From positions 1 through 64,000 of the forward strand of contig NW_026860755.1 of the NCBI RefSeq assembly GCF_026571515.1: DNA of 64,000 bases. Direction: 5' to 3'. The notes beneath the pieces were generated by a model. It saw only the letters and a program-made list of their open reading frames with translations, searched no databases and was not told where the DNA came from. The stretch's first letter is position 1. Each line of letters starts with the position of its first letter. The position numbers and the translations under genes were made by a program. The stretch is from Ruditapes philippinarum. Lineage: Eukaryota. This document shows positions 1 through 64,000 of this stretch, one piece after another.

Positions 1-1614
1 AAGGATTTAGTTGAAAAGGATGGGAAAGTTTCTTGGACAGTCATTTAGTAACTGAACGGTATATTCATTTCCGTGAGCCGGAACACTTTAAATTAAAGTT
101 AACGTATAAATAAATAAAGATTTTGACAACCATAGCTTGACAAACTCGTTACTAATTTTGACGAAACTCAATATAATTAATCTTTATCGCTCCTTTTTAA
201 AACCCGTTTATATCTTCTAAGCCAGCTACAAATCTGAAACGTATTATAATCAGAATACATATCTAAAAGTTAAAAAATGATGTACCTCAAATATGTTTTT
301 CTAGTATTACAAAAAGTCGATATCAGCCCTTTTTGATTCAGTTTTAAAAGAAAAAAAAAAGAAAAAAAATTACTAACATTCCAATTTTCGGAGATTTCCT
401 TCACTCTTTTGGTGCATTAGGAATAAAATAATTATCAGACAAAAATCAAAAGTAGTTGCTCACAAACATGAGCTAACAAAACAATAAGGGACTATGCAAG
501 ATAGATCGCGTATTATAAGACTTTGATTCACTGACGATATTTGATCTATAGTATGTGAGGTAGATAAGCAATCACAAGTAACACAGTGATGACAGAATAT
601 AAAATTTTAATGCTTTCTTGTTTCAAAAGGGTTGCTTGTATACGCTTTGCCTTATGATATTCTGAAATTAAAATCATAAAAATACTTATTACAACCGTTG
701 CTTATTATAAAACTGCATTTGTAATACTTCGGAAAAAAGTAATTATTTTTATATAATAATAAGCTTTTACTTGTGGTCATGTTTTTTTTAAAAAAATATA
801 TATATTGCCACTATATATATTTCACTGTTTAAAGTTTCGATTTTGCGCTATCCCTTAACGGGGCATGAAACCAACCCACTGAAATCCCATAGACTCAAAA
901 TATTTTAAAGTCTTATAATGGCGTTAATTGAACGCCACCTTTCCTTGTGGATTTTGTCTATCATATTCAATATAAATTGGAACCTTGTCTTGATGTATTT
1001 TTTTAAGCTTCCAATTTCAACAGAAAAGAAACATATGTCCCTTCGCGACATGTTGATATCAAAACATTTATGATCTTGTTCCATTGCCTCTACGTACATA
1101 TGTTGAGTTTTCTCTCATATTTGTGATTAACTTTTCAGATAAGCCATGATGGAAACAATGGATGATTGAACACTTTGTTTAAGAATCTTTCAACCAGTCA
1201 TCATGTGTAACAGGTTGGCCATAATCATTTACAAAAAAATAGCAAAGACCCTGTAAAACATTTAATTTTAATGTTACACGTATGTTAAAATGAATAAGAA
1301 CTTAGCTCGAATGGAGATTGGAGTGCTGGGAAACGTCCTTCAATGCAATCTTTTCTGAAATATTTGGAAACACTTGAAATAGACCAGAATCACAACATAT
1401 AAACAATGAAGCATTTAGCAGAAGTCAGGATAAATGCATACAAACTCAAAAAAAAAATGACCACAAAACATTATTTTGTGAACATATCGTCCTCACAACA
1501 ATGAAGACACATGACTTTTTCTAACAAAAAATCACATGACATAATAAATAGTTTAAAATCAACATCAATGAACCAGAACCTATCTTAGAATACTGAACAC
1601 ATATCCAGTCAATC

Positions 1615-4600
1615 AATGTAAACAAATGATAAAATCAGTTAAAACCAATAGAGTAATCTCCCTTGCAAAGTATCAGACAATGCAGGCGGATTTGTCTCCC
1701 TTTGGAAATTTATGAAATTAAACAGTAGTGCAAGAGTTTCGTCCCTTACACCAACTTTTAAAAATAATACTCTGTAAGAATTTATAAGCATGAAATCATA
1801 TATTTCATATATTTCACAGTGTTAGAAAATACAGTTTGACATATTTTGATGAAAAAGTTTGTATTCAGTACTTCATTTAAATTCAATATTATTAAATACA
1901 TTCGAATTAAGTATTCTAGCCGTATATGTTAACTTTAAAAGAGTGGTTGTGCGCAACTGTACCGCTTACTCATTCTCCAAAACGCGAGTTCATTATTTCC
2001 TATAAGACACCATGAAAAACAATTCTTAGTTTATCAAGCTAGGTCGTTCGTCCGTCTGCATCGAGGAGTATAATGTTTTGAATGTACATTTATCAAATAA
2101 TTATCCAGCCGTCTTCTGCCCTTGCAAAAAGTCTTATGACCAGATATTTATTTACAAAAAAAATGGATACACTTCTTTATAATAGAAGAGGACAATAGCT
2201 CAATAGTCAACAACATATAGAAATAATAGATATAGCTCATCTGTCAACCATGGCAAATCGTTCGTCAGTCTAACTCTAAAAATAATTTGTTAATCAACAC
2301 AATAAATTTATTTATTTATTTAAATCTGAAAGGATAAACGGATATGATGCTGTTCGTCCATCCTTTAGAAAGCACGTTCGCAAGTCAGCCTGAGTGAAAC
2401 ATTAGTGATGAGGCAGAACACAATTACACAAAAAATGTCTTTAAGAAAAAATGCAATAGCCCAATAGTTCACCATTACAGATCTATCGGCTTATAAGATC
2501 TTCAAATGATTCTCCATTTACAGTGAAAACTGTTTACCGGACAAAAATAGGTCATTATAGACAGGGATTAACTGTGAACAGTCTCTACAGAATTCGGATA
2601 TATGAGCATATTTTGCCAATATTTTATTGAAAAGCAAGATAGTACCATACTTAGGGTTAAATTGTATTTTTAACTATATTAAACATATATTAAAGTGTAT
2701 ATCAATGTAAACATAATATAAAATCAGTTAAAACCAATAGAGTAATCTCCCTTGCAAAGTATCAGACAAGGCAGGCGGATTTGACTCCCTTTGCAAAATT
2801 ATGAAATTAAACAGTAGTGCAAGAGTTTCGTCCCTTACACCAACTTTTAAAAATAATACTCTGTAAACAATTATTAGAATGAGATCATAATTATATTACA
2901 TGCATTTCACAGTGTTAGAAAATACAGTTTGATATATTTTGATTTTGAAAAAAGGTTGTTTTCAGTACTTCGTTTAATTTCAATCAAAGTAAATACATTT
3001 GAGTTAATGTATTGTAGCCGTATATATTAACTATACAAGGGGGATGGTGAGCAACTGTACCGCTTACTCATTCTCCAAAACACAATTTCATTATTTCCTA
3101 TAAGACACCATGAAAAACAATTCTTTAGTCCATCAATGCAGGTCGTTCGTCCGTCTGTTTATCAATGTTTTTGAATGTACATGTACATTTATCAAATAAT
3201 TTCCCAGCTGTCTGCCGGTGCAAATTGTCTTGTGACCAGATATTTCTTTTTACAAAAAATGGATACACTACTTTACTATAGATGAGAATAAGAGCTCATT
3301 GGTCATCAACATATAGAAATAATAGATATAGCTCATCTGTCAACCATGGCAGATCGTTCGTCAGTGTAACTCTAAAAATAATTTGTTAATCAACACAATA
3401 AATTTATTTATTTATTTAAATCTCAAAGGATAAACGGATATGATGCTGTTCGTCCATCCTTTAGAAAGCACGTTCGCAAGTCAGCCTGAGCGAAACATTA
3501 GTGATGAGGCAGAACACAATTACACAAAAATGTCTTTAAGAAAAAATGCAATAGCCCAATAGTCCACCATTGCAGATCTATCGGCTTATAAGATCTTCAA
3601 ATGATTTTCCATTTACAGTGAAAACTGTTAACAGTGACCTTCGATGATAGAAAAAAAGGTCATTATAGACAGGGATTCACTGTGAACAGTCTCTACATAA
3701 TTCGGATATATGAACATATTTTGCCAATTTTTTGTTGTTGAAAAGCAGGATAGTACCATACTTAAGGTTTAATTGTATGTATTTTTTTAACTATTTTAAA
3801 CATATATTAAAGTATATTGCAATGTAAATATAAGATAAAATCAGTTAAAACCAATAGAGTAGTCTCCCTTGCAAAGTATCAGACAAGGCAGGCGGATTTG
3901 ACTCCCTTTGCAAAATAATGAAATAAAACAGTAGTGCAAGAGTTCCGTCTCTTACACCAAATTAAAAAAAAATGCTCTGTTAAAATTAATTAGAATAAGA
4001 TCATATATTACATATATTTCACAGTGTAAGAAAATACAGTTTGACATATTTTGATTTCGAAAAAAAGTTGTTTTCAGCACTTCGTTTAACTACAATATAA
4101 TTTAATACATTCGGGTTAATGTATTGTAGCCGTATATGTATACCAAGGTTGGTCGTTCGTCCGTCTGCATCGAGGAGTATTTATTTATTCATTTATTTAT
4201 AATTCATTTACTTATCAATGTTTCGAACATGATTTATCAAATAATTTCCCAGCTGTCTGCCTGTGCAAATAGTCTTGTGACCAGATATTTTTTTTACAAA
4301 AGTTGTATACACTCCTTTCCTATAGAACAGGACAATACTTGTTAGTCAACAACAGATAAAAACAGATCTGTCAACGATGGCAAATCGTTTGTCAGTCTAA
4401 CTCTAAAATAATTTGTATATCAACACAATGAATAAATAAATATTTACATCTAAAAAGATAAAAGAATATGATGTTGTTCGTCCATCCTTTAGAAAGCACG
4501 TTCGCAAGTCAGCGTGAGCGAAAAGTTAGTAATGAGGCAGAACACATTACACAAAAAAATGTATTTGAGGGCAATGGTCCACCATGGCAGATCTCTCGCC

Positions 4601-4630
4601 TTATAAGATCTTCAAATGATTCTCCTTTTA
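1615..4630. repeat. Tandem triplication of a ~1.1 kb unit (starts ~1615, ~2703, ~3820; third copy partial with internal deletions)
   Basis: The block aaaatcagttaaaaccaatagagta.tctcccttgcaaagtatcagacaa and downstream blocks such as gttcgtccatcctttagaaagcacgttcgcaagtcagc recur three times in the same order. No convincing ORF. Confidence 0.9.
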
Positions 4631-7203
4631 CCAATGTACTTAACAAATTTAGAACAGTTTAAATGATGTCCAAATGTATATATCTTCTCCTTTCGTTCTA
4701 TATATCAATTCATCTACTAGTTCAAAGTAAATTTCACCTTCTATATTTTCTTTGTTTGGTCAGTCCGTACGCCTATTAATTCGAGCAATCAATTGTCTTC
4801 AGGCCATGCGTAACATAATGCATTCATTCTTAAGACTAAGACGAAATCCCTTGCAACGCACGGATGGCTTTATCGAGTTATTACTTAATTAACCTTATTC
4901 ATTTATATATACATGTATATGCATAAACTAAAAGAGAATATTGATGTCTGTCCTAGTCTAAATAAAGCCATCAGCTGGTCTTGCCAGAGATATGGTCTTG
5001 AAGTCTGAAAACTTTAACATTTATCATGCCATTTTCATTGCATCCTCAGTACCGTCATCGACCCGTCTCTCCGTGATTTGAAAAATGAAAGAAATTTTTC
5101 TACATATATTACAGTACGAATTTAGATGGCCAAGATCGACAATTCTATGTTTCTTTTTGTCAAATAATTTCTAGAAGGGTAACACAAATATAACCTTATC
5201 AATCCTTTCCTCAGTCAACCTTCGCCATTTTGCCCAGGAAAAAATGACAAAGGATCAAATCAACACACTCTGAATTCACTCCGTAAAAAAAGAAATGTAC
5301 ACACCTCTTAATTCAACGGAATGAGATAGTGTAGAAAATGAAAATTCAGTTCAGTATAAACACTTGGTGCGCCTGAATTCATATGTTGAGTTTTTAAATT
5401 TAATTTCTGTATATTTATTTACTCAATTTCTTACGTATTTATTCATCTTTTAATCAGAAATGAGCCTTATCTTTACATTCAACAACATTACAATTTAGTA
5501 AAAACCCATAAAAACTTTCATGATAGGTCATACGTGAGTTTTGATTTAAGAATTAAAATTTATTTACGTTTTATTAAATAATTTCTAAATGGTAAAATGG
5601 ATTTAGCGCTGTCTATTTTTCTTTGTCAAATCGGTCGACCTGTCTGTCCTTGCGAACCGATAGCCGTATCTTTATATTAATGAAATATCATATCTAGAAA
5701 TGACCATTCTGTCCATTTAGTAGGTCATTTGTCTGTCTAGAAACATAATTCATTTTTATTTATAAACTTTATTAAGGTATTTATTTATTTAGCCTTTTTC
5801 AATTTTTTGAAAAAAGGTTAACATTGGAATGGCGTCATCCATCCTTCTTTTAGACAGTCAGTCCGTCATCCAGCCGTACGGGCAATAACATTAGTTTTAA
5901 GGCTATCTGATTTTGAAAAAAAACAACAACATTATTTCCTATTCACAACATAACTCTTGAACGTTTAAATAGATATGGCGTTGTTCATCCTTTCTTCAGG
6001 CAGTCCATCAGACTATCTGTCAGTAAGCACATATACGGTAGACAAAAGGTGATTACTTTATCACTAAGCAAGCTACACATTACCTTGGTCAATACATTAG
6101 AAAGAATATCTTTGAAAGCCATAAAAGATGGTCGAACAAAATAACTTAACGATGTTTGCGTAACGGATAGACATCAAATTAAGTTAGGGCAGAACATTAG
6201 AATATTTGAGGTTGCTTAATAGAAAATTATCATTTCAAATCTGTTACATAAACAACTGGCTTGAAATTCTGTTTCAAATAAAAGCCCGAGTATATTATCA
6301 ATATTTGTATGCCAAATATCACGAAATCTTGGTGATTTATTTTAGCCAAAAAATGTTTTTATTCACTGATTAATTTTGTGCCTCCGTTATGAGATTTTAC
6401 AATACAAGATAAGTGTTGTCTGAATCATAGAGTACAACATAGCAAAATAGCAAATCGTTCATGTCCATAGCTTGCAAATAGTAGGATTCTTTGTTTAGGT
6501 TTTTATAATGCAACTAACTTATGAAATTAGTTCAGAGTGTTAGTATCAAAATTTGACAATTCCGAACCGTTTGTTGGGTTATGCTTGAAGAGTTATTAAT
6601 ATATTAGCAAAATTAAGAGTATTATATCTTAAATTTAGAGATTTTCACGAAAAATTTAATTTCAAAAATATTTGGTTCTCCTTTTTTATAGCCACTTAAT
6701 AAAGGAAATAAGTCGTACATCATTACATGAACTTAACTTTTAATCCAGACAAATACTAATCGAAATGACATTTCATTACCCTAAACAAGCCTCGACAATT
6801 TTATTTTGTAACATCTTTTATCATGCAATTACCATGGCATTTGCCTAAAACCTCTTGCTTGCTCATTTTATACCAGGTACGTTACTGATACAGAAAAAGG
6901 TTCAAGTCAACAATGGACTTTGTTGATAGTTCATGTTTCCATTTTTCCTACCATGATTTTTCGTCTTCACATAGATGTCATAAATTTTTTTTCATCAATG
7001 TCTATGCCAAATAAGAGATAAAACAAAAAGGCTAAACAGCTTTTTATCCTGTCAATGTTTACTTTATTTCGCAAGATTTGAGGCCTGCTTTTTAAATTTG
7101 TCTTTTGACGTTATATCTGTGATATGCAGGCTTCATAACCTCAGATCGCCTTTCAAAATTCAATTTTAATTAGTTCCGCCCATTGTTTTCTCGTTTAGGG
7201 CAC

Positions 7204-7482
7204 ACGCATTTTTCTACTTGTGGTCCATATGCCGCTTTTCATGGAATGGCACTAACGTGTCACATTGAAAGTTCCATGATAACCGCCATATGAACACATC
7301 TGTGGATGTTTCGAAATTCTTAATTATACCAGTTTAATGTTAAATGTTGCATTATGCTTAAGCCGGTGCTAGGGGACGTGGACGGTAGTTTGCACTTGAC
7401 AGTACCGTCCATGAACAGGCTCAATCAAACCGAGCCTGCAACATTTTTCAGTTTTGCCGTGTTGGGCTTTCCTTAGGGATTC
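7204..7482 (+). ncRNA. Unassigned structured RNA-like element, subfamily A, copy A1
   Basis: Closing helix aaatgttg(7342)/caacattt, hairpin gtggacggta/taccgtccat with a TTGCACTT loop, hairpin caggctc-AATCAAACC-gagcctg, and 5' stems catatg/catatg, tcatggaa/ttccatga and tggcac/gtgtca. Homologous end to end to 58950-59227 (-). G-U wobbles favour this strand. Confidence 0.7.
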
Positions 7483-7964
7483 ATGCTTCTCTTTATTTTA
7501 GAGGAATTGTTTTCATAATTTTATTTCCACCTCTGAAAATGGTCATTCTAAGCAGACATGAACTAGTTTATGTATTCTGGATAAAGTCAGGATAGGATCA
7601 TGGGACTATTTATCTAACGGATGACGAAGATATTACTTTCAAGGATTATCTCCCTTATATTTAACAAAGAATTTTTTTTAGCAAATGTCTTATTTAGTTT
7701 TGAGAAAAAAAACAACTTTCCGATAATTTTCCATGTTGTAATTCACAAAACTTTTCTTTGCAACGAATAAAATATATTTTTCCAAAACAAAAAAAGAAAC
7801 AAAAAAACCCAACAACAACAATTTTTATATCTGGTGGCCAGCTTAACATTCAGTTTGGAAAATATGTTCACTTTGGAAAAGGACGCGACAATTAAATACA
7901 TGGTTGAAGTCTGAAAAAATTGTTTTAAGGAACAAATCAAACAAACGCCAAGTATGATATCTTG

Positions 7965-8100
7965 GATGTCAACATTTACACTGGGTGAGTGAACTTTCCA
8001 CTCTTCCGATGTGAATACATCATAAACAATCTTATCCACGTTTGGAATGATTCGAACTCGCAACCACCGGCTACCAACCTAAACACCGCTCAACGCTCTT
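7965..8100 (-). mobile_element. Highly degraded tRNA-head SINE (CORE-like)
   Basis: Minus strand has a B-box-like gcgagttcgaatc and a downstream cactcacccagtgtaaatg resembling the segment in the SINE at 26742. Confidence 0.35.
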
Positions 8101-9307
8101 AAAAAAACTAGGTAGAAGAAAACATCCTAGACGAAGTTGTCTTAGTACTTTAGGCTGGTACGCACGTATATGTAATACATACCTTCTGAAAATCTGGGAG
8201 TGAAATCGTGACTCGGCCAAGACACCATGTAACGAATTATTCATATCTTAACACAAAGATGCGATTGGAGCTTGGCTTACAAGCAAATGAACACAAAGCG
8301 TATGTTAGCTGGGTAATTGAATCTAATTTGATGACGTTTGTAGGAATTATATTTTAAATAGATATGAATGGTTGTCGGTTGTTATAATATTTTCCCTATG
8401 CTTTAAATATTGAGTAAAATCTTATTATAAATACTATAAACAGTATCCAGCACACTCGCCAGTTTCTGTTATTATTGAAACTTTAATGACTGTGAAACAT
8501 TTACATAATATGTGGATCCAAAATGATTCATAGTTAAATCGGTTCACGCCATCCTTTTCTTCTGAGCAGAAATATAATAACATATATATTTATTTGGGAA
8601 CACACTTATTACATATTACTTAGTACAGGCATTGATGTTATGATGAAAAATTTAGCTTTATTGTTCATAAAAACATATTTTCATGTCCTTATTGTTTAAG
8701 TTTGAATGGTTAATTTAGCTACACCTTATATAAAATAATTACAAATTTATTCAAAAGGCAGTTCGATGCTGTTTGTTCGCCTCTTTATTCCGAGAACATT
8801 TTACTATTCTTACTTTAGAAGATTATCACTACCGCTATTGGCTAATATCTGCCAGACATCCGCAGCTTGTTATCACCATCCAAGATTAACTCAGTCTCTA
8901 TTAGGCACATAATGGTCAAACCTGCATTCTGTTTAAATGTTTTATCATTTTGAAAACTTGATATTGTGTACCGCATATTTTTGAAAAAATAATCTTCTAT
9001 TTCTTATTTTGATGTTTTGCACTGTAACAATAATAAATTTTCATATAATATACATAATATAATAACATTATGGATATATAATAATAATATTTATATTATA
9101 TGTGTACATCTTCACATATTTCTTTTTATTTTATTAATTATTTTAATTTATTTTATGTTATAAAATCCGCTCCAATCACATTCATTATTTAAATTCAAAT
9201 AGTTTACAAAATCATATTTAAGATTAAATAAAAAAGTAGGGTACACACGATTCCTGAGTAGAGACTTTAATATTAAATTATCGCTTCTATCTCTATGTAC
9301 TTCTCTT

Positions 9308-9537
9308 GGGGCGCCCATGGCCGCTGTGGGTTCGAATCCCGACAGGGACTTTGGATTCTTTCATGTGAGGAAGCTATCAAGCTAATTAACGGAAAGTCGG
9401 TGGTTCTGCTTAGGTGCCCATTCCTGCGTGAAATAATATACGAAAGGGCATCTGAGGTCTTCCTCCACCAGTGAAGCTGGAACGTCGCCATATGACCTAT
9501 ACTGTATTGGAGCGACGTAAAACCCAATCAAGCAAGC
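9308..9537 (+). mobile_element. tRNA-derived SINE with Meta-type central domain; ~40 bp deletion in the tRNA head
   Basis: B box ggttcgaatccc, then gaagctatc.agcta...gtcggtggttct.ct.aggtgccc...gaggtcttcctccacca, and a tail ending aaaccc plus a short microsatellite. Same family as 9808-10087. Confidence 0.8.
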
Positions 9538-9807
9538 GAAATATGCGATTTTAAGAATATCAACTTAATCTTTTCTATATTTCCCTTTCCCCACTTTGAA
9601 ACCTAAAAAGAAAATGAAATCTTCCAGATTGCTCGTGAGTAAAAAATGTTTTGTACTATTTCATAAGAAAACGAAAACATATTAGTAGATTGCAAATTGT
9701 CTTTGATATTTTACTGTATTTTCTCATTGAAAATAATATTATATGTTGGAATAATTTTTATTGACATTGGTCTTACATAGTTTACCAAGTATGCAACTTC
9801 AAAGAAA

Positions 9808-10087
9808 TTTTTTTTTGTTTTGTTTTGGGTTTTTCGTCACATCGACACAGTATAGGTCATATCGCGACGTTCCAGCTTTACTGGTGGAGGAAGACCTCAG
9901 GTGCCCTTCCGTGCATTATTTCAGACACGAACGGGCACCTGAGTAGAACCACCGACGTCCCGTAAGCTAGCTGGATAGCTTCCTTACATGAAAGAATCCA
10001 AAGTCCCTGTCGGGATTCGAACCCTTAGCGGTGAAGGGGCAAGTGGTTTGAAGTCAACGACCTTAACCAATCGGCCACGGACGCCCC
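9808..10087 (-). mobile_element. Full-length tRNA-derived Meta-type SINE
   Basis: Minus strand reads gggcgtccgtggccgattggttaagg (A box) ... gggttcgaatccc (B box), central domain and an A-rich tail. ttcaaag(t)aaatt on both sides is a probable TSD. Confidence 0.85.
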
Positions 10088-10392
10088 TTTCAAAGTAAAT
10101 ATTACGTTGTGTATAACAACATGTCTCATACTAAATGAATTTGATATAGTTGACATTTGTAAAAGATAATTTGCCTGAAGCTGAATGTCAGGTTTTTTAC
10201 TTAATTTTTTTTTTTAAATAATGTGAAATTTGAATTTACAGACACCAATTATAGAAACATCTTTTTGTATTTTGCATGTTACTGTATTGTCGCATTTTTA
10301 AGTTCACAACCTCCTTGATTATGAAACATAAATATAATAAATAATAAATATATAAATAATATATAATAACTTATGCGACTCCTCAATAACAT

Positions 10393-11369
10393 AAAATTCT
10401 GGAAACAAAGTGATCCCTCTGAAGCATTAATCACAACAAAATAACATAAGAATTGCAGACTCGGTTTGATTGAGTCTGTACATGAGGGATAATGGATAAG
10501 TGCAACATCCCTCACACCCCCTAGCACCGGCTTGAGCGGTACTCAATTCTCAACACTTTATAGTGTTGGCATCAATGATCCCGAAGGACCAGAAAATATA
10601 ACAACACTGAAGTGAAGTACGGGGCAACTTTTTACGGCTGCCACACAGCACTTGACACCTGCTGTTGTGAAGTACAAAATTCTGGAAACAAAGTGATCCC
10701 TCGGAAGCATTAATTACAACAAAATAACATAAGAATTGCAGACTCGGTTTGATTGAGTCTGTACATGAGGGATAATGGATAAGTGCAACATCCCTCACGC
10801 CCCCTAGCACCGGCTTGAGCGGTACTCAATTCTCAACACTTTATAGTGTTGGCATCAATGATCCCGAATGACCAGAAAATATAACAACACTGAAGTGAAG
10901 TACGGGGCAACTTTTTACGGCTGCCACACAGCACTTGACACCTGCTGTTGTGAAGTACAAAATTCTGGAAACAAAGTGATCCCTCGGAAGCATTAATCAC
11001 AACAAAATAACATAAGAATTGCAGACTCGGTTTGATTAAGTCTGTACATAAGGGATAATAAAAAAGTGCTGCATCTCTCACGACCCCTAGCATTGGCTTG
11101 AGCGGTACTGAATTCTGAACACTTGAAAGTGCTGGACTCAGATCCCGAAGGACCAGAAAAATATAATAACATTAGAGTGAAGTACGGGCAACAACTTTTT
11201 ACGGCTGCCACACAGCACTTGACACCTGCTGTTGTGAAGTACAAAATTCTGGAAACAAAGTGATCCCTCGGAAGCATTAATCACAACAAAATAACATAAG
11301 AATTGCAGACTCGGTTTGATTGAGTCTGTACATGAGGGATAATGGATAAGAGCAACATCCCTCACGCCC
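10393..11369 (-). ncRNA. Head-to-tail array (3 full units of 283-284 bp plus a partial unit) of the structured RNA-like element, subfamily B
   Basis: Unit boundaries at 10393, 10676, 10959 and 11243. The minus strand of each full unit has a long hairpin (ggcagc/gttgcc), gtcc-TTCG-ggat (cUUCGg; one substitution in the 10676 unit), a caacact/agtgttg-type hairpin, closing helix agaattg/caattct, gtgagggat/atccctcat with a TTGCACTT loop, and cagactc-AATCAAACC-gagtctg. The 10959 unit is a variant. Confidence 0.75.
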
Positions 11370-12342
11370 TTACATCCCTAGTTTCAATCATTTAAGGATT
11401 TATTATTATTTTAGAAAGAACTTTTTCTCAGCATATATAATGACTTTCTAAAGAATGGGTGGTACATATGCGTGACAAAATGCCTCGAGTACTATACTAC
11501 AGCATTTAAGTTTGGCTCGGTGGTAAAGTATTTTGTCATTTTGCCACTTGGACGGAGACTGTGAGTCCGATTCCCATGTGTATGGGATTTGTCGATAGCA
11601 ACTGTCACACATCAAAAATAAGCTTTGACATCTCAGATAAAGAAAACAACAGAGGGTAACATTCTGTTTCATTAAATATTGTGCTATTATAAAACAGTTG
11701 TGATCAAAATGCCAACATATGACATTCAAATTACATTAAACCACGCATAGAAACAATATAACGTCACTCAAAGCTTCTTGTTCTGTCATGTGTATGGATT
11801 TTGCTGTATCAGATGTTGAAACTTGTCATTTTTTGTTCCTTTAGTTGAAATGTTAGAAATTTAAGTTGGTACATGCATGCTTTTTCCAAATTTTCAGCCA
11901 CATATTTCAGATTCAATAATACGTGAGCACGATTTGTTACAAGTCAAACTAGGAGTATTTCAACAAATTTTGCAATGTATTTAAAATTCTTACTGTAATG
12001 AGGCATATTAAGTCTGGTAAAATCTAACGACCATTTTGTGAAGGCTATTTTCTGGTATAAAATATCAAACAACACTAAATTTTCTTATTATTTTGAAACA
12101 TTCTGACAGCATTCCTTAAGTAACACAAGCCCAAATTTGAAGTTAATAATTATAAAAGGATAATGAGCAAAACAAAAAGCGAGAAACAAAACACAAAAAT
12201 AACACAAAAAGCACTATATTTGAATTATTGAATAATCTATTCAATGACTCAAGGTAACTTAAAACGTTGTTTTTGTATATACAATGAAATATTTTACGCA
12301 TTACGTTTAGAATATGAGAAATACGAAATGCATAATATTTGT

Positions 12343-12347
<5 letters not shown>

Positions 12348-12393
<46 letters not shown>
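12348..12393. repeat. (TAA)n microsatellite, about 15 units
   Basis: Read directly from the sequence. Confidence 0.95.
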
Positions 12394-12395
<2 letters not shown>

Positions 12396-12498
12396 TCTTA
12401 AATGAATGCGATTATTTAATAAAGAAAAACCTGTATACCATATATGGTACCTTGAGTTGAAAATTAAAAAGGTATGTCACAAAACAAACACTACTACT

Positions 12499-12535
12499 TT
12501 AGGGTAAGGGTTAGGGTTAGGCTACCCTCACCCTA
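12499..12535. repeat. Short interstitial telomere-like repeat with an inverted part
   Basis: ttaggg taaggg ttaggg ttagg followed by cta ccctca cccta. Confidence 0.55.
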
Positions 12536-13310
12536 CTTTATCATATTTTAATTATAGTCTCATTCTCAGTGACTTATAAAATAAATCTGTTGAAGATGCA
12601 ACAAGAAAGAACTTGAAAAACTACAAATGCTTGCAATCAATGACAGAACAATGTTCTATACTTTTTAGCTTTTAAATCATGCAGATGTTGATTAAACAGC
12701 CATGTAACGTCAGTCAAGATGCCAAATATAGCTTTAAAACAAAGGTACAAGACATACGGTGTGATTGAACTGTCAGTACAGAATGCCCATAGTGTCATGG
12801 TAGAATCTGACTTTGCCAGGTGGTGTTTATAATGTACAGCATACAATGACAGGTAGTTATGTTGTCATTTAAATATGTTCTCATAAAAACACAAAAATGA
12901 CAGTATTATCATTGATGAAAGACACAAACAATGATCATGTCTTCATTTTGGTTAACTACAAAATTCCTTAGACATCTGATCTTTTGCAAACAAACAATTC
13001 GATATACAAATGATATTTAGCTTTCTTTGTAACTGAAGTAATTTCAACTTGTATGGTTTTAGTAGAGGAATGTACGGGCAAAATTACCCAGAATAAAAAA
13101 AACAACATAATTATATATTTATTCTTAAAATGACAGGAAAAATATAAGTGTGATTAATGACGTTAATTAATGAAACTATTTTTCCAAAAAAATTTAGAGT
13201 AAAGACATAATCATACATCCAACCGTTTTAATAACGTGCATATAAATAGCAATGAAGATTATTCAAATTATTGGATGCTTCATTTTCATTGACATCGCAT
13301 AAAATTTTAA

Positions 13311-13470
13311 TCGGAAACAATGAAATACAACAATATAGTATGGACATTACAGACTCGGTTTGATTACATCTGTTCATAACAGATACTGAATAAGTGCAAC
13401 ATCTCTCACGTCCACTAGCGCTCGCTTCGCGTGGTCTAACGGTTCACACTTTCCACGTAGTTAAATCAAA
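13311..13470 (-). ncRNA. Divergent single copy of the structured RNA-like element (B-like)
   Basis: Minus strand: gcgaagcgagcgctagtggacgtgagagatgttgcacttattcagtatctgttatgaacagatgtaatcaaaccgagtctgtaatg. It keeps TTGCACTT and AATCAAACCGAGTCTG. Confidence 0.65.
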
Positions 13471-14373
13471 GTTAGAAGTCCTATCAGTATGACAAAGAAC
13501 CATTTTAATGCAAGATTGATAAATGATAAATTATTTTGCAATTCCAAATATGTTCATGCTATTTTGTGTTTTAAAGTAGAGTTATTACAATAAATGATCA
13601 TGAAATATTAAATATCTTATTTACATTGCTCTAGCGGCTTTCCACTAATGGTGATTTTCATACATACATTCAATACTTCAGAGTTAGATGCGTGTGATGT
13701 TATAGAAAGGAAAATAAAAATTGTAAATGTTTTAAAATCTTTGAAACATGTACATCAGTATTGAATCTCGTATTTTGTATCAGCATAAGATTGGCTTATT
13801 GTTTAAAGCGATTGAATAACCAAAAGTAAATTTACAGCAAGTATTTTGTTGGATTTGTGGGCAGAAACAAGAAGTATCTTGAAAAAAAGATAATCGGCCG
13901 AATTTAACTGGTAAACTTGCATATGTAAGTTCTTAGACCTCCATGCAATCATAAAGAAATGTTAGCAATGATAAAATATTGTCTTGTAAGGTTAATAATC
14001 TTGAAAAATGGAGCACTTTAAGATGTATGTGTATTTAAACGAACCTGTCGTGTTTTGGTAACTCAATTTTTTAACTCATTTTCTCACACCAACCTCTAGG
14101 CAGTCGGTAGGCAATTATTTTTATTACTTGATAACTATGCACAACTATATTTTAAATATAACTGGTAAACAAACTGTCGTTCGGATGTTCTAAGATAAAG
14201 ATATATTAAAGTAACAACATTTTAGTGACATGCATGGAAAATAACATTTAATTATTCCTTTCCAGCACATAAATGAATTGTTGTTAAAACGCATTGAAAG
14301 TTAAGCTATCTTTCGTCAATTTTCGTTGTTGTAACTCACTATATCGGTGAGTTACGAGACCTTTGTTGTCAAG

Positions 14374-14604
14374 AAACAACAAAATTAGTACATTGGAGTG
14401 ATCTATGCATGCATTTAAATGAAAGTGCAAAAATAACAGGTATATGACAGTGACAATACATGAACAACTATACAGTTGTTAATAAAAGTGTACTAAATAT
14501 CAAGAGCACCATTAACATGCACCATATTAGTATGATGTGACGGACCAGGAAAATTCATAAACAATTATTTGAGTTTATCGGATATAATAACGCTTCAACA
14601 TTTT
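14374..14604 (+). repeat. ~230 bp dispersed repeat with an inverted partner at 24596-24829
   Basis: Nearly identical to the reverse complement of 24596-24829, for example caagagcaccattaacatgcaccatattagtat. Confidence 0.85.
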
Positions 14605-14940
14605 AGTAATCCATATAATTCATAGACGTTTATGTATATAACATATTTCTGCACACAAAAACATAGCTTTCCAAAGCATTCAACATCATAATCTAATTAA
14701 CACAATGACCAATCTGCCAAACCATATTGACTTACAAGGTAACTAAAATGTGCAGCTAGATATAAATGTATGAGTAAAGGGAGAAAACTGATTTAACTTA
14801 GACCGTTACAATCTTACATTGTTGTCTGCCTCTAAAATATATATATTTATAAATTGAATGATTTTGTATAATTACACTACAACAATTGGATCTGCAATCA
14901 AAATAACAATAAGTGATTATGACCCTTAACAAATAAGATA

Positions 14941-16237
14941 TACGAGAATTGATCAAAAAGTTCTCGGCCCGATGTACTTCTTGTAGTCAGAGAACCCAAC
15001 TAATGGTCTTACTTTTCAATATAATTGCCCTTTACATCAATGCACTTTGACCACCTGTGCTCCAAGTTATTTAACAATTCAAAATAGAACTCTCTATTTG
15101 GTCCTTTAATAACTCATTGACCGCCCCCATGACACCTTCATTGCTTCCAAAACGTCTTCCATGAAGCTTGGTTATCAGTTTCGAAAACAGGTAGAAGACA
15201 GAGGGGGCCAAGTCCTGAGAATATGAGGGATGGGGAATAATTTCAAAGCCGCAGTCAGTTGCAGCAGCCATCGCAACGATGGATGTGTGAGCTAGCACAA
15301 TGCTTGACGGGACAGTATGCCTTGAGTCAGTTTGCCCCTCCTTTTACGCGCGATTTCTTGACGCAGAACTCTCAATTCGTCTGCATAGTACGTACCGTTT
15401 ATGATACGACCTTGCTTAAGATAGTCAATCATGATTATTCCCCAACTATCCCAAACATTTAAAGCCATCGTCTTCCCTGCTGATGGCACCCTCTTGACTT
15501 TCTCCGGAGGGGGCGAGACGGTGCTTCCACTGCAGGCTCTGTTTTTTTATTCTTGATCGAAGTGATGGACCAATGTTTCATTTTCAAGTACGATCCGATA
15601 GATAAAATCAGGTTCAGCCTAATAACGAGAAAAAAGATATCTTGAAATGTCAAGCCTGGTCTGTTTCTGGTCGTCAGTCAACTGTCTTGGAACCCATCTA
15701 GTAGAAACCTTTGACATGCCATAGACATCAGTCGCAATTGCCTGAACTGAACCAAAGCTTATACCACTTCCGTAGCAATGCTTCGCAGGTCTCACCTTCT
15801 CTCGCACATGACCATATCGTGCACAGCTTCGGCAGTTTCATCGTTGGTGGCCTCTTTTGGCCGCCCAGGACGCTCATCATCTCCAATGCTCTCCCTGTCC
15901 CTCTTTATTTAAGCAGCCCATGTTGTCACAGTGCTATAGGAAGGAGACTCCTCCCCAATTGTATCCATAATGTTTTCATAGATTTTCTTGGGGGCCATTC
16001 CTTTCTTTTTCTTACACAGGTTCAAATGACGGTTCTGATTTCAATATCTTCTATTTTGTCTAAATGACACACACACCTCTACTGATCACAGTGCGTTTTA
16101 TGTTACTTAATCTGTGTAAAAACAGCGTGTAACTTCGGTATTCTTCAATAAGATATCGCTATCGACGTATCATGTGTAAATGTCAGTAAAATGGCTAGAA
16201 GTATATCGGGCCGAAAACGTTTTGTTCATACCTTGTA
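14941..16237 (-). mobile_element. Decayed mariner (Tc1/mariner) DNA transposon, ~1.3 kb, with a transposase pseudogene
   Basis: Degenerate ~40 bp TIRs with terminal TA (tacgagaattgatcaaaaagttctcggcccgatgtacttct vs revcomp tacaaggtatgaacaaaacgttttcggcccgatatacttct). Frameshifted fragments carry the mariner motifs WVPRQL, WDSWGIIMIDYL and HPSYSQDLAPS. Confidence 0.92.
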
Positions 16238-18687
16238 TATTATGCCATAGATTTTCATATTTTTCTATTACTTTACAGTATGTATTTTGAATGCCTGTAT
16301 CAATTTGATTTAACATTTAATCTTTTTGAGATATCTGCTTTCTTTTTCAACAGACATTTAACATCATAACAAAAACGGAAAAGTTACATTTATTTTATCA
16401 CAGTAACATGTAGTTGCAATAATGATATGAAACTATTTGACCATCCATGATATCACTGTGCTGGTACTCCTCTTATCGCATGGCATCGAACCTTTTCTTT
16501 TACCTACCAATGATACTCAGTACATTTTCATTGAGCATTTGAAAACTGTTTTTATTTATAACAATACAGTTTTTTTCATTGATTAATTTAGGAAAAAAAC
16601 TTAACTTATATATAACGGTTAAGTTTCTTTCGCATCTTGTATATATCAGTATTTTTTTATCCCAGTGGCTCCAAAGTGGCAGCGGTAACGACTATTACCA
16701 GTAGTAAAGAAAATGAAAGAAAAGAAAAGAAAAGAAAGAAAATTAATGAAATGAAATTTATTCTCATATAATTATACAGCTGCTAATTCAAAAATCAAAA
16801 CGTGCATCCGCTGATTATTATTATTTCCACTGAAAAAGCCCTTACATCTTGAATCCACAAGATATCAGTTTACAATCCGTCTCTAACATTGAACGTCTTT
16901 AAGTTTTAAATATGTTAAAAAGCTATACGGTAGCTTTTGGCAGCATTTTATCTGGGAGTTAAATGTAAAAAAGTGAAAGGCACAAGAGAGAGAAGTGCAC
17001 AGTTTTTTGTCATAACTGATTTCTCTTACAAAAATATGAAATTGCCATAAAACAATCATAATATATGAAACTCTTTAGTTCCCCAGATCAGTTCCTAAGA
17101 CAAGTAATATAGAAATTCACCCGGTATTTATACACATTTGGTAGTCATGACAATGACAAAATCCTGCTTAGATGGTAACAGAGTAAACTGTATAAGTGAC
17201 ATGAAGTGTATTTGATCATTATTGAACAATAGACGTACTTTTAGCCAACTTTTAGTAAAGACGTCAATACGTCAGTGATTACACACTGGTAAACTCGTTC
17301 ACAAGTTTGCACCTGGTTACACCTGATTTCACGTTTCACCTTTTATTTATATCAATATCTTAGAAACGGGAACGAACTAAATCTTCCCCGTGTGAGCAAA
17401 CTAATAAAACAGAAACAGGTCGAGTCTTTTCCAAGGGACTTTATTATACCCTTATTTTTGATTATCATGGAACTTACCATGTTTTATACTTAGTAGCTTC
17501 TTATTTGAGGACACACCCGAAGATGACACGGGCCTTCCACACGTATGTCCATGGCTAAAGGGTGACGCATGCCCTTGTTCAGGATCCCATAAAATGTGCC
17601 TACACTGTAGGAAGTACAGTAACGCTTGATAAGATTTTATACAAGACGTCCGCCATTGTGACGAATTTCGTTCAACAACGCCACCACTTTATTGAAACAT
17701 CATGACAGAAACTTTACGGGAGAAATAGACTGAAATACGTCGATAGTGTTTGTTTGCGCAGTGATTTTTCATATATAATCATTTTTCATTTATAAATATT
17801 CGTTTCTTGTAAATAAATTTGTATTTATTTTCTGTTCTGAGTTGTTGGTTGTTTTAGATAGCAATTGTGGTCGGCCTGGTATCCCATCGTAGTCCCTATT
17901 GTGACAATTGATTTGTAAAATAACTCATAACAAATTCTTAACTAATCGAATGATTTCAATTAAGTCGACCAATGAAAAATATAGAATTAATCCGAAAGCA
18001 CCAATCAAATTAACTTTTACAAATAAGGTAAGGAAAATTAGCTAAAAGTGCAATAAAAACTGTACAAAGTTTACTAAAATGCAGCCTTATTATGTATGTA
18101 TATAATTATGCTTTTGAAACAATTTACAAACATCGAAGAATATGTAAAATATGTACTGCAAATATTTGTCCACATATTTAATCATTAGAATATATGTATT
18201 CAATTCTTACTTAAAAATTTGACCAAGACAAAATAATTAATAAAATAATTGATAAACTATAGCACACACTTTTCACAGTTAATTTGCGATCATTATTGAC
18301 ACGCGTGTTACAAACATATGAACACCTGTTCAAGTTGAGGGCAAGGGTTTTAATTTACGATCTTAGTTGAAATTTGAAAGTGATAAAAGTCATAACATTT
18401 CTTCTTTTTTTTCTCCCGGATATTCGTATTTATTTTTCAATGTTCGAATACTCGGTAGTATTTCGAATATTCGTATATAAATCCCTGCTTAACTTTATTT
18501 GTATAATGATGCTGTTCTGGCTTTAGAGAAGGTACAATTGAATTACAATTTAATTCTTTTATAACTGTATTATAACTGCATTCACTTGATTAACATATCC
18601 TACAATTTTAACAGTCTGTAGCGTTCATGAACTGAAAGAATACCCTAAGAAAGTATGATTGTTTATAAAATGAAGCCGATAAATACG

Positions 18688-18853
18688 AAAATCTGGAAAA
18701 AGGGTGACCCCCAAAAGCAATAAGACAACAATGTGTAATGAAAATATCAAACGCAGTTGATGAGTCTATTTGTAAGAGATCTCTCACGTCCATTGCACCG
18801 GGTCAAGGAGTATTCAGTCTTCTTCACCATCCAAGCGTTAGAATCATTGACCC
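18688..18853 (-). ncRNA. Degenerate copy of the structured RNA-like element (B-like)
   Basis: Minus strand: gggtcaatgattc...cccggtgcaatggacgtgagagat...agactcatcaac...gggtcacccttttccagatttt, collinear with the B unit. The TTGCAC loop is deleted. Confidence 0.5.
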
Positions 18854-19521
18854 ATACTCAGTCTAACTGAGACTAATAACAAGTATAAAAGAGTATGTGA
18901 AAAAGTAACATCCCCCACGCTCCCGGCAAGTTATACTATCATTATTTATTCAAGCAAACAATCGAATAATGAACAAATACATAGGGATATTATTGTAGCG
19001 AAATTTCAACACTTTTGAACTATATTGAAAAAAATACTAACACTTTAAATCCATATATTCACTTTTAATTTTTCCTATAATACAGAACTCCTTCCTTCAA
19101 ATTTTTAATCACAATTTAAGTAACTCCAACATCAACTTTTGCAATAACTTTTAACAACTCTTTTTAACAACAATTGTCTAGAACACAATAACATCAATAT
19201 ATAGTAATCAAAAATTAGCGCCAAAAGAACTTGATAATTACAAGAAAAGCATGATAATCTTGAACATTTGTGAACGTGTGAATATTTCCTGCCAAAAATA
19301 AATGAGGAACAAGACGGAGTTTAAGTGTCATAAATAATATAAAACAAAACAGAAATACTTAATAAAAACAGGTGAAATATGAGAACTTACGATAAAAGTT
19401 ACATGAAATAAACATATAAGATTCAAGCCAAAAGTAAGAAGGATAGTTTTTGAATTTGACAATAGAAAATCGCTAGAAATAGCAACACTTATGATGTTTT
19501 TGAAAAAGAAAATTATTAGGA

Positions 19522-19990
19522 ACTTTCCTTCAGTGTTGTTATGTTTTCCTTGTCCTTCAGGATCATTGATTTAAGCACTTTTAAGTATTGGAAATTGAGT
19601 ACCACTCAAGCCGGTGTTAAAGGGCGTGTGGATTGTTGCACATTTTCATTATCCTGCAAACTCAAGTCTGCAATTTTCATGTAATTTTGTCGTGATAAAT
19701 GCTTCCGAGGTATTTCACTTTTTTCAAATTTTTTAACTTCACAACAGAAGGTGTCAAGTGCTGTGTGGCAGCTGTAAAATATTGCCCCGTACTTCACTTT
19801 AGTGTTGTTATATTTTTCTGGTCCTTCGGGATCAATGATTCCAGCACTTATAAGTGTTAAAAGCAGGTACCGTTAAAGCCAGGGGCGTGAGGGATGTTGC
19901 ATATTTTCATCATCCCTCATTTACAGACTCAATCAAACCGAGTCTTCACTTTTCACGTAATTTAATTCTTCCGAAAATCACTTATTTTCT
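19522..19990 (+). ncRNA. Two diverged head-to-tail B-type units (19522-19735, 5'-truncated; 19736-~19990)
   Basis: Contains acttcacaacagaaggtgtcaagtgctgtgtggcagc, ggtccttcgggatc, gtgagggat...atccctcat and cagactcaatcaaaccgagtc. The unit junction matches the 10.4-11.4 kb array, in the opposite orientation. Confidence 0.7.
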
Positions 19991-21433
19991 ACTGCAGCAT
20001 CTTAATGACACTATGTTATAAACGAACGAAACACTGGACATTTTGGAATCTTATAATACATAATATGATTGTTAATAGAATATTTTAATGAAGGAAGGAA
20101 TAGAGTACATGTATTTATATAAAAGTTTTGCCCTTTTTAATGCATTGTGGTATAGCCAGTTGTACCTTCTTACTTGCTATATAACTTATTATCTTCATAT
20201 AAAGAAAGTAACTGATAGTTTTTTTGTAAAAGTAACTTACTGACTCCATCTGTCAATATGTAATGATATTTGGTAATATAGATATACCGATTTAATAGCT
20301 TTAATTTTACAAAAATTAAAACAATTTCAATATTAATACTGCTGCACTATTTTCGTATACAAATAGTTTGTCTAAGGGAAATGGCAGACTTCGCAGACAT
20401 CTGAGAGTGAAACTGATAACGATCGCCGATTGGCTTATCTGTAAGACCCCTGCAGGCGATGTAATGTCAATTGTCGGAGATTGTTGTTCAAAGTAGCAAA
20501 GTTAAGCATGTTATTTGTGCATACTTCTCTTTCGATAGCAAGAGACTTTTTGCAAAATTTGCAATTCTTTCTTTTCTTAAAACAAAAGTTGCCTTGGGAG
20601 AAGTTACCCTGGAATATTGAAAATTTGTATCACAAAACTACAAATGAAAAAGATAACCACCCCCATTTTTGAACTCACGAGAACATATCTACAAGCATGC
20701 TCAAGCATCACTAGAGCACGTTGTCATATGAGTGTGCGATCACGTGTTTCAATTTATTTTGCATTTTATACACTGTTTTCGGAATTTGTACAATCATGCT
20801 TATGACAGGTGCTTAAAATGCGACCAAAAGTGAAGCCTTAATATAATATTTGTAATATTTTCCATTTTTCATGGGACCTCTGCGTGACCTCTGCTATGTT
20901 GTACACAAGTTAACTTATGCGCATTTTTAATGATAAAAAAATCGCAAACAAGAAATGTTGTTGGACGTAAATAGCTTATTTAGCTTTCTTAGCTCAGGAT
21001 TTAATAGCTGAACAAATATACATCCTACAATAAAAATACAACTGCGTCGTATCATTTTTTGTTTTCAACTGTGTCGTATCATTTTGTACAAATCATTATT
21101 TTCTTGGAAAATAAACACCCTTTTTAATGAAATTTAAGTAAGTGATGCAAAATTATATTTGAAGTTTATGGTAAAAACTGAAATGAGTATATAATTGCTT
21201 TGAAGGCAAAATCGATGGATAAAGCAATATGAACTGCGTCATATCCACAAAACTTTATAAAAATTCTGACCCGCTTCGAGTTACAAATTCGCTTTAACTT
21301 TTGTTTTACAAAATAGTTGTGAAAGCAACATATACTGGACGAACGTAAAAAAAGTGGAGCGTGTTCATACATATATCTGGTTTTCAGTCATTTCCATAAA
21401 AGAAAGAAATAAAGAAAAACATACTTTTCGTTC

Positions 21434-21445
21434 CAAGATGGCGGC
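21434..21445 (+). promoter_or_regulatory. YY1-type motif CAAGATGGCGGC
   Basis: Exact match to the YY1 consensus. No downstream gene was identified, and the motif may lie in a repeat. Confidence 0.3.
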
Positions 21446-22628
21446 GTTTGTTAACATTTTGTAAACACGGGTTTTCACACAAAAAAAAATAGAAAATACA
21501 ATTACAATTAATAATATGTCAATATTAATACGATTATTATGCGACAAAATACTTATTTGAAAAAATAAACAACTACTTCTAATCTATGAAAAATTAAATT
21601 TAGTTTCGACAATTTTGATGATTTGGATTTAGCAGCAGCAACTACATGTGTGTAAACATCAAAGACTGGTAGCCTTTATCAAAACTAAAATCCCGATAAA
21701 ACTACCGCTAAACGAACACAAAAATCGTTCACAAAACCGAGAAAGTGGCCTCGCTGTAAAATTTGTAATCAACTCTGTTATACCTGTTGTAAAAAGGGCT
21801 GATGCTGGCCGTAAATGGTTGTAGTTCAAGGTTCGAATCTCTGATAGAAAACGTCATTTCTTTTGCTCGCACCTGGATAAAAGTAGTATGTATTCCAATT
21901 ACATCTTATTAAGTATACGCTATGATAAATAAGCTTCTTATATTTCTTTATAACATGATTTACACGGCTTTTACCATTTAAAGCTTCATGACAACACAGT
22001 AACATGTGACCCTGGATTTTGAAGCAGTGCTTACATGTTGCCTGCAAATAGCTGTTAGTGTAACCAGTATAGATGATATAATACTTTGCAACATGCAAGC
22101 ATGAACTAAATAAAAAAACAAAACAGAACAACAATCGCTAATATGAAAAGTTTTATAGATTCGTTTATTCTTATATTCTTACAAATATTTGGCAATTGTT
22201 TCTTTTCAGAAATACAACATGCGCATTTAGGAAGATTTCAAAACTTTAAAGCTTGTCTTCTGAAGGTTTCTATGACAAAATTTGTTTTCCGAACTCTTTT
22301 CATTTTATCTAAAACTGCATTTTATCAATTTCATAAAAAATAAGGAATAGGTGTACTTGTTAAATAAAACGGGGTTTATATCGACCCCTGTTCTAATTTT
22401 GGTTTCCAGATGACCAAAAATAAGCTTTATAAGCTTAAAAATCAGCGATTATATTGTGCCGAAATATAAAGTACATTTCCTATTACGCCTTTGGGTCATT
22501 CAAACATCAGTAGAAAATCAACAAAATTGTAAAAAGTCATAGGATAAATTATATATATTTTTAACAAAAAGGTTCTTATATTTTAATTTCTTTATTTTCT
22601 TATATTATATTTTCATTAATGTACAGCG

Positions 22629-23561
22629 TTATATATTCGAATATTTGATGCTGTCTTTTAATGATAGAAAAGGAAACACTTTAAGCATTTCTTGAATTCC
22701 TTCCTTAACTTCAATTTTATGATGGAAACCTAATTTATGTATTTTCTCATAAGACACCTCATAATCCTTTTTGTCATTTTCGGTTTTATCACTTATTGTG
22801 CTAATAGTGCAGTCAGGTAATACCTCTTGTATAATGTGTACAACTTCTAACTTTGTCATATTTAATTGGTCATCTCCAATATTAAATGCTTTACCCGACA
22901 TTACTATTGCATTATCCAAAGCAAATATTATTGCACCCGCAGCATCTCGAACATGCAGGAATGTCCTTCTGAACTGACCTTCTAACAATCGGATATGATT
23001 TTCCATTACAGCTGTAAAAGTTAAATTGTTTATTGAAAGATCAAGTCTCATCCTAGGGGAGAGTCCAAATAACGTTGCGAATCTTAGACATATGCCACCA
23101 ACAGACCGAACTATTTCTTCGCCACGAACTTTACTTTTTCCATACAGAGAAAGAGGTTGTAGTGTTTTTTTCTCAGTACAGACACCTTCCATATACCCAT
23201 AGCAAGATCCTGTACTTGCAAATATCATAATTTGTGTTTTCGTCATGCTATCAACTACGTTTTGTGTTCCCAAAATGTTTGTTGACAATGCAGCATCTGG
23301 GTCTGAATCACATGCAGGATCGCCAACAACTGCAGCGAGATGGATAATTGCGTCTTTACCTAAAACAACTTCAGCAACATGATCTCGGTTTGTCACGTCA
23401 CCCTGTATAATTCTTAGATTAGACATGTAAACAACATGCAGTAATGAGTGTATTCCCCAGTTCAGTTTGTCATATACTGTAACCTCGTGTCCTTCGTCTA
23501 AAAGCATCGGCACCAATACTGAACCAATGTATCCAGCACCTCCTGTGATAAGTACTTTCAT
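22629..23561 (-). CDS. Intronless NAD-dependent epimerase/dehydratase (extended SDR), nucleotide-sugar modifying enzyme; 310 aa from the first ATG
   Basis: Uninterrupted ORF starting MKVLITGGAGYIGS (TGxxGxxG Rossmann motif), with HLAA, ASTGSCYG, catalytic YGKSK (YxxxK), RFATLFGLSPRMRLDL and RTFLHVRD. Confidence 0.92.
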   Translation of the reverse strand: MKVLITGGAGYIGSVLVPMLLDEGHEVTVYDKLNWGIHSLLHVVYMSNLRIIQGDVTNRDHVAEVVLGKDAIIHLAAVVGDPACDSDPDAALSTNILGTQNVVDSMTKTQIMIFASTGSCYGYMEGVCTEKKTLQPLSLYGKSKVRGEEIVRSVGGICLRFATLFGLSPRMRLDLSINNLTFTAVMENHIRLLEGQFRRTFLHVRDAAGAIIFALDNAIVMSGKAFNIGDDQLNMTKLEVVHIIQEVLPDCTISTISDKTENDKKDYEVSYEKIHKLGFHHKIEVKEGIQEMLKVFPFLSLKDSIKYSNI

Positions 23562-24595
23562 GATCAATTTTGATTGTCCAGTTAACTAACTAAACGGTTT
23601 GAGTAAATGTTAAAATTTCTTGGTCTACTTAGATTAATTCATACAATGGTAGTCTTTTTAGTAAATCAAACCTCCACTATGACATGTAATATATAAAAAT
23701 AATGTAGTTGTAGCTAGCTATGCTTCTTGTTAATATTTATCGTTTTTTTTTCAAGTAATGCGATTAGCTTATACAAACATTCTTATATACCCATGTACCA
23801 TAGCCATCTAATCAATAGCAATGTTTTGCTACGGTATATCAAAAATCAGAAGTTCAGTTAGAAATCATTCAAATGCGCTTTATCAATTTAATACATTTAT
23901 TATTTAAGACATGGACAGCTCTTTTTCATTGTTAAAAGACTTAACGAATTCACTTTTACTTCAATTGTTCAAATATATGCGAAATAGTTTGTAGGAAGCT
24001 AATTCAATAAATGAATATTACGAATATTGACAAAACAATAAACTACTTTTCAAAACATAGCACTTTTATGAAATAATTCATATATGCATGTATATAAAGC
24101 ATCAATGTTGTTTCAACCCCATGATATTCTTTAAATTATTTAAAAGACTGTTCATCCACAGCTGAAAGTTAAACTTTCATTAATATGCTTTTTGTCTATT
24201 TTTTTAATAAGGAGTTTATAATTATTTCTATTATCACCGTATTCATCTGTTCATATCACCAAGTTATGTGCATGTAAAAGTAGGTCATTATGATCTACAA
24301 ATTTCAATTAACAGTCATAAAATTCATTTTGCCAACATATATACCTAAAAAGATCTCTAAAGACTAATGATCTTTAAATTCGTCCTTCACTGACAGCTCA
24401 AGTATTTATCCACAGTTAATTACCAAATTTCAGACACTGGAAACAAGCCAATTTCATCGTTAGTTAATTGTTCACGAAAACGTTGTGTATCAGTACAGTT
24501 TAGTAAATAAATAACCGTCACAGGGCCTCAAGTATGCTTAATATGTATAGCTTTATCACTATAGTAATTGTAATTTGATCAGGACAAGAAAAGGC

Positions 24596-24829
24596 TAAAA
24601 TGTTGAAGCGTAATTATATCAGATAAACTCAAATAATTGTTTATGAGTTTTTCCTGGTCCGTCACATTATACTAATATGGTGCATGTTAATGGTGCTCTT
24701 GATATTTAGTACACTTTTATTAAAAAACTGTATAGTTGTACATGTATTGTCACTGTCATATACCTGTTATTTTTGCACTTTCATTTAAATGCATGCATAA
24801 ATCACTCCAATGCACTAATTTTGTTGTTT
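24596..24829 (-). repeat. Inverted partner of 14374-14604
   Basis: Reverse-complement near identity over ~230 bp. Confidence 0.85.
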
Positions 24830-26741
24830 GAGTTACAAAAACAATATAGATTTCCTGCAGACAATATTGACACACTTTTTTGAAGACGAACACAACGGAA
24901 CAAAGCACCAATACCGCAAAATAATTTTAGAACATTGTTGATTTTATACAGTACAAGTATGAGGTTTTCCATTAAAATATGTAAAATACAATCACCAGGA
25001 CAACCAGATTATGTTAACAATCAACACCAACATAACATTAATGTTCAAGAAACTTGTGATCTCAATTTAACTGTATTTCCTTTGTTTTTTATCTCATTTT
25101 TCGCCTTTTCCCAAAAGTATTTCAGTCATCAACGCGGGTAGTTTCCTTACCATCGTTCCTGGAGAGTAACACCAGTACTAGACTACCTTCCTCCGCGCTT
25201 AACTACCAAAGTATCTCCTGGGGATCTAACCCACGCCAGAGAGGTAACAGGATTAGAAGTCATATACTCTAATCCCTTGACCACATCCATTAATAGATAG
25301 GTAATATTACCACCATTAAACATCCAGTTTTGCATGGTTAGGTAACCATGTTGTTAATTTGTTTATACAAATGGAATAACCACGCCATAACCTAAACACG
25401 ATTATTAATACTTATATTTTAACCATCCTTTATAGTTTATACAATCCACTACTGTGGACACACAAGCACTGGGGACATACAAAAACTTCAATAAAAAACA
25501 TGAACCAAGTTTTAACAAGTATTTCTAGCAGAAAAATAGATCAGTGGACATTTTCTTCAAAACAAATCAATTGACATAAAAACCGAACATTAAAATCTCT
25601 CCAAACCTTAAATGCACTGGAAGTTCTACTTTTATTTACATGAAATAATTAACATTCAGTTGGCAATAATGTAAAGCATAAATATAAGCTATACATTTTA
25701 ACACTGGGGCCATTATTTGAACAGCTGTGGTAAACTTCCACTACATTCAGCAAACCAAATATCTAAGCTGTAGGCCTTAATATTTTAGAGAAGATTTTTT
25801 TTAATGATTTAATAAGTTAATCATGTTACTAGTGCCTTGCGACATGCAATGATGACGAAGAAATTTGTCAAGTTTGAGAGCATATTGCCTTGTACATGTA
25901 GTTTTTTTTTAAAAACATGCTACATACATAAGAAAATCTGATCCCAACCACATGGAAAAGGCTGCAAAATACTGGCGCTAAAAAGGACTAAAACTCTATC
26001 AAGGACACTTTACTATACTACCTCACATTGCAACCATATTACTCCAGACAGATTACTACCACATTATCCGAGAACAGGCTACTGTCACATAATTAAAGGT
26101 CATTGCTTATCAAACACGGACAGATCTTTACATCATTATACACTCGTACATGTACAGTACAAGTAATTGTCTTTTGCCCTGTTAAGTATTTGGGACTGTA
26201 TACTTTAAGAAAAGGCTGCCTAGATGCGTACCAGTCATTTGTATTAGAACACCAGATGCTAGACACAGAGTTAATCAAGTTACTGTGAAATAGTGGGCTT
26301 ATCAAAAAGAAAACTTTAAGGCACTTTCTAAAAAACACTTTATTCAATGAACTTGTTGTCACTTCTTCTGACAAACATTGAATTTATAAAAAACTTTCAA
26401 CTTAAAATTAGTAAAACACAAAAAACAAATTTCAAAATCAACTTTTTAAAATAAAAGTAAACATAAGACATATATCTATCTGTAAATTGTATAAAAAAAT
26501 CATATTTAAATCAAAGCAGCTGTATGTTGTAATTGAGAACAAATTTGACAATGAAATGGAAAAAGTAAGACCTATTACACGTAACTGTAAATGTTAATTT
26601 GAGTAAGTTTCAAAGCCATAATTATTCGAACAATTTACCAGACAAAATATGTAATGGTATGCAAAAGCAATTTCTATGTCAAAAAAGGCCATTACTGAGC
26701 TAAATTCATATTCTTTTTATGTAGGAGCAGGAGTAGGAGTA

Positions 26742-27062
26742 GGAGCAGTAGTCCAGTGGTAGGACGCGCGCTTAGGGATCGAGAGGTCCCGGGTTCGAAC
26801 ACCACTAGGGGCACTTCTAATTTCCTTGAGCAAGAAATTTACCTGCGATTGCTTCACTTCACCCAGGTGTAAATGGGTACCTGCTAGGGTGGTATAAATC
26901 CGTTGCGCCAAAGTGTCGGCTGCACTAAGCGGAGTTAAAAGACTTCCCAGGGAGATTGATAGATAGATACTAGTAGCCTGATGACCAGGGGTAATAGTTG
27001 TAAAGTCGGTAAACGTGCGTAAGCATGAAACTTAGACTATAAAATGCAATTACTTTACTTTT
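26742..27062 (+). mobile_element. tRNA-derived SINE with a CORE-like domain
   Basis: A box tagtccagtgg, B box gggttcgaacacc, CORE-like tccttgagcaagaaatttac...cttcacccaggtgtaaatgggtacc, and a (tactt)n tail. Confidence 0.8.
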
Positions 27063-29034
27063 AGTCATGATCATAGGTCAAAGACATATGACAAACAGGT
27101 CAGGCAATTTTCAATTAAAAAAGGGCAACAATTCAGCCAAAATAATTGACAAATGCTTAAAAATGGAATTCATGACATTATAAAAGTGTTTCAAAGCTAC
27201 ATGTCATAAAGTTCTTCCAAGACATTGATTTGTTCGAAAACTAAACCAGTTTTCAAGTTTAAAAAGAGTTAAAATTCAGTTGAAATAATAGAGTTATTTA
27301 CTTTTGCCTATAGATTGAAATCATGAAAAGTGTTTAAAGTTTCAAAAGCCTACGTTGAATAGTTTTGATAAAATGTGGACCGGATCCAAAAATGTACTAA
27401 TTTCCAAGTACAAAGAGAAGAATATTCAGACAAAAGTCTTGACAGTTTTAGGTACTTTTGCCTATAGGTTGTGATGATTATAACAAGAGCTCCACAAAGC
27501 GGGGCAATTTACACCCAATGGTGTGACATTGATCTTGAAAAAAAAACTATTATGACCAAAAGCATTGTGCAAAAGTTTGGTGAAAACTATCATTTTTTAA
27601 CCAATAAAAAAAGTTAAAAAATAAAAAATATGTCGCAAGTTTGGTGATGGGCAGGGGGTTGCAAATTTGTGAGATGATAGAACTTTATATACAACATCTA
27701 TTTTGCTAAAACTAAACTAAAACAAGTAATGCTAACAATGTTATGAAACATACAGGACAAACATTAACAAGTACAGCAACTTAACATATAAATCAACAAG
27801 AGGGTCATGATGACCCGTGATCGCTGACATGACAACAGGGCAGTGCCTCTTTTCACGCAAGGCAAATATTTGGTAGAAGACTACAATTCATTGCAATGTA
27901 CCAAATATCAAAGCCTATGCATTGCAGAATTCGCCAAGAACATTTTAAAACTTTTTTCCCTTTATAAGTCTTAATAAAACAAGGGATCCTGTGAGTGGGT
28001 TTAAGTGGGTCACCCAAAAATCATTCCTGTAAAGTTTAATGTAAATCTGCCTGGTGGTTTTGCAGATCATTTCTTTTAAACTGTTGACACACAAGCATAT
28101 TGAGCAGTCATTAAAGCCAAGCTCAAGCCTTTGGCTTATGAGAGCTAAAAAGACAAGTTGTGTAACACGAAAAAAATAAAACTACTGCTCTTAAAAGTAT
28201 TGAAACATCACTGTCTTACTGAGACAAACATTTATGCTGAATTAAAGTAAGATTGCTCGATGCTAAAGTTATGGCAAAGACAAGCTCTAAAATAACATTC
28301 AAAGTAAGACCTTGATCTTTTGAACCCGAGGTTTGTCTGACACTACCTCATGGAGGTAAACATTAATGCCATTTAGAATTAAATGGTACTTTCGTTAGCT
28401 AACATGAAATGCACCAAGTTACTTTATATGAATCACATAAAGCATTCAGCTATACCATATAAACTATGATATAATAACTATGTATACATTTCTGCTTAAA
28501 TAAAGATGTAGTACAAAGTTTGTGGCATATTATTTCATTAATTACTAAAACATCTTGTAAAACAATGAATATTGTCCTAGGTTGCACAATTTGCTACACT
28601 TGAGTAAAAATAAAAATGTTTTGTTTGAACTTTAAAAATCCACTACAGAGCTATGCCGAAATGTTTTAATCTTAAAAAAAGCTTAAAATACTGCAACATT
28701 TTTTAAAAACAAGTGCATTACTGTTTCAAAATCTTCATAATCATGTTCTGCAGAAAATATGTACAAATTTAAAGACAATTTAACTTAGCTGACATTAAAT
28801 CTGGTATGGTATTTCTACCAAATTTTATTTTATTTGTGATATTATACCAGTCTTAATGTCCTGCTAATTAAAAATTAAATCTCCTACATCAAGTTCTTAA
28901 TCACAAACAGCTCTGTAATCTTTTTTTTTTTTATAAAAGTTTGATTTTTAAAATAACAACACTGAAGTGGATAAGGTTCTTTTAGACTAATATAATAAAT
29001 ATTTTAGATTCCTGGAAATGTATATAAATTTATA

Positions 29035-29910
29035 AATAAGAGGGCCATGATGGCCCTGTATCGCATCCCTGACCCATCAATCGCATCCATTCTTAGACAA
29101 GCATCCTGGCCAAGTTTGATGACAATGGAGTCAACATGTGACCTCTAGAGTGTTAAAAATGTTTTCCATATTTTGGCAATGTGACCTAATTTTTGATTGG
29201 AGAAGACCCATATTCAAACTTGACCTAGAAATCATCAAAACAACCTTTCTGACAAATTTCCAGGATATTTAAAGATTTTTCTATTTTTAGCTCCTGTCAA
29301 CTAGTTTTTGACCAGAAATGACCCATCTTCGAACTTGACCTAGAAATCATCAAAACAATTTTCCTGACAAATTTCCAGAATATTTTGATCAAAACTGCAG
29401 CCACTAGAGTGTTAACAAGCTTTTTATTTATTTCTAGCTCCTGTGACCTAGTTTTTGACCGGAAATGACCCATCTTCGAACAAGACCTAGAAATCATCAA
29501 AAACAACCTTCCTGACAAATTTCCAGAATATTTGGATCAAAACTGCAGCAACTAGAGTGTTAACAAGCTTTTTTAATTTTTAGCTCCTGTGACCTAGTTT
29601 TTGACCGGAGATGATTCATCTTCGAACTTGACCTAGAAATCATCAAAACAACCTTCCTGACAAATTTCCAGAATATTTGTATCAAAACTGCAGCCACTAG
29701 AGTGTTAACAAGCTTATTCTATTTTTAGCTCTTGTGACCTAGTTTTTGACCAAATATGACCCATCTTCGAACTTGATCTAGAAATCATCAAAACAATCTT
29801 CCTGACAAATTTCCAGAATATTTGAATCAAAACTGCAGGCAGTAGAGTGTTAACAAGCTTTTTCTAATTTAGATCCGGTGACCTAGTTTTTGACCGTAGA
29901 TTACCCATCT
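29035..29910 (+). repeat. HINE/pearl-like element with ~146 bp internal satellite monomers (~5-6 copies)
   Basis: Head aataagagggccatgatggccct (hairpin). The monomer gtgacctagtttttgacc...gaacttgacctagaaatcatcaaaacaa...ctagagtgttaacaag repeats at ~29181, 29296, 29443, 29589, 29734 and 29878. Confidence 0.8.
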
Positions 29911-30964
29911 GACTTTTCCAAATTACTTCGAACATTTTATGATAACATAAACTAAATGTTATACTTCTTCTTAATATCTACATTTAATTTTCTTAAATAC
30001 ACAATCTCAAATAAATGAATATTTGATACAGAATTTTTTTTTTGAACGAGTTCGATAAAAGTATTTGTTCAATGCTAACCACTGGCTTTTATCAGTGAAA
30101 TGAAAGTCATATCATCGACATCACACTGTGAAGGATTAGAGCTTTGGCGAACTGTACCCTAGAGATGGATACTTATCTTTTCAAACTAATTATCTCGTAC
30201 AACGGCGAATATTTACTATGGGAAATACGCAATATTACAAGTGGATACAAGTATATTGAAGAAATTATGAAAATATTCACATAAAATGTTGAGGTTATTT
30301 CAGTTAAGAATGAGACAATTAATCAGCTAATACAAAAAACTTAACTTCCGAATTAATACATATATTAATCTTTAAAAAGTAGAGTAAGAAAACTGTACAA
30401 GGGCGCATGTTTTTAAATACTTAAAAAAACACCAACAAAAAACACCTTAAAATGCTGTTTATTGTTGTTTATTTAATGAATCGCTCATAAAGGAATGATA
30501 TAAACGTTACAAATATTCATTTAGCACAAACTAATGGAAATATAAGCATTTTTAAGAAGCAAACAGAAGGGAAAACAATAAAAAATAACAAGAAAACAGG
30601 AACGAACATAACGAGACAGAATAAGAGAAAATCCCGTTCAAAGGCGATTTTAACTATGACCTATACGCACTGATAATATTAAATCTGATAATAAGTATGC
30701 TATAGAATTTATAAAAAAAGTTTATATAAAATATTGAAGTTATTACTGTAAAGTAGTACACAATTCATCAAACTTCAGATAAAAAAACTTCCAATAATAT
30801 GCGCAAATAACAAAAAAATGGAAAAAGCAAACTAAAAAAACAGCATAAGGGCGAATCGTTTCTTAAAGATATACTTAATAAACTTCAAATGCGATGTGAT
30901 GTTGTATATTTCATAACATTATCTCATTGTAATGATAAATAACCTAACAAATAAAGCAAAAAAT

Positions 30965-31002
<38 letters not shown>

Positions 31003-32225
31003 AAAAATAAATACAAAAGATAACAAGATAAAAAGCGTGATGGTCTGAAATCCGAGGTGGTCTTAAGTAGGGATTCTACTGAAGTATACAACTCATCAAA
31101 CTTCAGATAAGAAACTTCCAATAAAATGCGCAAAAATAAAAAACATTTGGAAAAAGCAAAGTAATGTCATATTATTTTCTGTCATTTCATTTCCTGATAT
31201 TATGTAAAGTTTGGAACAATTCTTCCGTTCGGGCAGATTGCCGAGTTTGAATGAGTAAACATACATGCTTTTTCCTTCAAAAAACTGGAAGTTTTTTATC
31301 ATTTCGCAAAAACAACTATAAAAAATCCCTTCGAAAATGGCATTGTAACAAAACTGGTTTTCTGAAACTTTGAAAACCTATGAAATAAAAAAGCTAATAT
31401 CTTGAAACTATTCTTTTATGTGTATTCTAGGATACCGGTATTTTATTGCACAAAAATAGACTTAAAGTCAAAATATCAATTTGTGAAGATTGATATATTA
31501 AAGAATCGTAAAAAGAAATGGACATTAAGTCGACTTTTAAAATATATGGAATGATCAGTTTTACTTCTGTCACTATAAGATAAAGATAGGAGCATATTGC
31601 TTGTAAATTCTGTGACATTTTCAGAAAACATATGTGCAAGTATTTAGCATTTGCCAACATGTTGTTGTCCTTTTCTATAGGTCAAAGTGTGCATTGTCAG
31701 TAAATCTAAATAAACGTATATAAACTTACAAAGTTAAATTGATATTCATTTACGAAGTGACTTTTCTTCAAATTATGTAACAGAAGGGATAAATAAAAAT
31801 TAGAAAGGAGAGAGATGTTACTCTTTCATTATAAGTAAACTATCTAACCGGCTATTCTACGTATCTTATATAAGTGTATTAAGATTGCCAAGAAAATTCA
31901 CTTTGTTCTGGTATTTGATCATGTTCTTCGTCTTAATACATCTAACCGTTTTAATATCTATATCTGTTTAGAGAGAAAAGACATATATACGATTTTAATA
32001 AGTTAAATCACTAAATGCTACTTAAACATACGAAAACATATCATTTGTCACCTGGAATATTTTTCATGAAATATGAATACATAATTACAACGTTTATGAA
32101 CATATGTGTGCTGGTTTTCAAAGTAAAGATTTTGCTTTATATGTTAAATAGATGCAAAGTCGATTTGTATATGTCTTTGACGGTTTCTATAATAACTTAT
32201 ATTTAATTGTCTATAAAATTGCCCC

Positions 32226-32288
32226 CAATCAAACCGAGTCAGCGACATTTTCACTTTTTTCCCGTTTTGAGTTTTCTTAAGAGTATCC
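32226..32288 (+). ncRNA. 3' fragment of the structured RNA-like element
   Basis: caatcaaaccgagtcagcgacattttcacttttttcccgttttgagttttcttaagagtatcc is collinear with the 3' end of copy A1. Confidence 0.5.
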
Positions 32289-34677
32289 TTTTTTGACAAT
32301 TTAAGTCGATGTATTTACATGTGCATATATAATTATTAAAAGGAAAATTATGTAGGGTACTGTAAAAATGCAGAAAGTTTATAAAATTCCTTAACATCTC
32401 GTATGATATATTGTTTTTCGTGTGTTTTGAATTATTTATCTACAGTATATTGAAATTAATATCAATAATGAGTTGTTAAAGGTGATGCCTTAAAATTTTC
32501 CTATCCTTTAAATTTTTTTTTTTCCAAATCTTACCATTTGGCTTTTTATCATTTATTTTATATGTCTTTGTCAGTTTAATGACATCCAATATTAAAGATG
32601 TACTAGGCTCATCTTTGAGTAAAATATTTTTGTTGCTGAAATTAATTGAAATGCATAAAATTCATACTGAATATGTCTAATTTGAATAATAGAACACTCA
32701 AAAAGTGTGGAAGTAACATTCTGTATAACGGGTCAAGTAAAGTTGATCGTTTCTAAAAAAAACAAAACAAAAAACTGCCAGTCTTTTTAACCACACTATG
32801 TATTCATACTGTATTTACCTACAACGTGTAGAGTTCAAAACATAACATATGTAGTCTGTGTGTACTCAAAACATGTTTATTTTACATTTACAAAGAGACT
32901 GTGTAGCTATTATCACTGATTTCAAATATCAAATATAAGCCTAGTTTATCTTTACATTATTGTCCGTGCTTCGACATGGTGTCCACGTCTAGTTTGTTTC
33001 TGGAATGCGTTCATTGATTGTGAAAGAATTATTCAGTTATTTAAACTATTTAAAAATTTCAATCAATTTAAAGGTCTCTCAATCATTTATTTAATTCTTT
33101 TTAAACTTCAATCTACATTTTTCAATATTGTGTAAGAAATGAAACATTGTTATTATAGAATTGCTTTTCAGTGTTTAGATTTATAGTATTGCATGTTTGC
33201 AATATTTTTTTTTTAGTTTCCATCATAAAATAAAGAGCATTTAAGAATGTATGAGTATACGCCCCGGATAATTTTAATTATTTTATTCATTTATTGGTAA
33301 GATCGGTCTATCATTCAGACTTTTTCAGCTTCAATGTGTTAAAAACTTAATTAAAAAAAAATCAAAGTAAATACAAATTTCCCGCCCATATTCATTCTTA
33401 CCATTAAAGTTATAATACCGTTCAACGATGATATTTTACCCTACAACTTAGTTTTCAGAAATTATCACCTAAATCATAAGTATATCCTCATTAATGATGA
33501 ACTGCTATACAATTTTAATCTTATTTCGCCGAAACACTCGGATGCAACTGGATATGATATCGCCAGTTTTTGAAATCCCCGCCATTGTAAAAGCTCTCGG
33601 GCCCGATCGGTTTCATTCGGAATTAACTCATTTGCATACGGAAAAGTTCGGAAATGCTATAATTAGAAACAAGTTCGGAAACGCTATAATTAGAAACGTC
33701 AACAAACTTGCGACCCCGATATTAGGAGATATAATATAAATGAGGGATGCAATTTTATTTTATGTTTTGTAATTAATAAACGATATGAAAAGCTATTTAT
33801 TAGCTAAAGAATGTAGCTTATATCCTCGTAACGCGTTACGAAACAATCGGAAAAAGAACAAAATCTGAGACTGATCTACAGTAAACAAGAAGATGGAGCG
33901 TTGGTCATGTCTATGTCGTACGGTTGCTGTGGTCATTTGAAATCGGTAAATTAGCCGTTCTTTATGATCGCTTCGTACCAGAAATAATACGTACCTATTG
34001 CCAAGCTTCCATCGTAGTAATATGGCATACAGAAGTGTGCGTCATGTAAATACATGGTTGTGTATTATGAAACACAGACACTTGGGCTTTGGTGCTCAAT
34101 CTGTATTATATTATAGATGTTGAAATATGATTTTTTTTTCAAAACGGCTTATATTAAGTTTTTTTTTATATTTTAAAGGCGTTTTGAGCTCCAAACCAAA
34201 GTGTCTGTGTAAGGAAATTATAATGAAAAGAAATATAATTTGGCAATCTGGTGTAATAACCTGTATAAGGTGTTACCAGATTAAATAACCAGTCAACTGC
34301 ATGCAAAAGCCGATACATATTTAACATCTACAGACTCAACCGTTTGATATATGATAATGTATAATTATACTTCAATTTATAAGCAAACAAGAATAGAAAA
34401 AGAACCAAGTTAAAGTTCTGATGCCTATAATTTTGAAAATGATCACTCAAGACCTGATTTTTATGTTAGCCTTTTGTAAAAGTGCACATTTTGGAAAATA
34501 ATGTACTAATGAGAATTTCATTCCAATACAAACACAGTGCAAACTGTGTAAATGTTATTCTGTTAACAATGAACAGTTGCATTCCACTGAAAATAAGATT
34601 GCCAAGAATTAAATCCTAATCTCTGGATTATGTACACTGGTATGGCATAAAACCATAAATTTCACCACTTTATGTTC

Positions 34678-34804
34678 AAATGTTGAATTCTGCTAAAGCT
34701 GGTGCTAGGGGGGCATGGAAGGTAACTTGCACTTTCCAACAGGCTCACCAAATAGAGCCTGCAACAGTTTCAATTTTGTCATTTTGGGCTTTCTGCAGGA
34801 ATTC
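34678..34804 (+). ncRNA. Subfamily A core copy with an internal deletion
   Basis: aaatgttgaattctgctaaagctggtgctaggggggcatggaaggtaacttgcactttcca[deletion]acaggctcaccaaatagagcctgcaacagtttcaattttgtc...ggaattc aligns to 58950-59090 (-). Confidence 0.7.
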
Positions 34805-35888
34805 TTTATTTCTCTATTTTCTGATGTCAAATGTACTTTTTTAAAATTCAAATAAGATCACAGATTGTAACAATGTTTAACAAATAACTTTCAATGTTAA
34901 TTTACACTCCACTTCTCTTAGCACGTTTCAGGACACATTTTTGAATGTTGTTAAAATAACAAAAACACAGATAAATTGAAACATGTATTTGAACATTGGC
35001 AGTAAAACAACAATAAAATATTTTCAAATGAACAGCATATCTTCTTTTTCTTACTCTTAAAATTGTGCAACAGTGACTTCTTTACAGTTATAGTTTTATT
35101 TTTTATTCAATCCATGCTGTCTTAACAGGAAGAGAAAGTGTGAAGATGGCCAATATTGTAGAAGGAAATAATTAATATCTTAATTCCAACCAAATTGTAT
35201 GAACTTGAGCTAACCCCTTTAAGGGTTTCTGGTGATGAAGGATATTATGCTTAAGTAATTGTGACCTTAGACCTTATTAACTCCAAACTAATGCTTAATT
35301 ACTAATCTAAGCAATGTCCCTGGAAATGTTCAAAACCTTGGGACAATGAGTTTACATGTCACTGAGACCTTGAACTTATAATCAAATGGACCAATCTTAA
35401 AACTAATGGCAATCAGAATTTTTCCTGAGTTACATAAACTATACCTTACAATGTTACACATATTTAAAGGTACTTAAACTTTATGTCATCTTGAGCTTTA
35501 AATCTAATTACCTCAAAATCAGTTGGTGCCATTATCTTGGGAAGGGCAATGTTCCTACCAAGCCTAAAAACTTAGGCGTACCCCTGAATGTAAAATATTG
35601 TTTGTTCCCCCCTCCCGCGACCTACCTACAAATAGCACAGCTACCTAAAATATCTTATTGCCCAGGATTTGTTTACTAAAATGAAATCAGAGTGTCAATG
35701 AGAATGACATCTTTTTAACTGTCTCGTGATTTTTTAATTGTAAATATACAAATGTTGGGATATTTGTTGATTGAAACTGAAAATATGGTTCTAAATTTTC
35801 AAGTAAAACAGATGCTTTCATGCATTCACAATTTGTTTGAACTACATATAATTTTAATGAAAAATAAAACAAGACAAACATTTTGAAT

Positions 35889-36975
35889 AACTAGGAATGT
35901 GTCCATAGGACACGGGTCTCCCCTTCGCGCCACTGTTCTGTCAATCTTATGACTCTAGGTCAAATATTTTTTGAAAACTAAAAATCTTTTACTAAGTAAA
36001 GGGCAAGAACTTTACAAATACTGAATAAATTCACAAGTAAATCCCAAGGTGCATAAGTACGTATGCTGACCAACATTCTTTTAAACATTCAGGCCTACAA
36101 ATGAAATACTTTCTGAGCTATGCATGAACAAGTTGAAAATTGTAAATTATTCGATAAATTAAAGTGAACCTGTAGTAGCCACTCCTATATTGTCTTTCTT
36201 ATTTATATTTTATCCCTGTAGGATATTAATAATGGAGTTAAATGATAAATCATTTATGTTTGGCTGAATGAAATGAAAGAAAACATAAATACTTTTTGAG
36301 CTATGCATGAACAAGATGAAAATTGTTAATTTATACTACTGTAAGTCAAGGGCAATAACTCTAACAAAACTGAAAAAATCCACATGAAAGTCCCAGGTTC
36401 ATAGCTTCACAGTGATGTAAATCATTATTCCTGTAATTTAGTGATGTTGATCATTATTCCTGTAAAGTTGGTTGATTCTCACTCAAGCACTCAAGGAACA
36501 AATAACAACATAATGAAACGTTTTTTACTAAGTCAAGGGAAATAACTCTACAATGCTGGATAAATCCACAAGCCAAACCCCCAGGTGCAAAACTAAATAT
36601 GCTGAGCAACCTTCCCGTAAGGTTTAATGACTCTATGTCAAATCCTTTTTGAGTTACATGTGACACAAGTTGAAAACTGCAAAATTTTACCAAGTCAAGG
36701 ACAATAACTCTAAAAATCCTAAATAATTCCAGACGAAAATACCCAGATGCGCAACTACACATGCTGATCAACATTCCTGTAAAGTTTCATTACTCTAAGT
36801 CAAATACTTTTTGAGTTACATGCGACACAAGTTGAAAATTGCAAAATTTTACTATGTCAAGGGCCATAACTTTCCAAATATTAAATCCAGACGAAAATAC
36901 CCACGTGCACAACTACACATAATGTTCAACATTCCTGTAAAGTTTCATTGCTCTAGGTCAAATCCTTCTTGAGTA
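35889..36975 (+). repeat. HINE/pearl-like element with degenerate ~150-160 bp tandem monomers
   Basis: Head aactaggaatgtgtccataggacac (hairpin), then repeated aagtcaagggcaataactct...caactacacat...attcctgtaaagttt. Confidence 0.65.
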
Positions 36976-38104
36976 ACTACAATTCATGGACTAGTAACAA
37001 CTAGATCTCCGCGAGTCGGATGAGTTTAGTAGAAATGGCCAAGACAAAAATGAAATATGAAAATTAACAAAGGGCAATAAAGTTAAAGCCACTAATAGCA
37101 AATAACAAGCAAAGCCAAAATTTAGACATTGAACCTTGAAGGTCAAGGTCAATTATGAATGAAGGCCAAGGTTAGACAATACACCAAGAACTTTTAAAGT
37201 TATGAACTAGGTTCAAGTTTGCAGAAGGCAACGGCAGCAACATCTATTTCTTTTTTCAAAAAACAAAGAAAAGCTGAGCTAAAGTGAATGACATAGTACA
37301 TGTATATGAAAAGATATAATTGAATAATACTTTTAACTTCGTTACTACATTAAAGCTCATAGCATCACTTATAGTTTAATAGATTGGATAATATTTTGCA
37401 CTTGTAAAAAAAGTAGTAATTTTTCTGACAAAATATTAAAAACAGACCTTGAGTCATGACAAATGAATCAAGAGAATTTTTTGGAAACAAGATAGATACA
37501 GTGCCATATGTAAAAAGATATTTCATAAAAAAATCATGAATACCAGGTGTTCAATGTCAGCTTAAATATGTTTGAATAGTTGGGCAATCAGTGTAACACA
37601 CTAGTTATCATTCTTTTCCATAAAAAGTCAATCATATCTTGATTTATGTTCCCATGAATGGCTCGGGTAGGCTTCGGGCTAACTTGGGCCAAATATTTTG
37701 AAAGTCTGTGGGTGTCATCTTCCTCTAACTTTCTATTTTATATATCCCCTCCATGTCACTAATTCTCAGAGTTATAGCATCATGAAAAATGGTATAATGA
37801 TACTTTTTATTCTTCTTTAATTCATCCAGACTTGCTGACGTCTGAAATGAGAAATTAACAAGCCTGTTATAACAAAAATCATAAGTGTATACAATTCTCA
37901 AAATGCATTACATGTAATTATGTCCTCAAAATTTATTAGTCAGGTCAGGTCAGAGACTGCAAAATCTCTTTTGATTGAAATTAATATTACATAGGCAATA
38001 TAAATGCATAGTTATCACACTTTCAATAAATGTCTCTTATAATTCATAGAGGCAGGAACATTTAATACTAAGATATGCAGCATTTATATTCATATGCAAA
38101 AATG

Positions 38105-41100
38105 AAAAAAACTAGAAATGTGTCATCATGCAACGGATGCCCCCGCATGCAGCCAAAATTTCAGATGTTATAATATTTAGTTCCAAATTTGTTTGCACAA
38201 ATAATTTTTTTCATTTTTAGTTCAAAGCCCTTAAAACTTTTCAATGTTAACACAAACCATTTCCATACAATGTTCAAGGCACTGAAATTATTCAGTCTTA
38301 ACCTTTTGAAAATAGCATATTTCATATTTGTAGCCAAAATAGTGGCTACATACATTTCCACAAAAGTTATGGGTTCTTGAAACTGAAAGTTCAAATTTTT
38401 GCCAACATTCAAGAAAGATAAGTTTGTCCAAAATCATTGAACCATGACCAAATTCAAACTTAAACTGCTTATTCCTAAGATGTATCTATATTATTTTCAA
38501 AGTGAAAGGGACATAACTCTGCAAAAAAAAAATCATCGAACCATGACCAAATTCCAACTTGACCTGCCCATTCCATATCCATATGTCAAGTTTGAGTTAA
38601 ATATGTAACACTGTTGGGTAGATATGAACAGAAACTGTTAATTTCATATTATTTTCAAAGTCTGTCAAAAAATAATTGAACCATGACCAAATTCAAACTT
38701 GGCCTGGGCATTCCAAAAAACATATCCATATGTCAAATTTGAGTTGAATGTGTTGTACCGGTGGGGAAATAATACACAGAAACTTGATAAAATTTCATAT
38801 CATTTTTCAAAGTGAAAGGGGCATAACTCTGCCAAAAGTCATTGAAACCATGACCAAATTTGAAACTTGACCCTGCGCATTCCTTTGACATTTATCCATA
38901 TTGTCAAGTTGTGATGTTGAATGTGTTGTAACCGTTGGAGTGAAGATAAATTTAACGGAACACTGAAAATTTCATAATTATTTTCAAATTGAAAGGGGCA
39001 TAACTCTGCCAAAATGAGAATCAATACTCATTAAATCCAGCATATATAAAATCCAAATTCGACTACTTTACATTTGATGCACCTGTTATTCTAATCTTGC
39101 AAGTGGAACAATTATATCACAGCTGTGTAAATCTTTTATCAAAGATAATTATTACATTAGCAGAGTACTAATATTCAAAGTCATTTTTTTGGAAGTTATG
39201 TTATTGTAAAGGATGTTCCTTAATTAAAGTGATCATTATTTAATATTTTGATAACATGTATTTCGTTTTGCAGTCTAGATTGAGTATTCATATTTTTAAT
39301 AGAAACGGGCAGTACAGCTAGGCAATGTTAGGACTGAAGAGATATTTCATTTACTATCATGTCATCCAATATAGTATTAATGGGCAATTAAACTCTGTCT
39401 TATCAACTACCCCAAAAATAGACATTTTGCTTACATCCAACCAATCCAAACCTGCTCATATATATCAGTAAGCGTTGACCTGTATTTTATTTATGACAGT
39501 CACAATCTTCCACTTGTAATGGCCTCATTAGGATTTATAAGATACATGCAATGACATATGGTTCCCTTATTAATGTGTCACCAACAGTACAAAGCGTGTG
39601 GGGAATAATATCTGAACGTCGGTAAAATCATGGGTAAATAATTGCACTTAATCTTTTTACAAAAAGAACCTAGGGGCCCACATATCATTAGTTAAAATGT
39701 TATCCACTCTAGATTCCATTAAAAATACAATTGAACGATGACACATAGAAAAGAATTTAACCAAAGCAATGTTTTTTCCCGTTATTCCATTATATCAAAA
39801 TTTGATAAGATAATGAATGAATGGAAACGAATTTGATGATGACGGAATGACAGAATGACGGAAGGACGGAAACAGGGTAACACTATATGCCCTGGCCATT
39901 ACATGGCGGGGCATAAAAATGTTGAGAATCTGTATGCCCATAGAAAATAATGCACAACATTTTATTTAGGTTTTGCCTCTTTATATGTTTGAAGAACTGA
40001 AATCTTTTCTATTGAAATAAACAAAGAAACATGCTACATCCATATTAGACTCAGTACAGAGTACATCTATGTTGAACATTATTAAAGTTCCAAACAATTC
40101 ACTTTATTAACACAAACTGGACACTGTTTTCTTTCATTCTGTAAAATTGTGAAACATTACATGACTACATGTTGGAGTTTTGTAAGTAGCATACTTAACA
40201 GATCCCCCTTGTTGGTGATGTATGGTCAATTTGCATGTATATTATAATCTATGGCTGCAAGAAGATTGTGCATCCTATAAACAGGTGGTGTGTAAGCAAA
40301 TCTTTTGGTACAATACATCAAAATGTGCTGTTGAAACCCCTACATGCCAGCTGTACTTTTAAAAATGAATACAAAGAATGAAAAGATATTTTCATTTTAA
40401 ATGATTTTTAGTAAGGAAAACATCCTTTTACATTAACATATTCATATGCTTGATATAATCTCTGTATGTAAATAATTATCTTTGAAAAGATTTTACACAG
40501 CTCTATCCTTCAATTGATAAGTGCAATAAAGGTGGCCAATTAATTTATACATAATGGTTGTAGCGTCCATTTGCGTTAACATATAAAGGTGCTGTAAACA
40601 TTAAACATTCTATAATCAATAGACATATTGAGCTTTGTATTAATCAGGACATATACTCCTTTCCAGTTACGAAAATAAATCCTTTTTTTAAAAATTTCAC
40701 TCAAAACTGCTAGCATATCTTAACAAAGATAGACAATATCTCTTTGCAGAATTAATGGTTCCAACATTGGAGCCATTGGCTTCAACTTTTTGATTGGGCC
40801 AATCTGGTGGTGCAAACTAAAATTGCCCCAGGGGGAACCCTGTCAATAAAAAATTTCTTTTATTGTACCTGATGAGAACATACCTGCAGTTGAGATATTA
40901 TGTCATCTTATTCAGAACACCAGCCAGATCTTTCAGACTATGTGCATCTTATTTCCTTTGCAGCCATGGTTTGTTCTGGTTTCTAATGGGCCATGATTGT
41001 ACTAGGCATTGGTGTATTCCATCATCTGAAAACAGAATCCATTCATGCTCAATAACTATAAGATTGATGCAGACACTAAAATATATTATTCCCTGAAATA

Positions 41101-41215
41101 AAATATCAAGACAAATAAGCATGCATTAAAAATGGCAAAGAAGTCAGCCTTCAACAAGTTTTATGAAACATAACTAAGCATTTCACATTTATTTTACATA
41201 TAAAATGCTTACCAT
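38105..41215 (+). repeat. First copy of a ~2.7-3.1 kb direct duplication (partner 47844-50528)
   Basis: Near identical to 47844-50528 except for many 1-nt homopolymer indels and ~820 bp of unrelated sequence at ~39017-39833 that replaces about three satellite monomers. Confidence 0.9.
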
Positions 41216-41804
41216 TGTAATAGATGACCAAATTTACTTTATATAAGTACTATACTTCTATTTAATTCTGATTTCTTAATTTCCATTATGCTAGTACTGA
41301 TACTTTACAATCAGTTTTGAAACACTATACGATCACTTTTGAAACACTATACGATCACTTTTCTTGTTTAAAGTTAGGCAATATTATTACGCTGCTAAAC
41401 AATAAGTATTTGGAATCATTTGGCACTTTTGCCAACTTAAATTTATCCCATTCTGTATGTTAATTGCTATTAACAAGTGTCCTGTTAATTAACATGTTTA
41501 TGACGTCACTTTATGACGTCAAACTTGAACGAACACTTGGACGTGAAGGTTTGACGTCATAAAAGACCAGAAGCGCTCTGACCACCATTGCGGTAAGCCG
41601 TTGTTTTCATTTCTCGGAAGTTTTCCGATTTTCTTTTATTTCCCCTACCTTATTTATTTTATATGTATGTTAATTATGAAATATGATGACTTAAATATTT
41701 AATACAATTCATAAAACTTACATTTGCCTTTATTCTCATTTCTTTTGTTTAATTTACACAAACGGTCCTGTGATATCGAACCGAAAGACTGTTCCCCGTT
41801 TACA
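41216..41804 (+). mobile_element. 5' LTR (589 bp) of a Ty3/Gypsy retrotransposon
   Basis: TGTAA...TTACA termini, preceded by CCAT and followed by a PBS. About 5 substitutions versus 50529-51117. Contains three TGACGTCA (CRE) sites. Confidence 0.9.
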
Positions 41805-41805
41805 C

Positions 41806-41825
41806 TGGTGCACCGTGACCAGGAT
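41806..41825 (+). promoter_or_regulatory. Primer-binding site, tRNA-His-like
   Basis: TGGTGCACCGTGACCAGGAT lies 1 nt after the LTR and resembles the tRNA-His PBS TGGTGCCGTGAC with a small insertion. Confidence 0.7.
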
Positions 41826-41944
41826 CGTTTGTGCATTTATATATTATTATCATATATAGTAGTGTACTGTACATATAAATTTAGATCTACCATCAGTATT
41901 TTACCGTATTTATTTTACTAGATCTAGTCTGTACTTCAATAATT

Positions 41945-43119
41945 ATGTTCAAAAGTTTGCTTGACTTTCTCACGCCATGGAGAGGTAACTCCAGTAAATC
42001 CGTAATGCAAACTCCAAAAAGAAAATTAGATTTTAATGAAACAGAGCAAACCTTGCCGGACATTTGGCACGATGCCTCTACAATTCCACAAACAGCAATG
42101 TCCATGAATAGTACATCTAGCTGTCAAAATGGCTACGACACTAATGTAAACAGTAGGCCTACACGTCATCATTGTGACGTAATAAACCAAAATCAATCGA
42201 TAGATTTTAATGAAGGTATAACGCCACTAAATCTTGGCTATCGCCAATTTGAGAACTTGCCTCGTCGTAGAGAAAGAGAGCCCGATAAATTCAATGGCGA
42301 ATCTGATTTTGGCTTGTTTATTAGCCATTTTGAACAGGTCGCAAATTACAACAGGTGGTCTGAACTTGACAAAGCCCAAAACTTGGCAATTTGCCTCAGA
42401 GGCCGTGCGCAATGTGTTTTGGAAGAATTGTCTCAAACAGAGTTGAGCCATTATTCTTGTCTGAGAGAAGCTCTCAATAAACGTTTCAACCCAAGTGAAA
42501 GAACCTCGAGTTATAAGTTTGGAATTTAGAAATAAGAGGCGAAATAAGCAAGAATCCCCTGCTGAATATGGTTATATAATTTAAAGCGTCTCGGTATAAA
42601 AGCTTACCCCCGGACAGGCCGCACAAAACATTAGAAACCTTAATTGTAGATCAATTTATAGAGGGATTAAATAGGTCAAAACTCAGACGCCACGTGCAAT
42701 TCGGGCACCCTTCTTCATTAGATAGTGCCATTTCTCTTGCAACAGAATTTGAGGCATTTGACTCATTTACGACTTGTAAGCCTAGTAATGAAGAATATAT
42801 CCGTCCCGTACAAAATCAAGATGTAAATACGCAAACATCGCTAGAGAAACTTGTCTCTTCTCTAAATGATAAAATTGATTTACTTTCAGTTAATAAAATA
42901 TCAGGTAATAATAAAAGACAGGGCAATAGATCCGCTCGCCGTCAAAGAGTATGTTATAATTGTCACGAAGAGGGTCACATTAGTACCTACTGTCCGTTAA
43001 AACAGAATAGATCAGTATACAATCAAGATAATTACAACCTTGGCAATGCGCCAGCGCAGTCTACATGTACGCTTCCTAATGAAGTTAAAAATACCACAAA
43101 TCAAAATTCGTTAAACTAG
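41945..43119 (+). pseudogene. gag: Gypsy gag, frameshifted
   Basis: EPDKFNG...HFEQVANYNRWSELDKAQNLAICLRGRA capsid-like region and the CCHC knuckle CYNCHEEGHISTYC. Frame broken at ~42520-42690. Confidence 0.88.
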
Positions 43120-46100
43120 AACGGGCTGAGTTTGAGGCCGAAAGCCCAGTCCTTTTGCAAAATTTTAATTGTGATTCAAACATAAGGCCTTCTGTTAATG
43201 TTAGAGCTATTTCACAAGGTTGTTGGTTTCTACCCTGTGTTATTGATGGTAGTGAAAAGGATTTATTAATTAATTCTGGTGCGTCTTGTAGTATTTTGAC
43301 TTATGACTGTTATAAATCCTTGGCTAGTTTGCCAACGCTTAATAAAATAAATGTTGTGCTTAAAGGCGCTGACGGTAGTCCATTGAATATTTTCGGACAA
43401 TGTAAACTCAAGCTTAAAATTAACGGTCGTATGTTTGAACACAATTTGGTTGTTGCCCAGTTAGATAAAAATGGTGGTTTATTGGGCCAGGACTTTCTAG
43501 AAAAATTTGATGTTACTACTAGTTGGGGCAAGGGTATTCTTAAAATAAGAAATTTTAAAGTGCAGTTGAAAAGAGAAAATACAAATGTATGCACTCGCGT
43601 TTCAGTTTCGGAAACAATCAGCATTCCTGCAAAATGTGAATTGTTATTAAAGGGTAAATTACTTGATTCATGGGAAAATGGTACTTTTGGTATCGTAGAA
43701 CCTAATGATAAAATTTTGCAGCGTAAAGATCTATTTGTAGCCAGGTCTCTTGTAGAAAGCCACAACAAAGAAGTTGTATTCTCTATTTTAAATTTAAATT
43801 CAGAGCCTGTAAAGCTGAAACAAGGTTATGAAATAGCACATTTATCTCAAATGTCGTCGGCACAAGTAGTTTCACACGGTACAAATTTCAACGTTTCTAT
43901 GGAAAATGATGTACTTCCGGAGCATTTAATGCCCATGTATGAAAAGTCTTGCGAAAATCTTTCGAAATCACAATCTGAACGATTGCGAAATTTTCTGATA
44001 AATTACCAAAATATTTTTGTAGGGCCTGATGGGAAACTTGGTTGTACTGATGTAGTAAAACATACCATAGACACCGGTGATAACCGTCCAATTAAGCTTC
44101 CTCCAAGACGTTTGCCTATTGCGCAACGTGAAGTTGCCGATAAAGAAATAAATGACATGTTAGAAAATGGTATAATTTCAGAAAGCAATTCTGCTTTTGC
44201 TAGTCCTATTGTCTTAGTACGAAAGAAAGATAATTCAGTTAGATTCTGTGTAGATTATAGAAAGTTGAATGATATTACGCGTAAAGATGCCTATCCTTTG
44301 CCTAATATTTCTGATTCCCTTGACCAATTGGCGGGTTCTTCATGGTTTAGTACTCTTGACCTAGCTAGTGGATTTTGGCAAGTTGCCATGGATACTGATG
44401 ATAAACATAAAACTGCATTTGCGACGCACAGAGGCTTGTTTCATTTTAATTTTATGCCATTTGGGCTAGCAAACAGTCCAGCCACATCCGAACGTCTAAT
44501 GGAACTTGTACTAAGTGGCCTGAGATTCGAACGCTGTCTGGTATATTTGGACGACATAATTGTATATGGCGACACATTTGAAAAAGCATTAGAAAACTTA
44601 ACGCTTGTCTGCGAGAGATTAAAGTGTGCAAATTTAAAATTGAAACCAAAGAAATGTGTATTATTTCAGAGAGAGGTCGCTTATCTAGGCCATGTAGTAT
44701 CTGGGGATGGGGTGGCTTGTGATCCAGCTAAAATAGATGCTGTTAAAAATTGGCCAAAGCCGATGTCTGTTTCTGATGTTAAAAGTTTTCTTGGACTTGC
44801 AAATTATAACGAGAAATATGTAGAAAATTTTAGCACAATTGCATATCCCCTTACACAACTTACGCATAAGAATAGCCGTTTTCATTGGTCCGAGGCATGT
44901 GACAATTCATTTACAACATTGAAGTCAAAGTTAATTGAGGCGCCAATTTTAGCGTATCCTACAACAGCAGGACGCTTTATTCTGGATACAGATTGTTCTA
45001 ATTTCTGTATGGGTGCCATCTTATCACAAGTTCAAAATGGGGAGGAAAGGGTAATTGCGTACGGAAGTTCATAGTTCACTTAAATGGTTAAAGAATTTCA
45101 AAGAGCCCGAGGGTATGGTTGCGCGCTGGCTAGCTATTTTAGACACATATGATTTTGAAATTGAGCACAGAAAAGGAAGTTTGCACTGGAATGCCGATTC
45201 CTTTAGTAGAATTACACACTCAAAATGCAAGCGCGAAAATTGTACGGACTGTTACCCGATTAAAGAGAATAATATTTCTGTTGTTACTAGGAACCAAGCA
45301 AAGAAAAGTACATTATCAACTGAAATTGATACAAGTGCGAAATTCGAACCCGTGACTTCTGATATAAATTCTAAATCAAAATCAGGTAAAGGGCACGAAA
45401 AAGCAAATAAAGACAATCAAACTGAAATTAGTTTTATTTCACCAGAAAAATTTGTAAGAACATGGATTGACACTTGGTCAAATGATCAGCTTAGAGATTT
45501 CCAATTAAAAGACCCTACATTATGTCCCTTGATACATGCAATGCAATCGGACAAGGAAAAGCCATCCTTACCATCTATTTCGAAATATAGCCACGGTACT
45601 AAAGTTTTATTCAATATATGGCATGAATTGACCCTGGTAAATGAGGTTTTATATAAAATTTCTGATAAGGATATCGGAGGTAAAGTCAATCTTTTGGTTA
45701 TCCCTAGCAATATCCGCAGATATATTTTTGACCAATTACATAGTAATAGAGTTGCAGGACACTTTGGTAGAGACAAGACTGTGAACGCCATTAAATCAAG
45801 GTTTTACTGGCCTGGTCTTACTATAGGTGATGTCTCTAGGTGGTGCAATGAATGTGATCTATGTTCTAGGCGAAAACCTGGCCCAGGTCGAGGAAAGGCC
45901 CCAATGAAAAATGTGCAATCCGGTTTCCCATTGGAACGTATTGCCATAGATATTCTTGGCCCTTTACCAACTTCTGACCGTGGTCATTCTTATATAATGG
46001 TTGTAGGAGACTATTTCACAAAATGGACAGAATCTTATGCTATTGCAGATCACACAGCACAAACTGTTGCAGATACTTTAGTGACCGAGTTTATATGTCG

Positions 46101-47032
46101 TTATGGTGTCCCATATTGTATACATACAGATTAAGGTCGATAATTTGAATCAAATTTGTTCAAAGCCTTATGCAAATTATTAGATATAGACAAGACCCGC
46201 ACTACCCCCTACCATCCTCAGTCTGATGGAATGATTGAGCGTTTTAATCGTACATTGCAACAAATGTTGGCAATGTTTGCCAATTCAAACCGAAATGACT
46301 GGGATAACCATCTTCCTTATGTTATGTTTGCATATAGAACTAAAGTGCAAGATAGCACAAAATGTACACCATCTTTATTAATGTTTGGTAGACACCATCT
46401 TTATTAATGTTTGGTAGAGAAATAAATGTACCAATTGATATTTTGGTCGGAGATCCAAATCATAATGATATGTGTCCTATAGAATATGTACAGTGGGTTC
46501 AAACCGCTAGTGAGCAGGCTTTTTCGAATTTGCACAACAAAACTTGACTGGCTCTTTCAAGAGACAAAAGTATTATCATGACCAAAATATGAAAACTTAA
46601 AGTATTGAGGTAAACTCATGGGTATGGAGATGGTATCCGCCTAATGCAAATGTCAAATTAGGTTTAGGCTGGACTGGACCATATTTGGTTATAGGTAAAC
46701 CAAGTGATGTGACAGTAAAAATACAAAAGGCTCTGGATGCCCCAATGATTACTGTACATGTTAATCACCTTAAACCATACCTTGGAGATACTTCCAGACT
46801 TACATCTTGGATACAACAAGATGACCCAAATAGGGAATTGGTAACCATACCAAGTCAAATTGTGTTATCAAATTTAGATTACGATGTAACCGAAAGTCCA
46901 CCCAGATTCAATGAAAATTATGAAGATCTAACAGATAACTCCTTAAAAGTTATGACAGATCATCAAAACATTAAATTTACCAAAACTGGACGTGTGACAA
47001 AACCACCAATACGTTTATTGGAAGAAATCTAA
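43110..47032 (+). pseudogene. pol: Gypsy pol (PR-RT-RH-IN), defective
   Basis: Protease LINSGA (catalytic D replaced by N), RT with RFCVDYRKLN and YLDD, RNase H ILDTDCS with a deletion after RVIAYGS, integrase HHCC zinc finger, IAIDILGP and DGMIERFN. Stops and frameshifts from 46132 onward. Confidence 0.95.
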
Positions 47033-47498
47033 GAGCTGTTTTTTTTTAGAAATAATTGCATAAAATGTAATAATTGTTATGTAGAGAAATATGTACCTAA
47101 TTAGTTCATGCATTTAATTAAATGAATCATTATCTCATCATCTTTACATAAGATGGTATACTAAATAAAAATGTTAATAAAATTTTGCATGTTATGCTAA
47201 TGACTTTATAATCTGTAATCCTTGTTACTCTTAAAAAAAAAATAAAAAAAAAGTTGTAATTTAAAATAAAGTTATAAAGTTATATGTATGTTATTAAGCA
47301 AAGTTATACAATGAATAAAACAATTAAGAATTTGATAGGCACTTTAAGTTTAAGATATATTGAACACAGAGTATCTTGGAATGTCATTTTCCAGTTGTTT
47401 CACAGCCTTGGAAATTGTTCAAACACTGTTGCATACTAATTAAAGTTTTCAAATTTTTGAACACTTTTCTGCTGTTTATCTTGTTTTTTTTTTAGATA

Positions 47499-47843
47499 AT
47501 GTCACGTGCGGGATTTTATAAAGACGAACCCTGTGAGGTCAAAGGATGCAACTTTAAGCAAAGGTGAATAAGAAGTTACAAGCGCCACTATGAGGAGAGG
47601 CATAGGCCGACATGCTCGCAGTTTAAGTGTAACTTATGTGTTGAGAGTTCCCCTCAGTTTCTGAGAAGGGATAGTTTCGTCAAACATCTCAGGGGAGTTC
47701 ATTTTCTTTCTGGTTATGCCCTTTCTTATCATCTGTCACTTAATAAACCTTCAAAATTATTTAATCCATTGTATATTCCTCCTGGAGATGTTCTTCCTCC
47801 TTCTCTTGGAGCTGGTCTCCAGCCATTCTTATATGTTAATATA
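47499..47843 (+). pseudogene. Accessory ORF with two C2H2 zinc fingers downstream of pol (one in-frame TGA)
   Basis: Manual translation: MSRAGFYKDEPCEVKGCNFKQR*IRSYKRHYEERHRPTCSQFKCNLCVESSPQFLRRDSFVKHLRGVHFLSGYALSYHLSLNKPSKLFNPLYIPPGDVLPP. Preceded by a T-tract and TAG acceptor ending at 47495. Confidence 0.7.
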
Positions 47844-47848
47844 AAAAA

Positions 47849-49244
47849 AACTAGAAGTGTGTCATCATGCAACGGATGCCCCCGCATGCAGCCAAAATTT
47901 CAGATGTTATAATATTTAGTTCCAAATTTGTTTGCACAAATAATTTTTTTCATTTTTAGTTCAAAGCCCTTAAAACTTTTCAATGTTAACACAAACCATT
48001 TCCATACAATGTTCAAGGCACTGAAATTATTCAGTCTTAACCTTTTGAAAATAGCATATTTCATATTTGTAGCCAAAATAGTGGCTACATACATTTCCAC
48101 AAAAGTATGGGTTCTGAAACTGAAAGTTCAAAATTTTTCCAACATTCAAGAAAGATAAGTTTGTCCAAAATCATTGAACCATGACCAAATTCAAACTTAA
48201 ACTGCTTATTCCTAAGATGTATCTATATTATTTTCAAATTGAAAGGGACATAACTCTGCAAAAAAAATCATCGAACCATGACCAAATTCCAACTTGACCT
48301 GCCCATTCCATATCCATATGTCAAGTTTGAGTTAAATATGTAACACTGTTGGGTAGATATGAACAGAAACTGTTAATTTCATATTATTTTCAAAGTCTGC
48401 CAAAAATAATTGAACCATGACCAAATTCAAACTTGGCCTGGGCATTCCAAAAACATATCCATATGTCAAATTTGAGTTGAATGTGTTGTACCGGTGGGGA
48501 AATAATACACAGAAACTGAAAATTTCATATCATTTTCAAAGTGAAAGGGGCATAACTCTGCCAAAAGTCATTGAACCATGACCAAATTTGAACTTGACCT
48601 GCGCATTCCTTTGACATATCCATATGTCAAGTTTGAGTTGAATGTGTTGTACCGTTGGGGAGATAAAGAACGGAAACTGAAAATTTCATATTATTTTCAA
48701 ATTGAAAGGGGCATAACTCTGCCAAAAATCATCTAACCATAACCAAGTTCTTACTTGACCTGTATTTTCTCATGACATATCCATATGTCAAGTTTGAGTT
48801 GAATGTGTTATACTGTTGGGGAGATAATGAACGGAAACTGAAAATTTCATATTATTTTCAAAGTATAAGGGGCATAACTCTGCCAAAAATCATCCAACCA
48901 TAACCAAATTCTAACTTGACCTGTATTTTATTATGACATATCCATATGTCAAGTTTGGGTTTAATGTGTTGTACCGTTGGGGAGATAATGAACGGAAACT
49001 GAAAATTTCATATTATTTTAAAGTAAAAGGGGCATAACTCTGCCAAAAATCATTGAACCATGACCAAATTCAAACTTGACCTGTATTTTTTCATGACATA
49101 TCCATATATCAAATTTGAGTTGAATGTGTGCAACCGTTACTAAGATAATGAATGGAAACTGATGATGACGGAATGACAGAATGACGGAAGGACGGAACAG
49201 GGTAACACTATATGCCCTGGCCATTACATGGCGGGGGCATAAAA
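47849..49244 (+). mobile_element. Complete HINE/pearl-like non-autonomous element
   Basis: Head aactagaagtgtgtc, ~155-160 bp tandem monomers (ggggcataactctgccaaaaatcat...ccatatgtcaagtttgagttg), a gacggaat-type microsatellite, and a 3' hairpin atgccc...gggcat followed by an A run. Confidence 0.8.
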
Positions 49245-50195
49245 ATGTTGAGAATCTATATGCCCATAGAAAATAAAGCACAACATTTTATTTAGGTTTT
49301 GCCTCTTTATATGTTTGAAGAACTGAAATCTTTCTATTGAAATAAACAAAGAAACATGCTACATCCATATTAGACTCAGTACAGAGTACATCTATGTTGA
49401 ACATTATTATAGTTCCAAACAATTCACTTTATTAACACAAACTGGACACTGTTTTCTTTCATTCTGTAAAATTGTGAAACATTACATGACTACATGTTGG
49501 AGTTTTGTAAGTAGCATACCTAACAGATCCCCCTTGTTGGTGATGTATGGTCAATTTGCATGTATATTATAATCTATGGCTGCAAGATGTGCATCCTATA
49601 AACAGGTGGTGTGTAAGCAAATCTTTTGGTACAATACATCAAAATGTGCTGTTGAAACCCCTACATGCCAGCTGTACTTCTAAAAATGAATACAAAGAAT
49701 GAAAAGATATTTTCATTTAAATGATTTTAGTAAGGAAACATCCTTTTACATTAACATATTCATATGCTTGATATAATCTCTGCATGTAAATAATTATCTT
49801 TGAAAAGATTGTACACAGCTCTATCCTTCAATTGATAAGTGCAATAAAGGTGCCAATTAATTTATACATAATGGTTGTAGGTCCATTTGCGTTAACATAT
49901 AAAGGTGCTGTAAACATTAAACATTCTATAATCAATAGACATATGAGCTTTGTATTAATCAGGACATATACTCCTTTCCAGTTACGAAAATAAATCCTTT
50001 TAAAAATTTCACTCAAAACTGCTAGCATATCTTAACAAAGATAGACAATATCTCCTTTGCAGAATTAATGGTTCCAACATTGGAGCCATTGGCTTCAACT
50101 TTTTTGATTGGCCAATCTGGTGGTGCAAACTAAAATTGCCCCAGGGGGAACCCTGTCAATATAAATTTCTTTTATTGTACCTGATGAGAACATAC

Positions 50196-50337
50196 CTGCA
50201 GTTGAGATATTATGTCATCTTATTCAGAACACCAGCCAGATCTTTCAGACTATGTGCATCTTATTTCCTTTGCAGCCATGGTTTGTTCTGGTTTCTAATG
50301 GGCCATGATTGTACTAGGCATTGGTGTATTCCATCAT
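50196..50337 (-). other. Putative exon 3 of a minus-strand spliced transcript (duplicated near 40885-41026)
   Basis: Acceptor ttttcag and donor cag|gtatgt. Continues the exon 2 frame to ...PWLQRK*. Confidence 0.45.
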
Positions 50338-50528
50338 CTGAAAACAGAATCCATTCATGCCCAATAACTATAAGATTGATGCAGACACTAAAATATATTA
50401 TTCCCTGAAATAAAATATCAAGACAAATAAGCATGCATTAAAAAATGGCAAAGAAGTCAGCCTTCAACAAGTTTTATGAAACATAACTAAGCATTTCACA
50501 TTTATTTTACATATAAAATGCTTACCAT

Positions 50529-51117
50529 TGTAATAGATGACCAAATTTACTTTATATAAGTACTATACTTCTATTTAATTCTGATTTCTTAATTTCCATT
50601 ATGCTAGTACTGATACTTTACAATCAGATTTGAAACACTATACGATAACTTTTGAAACACTATACGATCACTTTTCTTGTTTAAAGTTAGGCAATATTAT
50701 TACGCTGCTAAACAATAAGTATTTGGAATCATTTGGCACTTTTGCCAACTTAAATTTATCCCATTCTGTATGTTAATTGCTATTAACAAGTGTCCTGTTA
50801 ATTAACATGTTTATGACGTTACTTTATGACGTCAAACTTGAACGAACACCTGGACGTGAAGGTTTGACGTCATAAAAGACCAGAAGCGCTCTGACCACCA
50901 TTGCGGTAAGCCGTTGTTTTCATTTCTCGGAAGTTTTCCGATTTTCTTTTATTTCCCCTACCTTATTTATTTTATATATATGTTAATTATGAAATATGAT
51001 GACTTAAATATTTAATACAATTCATAAAACTTACATTTGCCTTTATTCTCATTTCTTTTGTTTAATTTACACAAACGGTCCTGTGATATCGAACCGAAAG
51101 ACTGTTCCCCGTTTACA
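50529..51117 (+). mobile_element. Second LTR copy flanked on both sides by CCAT (solo-LTR configuration)
   Basis: CCAT at 50525-50528 and 51118-51121. TGTAA...TTACA termini. No polypurine tract upstream and no PBS downstream. Confidence 0.9.
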
Positions 51118-51658
51118 CCATTAACCTATGAAGCATTCCACATTATGCATCAAAACATCTTGCATGCATTAATTTTCTTGCAACAAATGACAATTATGTA
51201 TTGCTATCTAGAATTTTATCTAAATATTTCTTGAGCAACAGAATAATCGTATAAAATATCAAACATTCAAACAAAATCAAATATATAATAATTGTTTACT
51301 TACCATGAATAATTTATAGTCTGTAGCAGTTTTATAACTAAACCAGAAATGAATGGTTGTGTCTCAATTCAACTCCAAAAGGATTTTATTGGCTTTCTTT
51401 AGTACTACCTGAAGATTAAACCATAACTTGCTTAAGATTTAGAAAAAAAAATCAAATGTGGAATTCCTTTTCATTTTAGCAAAAAAATATTCTACATAAG
51501 AATTGTATATATTCAGTCTTCACCAACATTTACTATAGGACATGAATCTTCCCTTGTTATTAACAACAAATACAGCAGTATTGCATGTAGTGATAACACC
51601 AGTCTATTAAAAATTCTTTGTTTAAAAGGGATATAACTTAAGAAAAATATTGTTTTCA

Positions 51659-51814
51659 CAGTCATTGAATTTAAGATTTTGAATTCACTGGCCCCAATTC
51701 CAATTTTGAATTTATTCTACTATATATTTAACTACATTTTCTTAAAATTTACACTGGCCCAAACTAATTTTCACTGGCCATGGGCCATCGGGCCAGTGCT
51801 AAATTCAATGACTG
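51659..51814. mobile_element. Small MITE-like inverted repeat
   Basis: cagtcattgaattt...actggccc and gggccagt...aaattcaatgactg, with internal actggcc repeats. No clean TSD. Confidence 0.6.
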
Positions 51815-52114
51815 CTTTCATAAGAACATGTATGCTCCCCTGTTTAACAATTACACTTTGTCCTGATAAGCAAGTCTTTCAAGTTTCATGTTGATACATT
51901 TCAAAATATTTAAATAATGCAATGGTATGCCGTCGGACATAGAAATCTGACATAGAATGTAATAGCTTTGAAAAAAAAAGAAGCTAGAAATTAGAAATCC
52001 ATGATGTTTGATTCATGTAACTAAGAAAGTATACTCCACTTTTGAGGAATCTGTAACTATTTTGTTGTATGGTCTGAGAATTGACTACATAACAGAATCC
52101 TTTCCAAAAACCAT

Positions 52115-52357
52115 ATATGAGCCGCGTCACGACAAAACCAACATAGTGGGTTTGCGACCAGCATGGATCCAGACCAGCCTGCGCATCCGCCAAGTCTGAT
52201 CAGGATCCATGCTGTTCGCTATCAGTTTCTCTACTTGTTATAGGGTTTGTAAGCGAACAACATGGATCCTGATCAGACTGCACGGATGCGCAGGCTGGTC
52301 TGGATCCATGCTGGTCGCAAAACCATTATGTTTGTTTTGTCATGACGCGGCTCATAT
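52115..52357. mobile_element. Palindromic MITE with ~105 bp TIRs
   Basis: atatgagccgcgtcacgacaaaac...gcgaccagcatggatccagaccagcctgcgcatccg is mirrored by ...cggatgcgcaggctggtctggatccatgctggtcgc...catgacgcggctcatat. Confidence 0.92.
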
Positions 52358-52799
52358 TTATTTTTTCACAAGTGGATTTAAGACCTATAATGACCCTCTA
52401 TTTTTTTTTCACCTCAGTGAACAATTACCTATAATAATATTATGGAGTCATACAAATATCAAACTCATCATTTAAGATGACACCAAAATCTTTCAATTGG
52501 ACCAAAATTAACCATGTAATGCATGTTTTTTTTTATTTTTCTTCTTCTAATACAGTATTATATGCCACTTAAATCATATGAATATCTGATCATGATATAT
52601 ATGGATCACATGTTGACATGTATATATCCATTAATTGGTTCAATAAACTAATAAAAAAACATGAATTCAGCAGTATTTAAGATTAATCAGTTTTTATATG
52701 AATTATTTAAGTAAATTAGTTATGCAAGTATATAGTTATATAGCAATTTTGAAAGGTATTATTATAACCTGTCACTTTCAACAAAAATGGTGTACTTAC

Positions 52800-52890
52800 T
52801 CTCCTCTGCATATGCACTGAAGTCCAGGTCATCTTTGATGTCCCTGGTAGTGGTTTTGCAACACATGATGACGATGAAATTGATTTATTT
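52800..52890 (-). other. Putative exon 2 of a minus-strand spliced transcript
   Basis: Acceptor ttttcaattacag and donor gtaagt. ATG at 52866 gives MCCKTTTRDIKDDLDFSAYAEE. Confidence 0.5.
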
Positions 52891-53791
52891 CTGTAATTGA
52901 AAATATAGCATACTAGTACCATGGCCTAAAATCTTGACTATTCAAACCAATTACAATACTTGAATTGGTGCACTGCTTTTAAGAAAGAAGGGTTGTCAAT
53001 AAGAATTATCTTACGAGCACAATTATGGTTATTGTCCATGATTATTTTTCAAATTGTGAAATGCTGAAATTTTACTGCAAAAATGATTCAAATGCGACAA
53101 AAATATTGATTTTTGTGCGATTTTCCAGACAACATTTTAGTTTTTCTACTTTATTTCTTTGAAGATTCGACAACCCTGTATAGTAGATCAATATATCAGA
53201 CTTACGGGCTTGTTATTGCTTAAATGTCGGTCAAGGTTGCCCAAAAGCAAAAATATCTCAAAATCAAAGGATGTCACATTTATAAGACTACCCTTGATAG
53301 TTGAACATGCTTTGAAGAAATGCCTGTTCTGCTAGTCAATAGTTCTAACCCTTTTTGAGACACATGTGGCTAATCTATTTCACAGCATTGTAGTTACTAA
53401 ACAATAATAAATGTGATTGGAAAATAAAAGTTATTCAAAATATAATTTTGTTGTGTCTTAAATGATTCTTAAAAGATAGTGATTGGCCATCTTAAACGAT
53501 ATTACAATGGTTACAATGAACATACGCCATAAAATTGTAAAGGATTAGGCTCAGCCGATCTTTTATTTAACCTCGTAACAATTTTTTTGGTACGAAAATT
53601 ACAGTGAACGAAAACTTGATACACAGACGTGGATCTGCAAGCTTAATTTCTTTATCATAAGTCAAAACCATCCTAAAAACTATAACACAATATCTGTGTT
53701 TATATATTCGTAGGTGAATTTTTTCTATAAGTAGATCTAAGACCAAGAAAAAATTAAACGCAAACAAAAACTATGATCATCATCACCTCAC

Positions 53792-53985
53792 CTGTCAATC
53801 AGATAACAACTTCACGGTCGCTGTTGGTTTTAATTACCCTTTTTAGAACTTTTCATCGCTTTCAATCACTACCGGAGTATATCCTTGATTGAATTAAATC
53901 ACAGTTTCTTTCCACTTTTCGCTTTTTCCTTTTCAAATCTCAAAATTTGTTTCTCTTAACGTGACACACCTTTCGTATTGTCCGC
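53792..53985 (-). other. Putative exon 1 (3' part) of the minus-strand transcript, interrupted by the MULE-like element
   Basis: Donor cag|gtgag at 53792. With the insertion removed, the exon starts at a YY1-like aaataatggcgg. Confidence 0.4.
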
Positions 53986-55611
53986 CGGTATGCCTAAAAT
54001 ACGAAAGTGAGATTTTTGACGAAAGTGAGCGAAAGTGAGCGAAAATGACTTTTAAAATAGTAATTATAACATTTTAATAAACTTTTTAAACAAACTTGCA
54101 GTTTGTAGACGTATATTATTAGAAAATAATTATATTTATTAACAGAAATAATCATTATGATGATTTAATCGCTACTAATTTGCATAATTTCTATACACAA
54201 GTTCTTATATCTTCCTTTCGCTCACATTACAAATTCACACATAATCACATTGATTAGAAGTGCAGTGCAAAGAACAGTAACTCTGCCTTGCCTAATTTTG
54301 GACTTTAAACTTTTTCCAGGGACATAACTCTAAAACTTCATGAGGTGTACTTTCCTGTGTCCAAAACCTATTCGGGGAGCATCACCCGGCTCAAACCGGG
54401 CTCTTGTTTAATATATTTTATTCATTTCTGAAAACATGCGTCTTTCAGCGCTATATTTGACATTTTTGAAGTCACTTTCGTATTTTTCAATGTGAGGGAA
54501 AGGAAGATCTTTTAACTTGTGTAATGCAAATAAAGGGTGGTTAAATCATCATTATGATTATTTTTAAAAAATAAATATAATTGACTTCTGATATTGTACA
54601 TCTACAAATTAATTGCAATTTTAGTAATAAATTCAATTTAAACAGTATATTTGATATTTTGTAAGCCACTTTCGTATTTTTCAATGCAAGCGAAAGAAAG
54701 ATCTCTGTATATAACTTGTGTATAGAGATTATGCAAAATAAATGGCGATTTAATCATCATAATGTAAATATTATCATTTTCTGATATTATACGTCCACTT
54801 TGTGCAATATTAGTAAAAATAATTTCAATTTAAACAGTATATTTTATAAGTCACTTTCGTATTTTTAGATGAAAACCAAAGGAAGATATAACAATTTGTG
54901 TATATAAATTATGCAAATAAAAACCGAATAAATCATCATTATGATTATTTTTTATAATAAATATAAGTAATTTCTAATAATATACGTCTACAAACTGCAA
55001 TTTTATGCAAATAAAGGGCGGTTAAATCATCATAATGATTATTTTTAAAAATAAATATAATTGACTTCTGATATTGTACATCTACAAAGTAATTGCAATT
55101 TTAGTAATAAATTCAATTTTAACAGTATATTTGATATTTTGTAAGCCACTTTCGTATTTTTCAATGCGAGCGAAATGAAGATCTCTGTATATAACTTGTG
55201 TATAGAGATTATGCAAAATAAATGGCAATTAAATCATAATAATGATCATCTTTGAAAGTAAATATTATCATTTTCTGATATTATACATCCACTTTGTGCA
55301 ATATGAGTAAAAATAATTTCAATTTAAACGGTATATTTTATATTTTATAAGTCACTTTCGTATTTTTCAATGTAAGCGAAAGGAAGATATAAAAATTTGT
55401 GTATATAAATTATGCAAATAAAAACCGAATAAATCATCATTATGATTATTTTTTATAATAAATATAAGTAATTTCTAATAATATACGTCTACAAACTGCA
55501 ATTTTATTGTAAAAGTCTATAAAAAGGTTACAATTAATATTTTAAAAGTCACTTTCGCTCACTTTCGCTCACTTTCGTCAAAAATCTCACTTTCGTATTT
55601 TAGGCAAACCC
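53986..55611. mobile_element. Non-autonomous foldback element with long TIRs and a 9-bp TSD (Mutator/MULE-like)
   Basis: TSD attgtccgc at 53977-53985 and 55612-55620. TIRs of at least 75 bp contain repeated cgaaagtga. Internal AT-rich subterminal tandem repeats start with cactttcgtattttt. Confidence 0.85.
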
Positions 55612-55765
55612 ATTGTCCGCCATTATTTTGGTTTGGTAAATCATATCACGTGACTCAGATCCGAACATTTACGGAAATAATCGAAGGGCTTCCCGACAAA
55701 ATATAAATCTTATTTGACTAACCCTGTCAAATAAGAAAATGCATTTTTCATTTACGTCACGTAAG
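55612..55765 (-). promoter_or_regulatory. Putative housekeeping-type promoter motifs
   Basis: Cluster of a YY1-like ccgccattatt, E-box tcacgtgac, ETS-like cggaaat and CRE-like ttacgtca. Confidence 0.4.
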
Positions 55766-57284
55766 CACTACAGTGTTTAGTTGTCTCTTTCAATTTCACA
55801 CTAAATTCCATTTTCAACTTGTTTGCTTCTTACAATTGTATAGAATTTCTTAAAGTATTGCATGTAAACAAAGTATGTATCCGCTGGTATTACATGTATA
55901 ATGTGTACTGGTCTGAAAGTCAGCACAGATGATGCAGAATCTATTTTTAGCATAATGTTATCTTCTGGTCGAAGGCTATTACAATCTCATAGCAGGTTAA
56001 CTCATATCGTGACCTAGAAAACTATGTAAACAAAACACAAGAATCGGAAGTAAAACTGACTTCCCTCAATAAACATTACCATGAAAGACTACATGGGGGT
56101 AAAGTGTTGAAAAACTCCCTTGTTAAATGCATTTTCAAAAATAGATATTTATAATACTAACCAGTGAACTGTAGTCTAGTTTATTAATAACTGCTGGATA
56201 TTAAGCTAAACCCGCGGTATGAGTCACTAAAAGAGTTCTTATTTTAATAATGCGCGAGTTATTCTAAAGTCACGAAAAACTTTTGATGTTAATAAAAATG
56301 TTTTGTTTAATGGGAATATATTTATTTCCTGCTTATAATTTCTATGAATTATTGAGCTTACTCCTTAATTATAGCATAATTTGCTGTCCTACTTTTTCGA
56401 CAGCGGTAAATCGTTTCAGCAGTTATTTGCATAATTGCGCAATAATACTGCGGGGCTACAGCGTTTTTATCAATCAAATACGTTTATATTTTAGCTTGGA
56501 TAACTTAATTTGAAATTAAAAAGGCTAAATATGGAAGTTTTTAAGATATCCCGACGAAGTATGGGAGTTTCATAGGATCAAATTCATGTACTATTTCTTG
56601 GGCTGTTATTCGGTTGAGGATACATTGCGCAATTGTAGCCAACGAAATCCCATGTGTAGATGACATTAATATAGGTATACTCTAAAGAAATAATAGTATG
56701 AATATGCCTATTTATCACAACAATAAATAATATATAATTAATTGTTGTGATCATAATTTTATTCTTATAATATGTGATAAATGTACGTAACATAATGTGA
56801 AATAGAAATTAATATTATTTGATCTCAGAAAAAAAAATCTGTCCAGTATATCATATTTAAGAATGGACTTTAATGCCAGTTCTCAAGAAAATATATTTGT
56901 TTCCATCAAAGGACCCCATTGGAAATAAGTTCTCTATTTAATATTGAACTTTTAAGGGTTATCCTTTGTTGTATATATTGTCATGAAATCAAGTATATAG
57001 GTCAACATATTTTGTCCTAAGTTAAAATTGTGCTTGATACAAAATACGTGGCAATTGATCGTCATGTGAAATACTCGTCAAATATATATTTGTTACAGTA
57101 ATATTCTATTAACTGTACATTAGATTTATTTGGAAAAAGATTTAACAATGACTAGACCAATCAGATTTACAGGAAAAAATTGTATGCAATAAAGTTTTGT
57201 ATTGTATCTGTGCTGTTTCCAGTTTAGTTTTTACATTTGTGTCAAGGTAAACAATTGAGTCACCATTTTATTATAAATATTGTT

Positions 57285-57581
57285 ACCGTTGGCCTAGTGG
57301 TGAAGACGTCCGCCTTCGGATCAACAGGTCGAAAGTTCGAGCCTCACATGGAGCGTTAATTTAAGGATGAATTTTTCACGTGGGACTCGTTCCGAAATTG
57401 CGCTACGTGAGCAACGTGGTAGTTAAAATGAATAGTTACCGATTTTTATCCAACTGGCGCCTGGCATAGTGATAAGAGTTGGGAGGTTAATGTTATGCAA
57501 GCAAACGGTGTCTCATAAGTCAGAAATTGCTGGCCCTTTCAGTAGGAATGACACCATATTAAACAAGGCCTTTACTTTTTA
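57285..57581 (+). mobile_element. Degenerate tRNA-derived SINE
   Basis: A box tggcctagtgg, B box agttcgagcc and a tttacttttt tail. Confidence 0.6.
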
Positions 57582-57754
57582 CAGTGGCTGCATATTGTTT
57601 TGACATATTTAAGTAAACGCATAATATATAAATAATTACATAATTTTGCAATTTTCTTTACATGTCGTTTTTAAGCTGTCCATTGTTAGCATTGTCCATT
57701 GTTGATGAGAAAAGCATTGCATCCACACATATATTTCCATGCTTAATCTAAGGC

Positions 57755-57825
57755 CCTACTCCGCCATTAAAGCTTGAAAGTCGCCATATGTCCTTAACAG
57801 TGTCGGTGCGACATAAAACCAATGA
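57755..57825 (+). mobile_element. 3' fragment of a Meta-type SINE
   Basis: aaagcttgaaagtcgccatatgtccttaacagtgtcggtgcgacataaaacc matches the tail of the SINEs at 9308 and 9808. Confidence 0.65.
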
Positions 57826-57854
57826 AGTGTAAACCAATTTTATTCTTTCAAGTA

Positions 57855-58650
57855 ATGGCGACCTAAACGGATCACTTCTCTGTCGTCTGTCTGTCTATCT
57901 GTCCGTCCGTCAGAAAACTTCTTGTCCAGACTACTCCACAAAAACTTCTAGTGTAGTTTCAGTCAAACATTTCATCAAGTCTAGCTGTGCATATCATCTG
58001 CATTTTCCGGTTCAACGATTTTTGTCAGAGAAATGGCCCTTCAATGGTTTTTATTTTTAAAATTTATCCAGACTACTATTATATACTAAAGCAATTTCAA
58101 TGAAATTTTACAGGATTGATCTGTAGCTCAAGTTTTTGCGCATGTTACACGTGTTTTCCGATTGAATCATTAGGGTTGAGCTATGGATGGCCCTTGAATA
58201 ACACGGTGTTGTTAGCATCTCTTATGCCACTAATACTATTTCAGTGAAACTTTAAGGATTGATTGGTGGCTGAAGTACTTGTGATATTAGACATCTTTTC
58301 TGCTTGAATGATTTTTGGCCAAGATATGGCCCTTGAATAAGAAAAGTTTTGCATATCATCAGCATTTATTTTGTTCATGAGTTTTTGTTGAGTAATGGCC
58401 CTTTAATAATTTTTATTTTTGAATATTTTCCGAAATACTACGCTCATACCACTAATGCAATTTTAATAAAACTTTATAGGATTGATAAATAGCTTAAGTA
58501 CTTGCACATATGACACTGGTATTCCAGTTTAATGATGTTTAGCTAAGTTATGGCCCTTATATGTAAATTGCGTATTGCCTTGTTAATGAGTTGTGTGTCT
58601 CCTGCTACACAATAGCTGCAACATGCATTGGCTATAATGAGGCGACACAT
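57855..58650 (-). repeat. Old HINE/pearl-like element with degenerate tandem monomers
   Basis: (tctg/tccg)n microsatellite followed by repeated atggccctt...tgaaacttta.aggattgat blocks. Confidence 0.55.
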
Positions 58651-58949
58651 ATGATTGTTAATAATAATCAATCAGGATAAATCTGCTACAATGGAATTAC
58701 ATGTATTTGAAATAATGATTTTAATAAAGTTTAATTCTTTTATTTAGAAAATATACGGTGATCATACATAAAGAAAATGAATCCAATGTAGACATACAAA
58801 CCTGATACAAGCGTTCAGAAATGTCGTTTCTCTACAGTCACTGGCATTAGTGAATGATTTATCTAACACATTTAAGATAAAACATAGTAAATAACAATGT
58901 GCAGTTAAAACATTCACAATGGTCAAACGTTTTAAGATAGATAAATACA

Positions 58950-59227
58950 GAATCCCTAAAGAAAGTCCAATACGACAAAACTGTAAATGTTGCAGGCTCG
59001 GTTTGATTGAGCCTGTTCATGGACGGTAATGGAAAGTGCAAGTTACCGTCCACGCCCCCTAGCACCGGCTTAAGCAGAATTCAACATTTAAACATGAAAT
59101 AGTAAAATTTCGAATTTAGAAACATCGGCAGATGTGTTCATACGGCGGTTATCATGGAACCTTCAATGTGACACTTCCGTGCCATTCCATGAAAAGCGGC
59201 GTATGGTCCCCAAGTAATAAAAAGCGT
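58950..59227 (-). ncRNA. Unassigned structured RNA-like element, subfamily A, copy A2
   Basis: End-to-end homologue of 7204-7482 with differences concentrated in loops and linkers. Has a compensatory catacg/cgtatg stem and a GGAA tetraloop on tggcac/gtgtca. Confidence 0.72.
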
Positions 59228-61249
59228 TAAGAGTTTTGTCTGTGTTGTAATTATAGTGATATCTATCATAGTTTTAAAAAGTATTATACATGTATTTCTT
59301 ATTTTAATCATTTGGAATGTTTTGAATAAAAGAGTTTGGAATATATTCTTCAAATATATTTCAATAATGAAATTAAGTTACTTTCAAGTTTCAAATTATG
59401 TTATACATGCACGTAGTAAAATCTATTTGATGAGGAATTCAATCTGAAAATGATTTATTTCAGAAATAAACCCAAACATATATACTAACAAAAGTGCTAA
59501 GTATTCCGATTGTTTATATTAATTTCCTTACAAATATTTAATTGTCATTTTGTAACTTTAAATAAACTGATAATCGTGTATTTTAAGATTTTGAAGTAGA
59601 TAAATGAATAAATAAATAATAATGACGATGATACTGATGATGATAATAGATAATAAAAAACACATTTGTACTGAAAATTTATATGGAAATTGTAACAAGT
59701 GAAGTTCGCATAAGCTTAATGATTTGTTGTTTTTAACGAATGATTGGTTCATATATAAATACAAAGGTAATTTGACTATGTGTACCTTATACAATTGTAA
59801 GTTTTATTTTAATATATACACATATGAATTCGGAGTACTAAGTGTTCAAAAATCGGAGTGCTAATTCTAAGTTTACAACTGATCCTCTATGTACATACCC
59901 TGAGAAAAAATATATTTCCAAATGTCATTTATATTTCTACAAGATATATAGACAAGATAAAAGATAAATACATTTCCATTCATAATATTGAATACATGAA
60001 AAATGCATTAAAGTATTAAATATATTTGGAAATATGAACGTGGTTTGATACATTTTGTTGGATATTAAGACGGTTAATATCTTAACGCATGGCTATTTTA
60101 ACATGTTAACTTGTACTTGAACTCATAGTATGTAGTGTCTAAAATGTAGTGTATACTTGAAAGTTTAGTATAAAATTAAAACATTAGAAACTGGCTGTAA
60201 AATTTACTGCCTCCTATAATTCAATCGTAAATGTGCAATCTAGTTCTACGTATTTTCAGCAAATCAATACATCACGTTGCTGGAAAAATAATGCAATTCA
60301 TTTAAGAACAGATACACAGTATCAACGTTCGTATATAGGTAAATAGTATATTACCTAAATAACATAATACATATATACGTTTATAATCATACTGTCAAGA
60401 ATATTCGCAAATTTAAATTTACTAGGAATACAGTAGTTTTAAAGTGATCAAGTTTGCAAAAGTCATTAAACTATATTATTATTATGATGGTATTTGTAAT
60501 TCCAATCTGTTGTAATCTTATTGTAATATTCATCGGCATGGGCACAGCACATTTGGTTCCAAATTCAATTATAAATTTATATTTCTTAAAGGATAAAAAA
60601 TGCTCTATTGACTCTTTCATAGCAAATGAAAATATGGATCGACGAGTTATGTCTTTTAACATTAAAATGATTTTAAAAGATAAATACATTAATTTTGATT
60701 AAGGGCCACGTTGAAATTCTATGACTGTTTATCTACAAGTTAGAAATGCACACTCATACTGATAAAGTAAACGAAAAGAACTCATCAGAATTGTCAACAT
60801 GCAGTATTATGAGGTTGTTATACATTGTTGATTTCAACCCTGAATTCTATAGAAAGAGTACACAACAGCCATATCTATAATGGACGAGGTGCTGGCCTAT
60901 CCTGATATAGGTTTAGCAGCTTTTATGAGTCCAAAGAATCAGTTTTGTTCTCAACAATGTTTACTAAAATCTTTTTTTCACATTTTATGTTTGACATTAT
61001 GGTAATACAACATCGAATTGATATAAGTTTTTTACCTTGAAAATTGAAAACGAGGCTATATTGGGTGTGATATGCACTTGATATGGATGTTTTGAACTCT
61101 AGAAGTGGAAACGAGGCTAAGTTGATAAGATAGTATCTGACAATGATTTCTATTGGAACAAACGTTGTTCAAACGCTGAAAGTTCATTGATTATATTTTA
61201 TAAGGTGTTAAATAAAATATGAATATCAAATTTCAACTTTTCTTTCCAG

Positions 61250-61810
61250 ATCAAATTAAAAACAACCAGATACTTCCATTACAAATGTTCAACGGACTAG
61301 AAAATCATCAAAACAATAAAGCATTTGTCATCACTTCTACATTAACCACCCAAAAAGATTCAGAGAATGATAGAGAACATCTTTATGAAGAACGCCGACA
61401 CGCGATAAATGAAGGATGTAAGAAAATTAACCGCACTTAACTGGACAGGACGGAAATATCAAGTAGAACTACAGGACTGATAATCGACAAAATTCATTCC
61501 ATCTATTATTGTCCAATTCAAAAGTTAGTTCAACGTTTTGGAAACGAGTGCTTACTGTTATGGCTAGCAAGGGTAAACTCAATTCACCATTTGATATTAC
61601 TTTAGACGATGTAAGTTTGGCTAAAATAAATGATATCTCAAAGCGCAAGTTGAATAGTCTGAACACGAAAGGGACGTCGTTTATAGTCGCAAGAAACCCG
61701 TACGCTCGACTATTCTCTGCATATGAAAATAAAATTTATCACTCTAATGCGATGTTTTGGAAAGAGTTTGGCAGACATATAGTGCATGTTATAAGAAAAG
61801 ACAAAATTGG
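61250..61810 (+). pseudogene. Carbohydrate sulfotransferase (Sulfotransfer_2, CHST11-like) exon, disrupted and truncated
   Basis: Acceptor tttctttccag ends at 61249. The 5'-PSB motif YYCPIQK/VSSTFWKRVL is split by a 1-nt frameshift in an A run. 3'-PB motif FIVARNPYARLFSAYENK. In-frame TAA at 61438-61440. C-terminal half absent. Confidence 0.8.
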
Positions 61811-61899
61811 GAAAACAACCAATCAAAATAGGCATAGAATAATTTCAGTAGATGATGAAAGTCAATCAATAAATTATGCTGGGAAAAGTATAGAAAGGA

Positions 61900-62324
61900 C
61901 TGTACATGAAAATCATACACGTATAAATGAAGGCATTGGAAGCAAAATGAATGATATGAAAAAAGATGAAACAAAAAAGAAAAAGGAAAGCAGTGAAACT
62001 ATGGCCGAAAAAATGAAGAAAACGGAAAATGAAGAAGTTATTAGTCATAGACAAATTATTGTGAGATTTGTATCAAGAATGAAAAGAGATAAACTACTGA
62101 GAAATAGGTAGTATTTAAAAGGAAGCAATATATTTGTAAGTGAAGATTTAACGCGTGTTAATATGCATGTTTTGATGGTAATCAAAAAGATTGATCCAAC
62201 AAAGGTTATAAATGCCTGGTCAAAAAATGGAAAGATTTTCTATAAAAGCAGCAGTGGAAATGTGATCTTTGTGCCCTATCAAGAATATCATAAGTGGCTT
62301 AATATTTTGTGGAATAATGTCTAA
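61900..62324 (+). mobile_element. LINE ORF1-like C-terminal fragment (L2/CR1/Crack-type), with a stop codon
   Basis: Charged coiled-coil-like stretch, then RQIIVRFVSRMKRDKLLRNR*YLKGSNIFVSEDLT...AWSKNGKIFYK, which fits the IIVRF / I.EDLT / W..NGKI pattern of such ORF1 proteins. Confidence 0.65.
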
Positions 62325-62857
62325 TAGATGAAAACAATATAAATAAAAGAGAAACATATAAAGTTTCATTATATATATATAATACATTATCAGAAAAATC
62401 AAGTCCCTGTGGAAAAATCATTTACAGGCCACTTCTAACAGTTAATACACAACTTCATGATTTTTGGTGTGTAAAAAAGTGTGAGAAATATCCTTTTTAT
62501 AAAGACACTTTTTATTGTAAGTTAAATATAGTAAATACACAATTTCATGAATTTTGTACATTTTTTGATTGTTTTTGTTAATTTTGTATTTTGTTTTTTT
62601 GTTTTTTCATTTTTTATGTTAGAAGAATTACATGAGTTAAAACTGGGACCTTTTCTCACATGTTTTACGTGATTTTATATAATCTTTAGCCTACTATTTA
62701 GATTTTTTTTTTCTCATATACATGAAACTTTTTTAAGTTACTATAGTTTTTGGAGTTATACTGTTAAATAGATTGTTAAATAAAAGTCATTAAACATGTT
62801 TGCTAGAATCATAAAAAGAATACGAATATATAAGAACTAAACCAATTGTTATACTGC

Positions 62858-63061
62858 NNNNNNNNNNNNNNNNNNNNNNNNNNNNNNNNNNNNNNNNNNN
62901 NNNNNNNNNNNNNNNNNNNNNNNNNNNNNNNNNNNNNNNNNNNNNNNNNNNNNNNNNNNNNNNNNNNNNNNNNNNNNNNNNNNNNNNNNNNNNNNNNNNN
63001 NNNNNNNNNNNNNNNNNNNNNNNNNNNNNNNNNNNNNNNNNNNNNNNNNNNNNNNNNNNNN
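62858..63061. other. Assembly gap (N run)
   Basis: Read directly from the sequence. Confidence 1.
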
Positions 63062-64000
63062 TGTTTGCAAATTTTGTTTATACACAGTTTGCAATAAATG
63101 AAAAGTTAAATGTCATTTGTGTTTAGTATGTTTAGGCATGTTTTGTTTATTACAAGTAACTACTGATTCTATATACATAGTACACTTATAAAGTATATTA
63201 GAAAGATAAACATCCTGTATTGTGATACCTTTTTTCACAATGTTGAAAAATTTTCAGAAAAATATAAATTTTAATTTGTTTCAATAGTTTATATATATGT
63301 ATTGTCTTTGTATGAATTAAAGTAATGGTGTTATGTTTTTCAAAGAGAACAAACTTTGTCTCAAAGTTATCATGCTTACTTAGTGTATTAAGTAGATTAA
63401 TTTTCCTTTTCATCCTATTTCCAAACATATGGAAGTTGATAAGTCTTTGCCATCAATAGAAACTTTTTCAAAAGTTGTTTAGCATGTCAGTAACTGTTTT
63501 TTTATTTGTTTTTTATGTTGTTTTTCTTTCCCTTTTTTGTTTTAGACATACCATATGTTTTGTCTATGACAAAATGATTTTTTCCTTTTGTATGTCTTTG
63601 AGGTTTTCGAACTTTTTTATCCTTAAAAGACACACTTAAGAAGGAGACTGATACTTTTTCTGTTTGTGGTTTTTATCTAAATCTTACAGATTATTTAAAA
63701 CTAAGGATTATTAGACTTCCAATAAGTGTTGTTTCTTATTACTTTTTAGTCCCATATCACTGATAAAATATAAATAACACAGATAAAAGAGAAAAATCTA
63801 CGTAAGATTTTAAAGTATAAGAATTCTTGATTTTATTTGTCATTGAAAATTGAATAAGATAAACAACATATACTGAATTCAAAATAATTAAACAAGTTAT
63901 TTTTTATAAAATTTTTAAAGAGGTTTAAGTCAAATACTTAAGCACATTTTTTTATATGATTTGTAATAAATATTTGTATGTATGTATGTATATTTGCATT

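Follow-up and report, generated by a model that had tools for sequence, protein, structure and literature searches.

Core copies in the 64-kb window

The window analyzed here is a stretch of 64,000 nucleotides from Ruditapes philippinarum (contig NW_026860755.1, positions 1 to 64,000), and it contains repeated copies of a core of ~100 to 120 nt. We built a covariance model from this core and searched the window with filters off, which recovered 10 solid copies and 2 weak ones, a density of about one core per 6 kb. All 10 solid cores, each given by its coordinates below, were matched by the model at E ≤ 1e-12. The first-pass annotation had described multicopy repeats on both strands, and these were confirmed by the model matches, by a 16-nt common motif with 7 matches at ≤3 mismatches in the window (0.01 expected by chance), and by a tandem array at 10393-11369 with a period of 283 and 3.4 copies (TRF). 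The individual copies, with bit scores from the covariance model, are as follows.

7075-7500, plus strand: A-family copy, positions 207-629 of the 629-bp unit, 5'-truncated with a complete 3' end (91.8% by BLAST against the A unit); core at 7331-7452, plus strand, 123.7 bits
10394-11369, minus strand: B-family concatemer of 3.45 units of 283 bp, starting at unit position 157 and ending at the unit 3' end (10394); full cores at 10442-10562, 10725-10845, and 11008-11128, minus strand, 137-139 and 111 bits; partial core at 11292-11369 (model match 11292-11403), minus strand, 77 bits
13311-13455, minus strand: old, 5'-truncated copy of a third core subfamily (C); core at 13336-13455, 92.6 bits
18736-18833, minus strand: possible copy, very degraded and unreliable, 12.2 bits (E 0.56)
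19522-19990, plus strand: old B-like concatemer of ~1.8 units, unit positions 58-272 followed by 3-237 plus tail, identity to B 77-83%; the first core (19579-19684) carries a deletion, the second lies at 19848-19960, both plus strand (covariance model, BLAST)
32226-32281, plus strand: heavily 5'-truncated A-type fragment, unit positions 553-606 (BLAST 80%, E 3.5e-8)
34656-34820, plus strand: older A-like copy with a deletion in the long hairpin, unit positions 452-628 (BLAST 80.4%); core at 34667-34775, plus strand, 57.3 bits
58933-59227, minus strand: A-family copy, unit positions 336-629, 5'-truncated with a complete 3' end (BLAST 92.5%); core at 58979-59100, minus strand, 125.6 bits

The four pieces of the B concatemer were 98.6, 98.6, 90.2, and 98.4% identical to the B consensus by BLAST. 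The C copy at 13311-13455 sits inside a larger multicopy repeat, and both of its flanks are common to 8 other loci. The fragment at 32226-32281 retains no more than the final hairpin strand and a portion of the tail; the model gave a weak match there, at 32144-32256 on the plus strand (E 0.23), and BLAST backs an A-tail fragment at 32226-32281.

Fold and covariation of the core

Comparison of the copies shows the core to be a four-way junction composed of a closing helix, a small hairpin, an 11-bp long hairpin, and a 7-bp hairpin with a AAUCAAACC loop. The core lies ~55 to 65 nt upstream of the unit 3' end and is enclosed by a long-range helix in which the tail pairs with upstream sequence. 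Among 39 distinct copies, pairing was kept in 89.9% of cells, compared with 36-45% when partners were slid, and 21 pairs carried double changes, compared with 8-13 for slid partners; these values come from an alignment that was fitted to the model and so leans towards structure, and the covariation is drawn from a small number of independent lineages (in essence A, B, C, and D). All of the compensatory stem changes quoted in the first-pass annotation are present, with A and B differing by double changes at four to five pairs of the long hairpin, three of the closing helix, and one of the AAUCAAACC-loop hairpin. Its choice of strand was also right, since several core pairs are conserved G.U pairs and the whole B unit folds at -105 kcal/mol in the sense orientation versus -77 kcal/mol in the antisense orientation. 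Covariation, the slid-partner controls, and this strand asymmetry together uphold the proposal of selection on a one-strand RNA fold rather than neutral repeat decay. The junction and loop nucleotides GCUAGGGG, AAGC, CAG...CUGC, and the G-N-A linker are invariant.

The GGUGC/GCACU pseudoknot that had been suggested is unsupported. Both partners hardly vary, family C, the sole lineage with an altered 5' partner, lacks compensation, and a local hairpin (AGC/GCU plus CUC/GGG) accounts for the same stretch at least equally well.

In inserted copies, 36-39% of one-sided stem changes keep a pair, which is approximately the neutral expectation. Inserted copies thus decay neutrally and are not under selection, and the fold is kept by source lineages only, indicating that it matters only in the transposing RNA.

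Element families and insertion architecture

The copies do not make up a multicopy RNA gene family or an undescribed system. Their core is a conserved 3' domain, and it belongs to a family of noncoding, nonautonomous mobile elements of very high abundance. Family B has a 283-bp unit and is young, with copies 98-100% identical to the B consensus. Family A has a 629-bp unit, and its copies are 85-100% identical to a reference A unit taken from one array (L014). Older lineages (C, D, and B-like) occur alongside A and B. As a rough figure, the genome of 1.4 Gb holds on the order of 10^5 copies; a first-look count of cores, also rough, gave ~250,000. A further family, X, behaves like A and B on insertion yet is devoid of the core, so the core is not a universal requirement of the enzyme at work.

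The ends of the copies follow a rule. In B arrays, all 30 of 30 loci end at one unit position, while their starts fall anywhere from 14 to 258; across all loci, 168 of 236 pieces reach the unit 3' end and 5' starts are spread over the whole unit. The fixed 3' end and ragged 5' end were likewise seen by BLAST for 8 of 8 copies in the window. Head-to-tail insertions at numerous independent loci have lengths of 0.1 to 5 units and a spacing of exactly 283 bp or 629 bp, and within these concatemers the inner copies are complete and the first copy alone is cut, at its 5' side. Few arrays, ~1 in 40, begin exactly at unit position 1, and hence the template acts as though it lacked a 5' end. Unique, unrelated DNA directly abuts the ragged 5' edges, and locus alignments revealed no conserved flank modules or upstream promoter, the flanks being unrelated.

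Units of different families are also joined to one another. Chimeric strings link A, B, and X at their 3' ends, and at locus L037 a seven-piece A/B string has inserted at a single point of another element, an intact version of which (L048) provides a precise empty site with no duplication. Three nested insertions in total have exact empty sites and no target site duplication (TSD), among them the B-into-A insertions at L043 and L050. Inverted head-to-head pairs were found five times (L034, L044 twice, L040, and L043); their gaps measure 0-45 bp, and the two 3' ends of each pair face outward. The overall TSD signal was marginal, with a mean best flank match of 3.06 versus 2.64 ± 0.24 in controls. 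Targets are T-rich, microhomology is present at junctions, and no microsatellite bias, including (TA)n or (CA)n, was seen at insertion sites. The absence of terminal inverted repeats, TSD, poly(A), and a shared open reading frame had been listed correctly in the first-pass annotation, and this combination fits Penelope-style retroelements.

Mobilization and comparison with known systems

Ragged 5' and fixed 3' ends, concatemers, chimeras, inverted pairs, and nested insertions without a TSD are hallmarks of target-primed reverse transcription in the style of Penelope-like elements. As read from the copy boundaries, an RNA of one strand is evidently copied into DNA from a fixed 3' end, a short U-run. 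Copying then halts at variable points, giving ragged 5' ends, or, at the unit start, continues into another unit or into the 3' end of another A, B, or X RNA, a run-on that produces head-to-tail concatemers and chimeras. We therefore favor, with a probability of roughly 0.7, the reading that the copies are short noncoding, nonautonomous retroelements with Penelope-style insertion and that the core is recognized by a reverse transcriptase supplied in trans. Such recognition would be the reason that helices change only with compensation and junction and loop nucleotides never do. The conserved fold is most likely a handle for the reverse transcriptase, not a free-standing RNA gene, and the most likely supplier is a Penelope-like element, a type abundant in this genome. 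It is the insertion architecture only that points to Penelope-like elements in particular. The genome contains at least 139 GIY-YIG matches, as well as open reading frames in which reverse transcriptase-like motifs can be read by eye; the ESM Atlas clusters closest to these frames carry HTH_animal and RVT_1.

Stringent LINE/SINE pairs of the UnaL2/UnaSINE1 type are known for a fixed 3' end lacking poly(A), 5' truncation, junction microhomology, and a conserved structured 3' region. The copies could accordingly be SINE-like parasites of a stringent LINE (RTE, CR1, or L2 type), with the core as a LINE-derived 3' stem-loop that the LINE's own reverse transcriptase recognizes and the tandems arising by occasional template jumping; the 5' truncation, the junction microhomology, the fixed 3' end lacking poly(A), and the conserved structured 3' region would all follow. 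We consider this doubtful, as Rfam searches on the units found no tRNA, 5S, or 7SL head, ARAGORN found 0 tRNA genes, no Pol III boxes were apparent by eye, internal T4 runs in the unit would stop Pol III, and no LINE with this tail was present in the 290 kb examined. Systematic concatemers and head-to-head pairs with outward 3' ends are atypical for LINE-mobilized SINEs but are a described Penelope pattern. It is improbable, in our judgment, that the copies arise by a retrozyme-like cycle, in which a self-cleaving ribozyme in the core, with a permuted, twister-like fold, cuts array transcripts to units that are ligated into circles and reverse transcribed by a rolling-circle mechanism into concatemers. 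The seemingly endless template, with its few arrays beginning at unit position 1, fits such a cycle, the unit size and tandem layout match metazoan retrozymes (170-400 nt; PMC7229834), and variable helices around strictly invariant junction and loop nucleotides resemble catalytic cores. However, no Rfam ribozyme, whatever its class, was matched by the B array, by the A unit, or by the core on its own, even at E ≤ 10, no accumulation of 5' ends is seen at the putative cleavage site (unit positions 195-197), and the 3'-end chimeras between families require template switching anyway. Rfam at E ≤ 10 gave no hammerhead, whether on the B array, on the A unit, or on the A-long arrays, and neither strand of the B unit has a CUGAnGA box by eye. 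Twister ribozymes are defined by stems P1, P2, and P4, pseudoknots T1 and T2, and conserved L1/L4 nucleotides (PMC5408937). Most of the twister elements can be mapped onto the core by hand: P1 is closed, N^A is adjacent to it, CUCAAGC lies in a hairpin loop, and a G-run stands 5' of P1. This mapping requires a new permutation and a P2 of 3 bp, and families A, C, and D have not retained the putative P4. Models of the P1, P3, and P5 types did not match the element sequences (Rfam), and none of 80 candidates scored in the genome was a hit to Twister-P5 (RF02684). The partners of the candidate pseudoknots are invariant, and covariation is therefore uninformative on them. An unlikely proposition is that the core represents a twister-like self-cleaving ribozyme, either new or newly permuted, or else a three- or four-way junction like that of telomerase RNA. 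If it were a ribozyme, array transcripts would yield unit-length circular RNAs, and the element would act as a "retrozyme" without a hammerhead, partnering the Naiad-type Penelope elements dominant in bivalve genomes; if it were telomerase-RNA-like, it would recruit a Penelope reverse transcriptase related to TERT, which would copy the 283-nt template repeatedly.

Two other origins are less probable still. A rolling-circle DNA transposon (Helitron or Helentron/HINE) that carries satellite-like repeats and spreads them, a process described in oysters, would explain short dispersed arrays, missing TSDs, T-rich insertion points, and hairpins, which are features of bivalve HINEs (PMC7492417). In HINEs, however, the repeats are enclosed by left and right flanks that are defined and bear subterminal inverted repeats and a 3' palindrome, whereas here arrays make up the whole insert, only the first copy is cut, at the 5' side, with complete inner copies, and G.U strand asymmetry points to RNA; the ragged 5' ends largely refute this very improbable reading. 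Small functional RNA genes of the snRNA or snoRNA kind, accompanied by many pseudogenes, would account for the strong conserved fold and the U-run at the 3' end. This is scarcely credible for ~10^5 copies, most of them truncated, that sit inside one another and inside other transposons, decay neutrally, and lie among unrelated flanks with no conserved upstream promoter. Rfam was empty at gathering thresholds as well as at E ≤ 10, and ARAGORN reported no tRNA.

Scattered short satellite-like arrays in bivalves are usually credited to rolling-circle DNA transposons. Here, roughly 10^5 copies of such arrays bear the marks of reverse transcription, in the form of fixed 3' ends, ragged starts at the 5' side, and chimeras that join families through template switching. 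Template choice and repeated copying by Penelope-like enzymes are an open question, and an in vitro system has been called for (Craig et al., PMC8557442). A small covarying RNA domain beside the initiation site, in an element of recent activity (B copies 98-100% identical), is a concrete, mutable candidate for the recognition signal and a clean natural substrate for assays of this kind. The core motif is absent from Rfam and would otherwise be flagged repeatedly as a novel RNA gene in annotation.

Among described systems, pearl-type Cg_HINE (PMC7492417) shares short satellite-like arrays scattered through a bivalve genome, the lack of TSD, and T-rich targets, but the elements here have no flank modules, subterminal inverted repeats, or microsatellite, and they show ragged 5' edges and RNA-like strand specificity. 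The core resembles twister (RF02684, RF03154, and RF03160) in its closed long helix followed by N-A, its CUCAAGC loop, and a G-run able to pair with the loop; it differs in matching no covariance model, in a 3-bp P2 with a bulge, in a P4 that is not conserved across subfamilies, and in a strand order that fits none of the three known permutations. Metazoan non-LTR retrozymes, which are defined by a type I hammerhead and circular RNA, occur in mussels, and are thought to be mobilized by Penelope-like enzymes (Cervera and de la Peña 2020, PMC7229834), are likewise noncoding, AT-rich tandem units a few hundred bp long with highly self-paired RNA, but the element here carries no hammerhead or other Rfam ribozyme. 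Penelope-like elements show 5' truncation, partial tandems, and inverted adjacent 5'-truncated copies, nonautonomous Chlamys relatives insert as multiple copies arranged head to tail, and bivalve genomes are dominated by Naiads without hammerheads (Craig et al. 2021, PMC8557442). With nonautonomous Penelope-like elements of the Naiad/Chlamys clade (MRC1 and other Chlamys), our elements share frequent truncation at the 5' side, partial tandems, head-to-tail insertions of several copies, inverted adjacent copies, the lack of a canonical hammerhead, and a very high bivalve copy number. Naiads are reported to prefer (TA)n targets, whereas insertions here show no (TA)n or (CA)n bias. To our knowledge, a covarying four-way-junction domain upstream of the 3' end is undescribed for Penelope-like elements. 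In stringent LINE/SINE pairs and R2, the reverse transcriptase recognizes a structured 3' RNA region, and end-to-end template jumping is known for the R2 enzyme. The elements described here resemble both in having structured 3' RNA and in starting from an exact 3' end that lacks poly(A); they differ in their larger domain, a four-way junction plus a long-range helix, and in that concatemers are the rule.

Copies of the A and B units in the window and the genome

The A and B copies are a mobile element. The window, AT-rich eukaryotic DNA from contig C9242 of a 1.4-Gb assembly, contains seven occurrences of the common motif picked out by the first-pass annotation at ≤3 mismatches, against 0.01 expected, and TRF delimits a tandem array at 10393-11369 with a period of 283 bp and 3.4 units. 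We built a covariance model from eight copies of the core, the ~120-nt RNA domain near the unit 3' end, and ran it on the window with filters off. The model recovered ten solid and two marginal copies, bearing out the multi-copy core at the places where the first-pass annotation had listed it. Copy types were assigned via BLAST with the full units, 629 bp for family A and 283 bp for family B. All of the copies typed in this way start internally in the unit and reach its 3' end.

Window copies typed by BLAST with full units
7075-7500, + strand, A-type piece
32226-32281, + strand, A-type piece
34656-34820, + strand, A-type piece
58933-59227, - strand, A-type piece
10394-11369, - strand, B-type concatemer
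19522-19990, + strand, old B-like concatemer
13311-13455, - strand, copy of an old third type (C)

Within the B array, one unit (10960-11242, - strand) is only 90% identical to the consensus, compared to 98.6% for its neighbors; by eye, G-to-A or C-to-T changes on the sense strand make up several of its core differences. This may reflect heterogeneity already present at insertion, or editing. Three other contigs, C10293, C12323, and C3715, also carry the A copy of 7075 and the C copy of 13311, similarly spaced and with common flanks (window ~7000-13500 compared with genomic loci L002-L004, L063, L064, and L069), which looks like segmental duplication or uncollapsed haplotigs.

Copy numbers in the genome are rough. 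The A query gave at least 4,829 first-look candidates, and the 40 scored at full length were 90 to 97% identical. The core model gave ~250,000 first-look candidates, a rough figure that agrees in order of magnitude with the density of one core per 6 kb in the window. The best 150 core-model matches were B copies (134 to 140 bits), essentially the B consensus and often spaced by exactly 283 bp.

Both families have a fixed 3' end. The 30 aligned A loci share a single sharp 3' boundary (...CTATTTTA), with differing 5' boundaries; many A copies lie in period-629 arrays, where the additional sequence shares homology with B outside the core. At 30 B loci, all arrays end at one unit position (...CCAGAATTT(T)) and begin anywhere in the unit. 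Of the 236 pieces at all loci, 168 extend to the unit 3' end. The 5' starts cluster at positions 60-72, 148-157, and 203-214 in B and at ~260-267 in A. The template being copied thus acts like one lacking a 5' end, given that only ~1/40 of the arrays begin at unit position 1.

The window also holds features of other kinds. Two related tandem arrays of 161-177 bp belong to a repeat system different from A/B. The same 8-bp microsatellite, (ATGACGGA)x4, directly follows one of them (48396-49162) and lies ~0.8 kb downstream of the other (38668-39014); the first of these arrangements resembles the layout of pearl/HINE (Helentron) elements of bivalves. For two further tandem arrays, no similarity to A or B was noticed. 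The epimerase/dehydratase open reading frame (ORF) is apparently intronless within animal DNA.

Other features in the window
22629-23567, - strand, uninterrupted 312-aa ORF of the NAD-dependent epimerase/dehydratase family (E 9e-39)
29272-29910, tandem array, period 145 bp, 4.4 copies
36523-36974, tandem array, period 162 bp, 2.8 copies
38668-39014, 161-177-bp tandem array, microsatellite at 39839-39871
41945-46134, + strand, Gypsy-type LTR retrotransposon ORFs (protease, RVT_1, RNase H, and integrase)
48396-49162, 161-177-bp tandem array, microsatellite at 49165-49197

Fold and covariation of the core

RNAalifold folds the core into a four-way junction made up of a closing helix, a small hairpin spanning the invariant AAGCCGGUGCUAGGGG, an 11-bp hairpin whose loop is UUGCACUU, and a 7-bp hairpin (loop AAUCAAACC) that stacks directly on the closing helix. 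We assessed covariation in 39 distinct core copies, drawn from 17 further loci as well as the window. In this alignment, which was fitted to the model and is thereby biased in favor of structure, 89.9% of cells paired, compared to 36 to 45% when the 3' partners were slid by 1 to 3 columns. Pairs with double changes numbered 21, against 8 to 13 in the slid controls, although this covariation derives from few independent lineages. None of 500 shuffles matched the observed values on four of five measures, and one did on the fifth. These controls uphold the proposal of the first-pass annotation that stems change while pairing is kept. The GGUGC/GCACU pseudoknot that it also proposed shows no covariation and has one uncompensated change.

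The pair changes separate lineages. Between A and B, double changes affect four to five pairs of the long hairpin, three of the closing helix, and one of the last hairpin. Additional pair types come from two older core lineages, C and D (G-C to A-U and G.U to G-C at locus L071, for instance), and a B sublineage (L042:2474) has one compensated pair of its own. Several core pairs are G.U in nearly all copies, and the sense strand folds more stably than the other strand for both the whole B unit (-105 versus -77 kcal/mol) and the A unit (-180 versus -163 kcal/mol), indicating that the fold belongs to the strand with the fixed 3' end. A long-range helix joining unit positions ~82-126 to the tail is also predicted when the whole unit is folded; by hand comparison, this helix has three compensated pairs between A and B, with local hairpins as possible alternatives.

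Within families, one-sided stem changes keep a pair in 36% of cases in A and 39% in B, approximately as expected from transitions alone, which indicates that inserted copies decay neutrally. Stem differences between lineages are compensated. Taken together, these patterns indicate that the fold is needed in the propagating RNA and not at insertion sites.

Junctions, insertion sites, and associated sequences

Strings of mixed families are frequent, and their joins are always at a 3' end. At locus L037, a seven-piece string contains A274-629, A1-627, B203-282, B1-282, and A162-628, with more A and B pieces upstream, and the whole string sits at one point of another element. Locus L048 carries an uninterrupted version of this host element and provides an exact empty site, without duplication or loss. 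No target site duplication was seen at the B-into-A insertions in L043 and L050. At 63 insertions flanked by unique sequence, the mean best match between flanks (3.06) was only marginally higher than that of a shuffled-pair control (2.64 ± 0.24), and a few matches of 6 to 10 nt take in the T-rich end of the element itself, which we read as microhomology during priming and joining. The loci include five head-to-head inverted pairs; both 3' ends of each pair point outward, and the gaps measure 0 to 45 bp.

A third noncoding family, X, occurs in chimeras with A/B. It lacks the A/B core, has its own fixed 3' end (...CATATTTT), and forms short tandems of ~110-125 bp; its terminal pieces of 27 to 40 bp are sandwiched between A/B copies at their junctions. 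An abundant ORF family with reverse transcriptase (RT)-like motifs, recognized by eye, matched 12,215 library clusters at an E value of ≤0.001. HTH_animal and RVT_1 occur in the ESM Atlas clusters nearest to it, and no Pfam domain was found in the ORF or its long homologues. GIY-YIG matches are numerous in the genome. One copy of the RT-like ORF contains an X insertion, A162-629 follows another copy at the same codon, and the L037 composite string lies within a third copy at a different site. We considered whether the X 3' end forms the C terminus of this ORF and rejected this reading, as L048 shows X merely inserted into the ORF; the overlap is thus no evidence for X as the partner element. 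The most likely partner element for A/B would be a Penelope-like one.

X and RT-like ORF copies
L053:2300-2830, X
L040:1169-1319, X
L036:2106-2144 and 2718-2756, X
L048:2620-2775, X
window 928-948, X (weak)
L048:2234-2900 (same as L047:2517-3014), RT-like ORF
L044:2506-2787, - strand, RT-like ORF
L037:595-915, - strand, RT-like ORF
L052:2764-3120, RT-like ORF

Comparison with ribozymes and known mobile elements

The core has variable helices and invariant junction and loop nucleotides, which would also be the appearance of a catalytic core. By hand, it maps onto most twister elements as defined in PMC5408937, provided that the strands take a new order and P2 is minimal; A, C, and D do not retain the candidate P4. 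Rfam twister models did not match the core, none of the genome candidates scored for Twister-P5 was a match, and 5' ends across all loci did not pile up at the putative cleavage site. A new or newly permuted self-cleaving (twister-like) ribozyme would be an improbable identity for the core. Hammerhead boxes were absent by eye from both strands of the B unit, and HDV-like and hairpin-ribozyme layouts around the unit junction were dropped by hand, as complementary strands were missing and Rfam was silent. A Pol III reading, with the U-run as terminator, was rejected given internal T4 runs and the lack of A and B boxes; ARAGORN found no tRNA.

Rfam, searched at gathering and E-value thresholds with the whole window, the B array, one A copy, the core on its own, and the A-long/X loci, gave nothing relevant, in keeping with the first-pass annotation, which could assign the family to no known snRNA, snoRNA, or ribozyme. 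The matches obtained were at chance level (SNORD20 and PK-repBA), apart from an unrelated tRNA-like sequence at L053:314-398 (51.5 bits, 15-nt insertion at the anticodon) that may be an intron-bearing tRNA gene or a SINE head. A full-text literature search for the invariant core motifs found nothing relevant. The A/B family may already be named in Dfam or Repbase.

A/B showed none of the features that oyster HINEs possess, namely defined flanks, subterminal inverted repeats, and a 3' palindrome (PMC7492417). Mussel retrozymes resemble A/B in size and layout, but a type I hammerhead and circular RNA are their defining features (PMC7229834). Penelope-like elements, as described by Craig et al. 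(PMC8557442), have a fixed 3' end, 5' truncation, partial tandems, adjacent inverted truncated copies, and no canonical hammerhead; nonautonomous Chlamys elements insert head-to-tail in multiple copies, and bivalve genomes are dominated by Naiads (PMC8557442). A/B are alike in the fixed 3' end, 5' truncation, partial tandems, inverted truncated copies, and absence of a hammerhead, and their architecture matches that of Penelope-like elements.

What the first reader, a model, noticed from the sequence alone, without database searches (positions are those of the whole stretch)
10393..11369. Spacer-less head-to-tail arrays of the structured unit: concatemer, circular RNA or retrozyme-like behaviour?
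Seen: 283-284 bp units abut directly, and the same junction (...aattttgt|acttcacaac vs ...aattttttta|acttcacaac) occurs in the diverged, oppositely oriented array at 19522-19990. Both arrays end near the same 3' point of the unit but start at different internal positions. Established: metazoan non-LTR retrozymes are tandem copies of a few hundred nt that carry a self-cleaving ribozyme and yield circular RNAs. Inference: there is no room for a promoter per unit, so monomers would need processing from a multimer, by self-cleavage or by a nuclease. No hammerhead CUGANGA/GAAA core is present, so any ribozyme would be of another or a new class.
Basis: partly seen in the sequence, partly recalled or inferred. 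Interest (0 to 1): 0.8.

Follow-up and report, generated by a model that had tools for sequence, protein, structure and literature searches.

The report
Hammerhead-less head-to-tail retroposon arrays
The 283-base head-to-tail block is one insertion of a very abundant, young, non-coding mobile element of a clam-like genome; it is copied from a structured RNA and lands as strings with one fixed and one ragged end, like Penelope-type elements and retrozymes, but no self-cutting RNA or RNA circle could be shown.

Summary
Observation confirmed. Window 10393-11369 holds 3.45 spacer-less 283-nt units. The old inverted array at 19522-19990 has the same junction, and both arrays share one fixed end.

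In a census of the loci fetched from across the genome, 59 of 73 arrays end at unit position 279-283 of the minus-sense strand. Their other ends are scattered over the unit. That is the retroposition signature of a fixed 3' end and a ragged 5' end, not unequal crossing-over.

A related 630-nt family (B) behaves the same way and shares two hairpins with compensatory changes. A, B and Naiad-type Penelope pieces are joined sense-to-sense, always at the 3' terminus of the upstream partner.

Best reading: a non-autonomous element mobilised Penelope-style, with strings formed by template switching at integration.

Ribozyme search: no hammerhead core and no Rfam ribozyme, even at lenient thresholds. 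A twister-like look of the conserved core fails on covariation and on the cleavage-site nucleotides.

The scan reached the same reading earlier on other DNA of this genome (s1-803765, s1-792543, s1-803830).

Verdict: a new variant of a known kind, of moderate interest.

The parts
10393..11369 (-). Array 1 of family A: 3.45 head-to-tail units of 283 nt. RNA sense is taken as the window minus strand. The fixed 3' end lies at 10393 and the 5' truncation at 11369 (unit position 157).
   Evidence: TRF, sequence, unit alignment, boundary census
10676..10958 (-). Reference unit, about 99% identical to dozens of copies on other contigs. The minus-sense RNA folds at -97.6 kcal/mol (z -5.3), against -71.5 kcal/mol (z -2.0) for the plus strand.
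10959..11242 (-). Mosaic unit. Its two ends are identical to the young consensus, while its middle (about + positions 80-235) is about 14% diverged and has no close relative in the genome (best 87%).
10765..10798 (-). Hairpin H2 (GUGAGGGAU...AUCCCUCAU) with the conserved loop UUGCACUU. Four of its base pairs are changed on both sides in family B.
   Evidence: alignment A2 and pair counts
10739..10761 (-). Hairpin H1 (CAGACUC...GAGUCUG), with one compensatory pair in family B. Its loop (unit position 211) is a recurrent insertion target for further copies.
10794..10908 (-). Twister-like look-alike: GCCCC-GU ... ACCG-CUCAAGC-CGGU-GCUAG-GGGGC-GU-GAG. It is conserved in sequence between families A and B but is not supported as a twister.
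   Evidence: descriptor scan, pair counts, no Rfam match
19522..19990 (+). Array 2: an old, diverged (75-83%) 1.7-unit copy of the same superfamily in opposite orientation. It has the same junction, a 5' truncation at unit position about 58 and a 3' end near 19990.
13320..13427 (-). Old fragment of the same superfamily (H2 and H1 region, 77% to the unit).
7204..7482 (+). 5'-truncated fragment of the related 630-nt family B. RNA sense is on the window + strand.
58940..59227 (-). Second 5'-truncated fragment of family B, inverted relative to the first.

Best explanation
The array is one integration product of a non-coding, non-autonomous retroelement (family A, 283 nt). The same genome holds a 630-nt sister family, B. 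Shown: the template strand corresponds to the window minus strand, and its 3' end is fixed at ...CCAGAAUUUU(G). Inferred: reverse transcription is primed at the target on the terminal U-tract. The enzyme copies toward the 5' end and, at or before the end of a unit, switches to the 3' end of another copy of the same or a related RNA. Each insertion therefore becomes a head-to-tail string with a fixed 3' end and a randomly truncated 5' end. This is the insertion style of Penelope-like elements. The hammerhead-less Naiad clade, abundant in this genome, is the most likely source of the enzyme. The conserved hairpins H1 and H2 and the invariant GUAAAAAG loop are most likely recognition or promoter signals for that machinery, not a ribozyme.
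For: Boundaries. In 30 loci taken by best match, nearly every array starts exactly at AAAATTCTGG (+ orientation) beside unrelated DNA and stops at scattered unit positions. The same holds in older copies fetched with a different query. The census gives 59 of 73 arrays ending at unit 279-283, 5' starts spread over the unit, a median of 1.8 units and a maximum of 6. The fixed end varies by 0-2 nt (AAAATT, AAATT, AATT), as expected for priming inside a U-run.

Junctions. There are 116 A|A and 32 B|B junctions in identical register. Non-canonical junctions in which the left partner ends at its own 3' terminus number 33 sense-to-sense against 13 in opposite sense (p 0.0045). For A and B alone the counts are 20 against 5 (p 0.004). 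At C12074 an A string sits exactly between the 3' end and the 5' end of two B units.

Link to Naiads. Naiad-type Penelope fragments lie within 1.5 kb of arrays in five loci. Four have an ORF followed by a near-threshold SECIS hit (L002, L012, L017, L069); L058 has the ORF only. Naiad pieces also join A and B at 3' termini. A, B and Naiad all end in A-U4-5. A 3' ends (three cases) and a Naiad 3' end (one case) land in the same H1-loop site with T-run overlap.

Published behaviour. Naiads are reported to show 5' truncation, partial tandems, adjacent inverted copies, no hammerhead, tens of thousands of copies in bivalves and selenoprotein forms in clams (PMC8557442).

Structure. H2 has four pairs and H1 one pair changed on both sides between A and B, with 94.5% of cells paired against 31-40% in slid controls.
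Against: No reverse transcriptase has been tied to the element. A and B show no sequence homology to the tail of the one Naiad family examined. For junctions that involve Naiad, the sense bias is not significant (13 against 8). No consistent target-site duplications were found. The strand of the RNA is inferred, not observed: both strands of B fold well (z -5.4 and -4.5). No RNA reads could be laid. Mosaic patches cross unit borders (C8036), and some arrays share private variants in all their units (6 shared against 16 unit-specific). Multimeric or circular templates, or later recombination, therefore cannot be excluded.
Confidence: 0.68

Rival explanations
1. A true retrozyme-like cycle with an unrecognised ribozyme. 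Multimeric transcripts of arrays would self-cleave at the unit junction (...UUUUG|UACUUC...) or elsewhere. The monomers would be ligated into about 283-nt circles, which would then be copied by rolling-circle reverse transcription.
For: The junction is precise in 116 cases. The RNA is highly self-paired (z -5.3). Five of 54 arrays start within 5 nt of the unit border beside foreign DNA (p 0.003), which suggests unit-length RNAs whose two ends map to one site. Some arrays share private variants in all units. Two blocks are conserved between A and B, including a twister-like arrangement that is rare by chance (about 2.5 hits per shuffled 64-kb window on both strands). Fourteen transcriptome-sized run assemblies from 8 coded studies hold 54-69% of the unit's words.
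Against: No Rfam ribozyme family matches at E up to 10 on the array, or at E up to 1 on loci with A and B. CTGANGA is absent. The twister-like pseudoknot strand lies inside the covarying hairpin H2 and loses its C-G pair in B. P4 shows no compensatory change. The obligatory N|A-A is not adjacent to P2. The would-be twister cut (unit position about 42-49) does not coincide with the array junction. No HDV-like P1 is possible at the 5' end, because the complement of GUACUUC is absent on that strand. Units within one array can differ by 10% or be mosaics, which a single circle cannot give.
Confidence: 0.13
2. A SINE-like element mobilised by a LINE (not a Penelope-like element), with strings made afterwards by local tandem duplication.
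For: The fixed 3' end and 5' truncation are also the LINE/SINE signature. LINE reverse-transcriptase fragments occur in some flanks (L043, L062). The long array on C3482 shows a higher-order repeat pattern that indicates later local duplication.
Against: Most insertions, including the youngest ones at about 99% identity, are already strings with a partial first unit. Heterologous A-B strings joined at 3' termini cannot come from local duplication. There is no tRNA-like part. Internal T4-5 runs on both strands argue against polymerase III transcription. Tandem plus inverted composites are typical of Penelope-like elements (PMC8557442).
Confidence: 0.1
3. A DNA-level origin: ordinary satellite DNA spread by unequal crossing-over, or repeats carried by Helitron/Helentron-type rolling-circle transposons, as described for bivalve satellites.
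For: Bivalve genomes carry many short dispersed arrays, and the window holds other arrays of 145-206 nt. The array on C3482 shows local higher-order repeats.
Against: Flanks are unrelated on both sides, so there are no shared left or right arms and no TC...CTRR ends. One end is fixed to the nucleotide while the other is ragged. Chimeric sense-to-sense joins with other retroelements occur at 3' termini.
Confidence: 0.05

Closest known systems
Metazoan non-LTR retrozymes (Cervera and de la Pena 2020, PMC7229834; bioRxiv 10.64898/2026.07.22.740005)
   Same: Both are short (170-400 nt), non-coding, AT-rich, highly self-paired units in dispersed head-to-tail strings. Both are thought to be mobilised in trans by Penelope-like elements, and both occur in bivalves.
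   Different: Every retrozyme unit carries a type I hammerhead, and circular RNAs have been shown for them. Here there is no hammerhead or any other known ribozyme, and circles are untested.
Naiad-clade Penelope-like elements (Craig et al. 2021, PMC8557442)
   Same: Shared features are 5' truncation, partial tandems, adjacent inverted copies, absence of a hammerhead, a U-rich 3' terminus and very high copy number in a clam genome. Naiad pieces are physically joined to A and B strings.
   Different: Naiads are 3.4-4.4 kb and encode an endonuclease plus reverse transcriptase. The unit here is 283 nt and non-coding, with no detectable homology to the one Naiad tail examined.
Twister self-cleaving ribozyme (Rfam RF03160, RF03154, RF02684; PMC5408937, PMC11662667)
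   Same: The order of elements is the same: P2 5' strand, 2-nt pseudoknot strand, long insert, P4 with an NNN-AAGC loop, P2 3' strand, G, N, then 3 nt complementary to the loop.
   Different: There is no N|A-A before P2, no P1 and no covariance-model match. Three or four of the roughly ten near-invariant nucleotides differ. The pseudoknot is not kept in family B and competes with a covarying hairpin.
SINEs and other LINE-dependent retroposons
   Same: Both are non-coding, have a fixed 3' end and a ragged 5' end, and occur in thousands of young copies.
   Different: SINEs insert as single units and usually carry a polymerase III promoter. This element inserts as strings and as chimeras, and has no tRNA-like or polymerase III features.

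Membership tests
Non-LTR retrozyme | Dispersed short head-to-tail repeats of about 170-400 nt, non-coding | tested here: met
   Period 283, 3.45 units; thousands of candidates genome-wide; flanking ORFs belong to other elements, and open frames within the arrays were not searched for families
Non-LTR retrozyme | Type I hammerhead ribozyme in each unit | tested here: not met
   No Rfam hammerhead match at E up to 10; none at gathering score in the window; CTGANGA absent from both arrays on both strands
Non-LTR retrozyme | Expressed as unit-length circular RNA | not testable with these tools
Run assemblies guessed to be RNA hold 54-69% of the words, which shows neither circles nor strand.
Non-LTR retrozyme | Highly self-paired RNA | tested here: met
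   Minus strand -97.6 kcal/mol, z -5.3, 0 of 200 shuffles as good
Penelope-like (Naiad-style) insertion architecture | Fixed 3' end with frequent 5' truncation | tested here: met
   59 of 73 arrays end at unit 279-283; 5' starts are spread over the unit
Penelope-like (Naiad-style) insertion architecture | Partial tandems made at insertion, including chimeras joined at 3' termini | tested here: met
   116 canonical A|A joins; 33 sense-to-sense joins at a 3' terminus against 13 in opposite sense
Penelope-like (Naiad-style) insertion architecture | Adjacent inverted copies | tested here: met
   Recurrent inverted joins at unit 211 in L005, L014, L015 and L017. At least two are nested antisense insertions into the H1 loop.
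Penelope-like (Naiad-style) insertion architecture | Bias for (TA)n-type microsatellite targets and a 30-40-nt tail | tested here: inconclusive
   The window copy abuts an AT-rich 7-nt microsatellite, which was not analysed further because of the filter. Other 3' flanks show no common repeat. Short partial first units (12-38 nt) are no more frequent than expected.
Penelope-like (Naiad-style) insertion architecture | Own reverse transcriptase plus GIY-YIG endonuclease ORF | tested here: not met
   The unit is non-coding, so it can only be a non-autonomous passenger
Twister ribozyme | P2 and P4 helices with the L4 loop NNN-AAGC | tested here: inconclusive
   Candidates are present and rare by chance, but P4 is paired in only 77% of cells and shows no compensatory change
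Twister ribozyme | Three-pair pseudoknot between L4 and the 3' strand of L1 | tested here: not met
   CUC/GAG is possible in A. In B the C-G pair is lost, and the strand lies inside hairpin H2, which covaries at four pairs.
Twister ribozyme | Cleavage-site N|A followed by A directly before P2, and a covariance-model match | tested here: not met
   The sequence before P2 is GUAAAAAGUU. No twister model matches at E up to 10.
SINE (polymerase III retroposon) | tRNA-, 5S- or 7SL-derived head with an internal promoter, and no internal terminators | tested here: not met
   ARAGORN finds nothing; no Rfam match; T4-5 runs lie inside the unit on both strands
Helitron/Helentron-borne satellite | Conserved arms on both sides of the repeat core | tested here: not met
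   Flanks are unrelated between loci

The most novel reading that the evidence does not exclude
The two blocks conserved between the 283-nt and 630-nt families form a self-cleaving ribozyme. It would be either of a new class or a strongly divergent twister relative. It would cut multimeric transcripts into unit-length RNAs that circularise. These elements would then be the first hammerhead-less retrozymes and the missing ribozyme partner of the hammerhead-less Naiad Penelope-like elements.
Probability: 0.1. Interest if true: 0.85.

Novelty: new variant of a known kind. Interest (0 to 1): 0.45.

Why it matters
Retrozymes are defined by their hammerhead. Naiad Penelope-like elements are noted for lacking one and yet being the most prolific retroelements of bivalves.

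A very young, non-coding element with thousands of copies that forms strings in the same manner without any known ribozyme shows one thing clearly: string formation and trans-mobilisation do not need a hammerhead.

It also gives a compact 283-nt substrate, with two covarying hairpins and a defined U-rich 3' end, for working out how Penelope-type reverse transcriptases pick and switch templates. If the conserved core did turn out to cleave, it would be a new ribozyme context.

Tried and rejected
Ribozyme and RNA-family searches.
- Rfam at gathering score on the whole window gave nothing.
- Lenient scans of the array, of 16 loci with families A and B, and of a Naiad tail gave only chance microRNA-like matches to inverted copies, plus near-threshold SECIS hits belonging to Naiads.
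- Genome-wide searches with the Rfam hammerhead and twister-P5 models were uninformative. Too few candidates were scored and the controls did not ring.
- tRNA-like processing signals: none found.

Manual checks.
- The hammerhead core is absent.
- An HDV-like P1 at the unit's 5' end is impossible on the sense strand (sequence inspection).
- The hairpin-ribozyme loop A arrangement does not fit.
- The twister-like reading was rejected on covariation.

Other tests.
- Editing as the cause of the diverged third unit: the substitution spectrum is mixed, so this was rejected.
- Homology of A or B to a Naiad 3' region by blastn, nhmmer and k-mer matching: none above shuffled controls.
- Pfam on flanking ORFs gave only LINE reverse-transcriptase fragments; the Naiad C-terminal ORF has no Pfam match.
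- Literature search for unit sequence strings: no paper.
- Private-variant sharing within arrays was too sparse to separate circle, multimer and template-jump models.

Read laying. They were present only passively in locus files read by local scripts, and I excluded the window's own contig from the flank tabulations.

Full report
**What is there**

Window 10393-11369 holds 3.45 copies of a 283-nt unit with no spacer: TRF gives period 283, 93% matches and 0% indels (sequence). Units 1, 2 and 4 differ by about 1%. Unit 3 (10959-11242) is a mosaic. Its ends equal the young consensus, while its middle is about 14% diverged, has a mixed substitution spectrum and has no close relative elsewhere.

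A second array at 19522-19990 is old and 75-83% identical. It lies in the opposite orientation and carries the homologous junction. A further fragment lies at 13320-13427.

**Genome-wide behaviour**

The genome (1.4 Gb, 15,874 contigs) gives 1908 first-look candidates for the unit, and dozens of scored hits are 99% identical. The diverged array gives 7028 candidates.

In 30 loci chosen only by best match, nearly every array begins exactly at AAAATTCTGG (+ orientation) next to unrelated DNA and stops at scattered unit positions. Older copies fetched with a different query show the same pattern.

A census over all fetched loci gives the following:
- 73 arrays, of which 59 end at unit position 279-283 of the minus-sense strand.
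- The remaining 14 are mostly interrupted by other insertions or belong to a recurrent inverted join.
- 5' starts are spread over the whole unit.
- The median length is 1.8 units and the maximum is 6.

The fixed end varies by 0-2 nt within the terminal run. Junctions inside arrays are precise: 57 read ATTTTGT (young subfamily) and 33 read TTTTTAT (older subfamily) between the anchors, and there are 116 canonical joins in all.

The boundaries are not those of unequal crossing-over. They are the fixed-3'-end, ragged-5'-end signature of target-primed reverse transcription.

**A sister family and conserved structure**

Many loci also contain a 630-nt tandem family (B). B shares only two blocks with A, at about 80% identity, and has its own fixed end. 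Fragments of B lie in the window at 7204-7482 and 58940-59227.

On an alignment of A and B copies:
- Hairpin H2 keeps nine pairs, four of them changed on both sides.
- H1 has one pair changed on both sides.
- 94.5% of cells pair, against 31-40% when the partners are slid.

The A unit folds much better as the minus strand (z -5.3) than as the plus strand (z -2.0). B folds well on both strands (z -5.4 and -4.5). The strand assignment therefore rests mainly on the 3'/5' asymmetry and on the joins described next.

**Chimeric joins**

I annotated all loci with A, B and a Naiad-type Penelope element and listed the adjacent segments. Thirty-three non-canonical joins are sense-to-sense with the upstream partner ending at its own 3' terminus. 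Thirteen comparable joins are in opposite sense (p 0.0045). For A and B alone the counts are 20 against 5 (p 0.004).

At C12074 an A string lies exactly between the 3' end of one B unit and the 5' end of the next. Five of 54 arrays start within 5 nt of the unit border beside foreign DNA (p 0.003).

These facts fit a reverse transcriptase that leaves one template and resumes at the 3' end of another. They also suggest that at least some templates have a real 5' end at the unit border.

Two observations complicate this. Mosaic patches cross unit borders (C8036), and some private variants are shared by all units of an array. Multimeric or circular templates, or later recombination, are therefore not excluded.

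**Who moves it**

Five loci hold a Naiad-type ORF fragment within 1.5 kb of the arrays. In four of them (L002, L012, L017, L069) the ORF is followed by a near-threshold SECIS hit; L058 has the ORF only.

This matches the selenoprotein Naiad Penelope-like elements reported for clams. That paper also reports frequent 5' truncation, partial tandems, adjacent inverted copies, short tails, (TA)n target bias, lack of a hammerhead and very high copy numbers in bivalves (PMC8557442).

Further points that link the unit to Naiads:
- A, B and this Naiad all end in A followed by four or five U.
- The 3' ends of A (three cases) and of a Naiad (one case) have landed, antisense and with T-run overlap, in the same loop of hairpin H1 of older A copies.
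- The window copy abuts an AT-rich microsatellite.

The link is circumstantial. A and B have no detectable homology to this Naiad's tail, and joins involving Naiad are not significantly sense-biased (13 against 8).

**Is there a ribozyme?**

No Rfam family reaches its gathering score in the window. None matches at E up to 10 on the array, at E up to 1 on 16 loci with A and B, or at E up to 10 on a Naiad tail.

I noticed that the most conserved stretch resembles a twister core in the order of its elements: GCCCC-GU ... ACCG-CUCAAGC-CGGU-GCUAG-GGGGC-GU-GAG. Notes of this scan claim twister-like motifs in Naiad tails. A loose descriptor finds this arrangement in the units and only about 2.5 times per shuffled window.

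The reading fails the defining tests:
- The N|A-A before P2 is missing.
- There is no P1 and no model match.
- P4 shows no compensatory change.
- The pseudoknot strand lies inside the covarying hairpin H2 and loses a pair in B.
- The would-be cut site (unit position 42-49) is not the array junction.

An HDV-like or hatchet-like fold at the 5' end is not supported either. I therefore put a functional ribozyme at about one in ten.

**RNA evidence**

Fourteen transcriptome-sized run assemblies from 8 coded studies hold 54-69% of the unit's words. Raw RNA runs of the same species exist. Strand, ends and circles therefore remain untested.

**Comparison and verdict**

The element works like a non-LTR retrozyme, or like a non-autonomous passenger of Penelope-like elements. 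It is not a member of the retrozyme family as defined, because the hammerhead was tested and is absent.

It is a new variant of a known kind. The same conclusion was reached earlier in this scan on other DNA of this genome (s1-803765 for the 283-nt family; s1-792543 and s1-803830 for the 630-nt family). I re-derived it independently here and added four things:
- the junction census;
- the insertion hot spot in the H1 loop;
- the A/B covariation counts;
- the negative test of the twister reading.

Noticed in passing
L002:375-436(-), L012:675-736(-), L017:2876-2937(+), L069:512-573(+): Near-threshold SECIS_1 matches (28-34 bits; gathering score 35) lie just downstream of a conserved ORF end (...YDKRDDFDFCIVNYPHLDG...). 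The ORF has no Pfam match. This looks like the selenoprotein Naiad Penelope-like element reported for clams.
   Followed up: partly
L005, L014, L015, L017 (unit position 211; homologous to about window 10748 in unit 2): The loop of hairpin H1 (CAATC|AAACC) is a recurrent antisense insertion site for new A copies and for a 46-nt Naiad 3' piece. The inserted element's T-run overlaps the target's TTT. This may point to a structure- or sequence-specific endonuclease target.
   Followed up: partly
window 38092-41427 and 47831-50740: A segmental duplication about 9.3 kb apart (95-99% identical blocks) carries 161-177-nt tandem arrays (38668-39014, 48396-49162) and small 8- and 22-nt repeats.
   Followed up: no
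window 53987-55610: 247-nt inverted repeats (89% complementary) enclose 94- and 206-nt tandem repeats (54909-55494). This is a MITE-like or foldback structure.
   Followed up: no
window 29272-29910 and 36523-36974: Two further short tandem arrays (145-nt x 4.4 copies; 162-nt x 2.8 copies), unrelated in sequence to the 283-nt unit.
   Followed up: no
G000:C3482:96110-101482 (L057, L058): A long array of the older subfamily (at least 12 units within the fetched loci, with further hits to 101482) has alternating junction variants. This higher-order repeat pattern indicates later local duplication on top of retroposition. A 5'-truncated Naiad copy interrupts it at unit position 206.
   Followed up: partly
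L019:282-387: A family B copy carries the reverse complement of the Naiad 3' end inserted in the loop of its H2 hairpin.
   Followed up: no
It was left alone afterwards.
   Followed up: no
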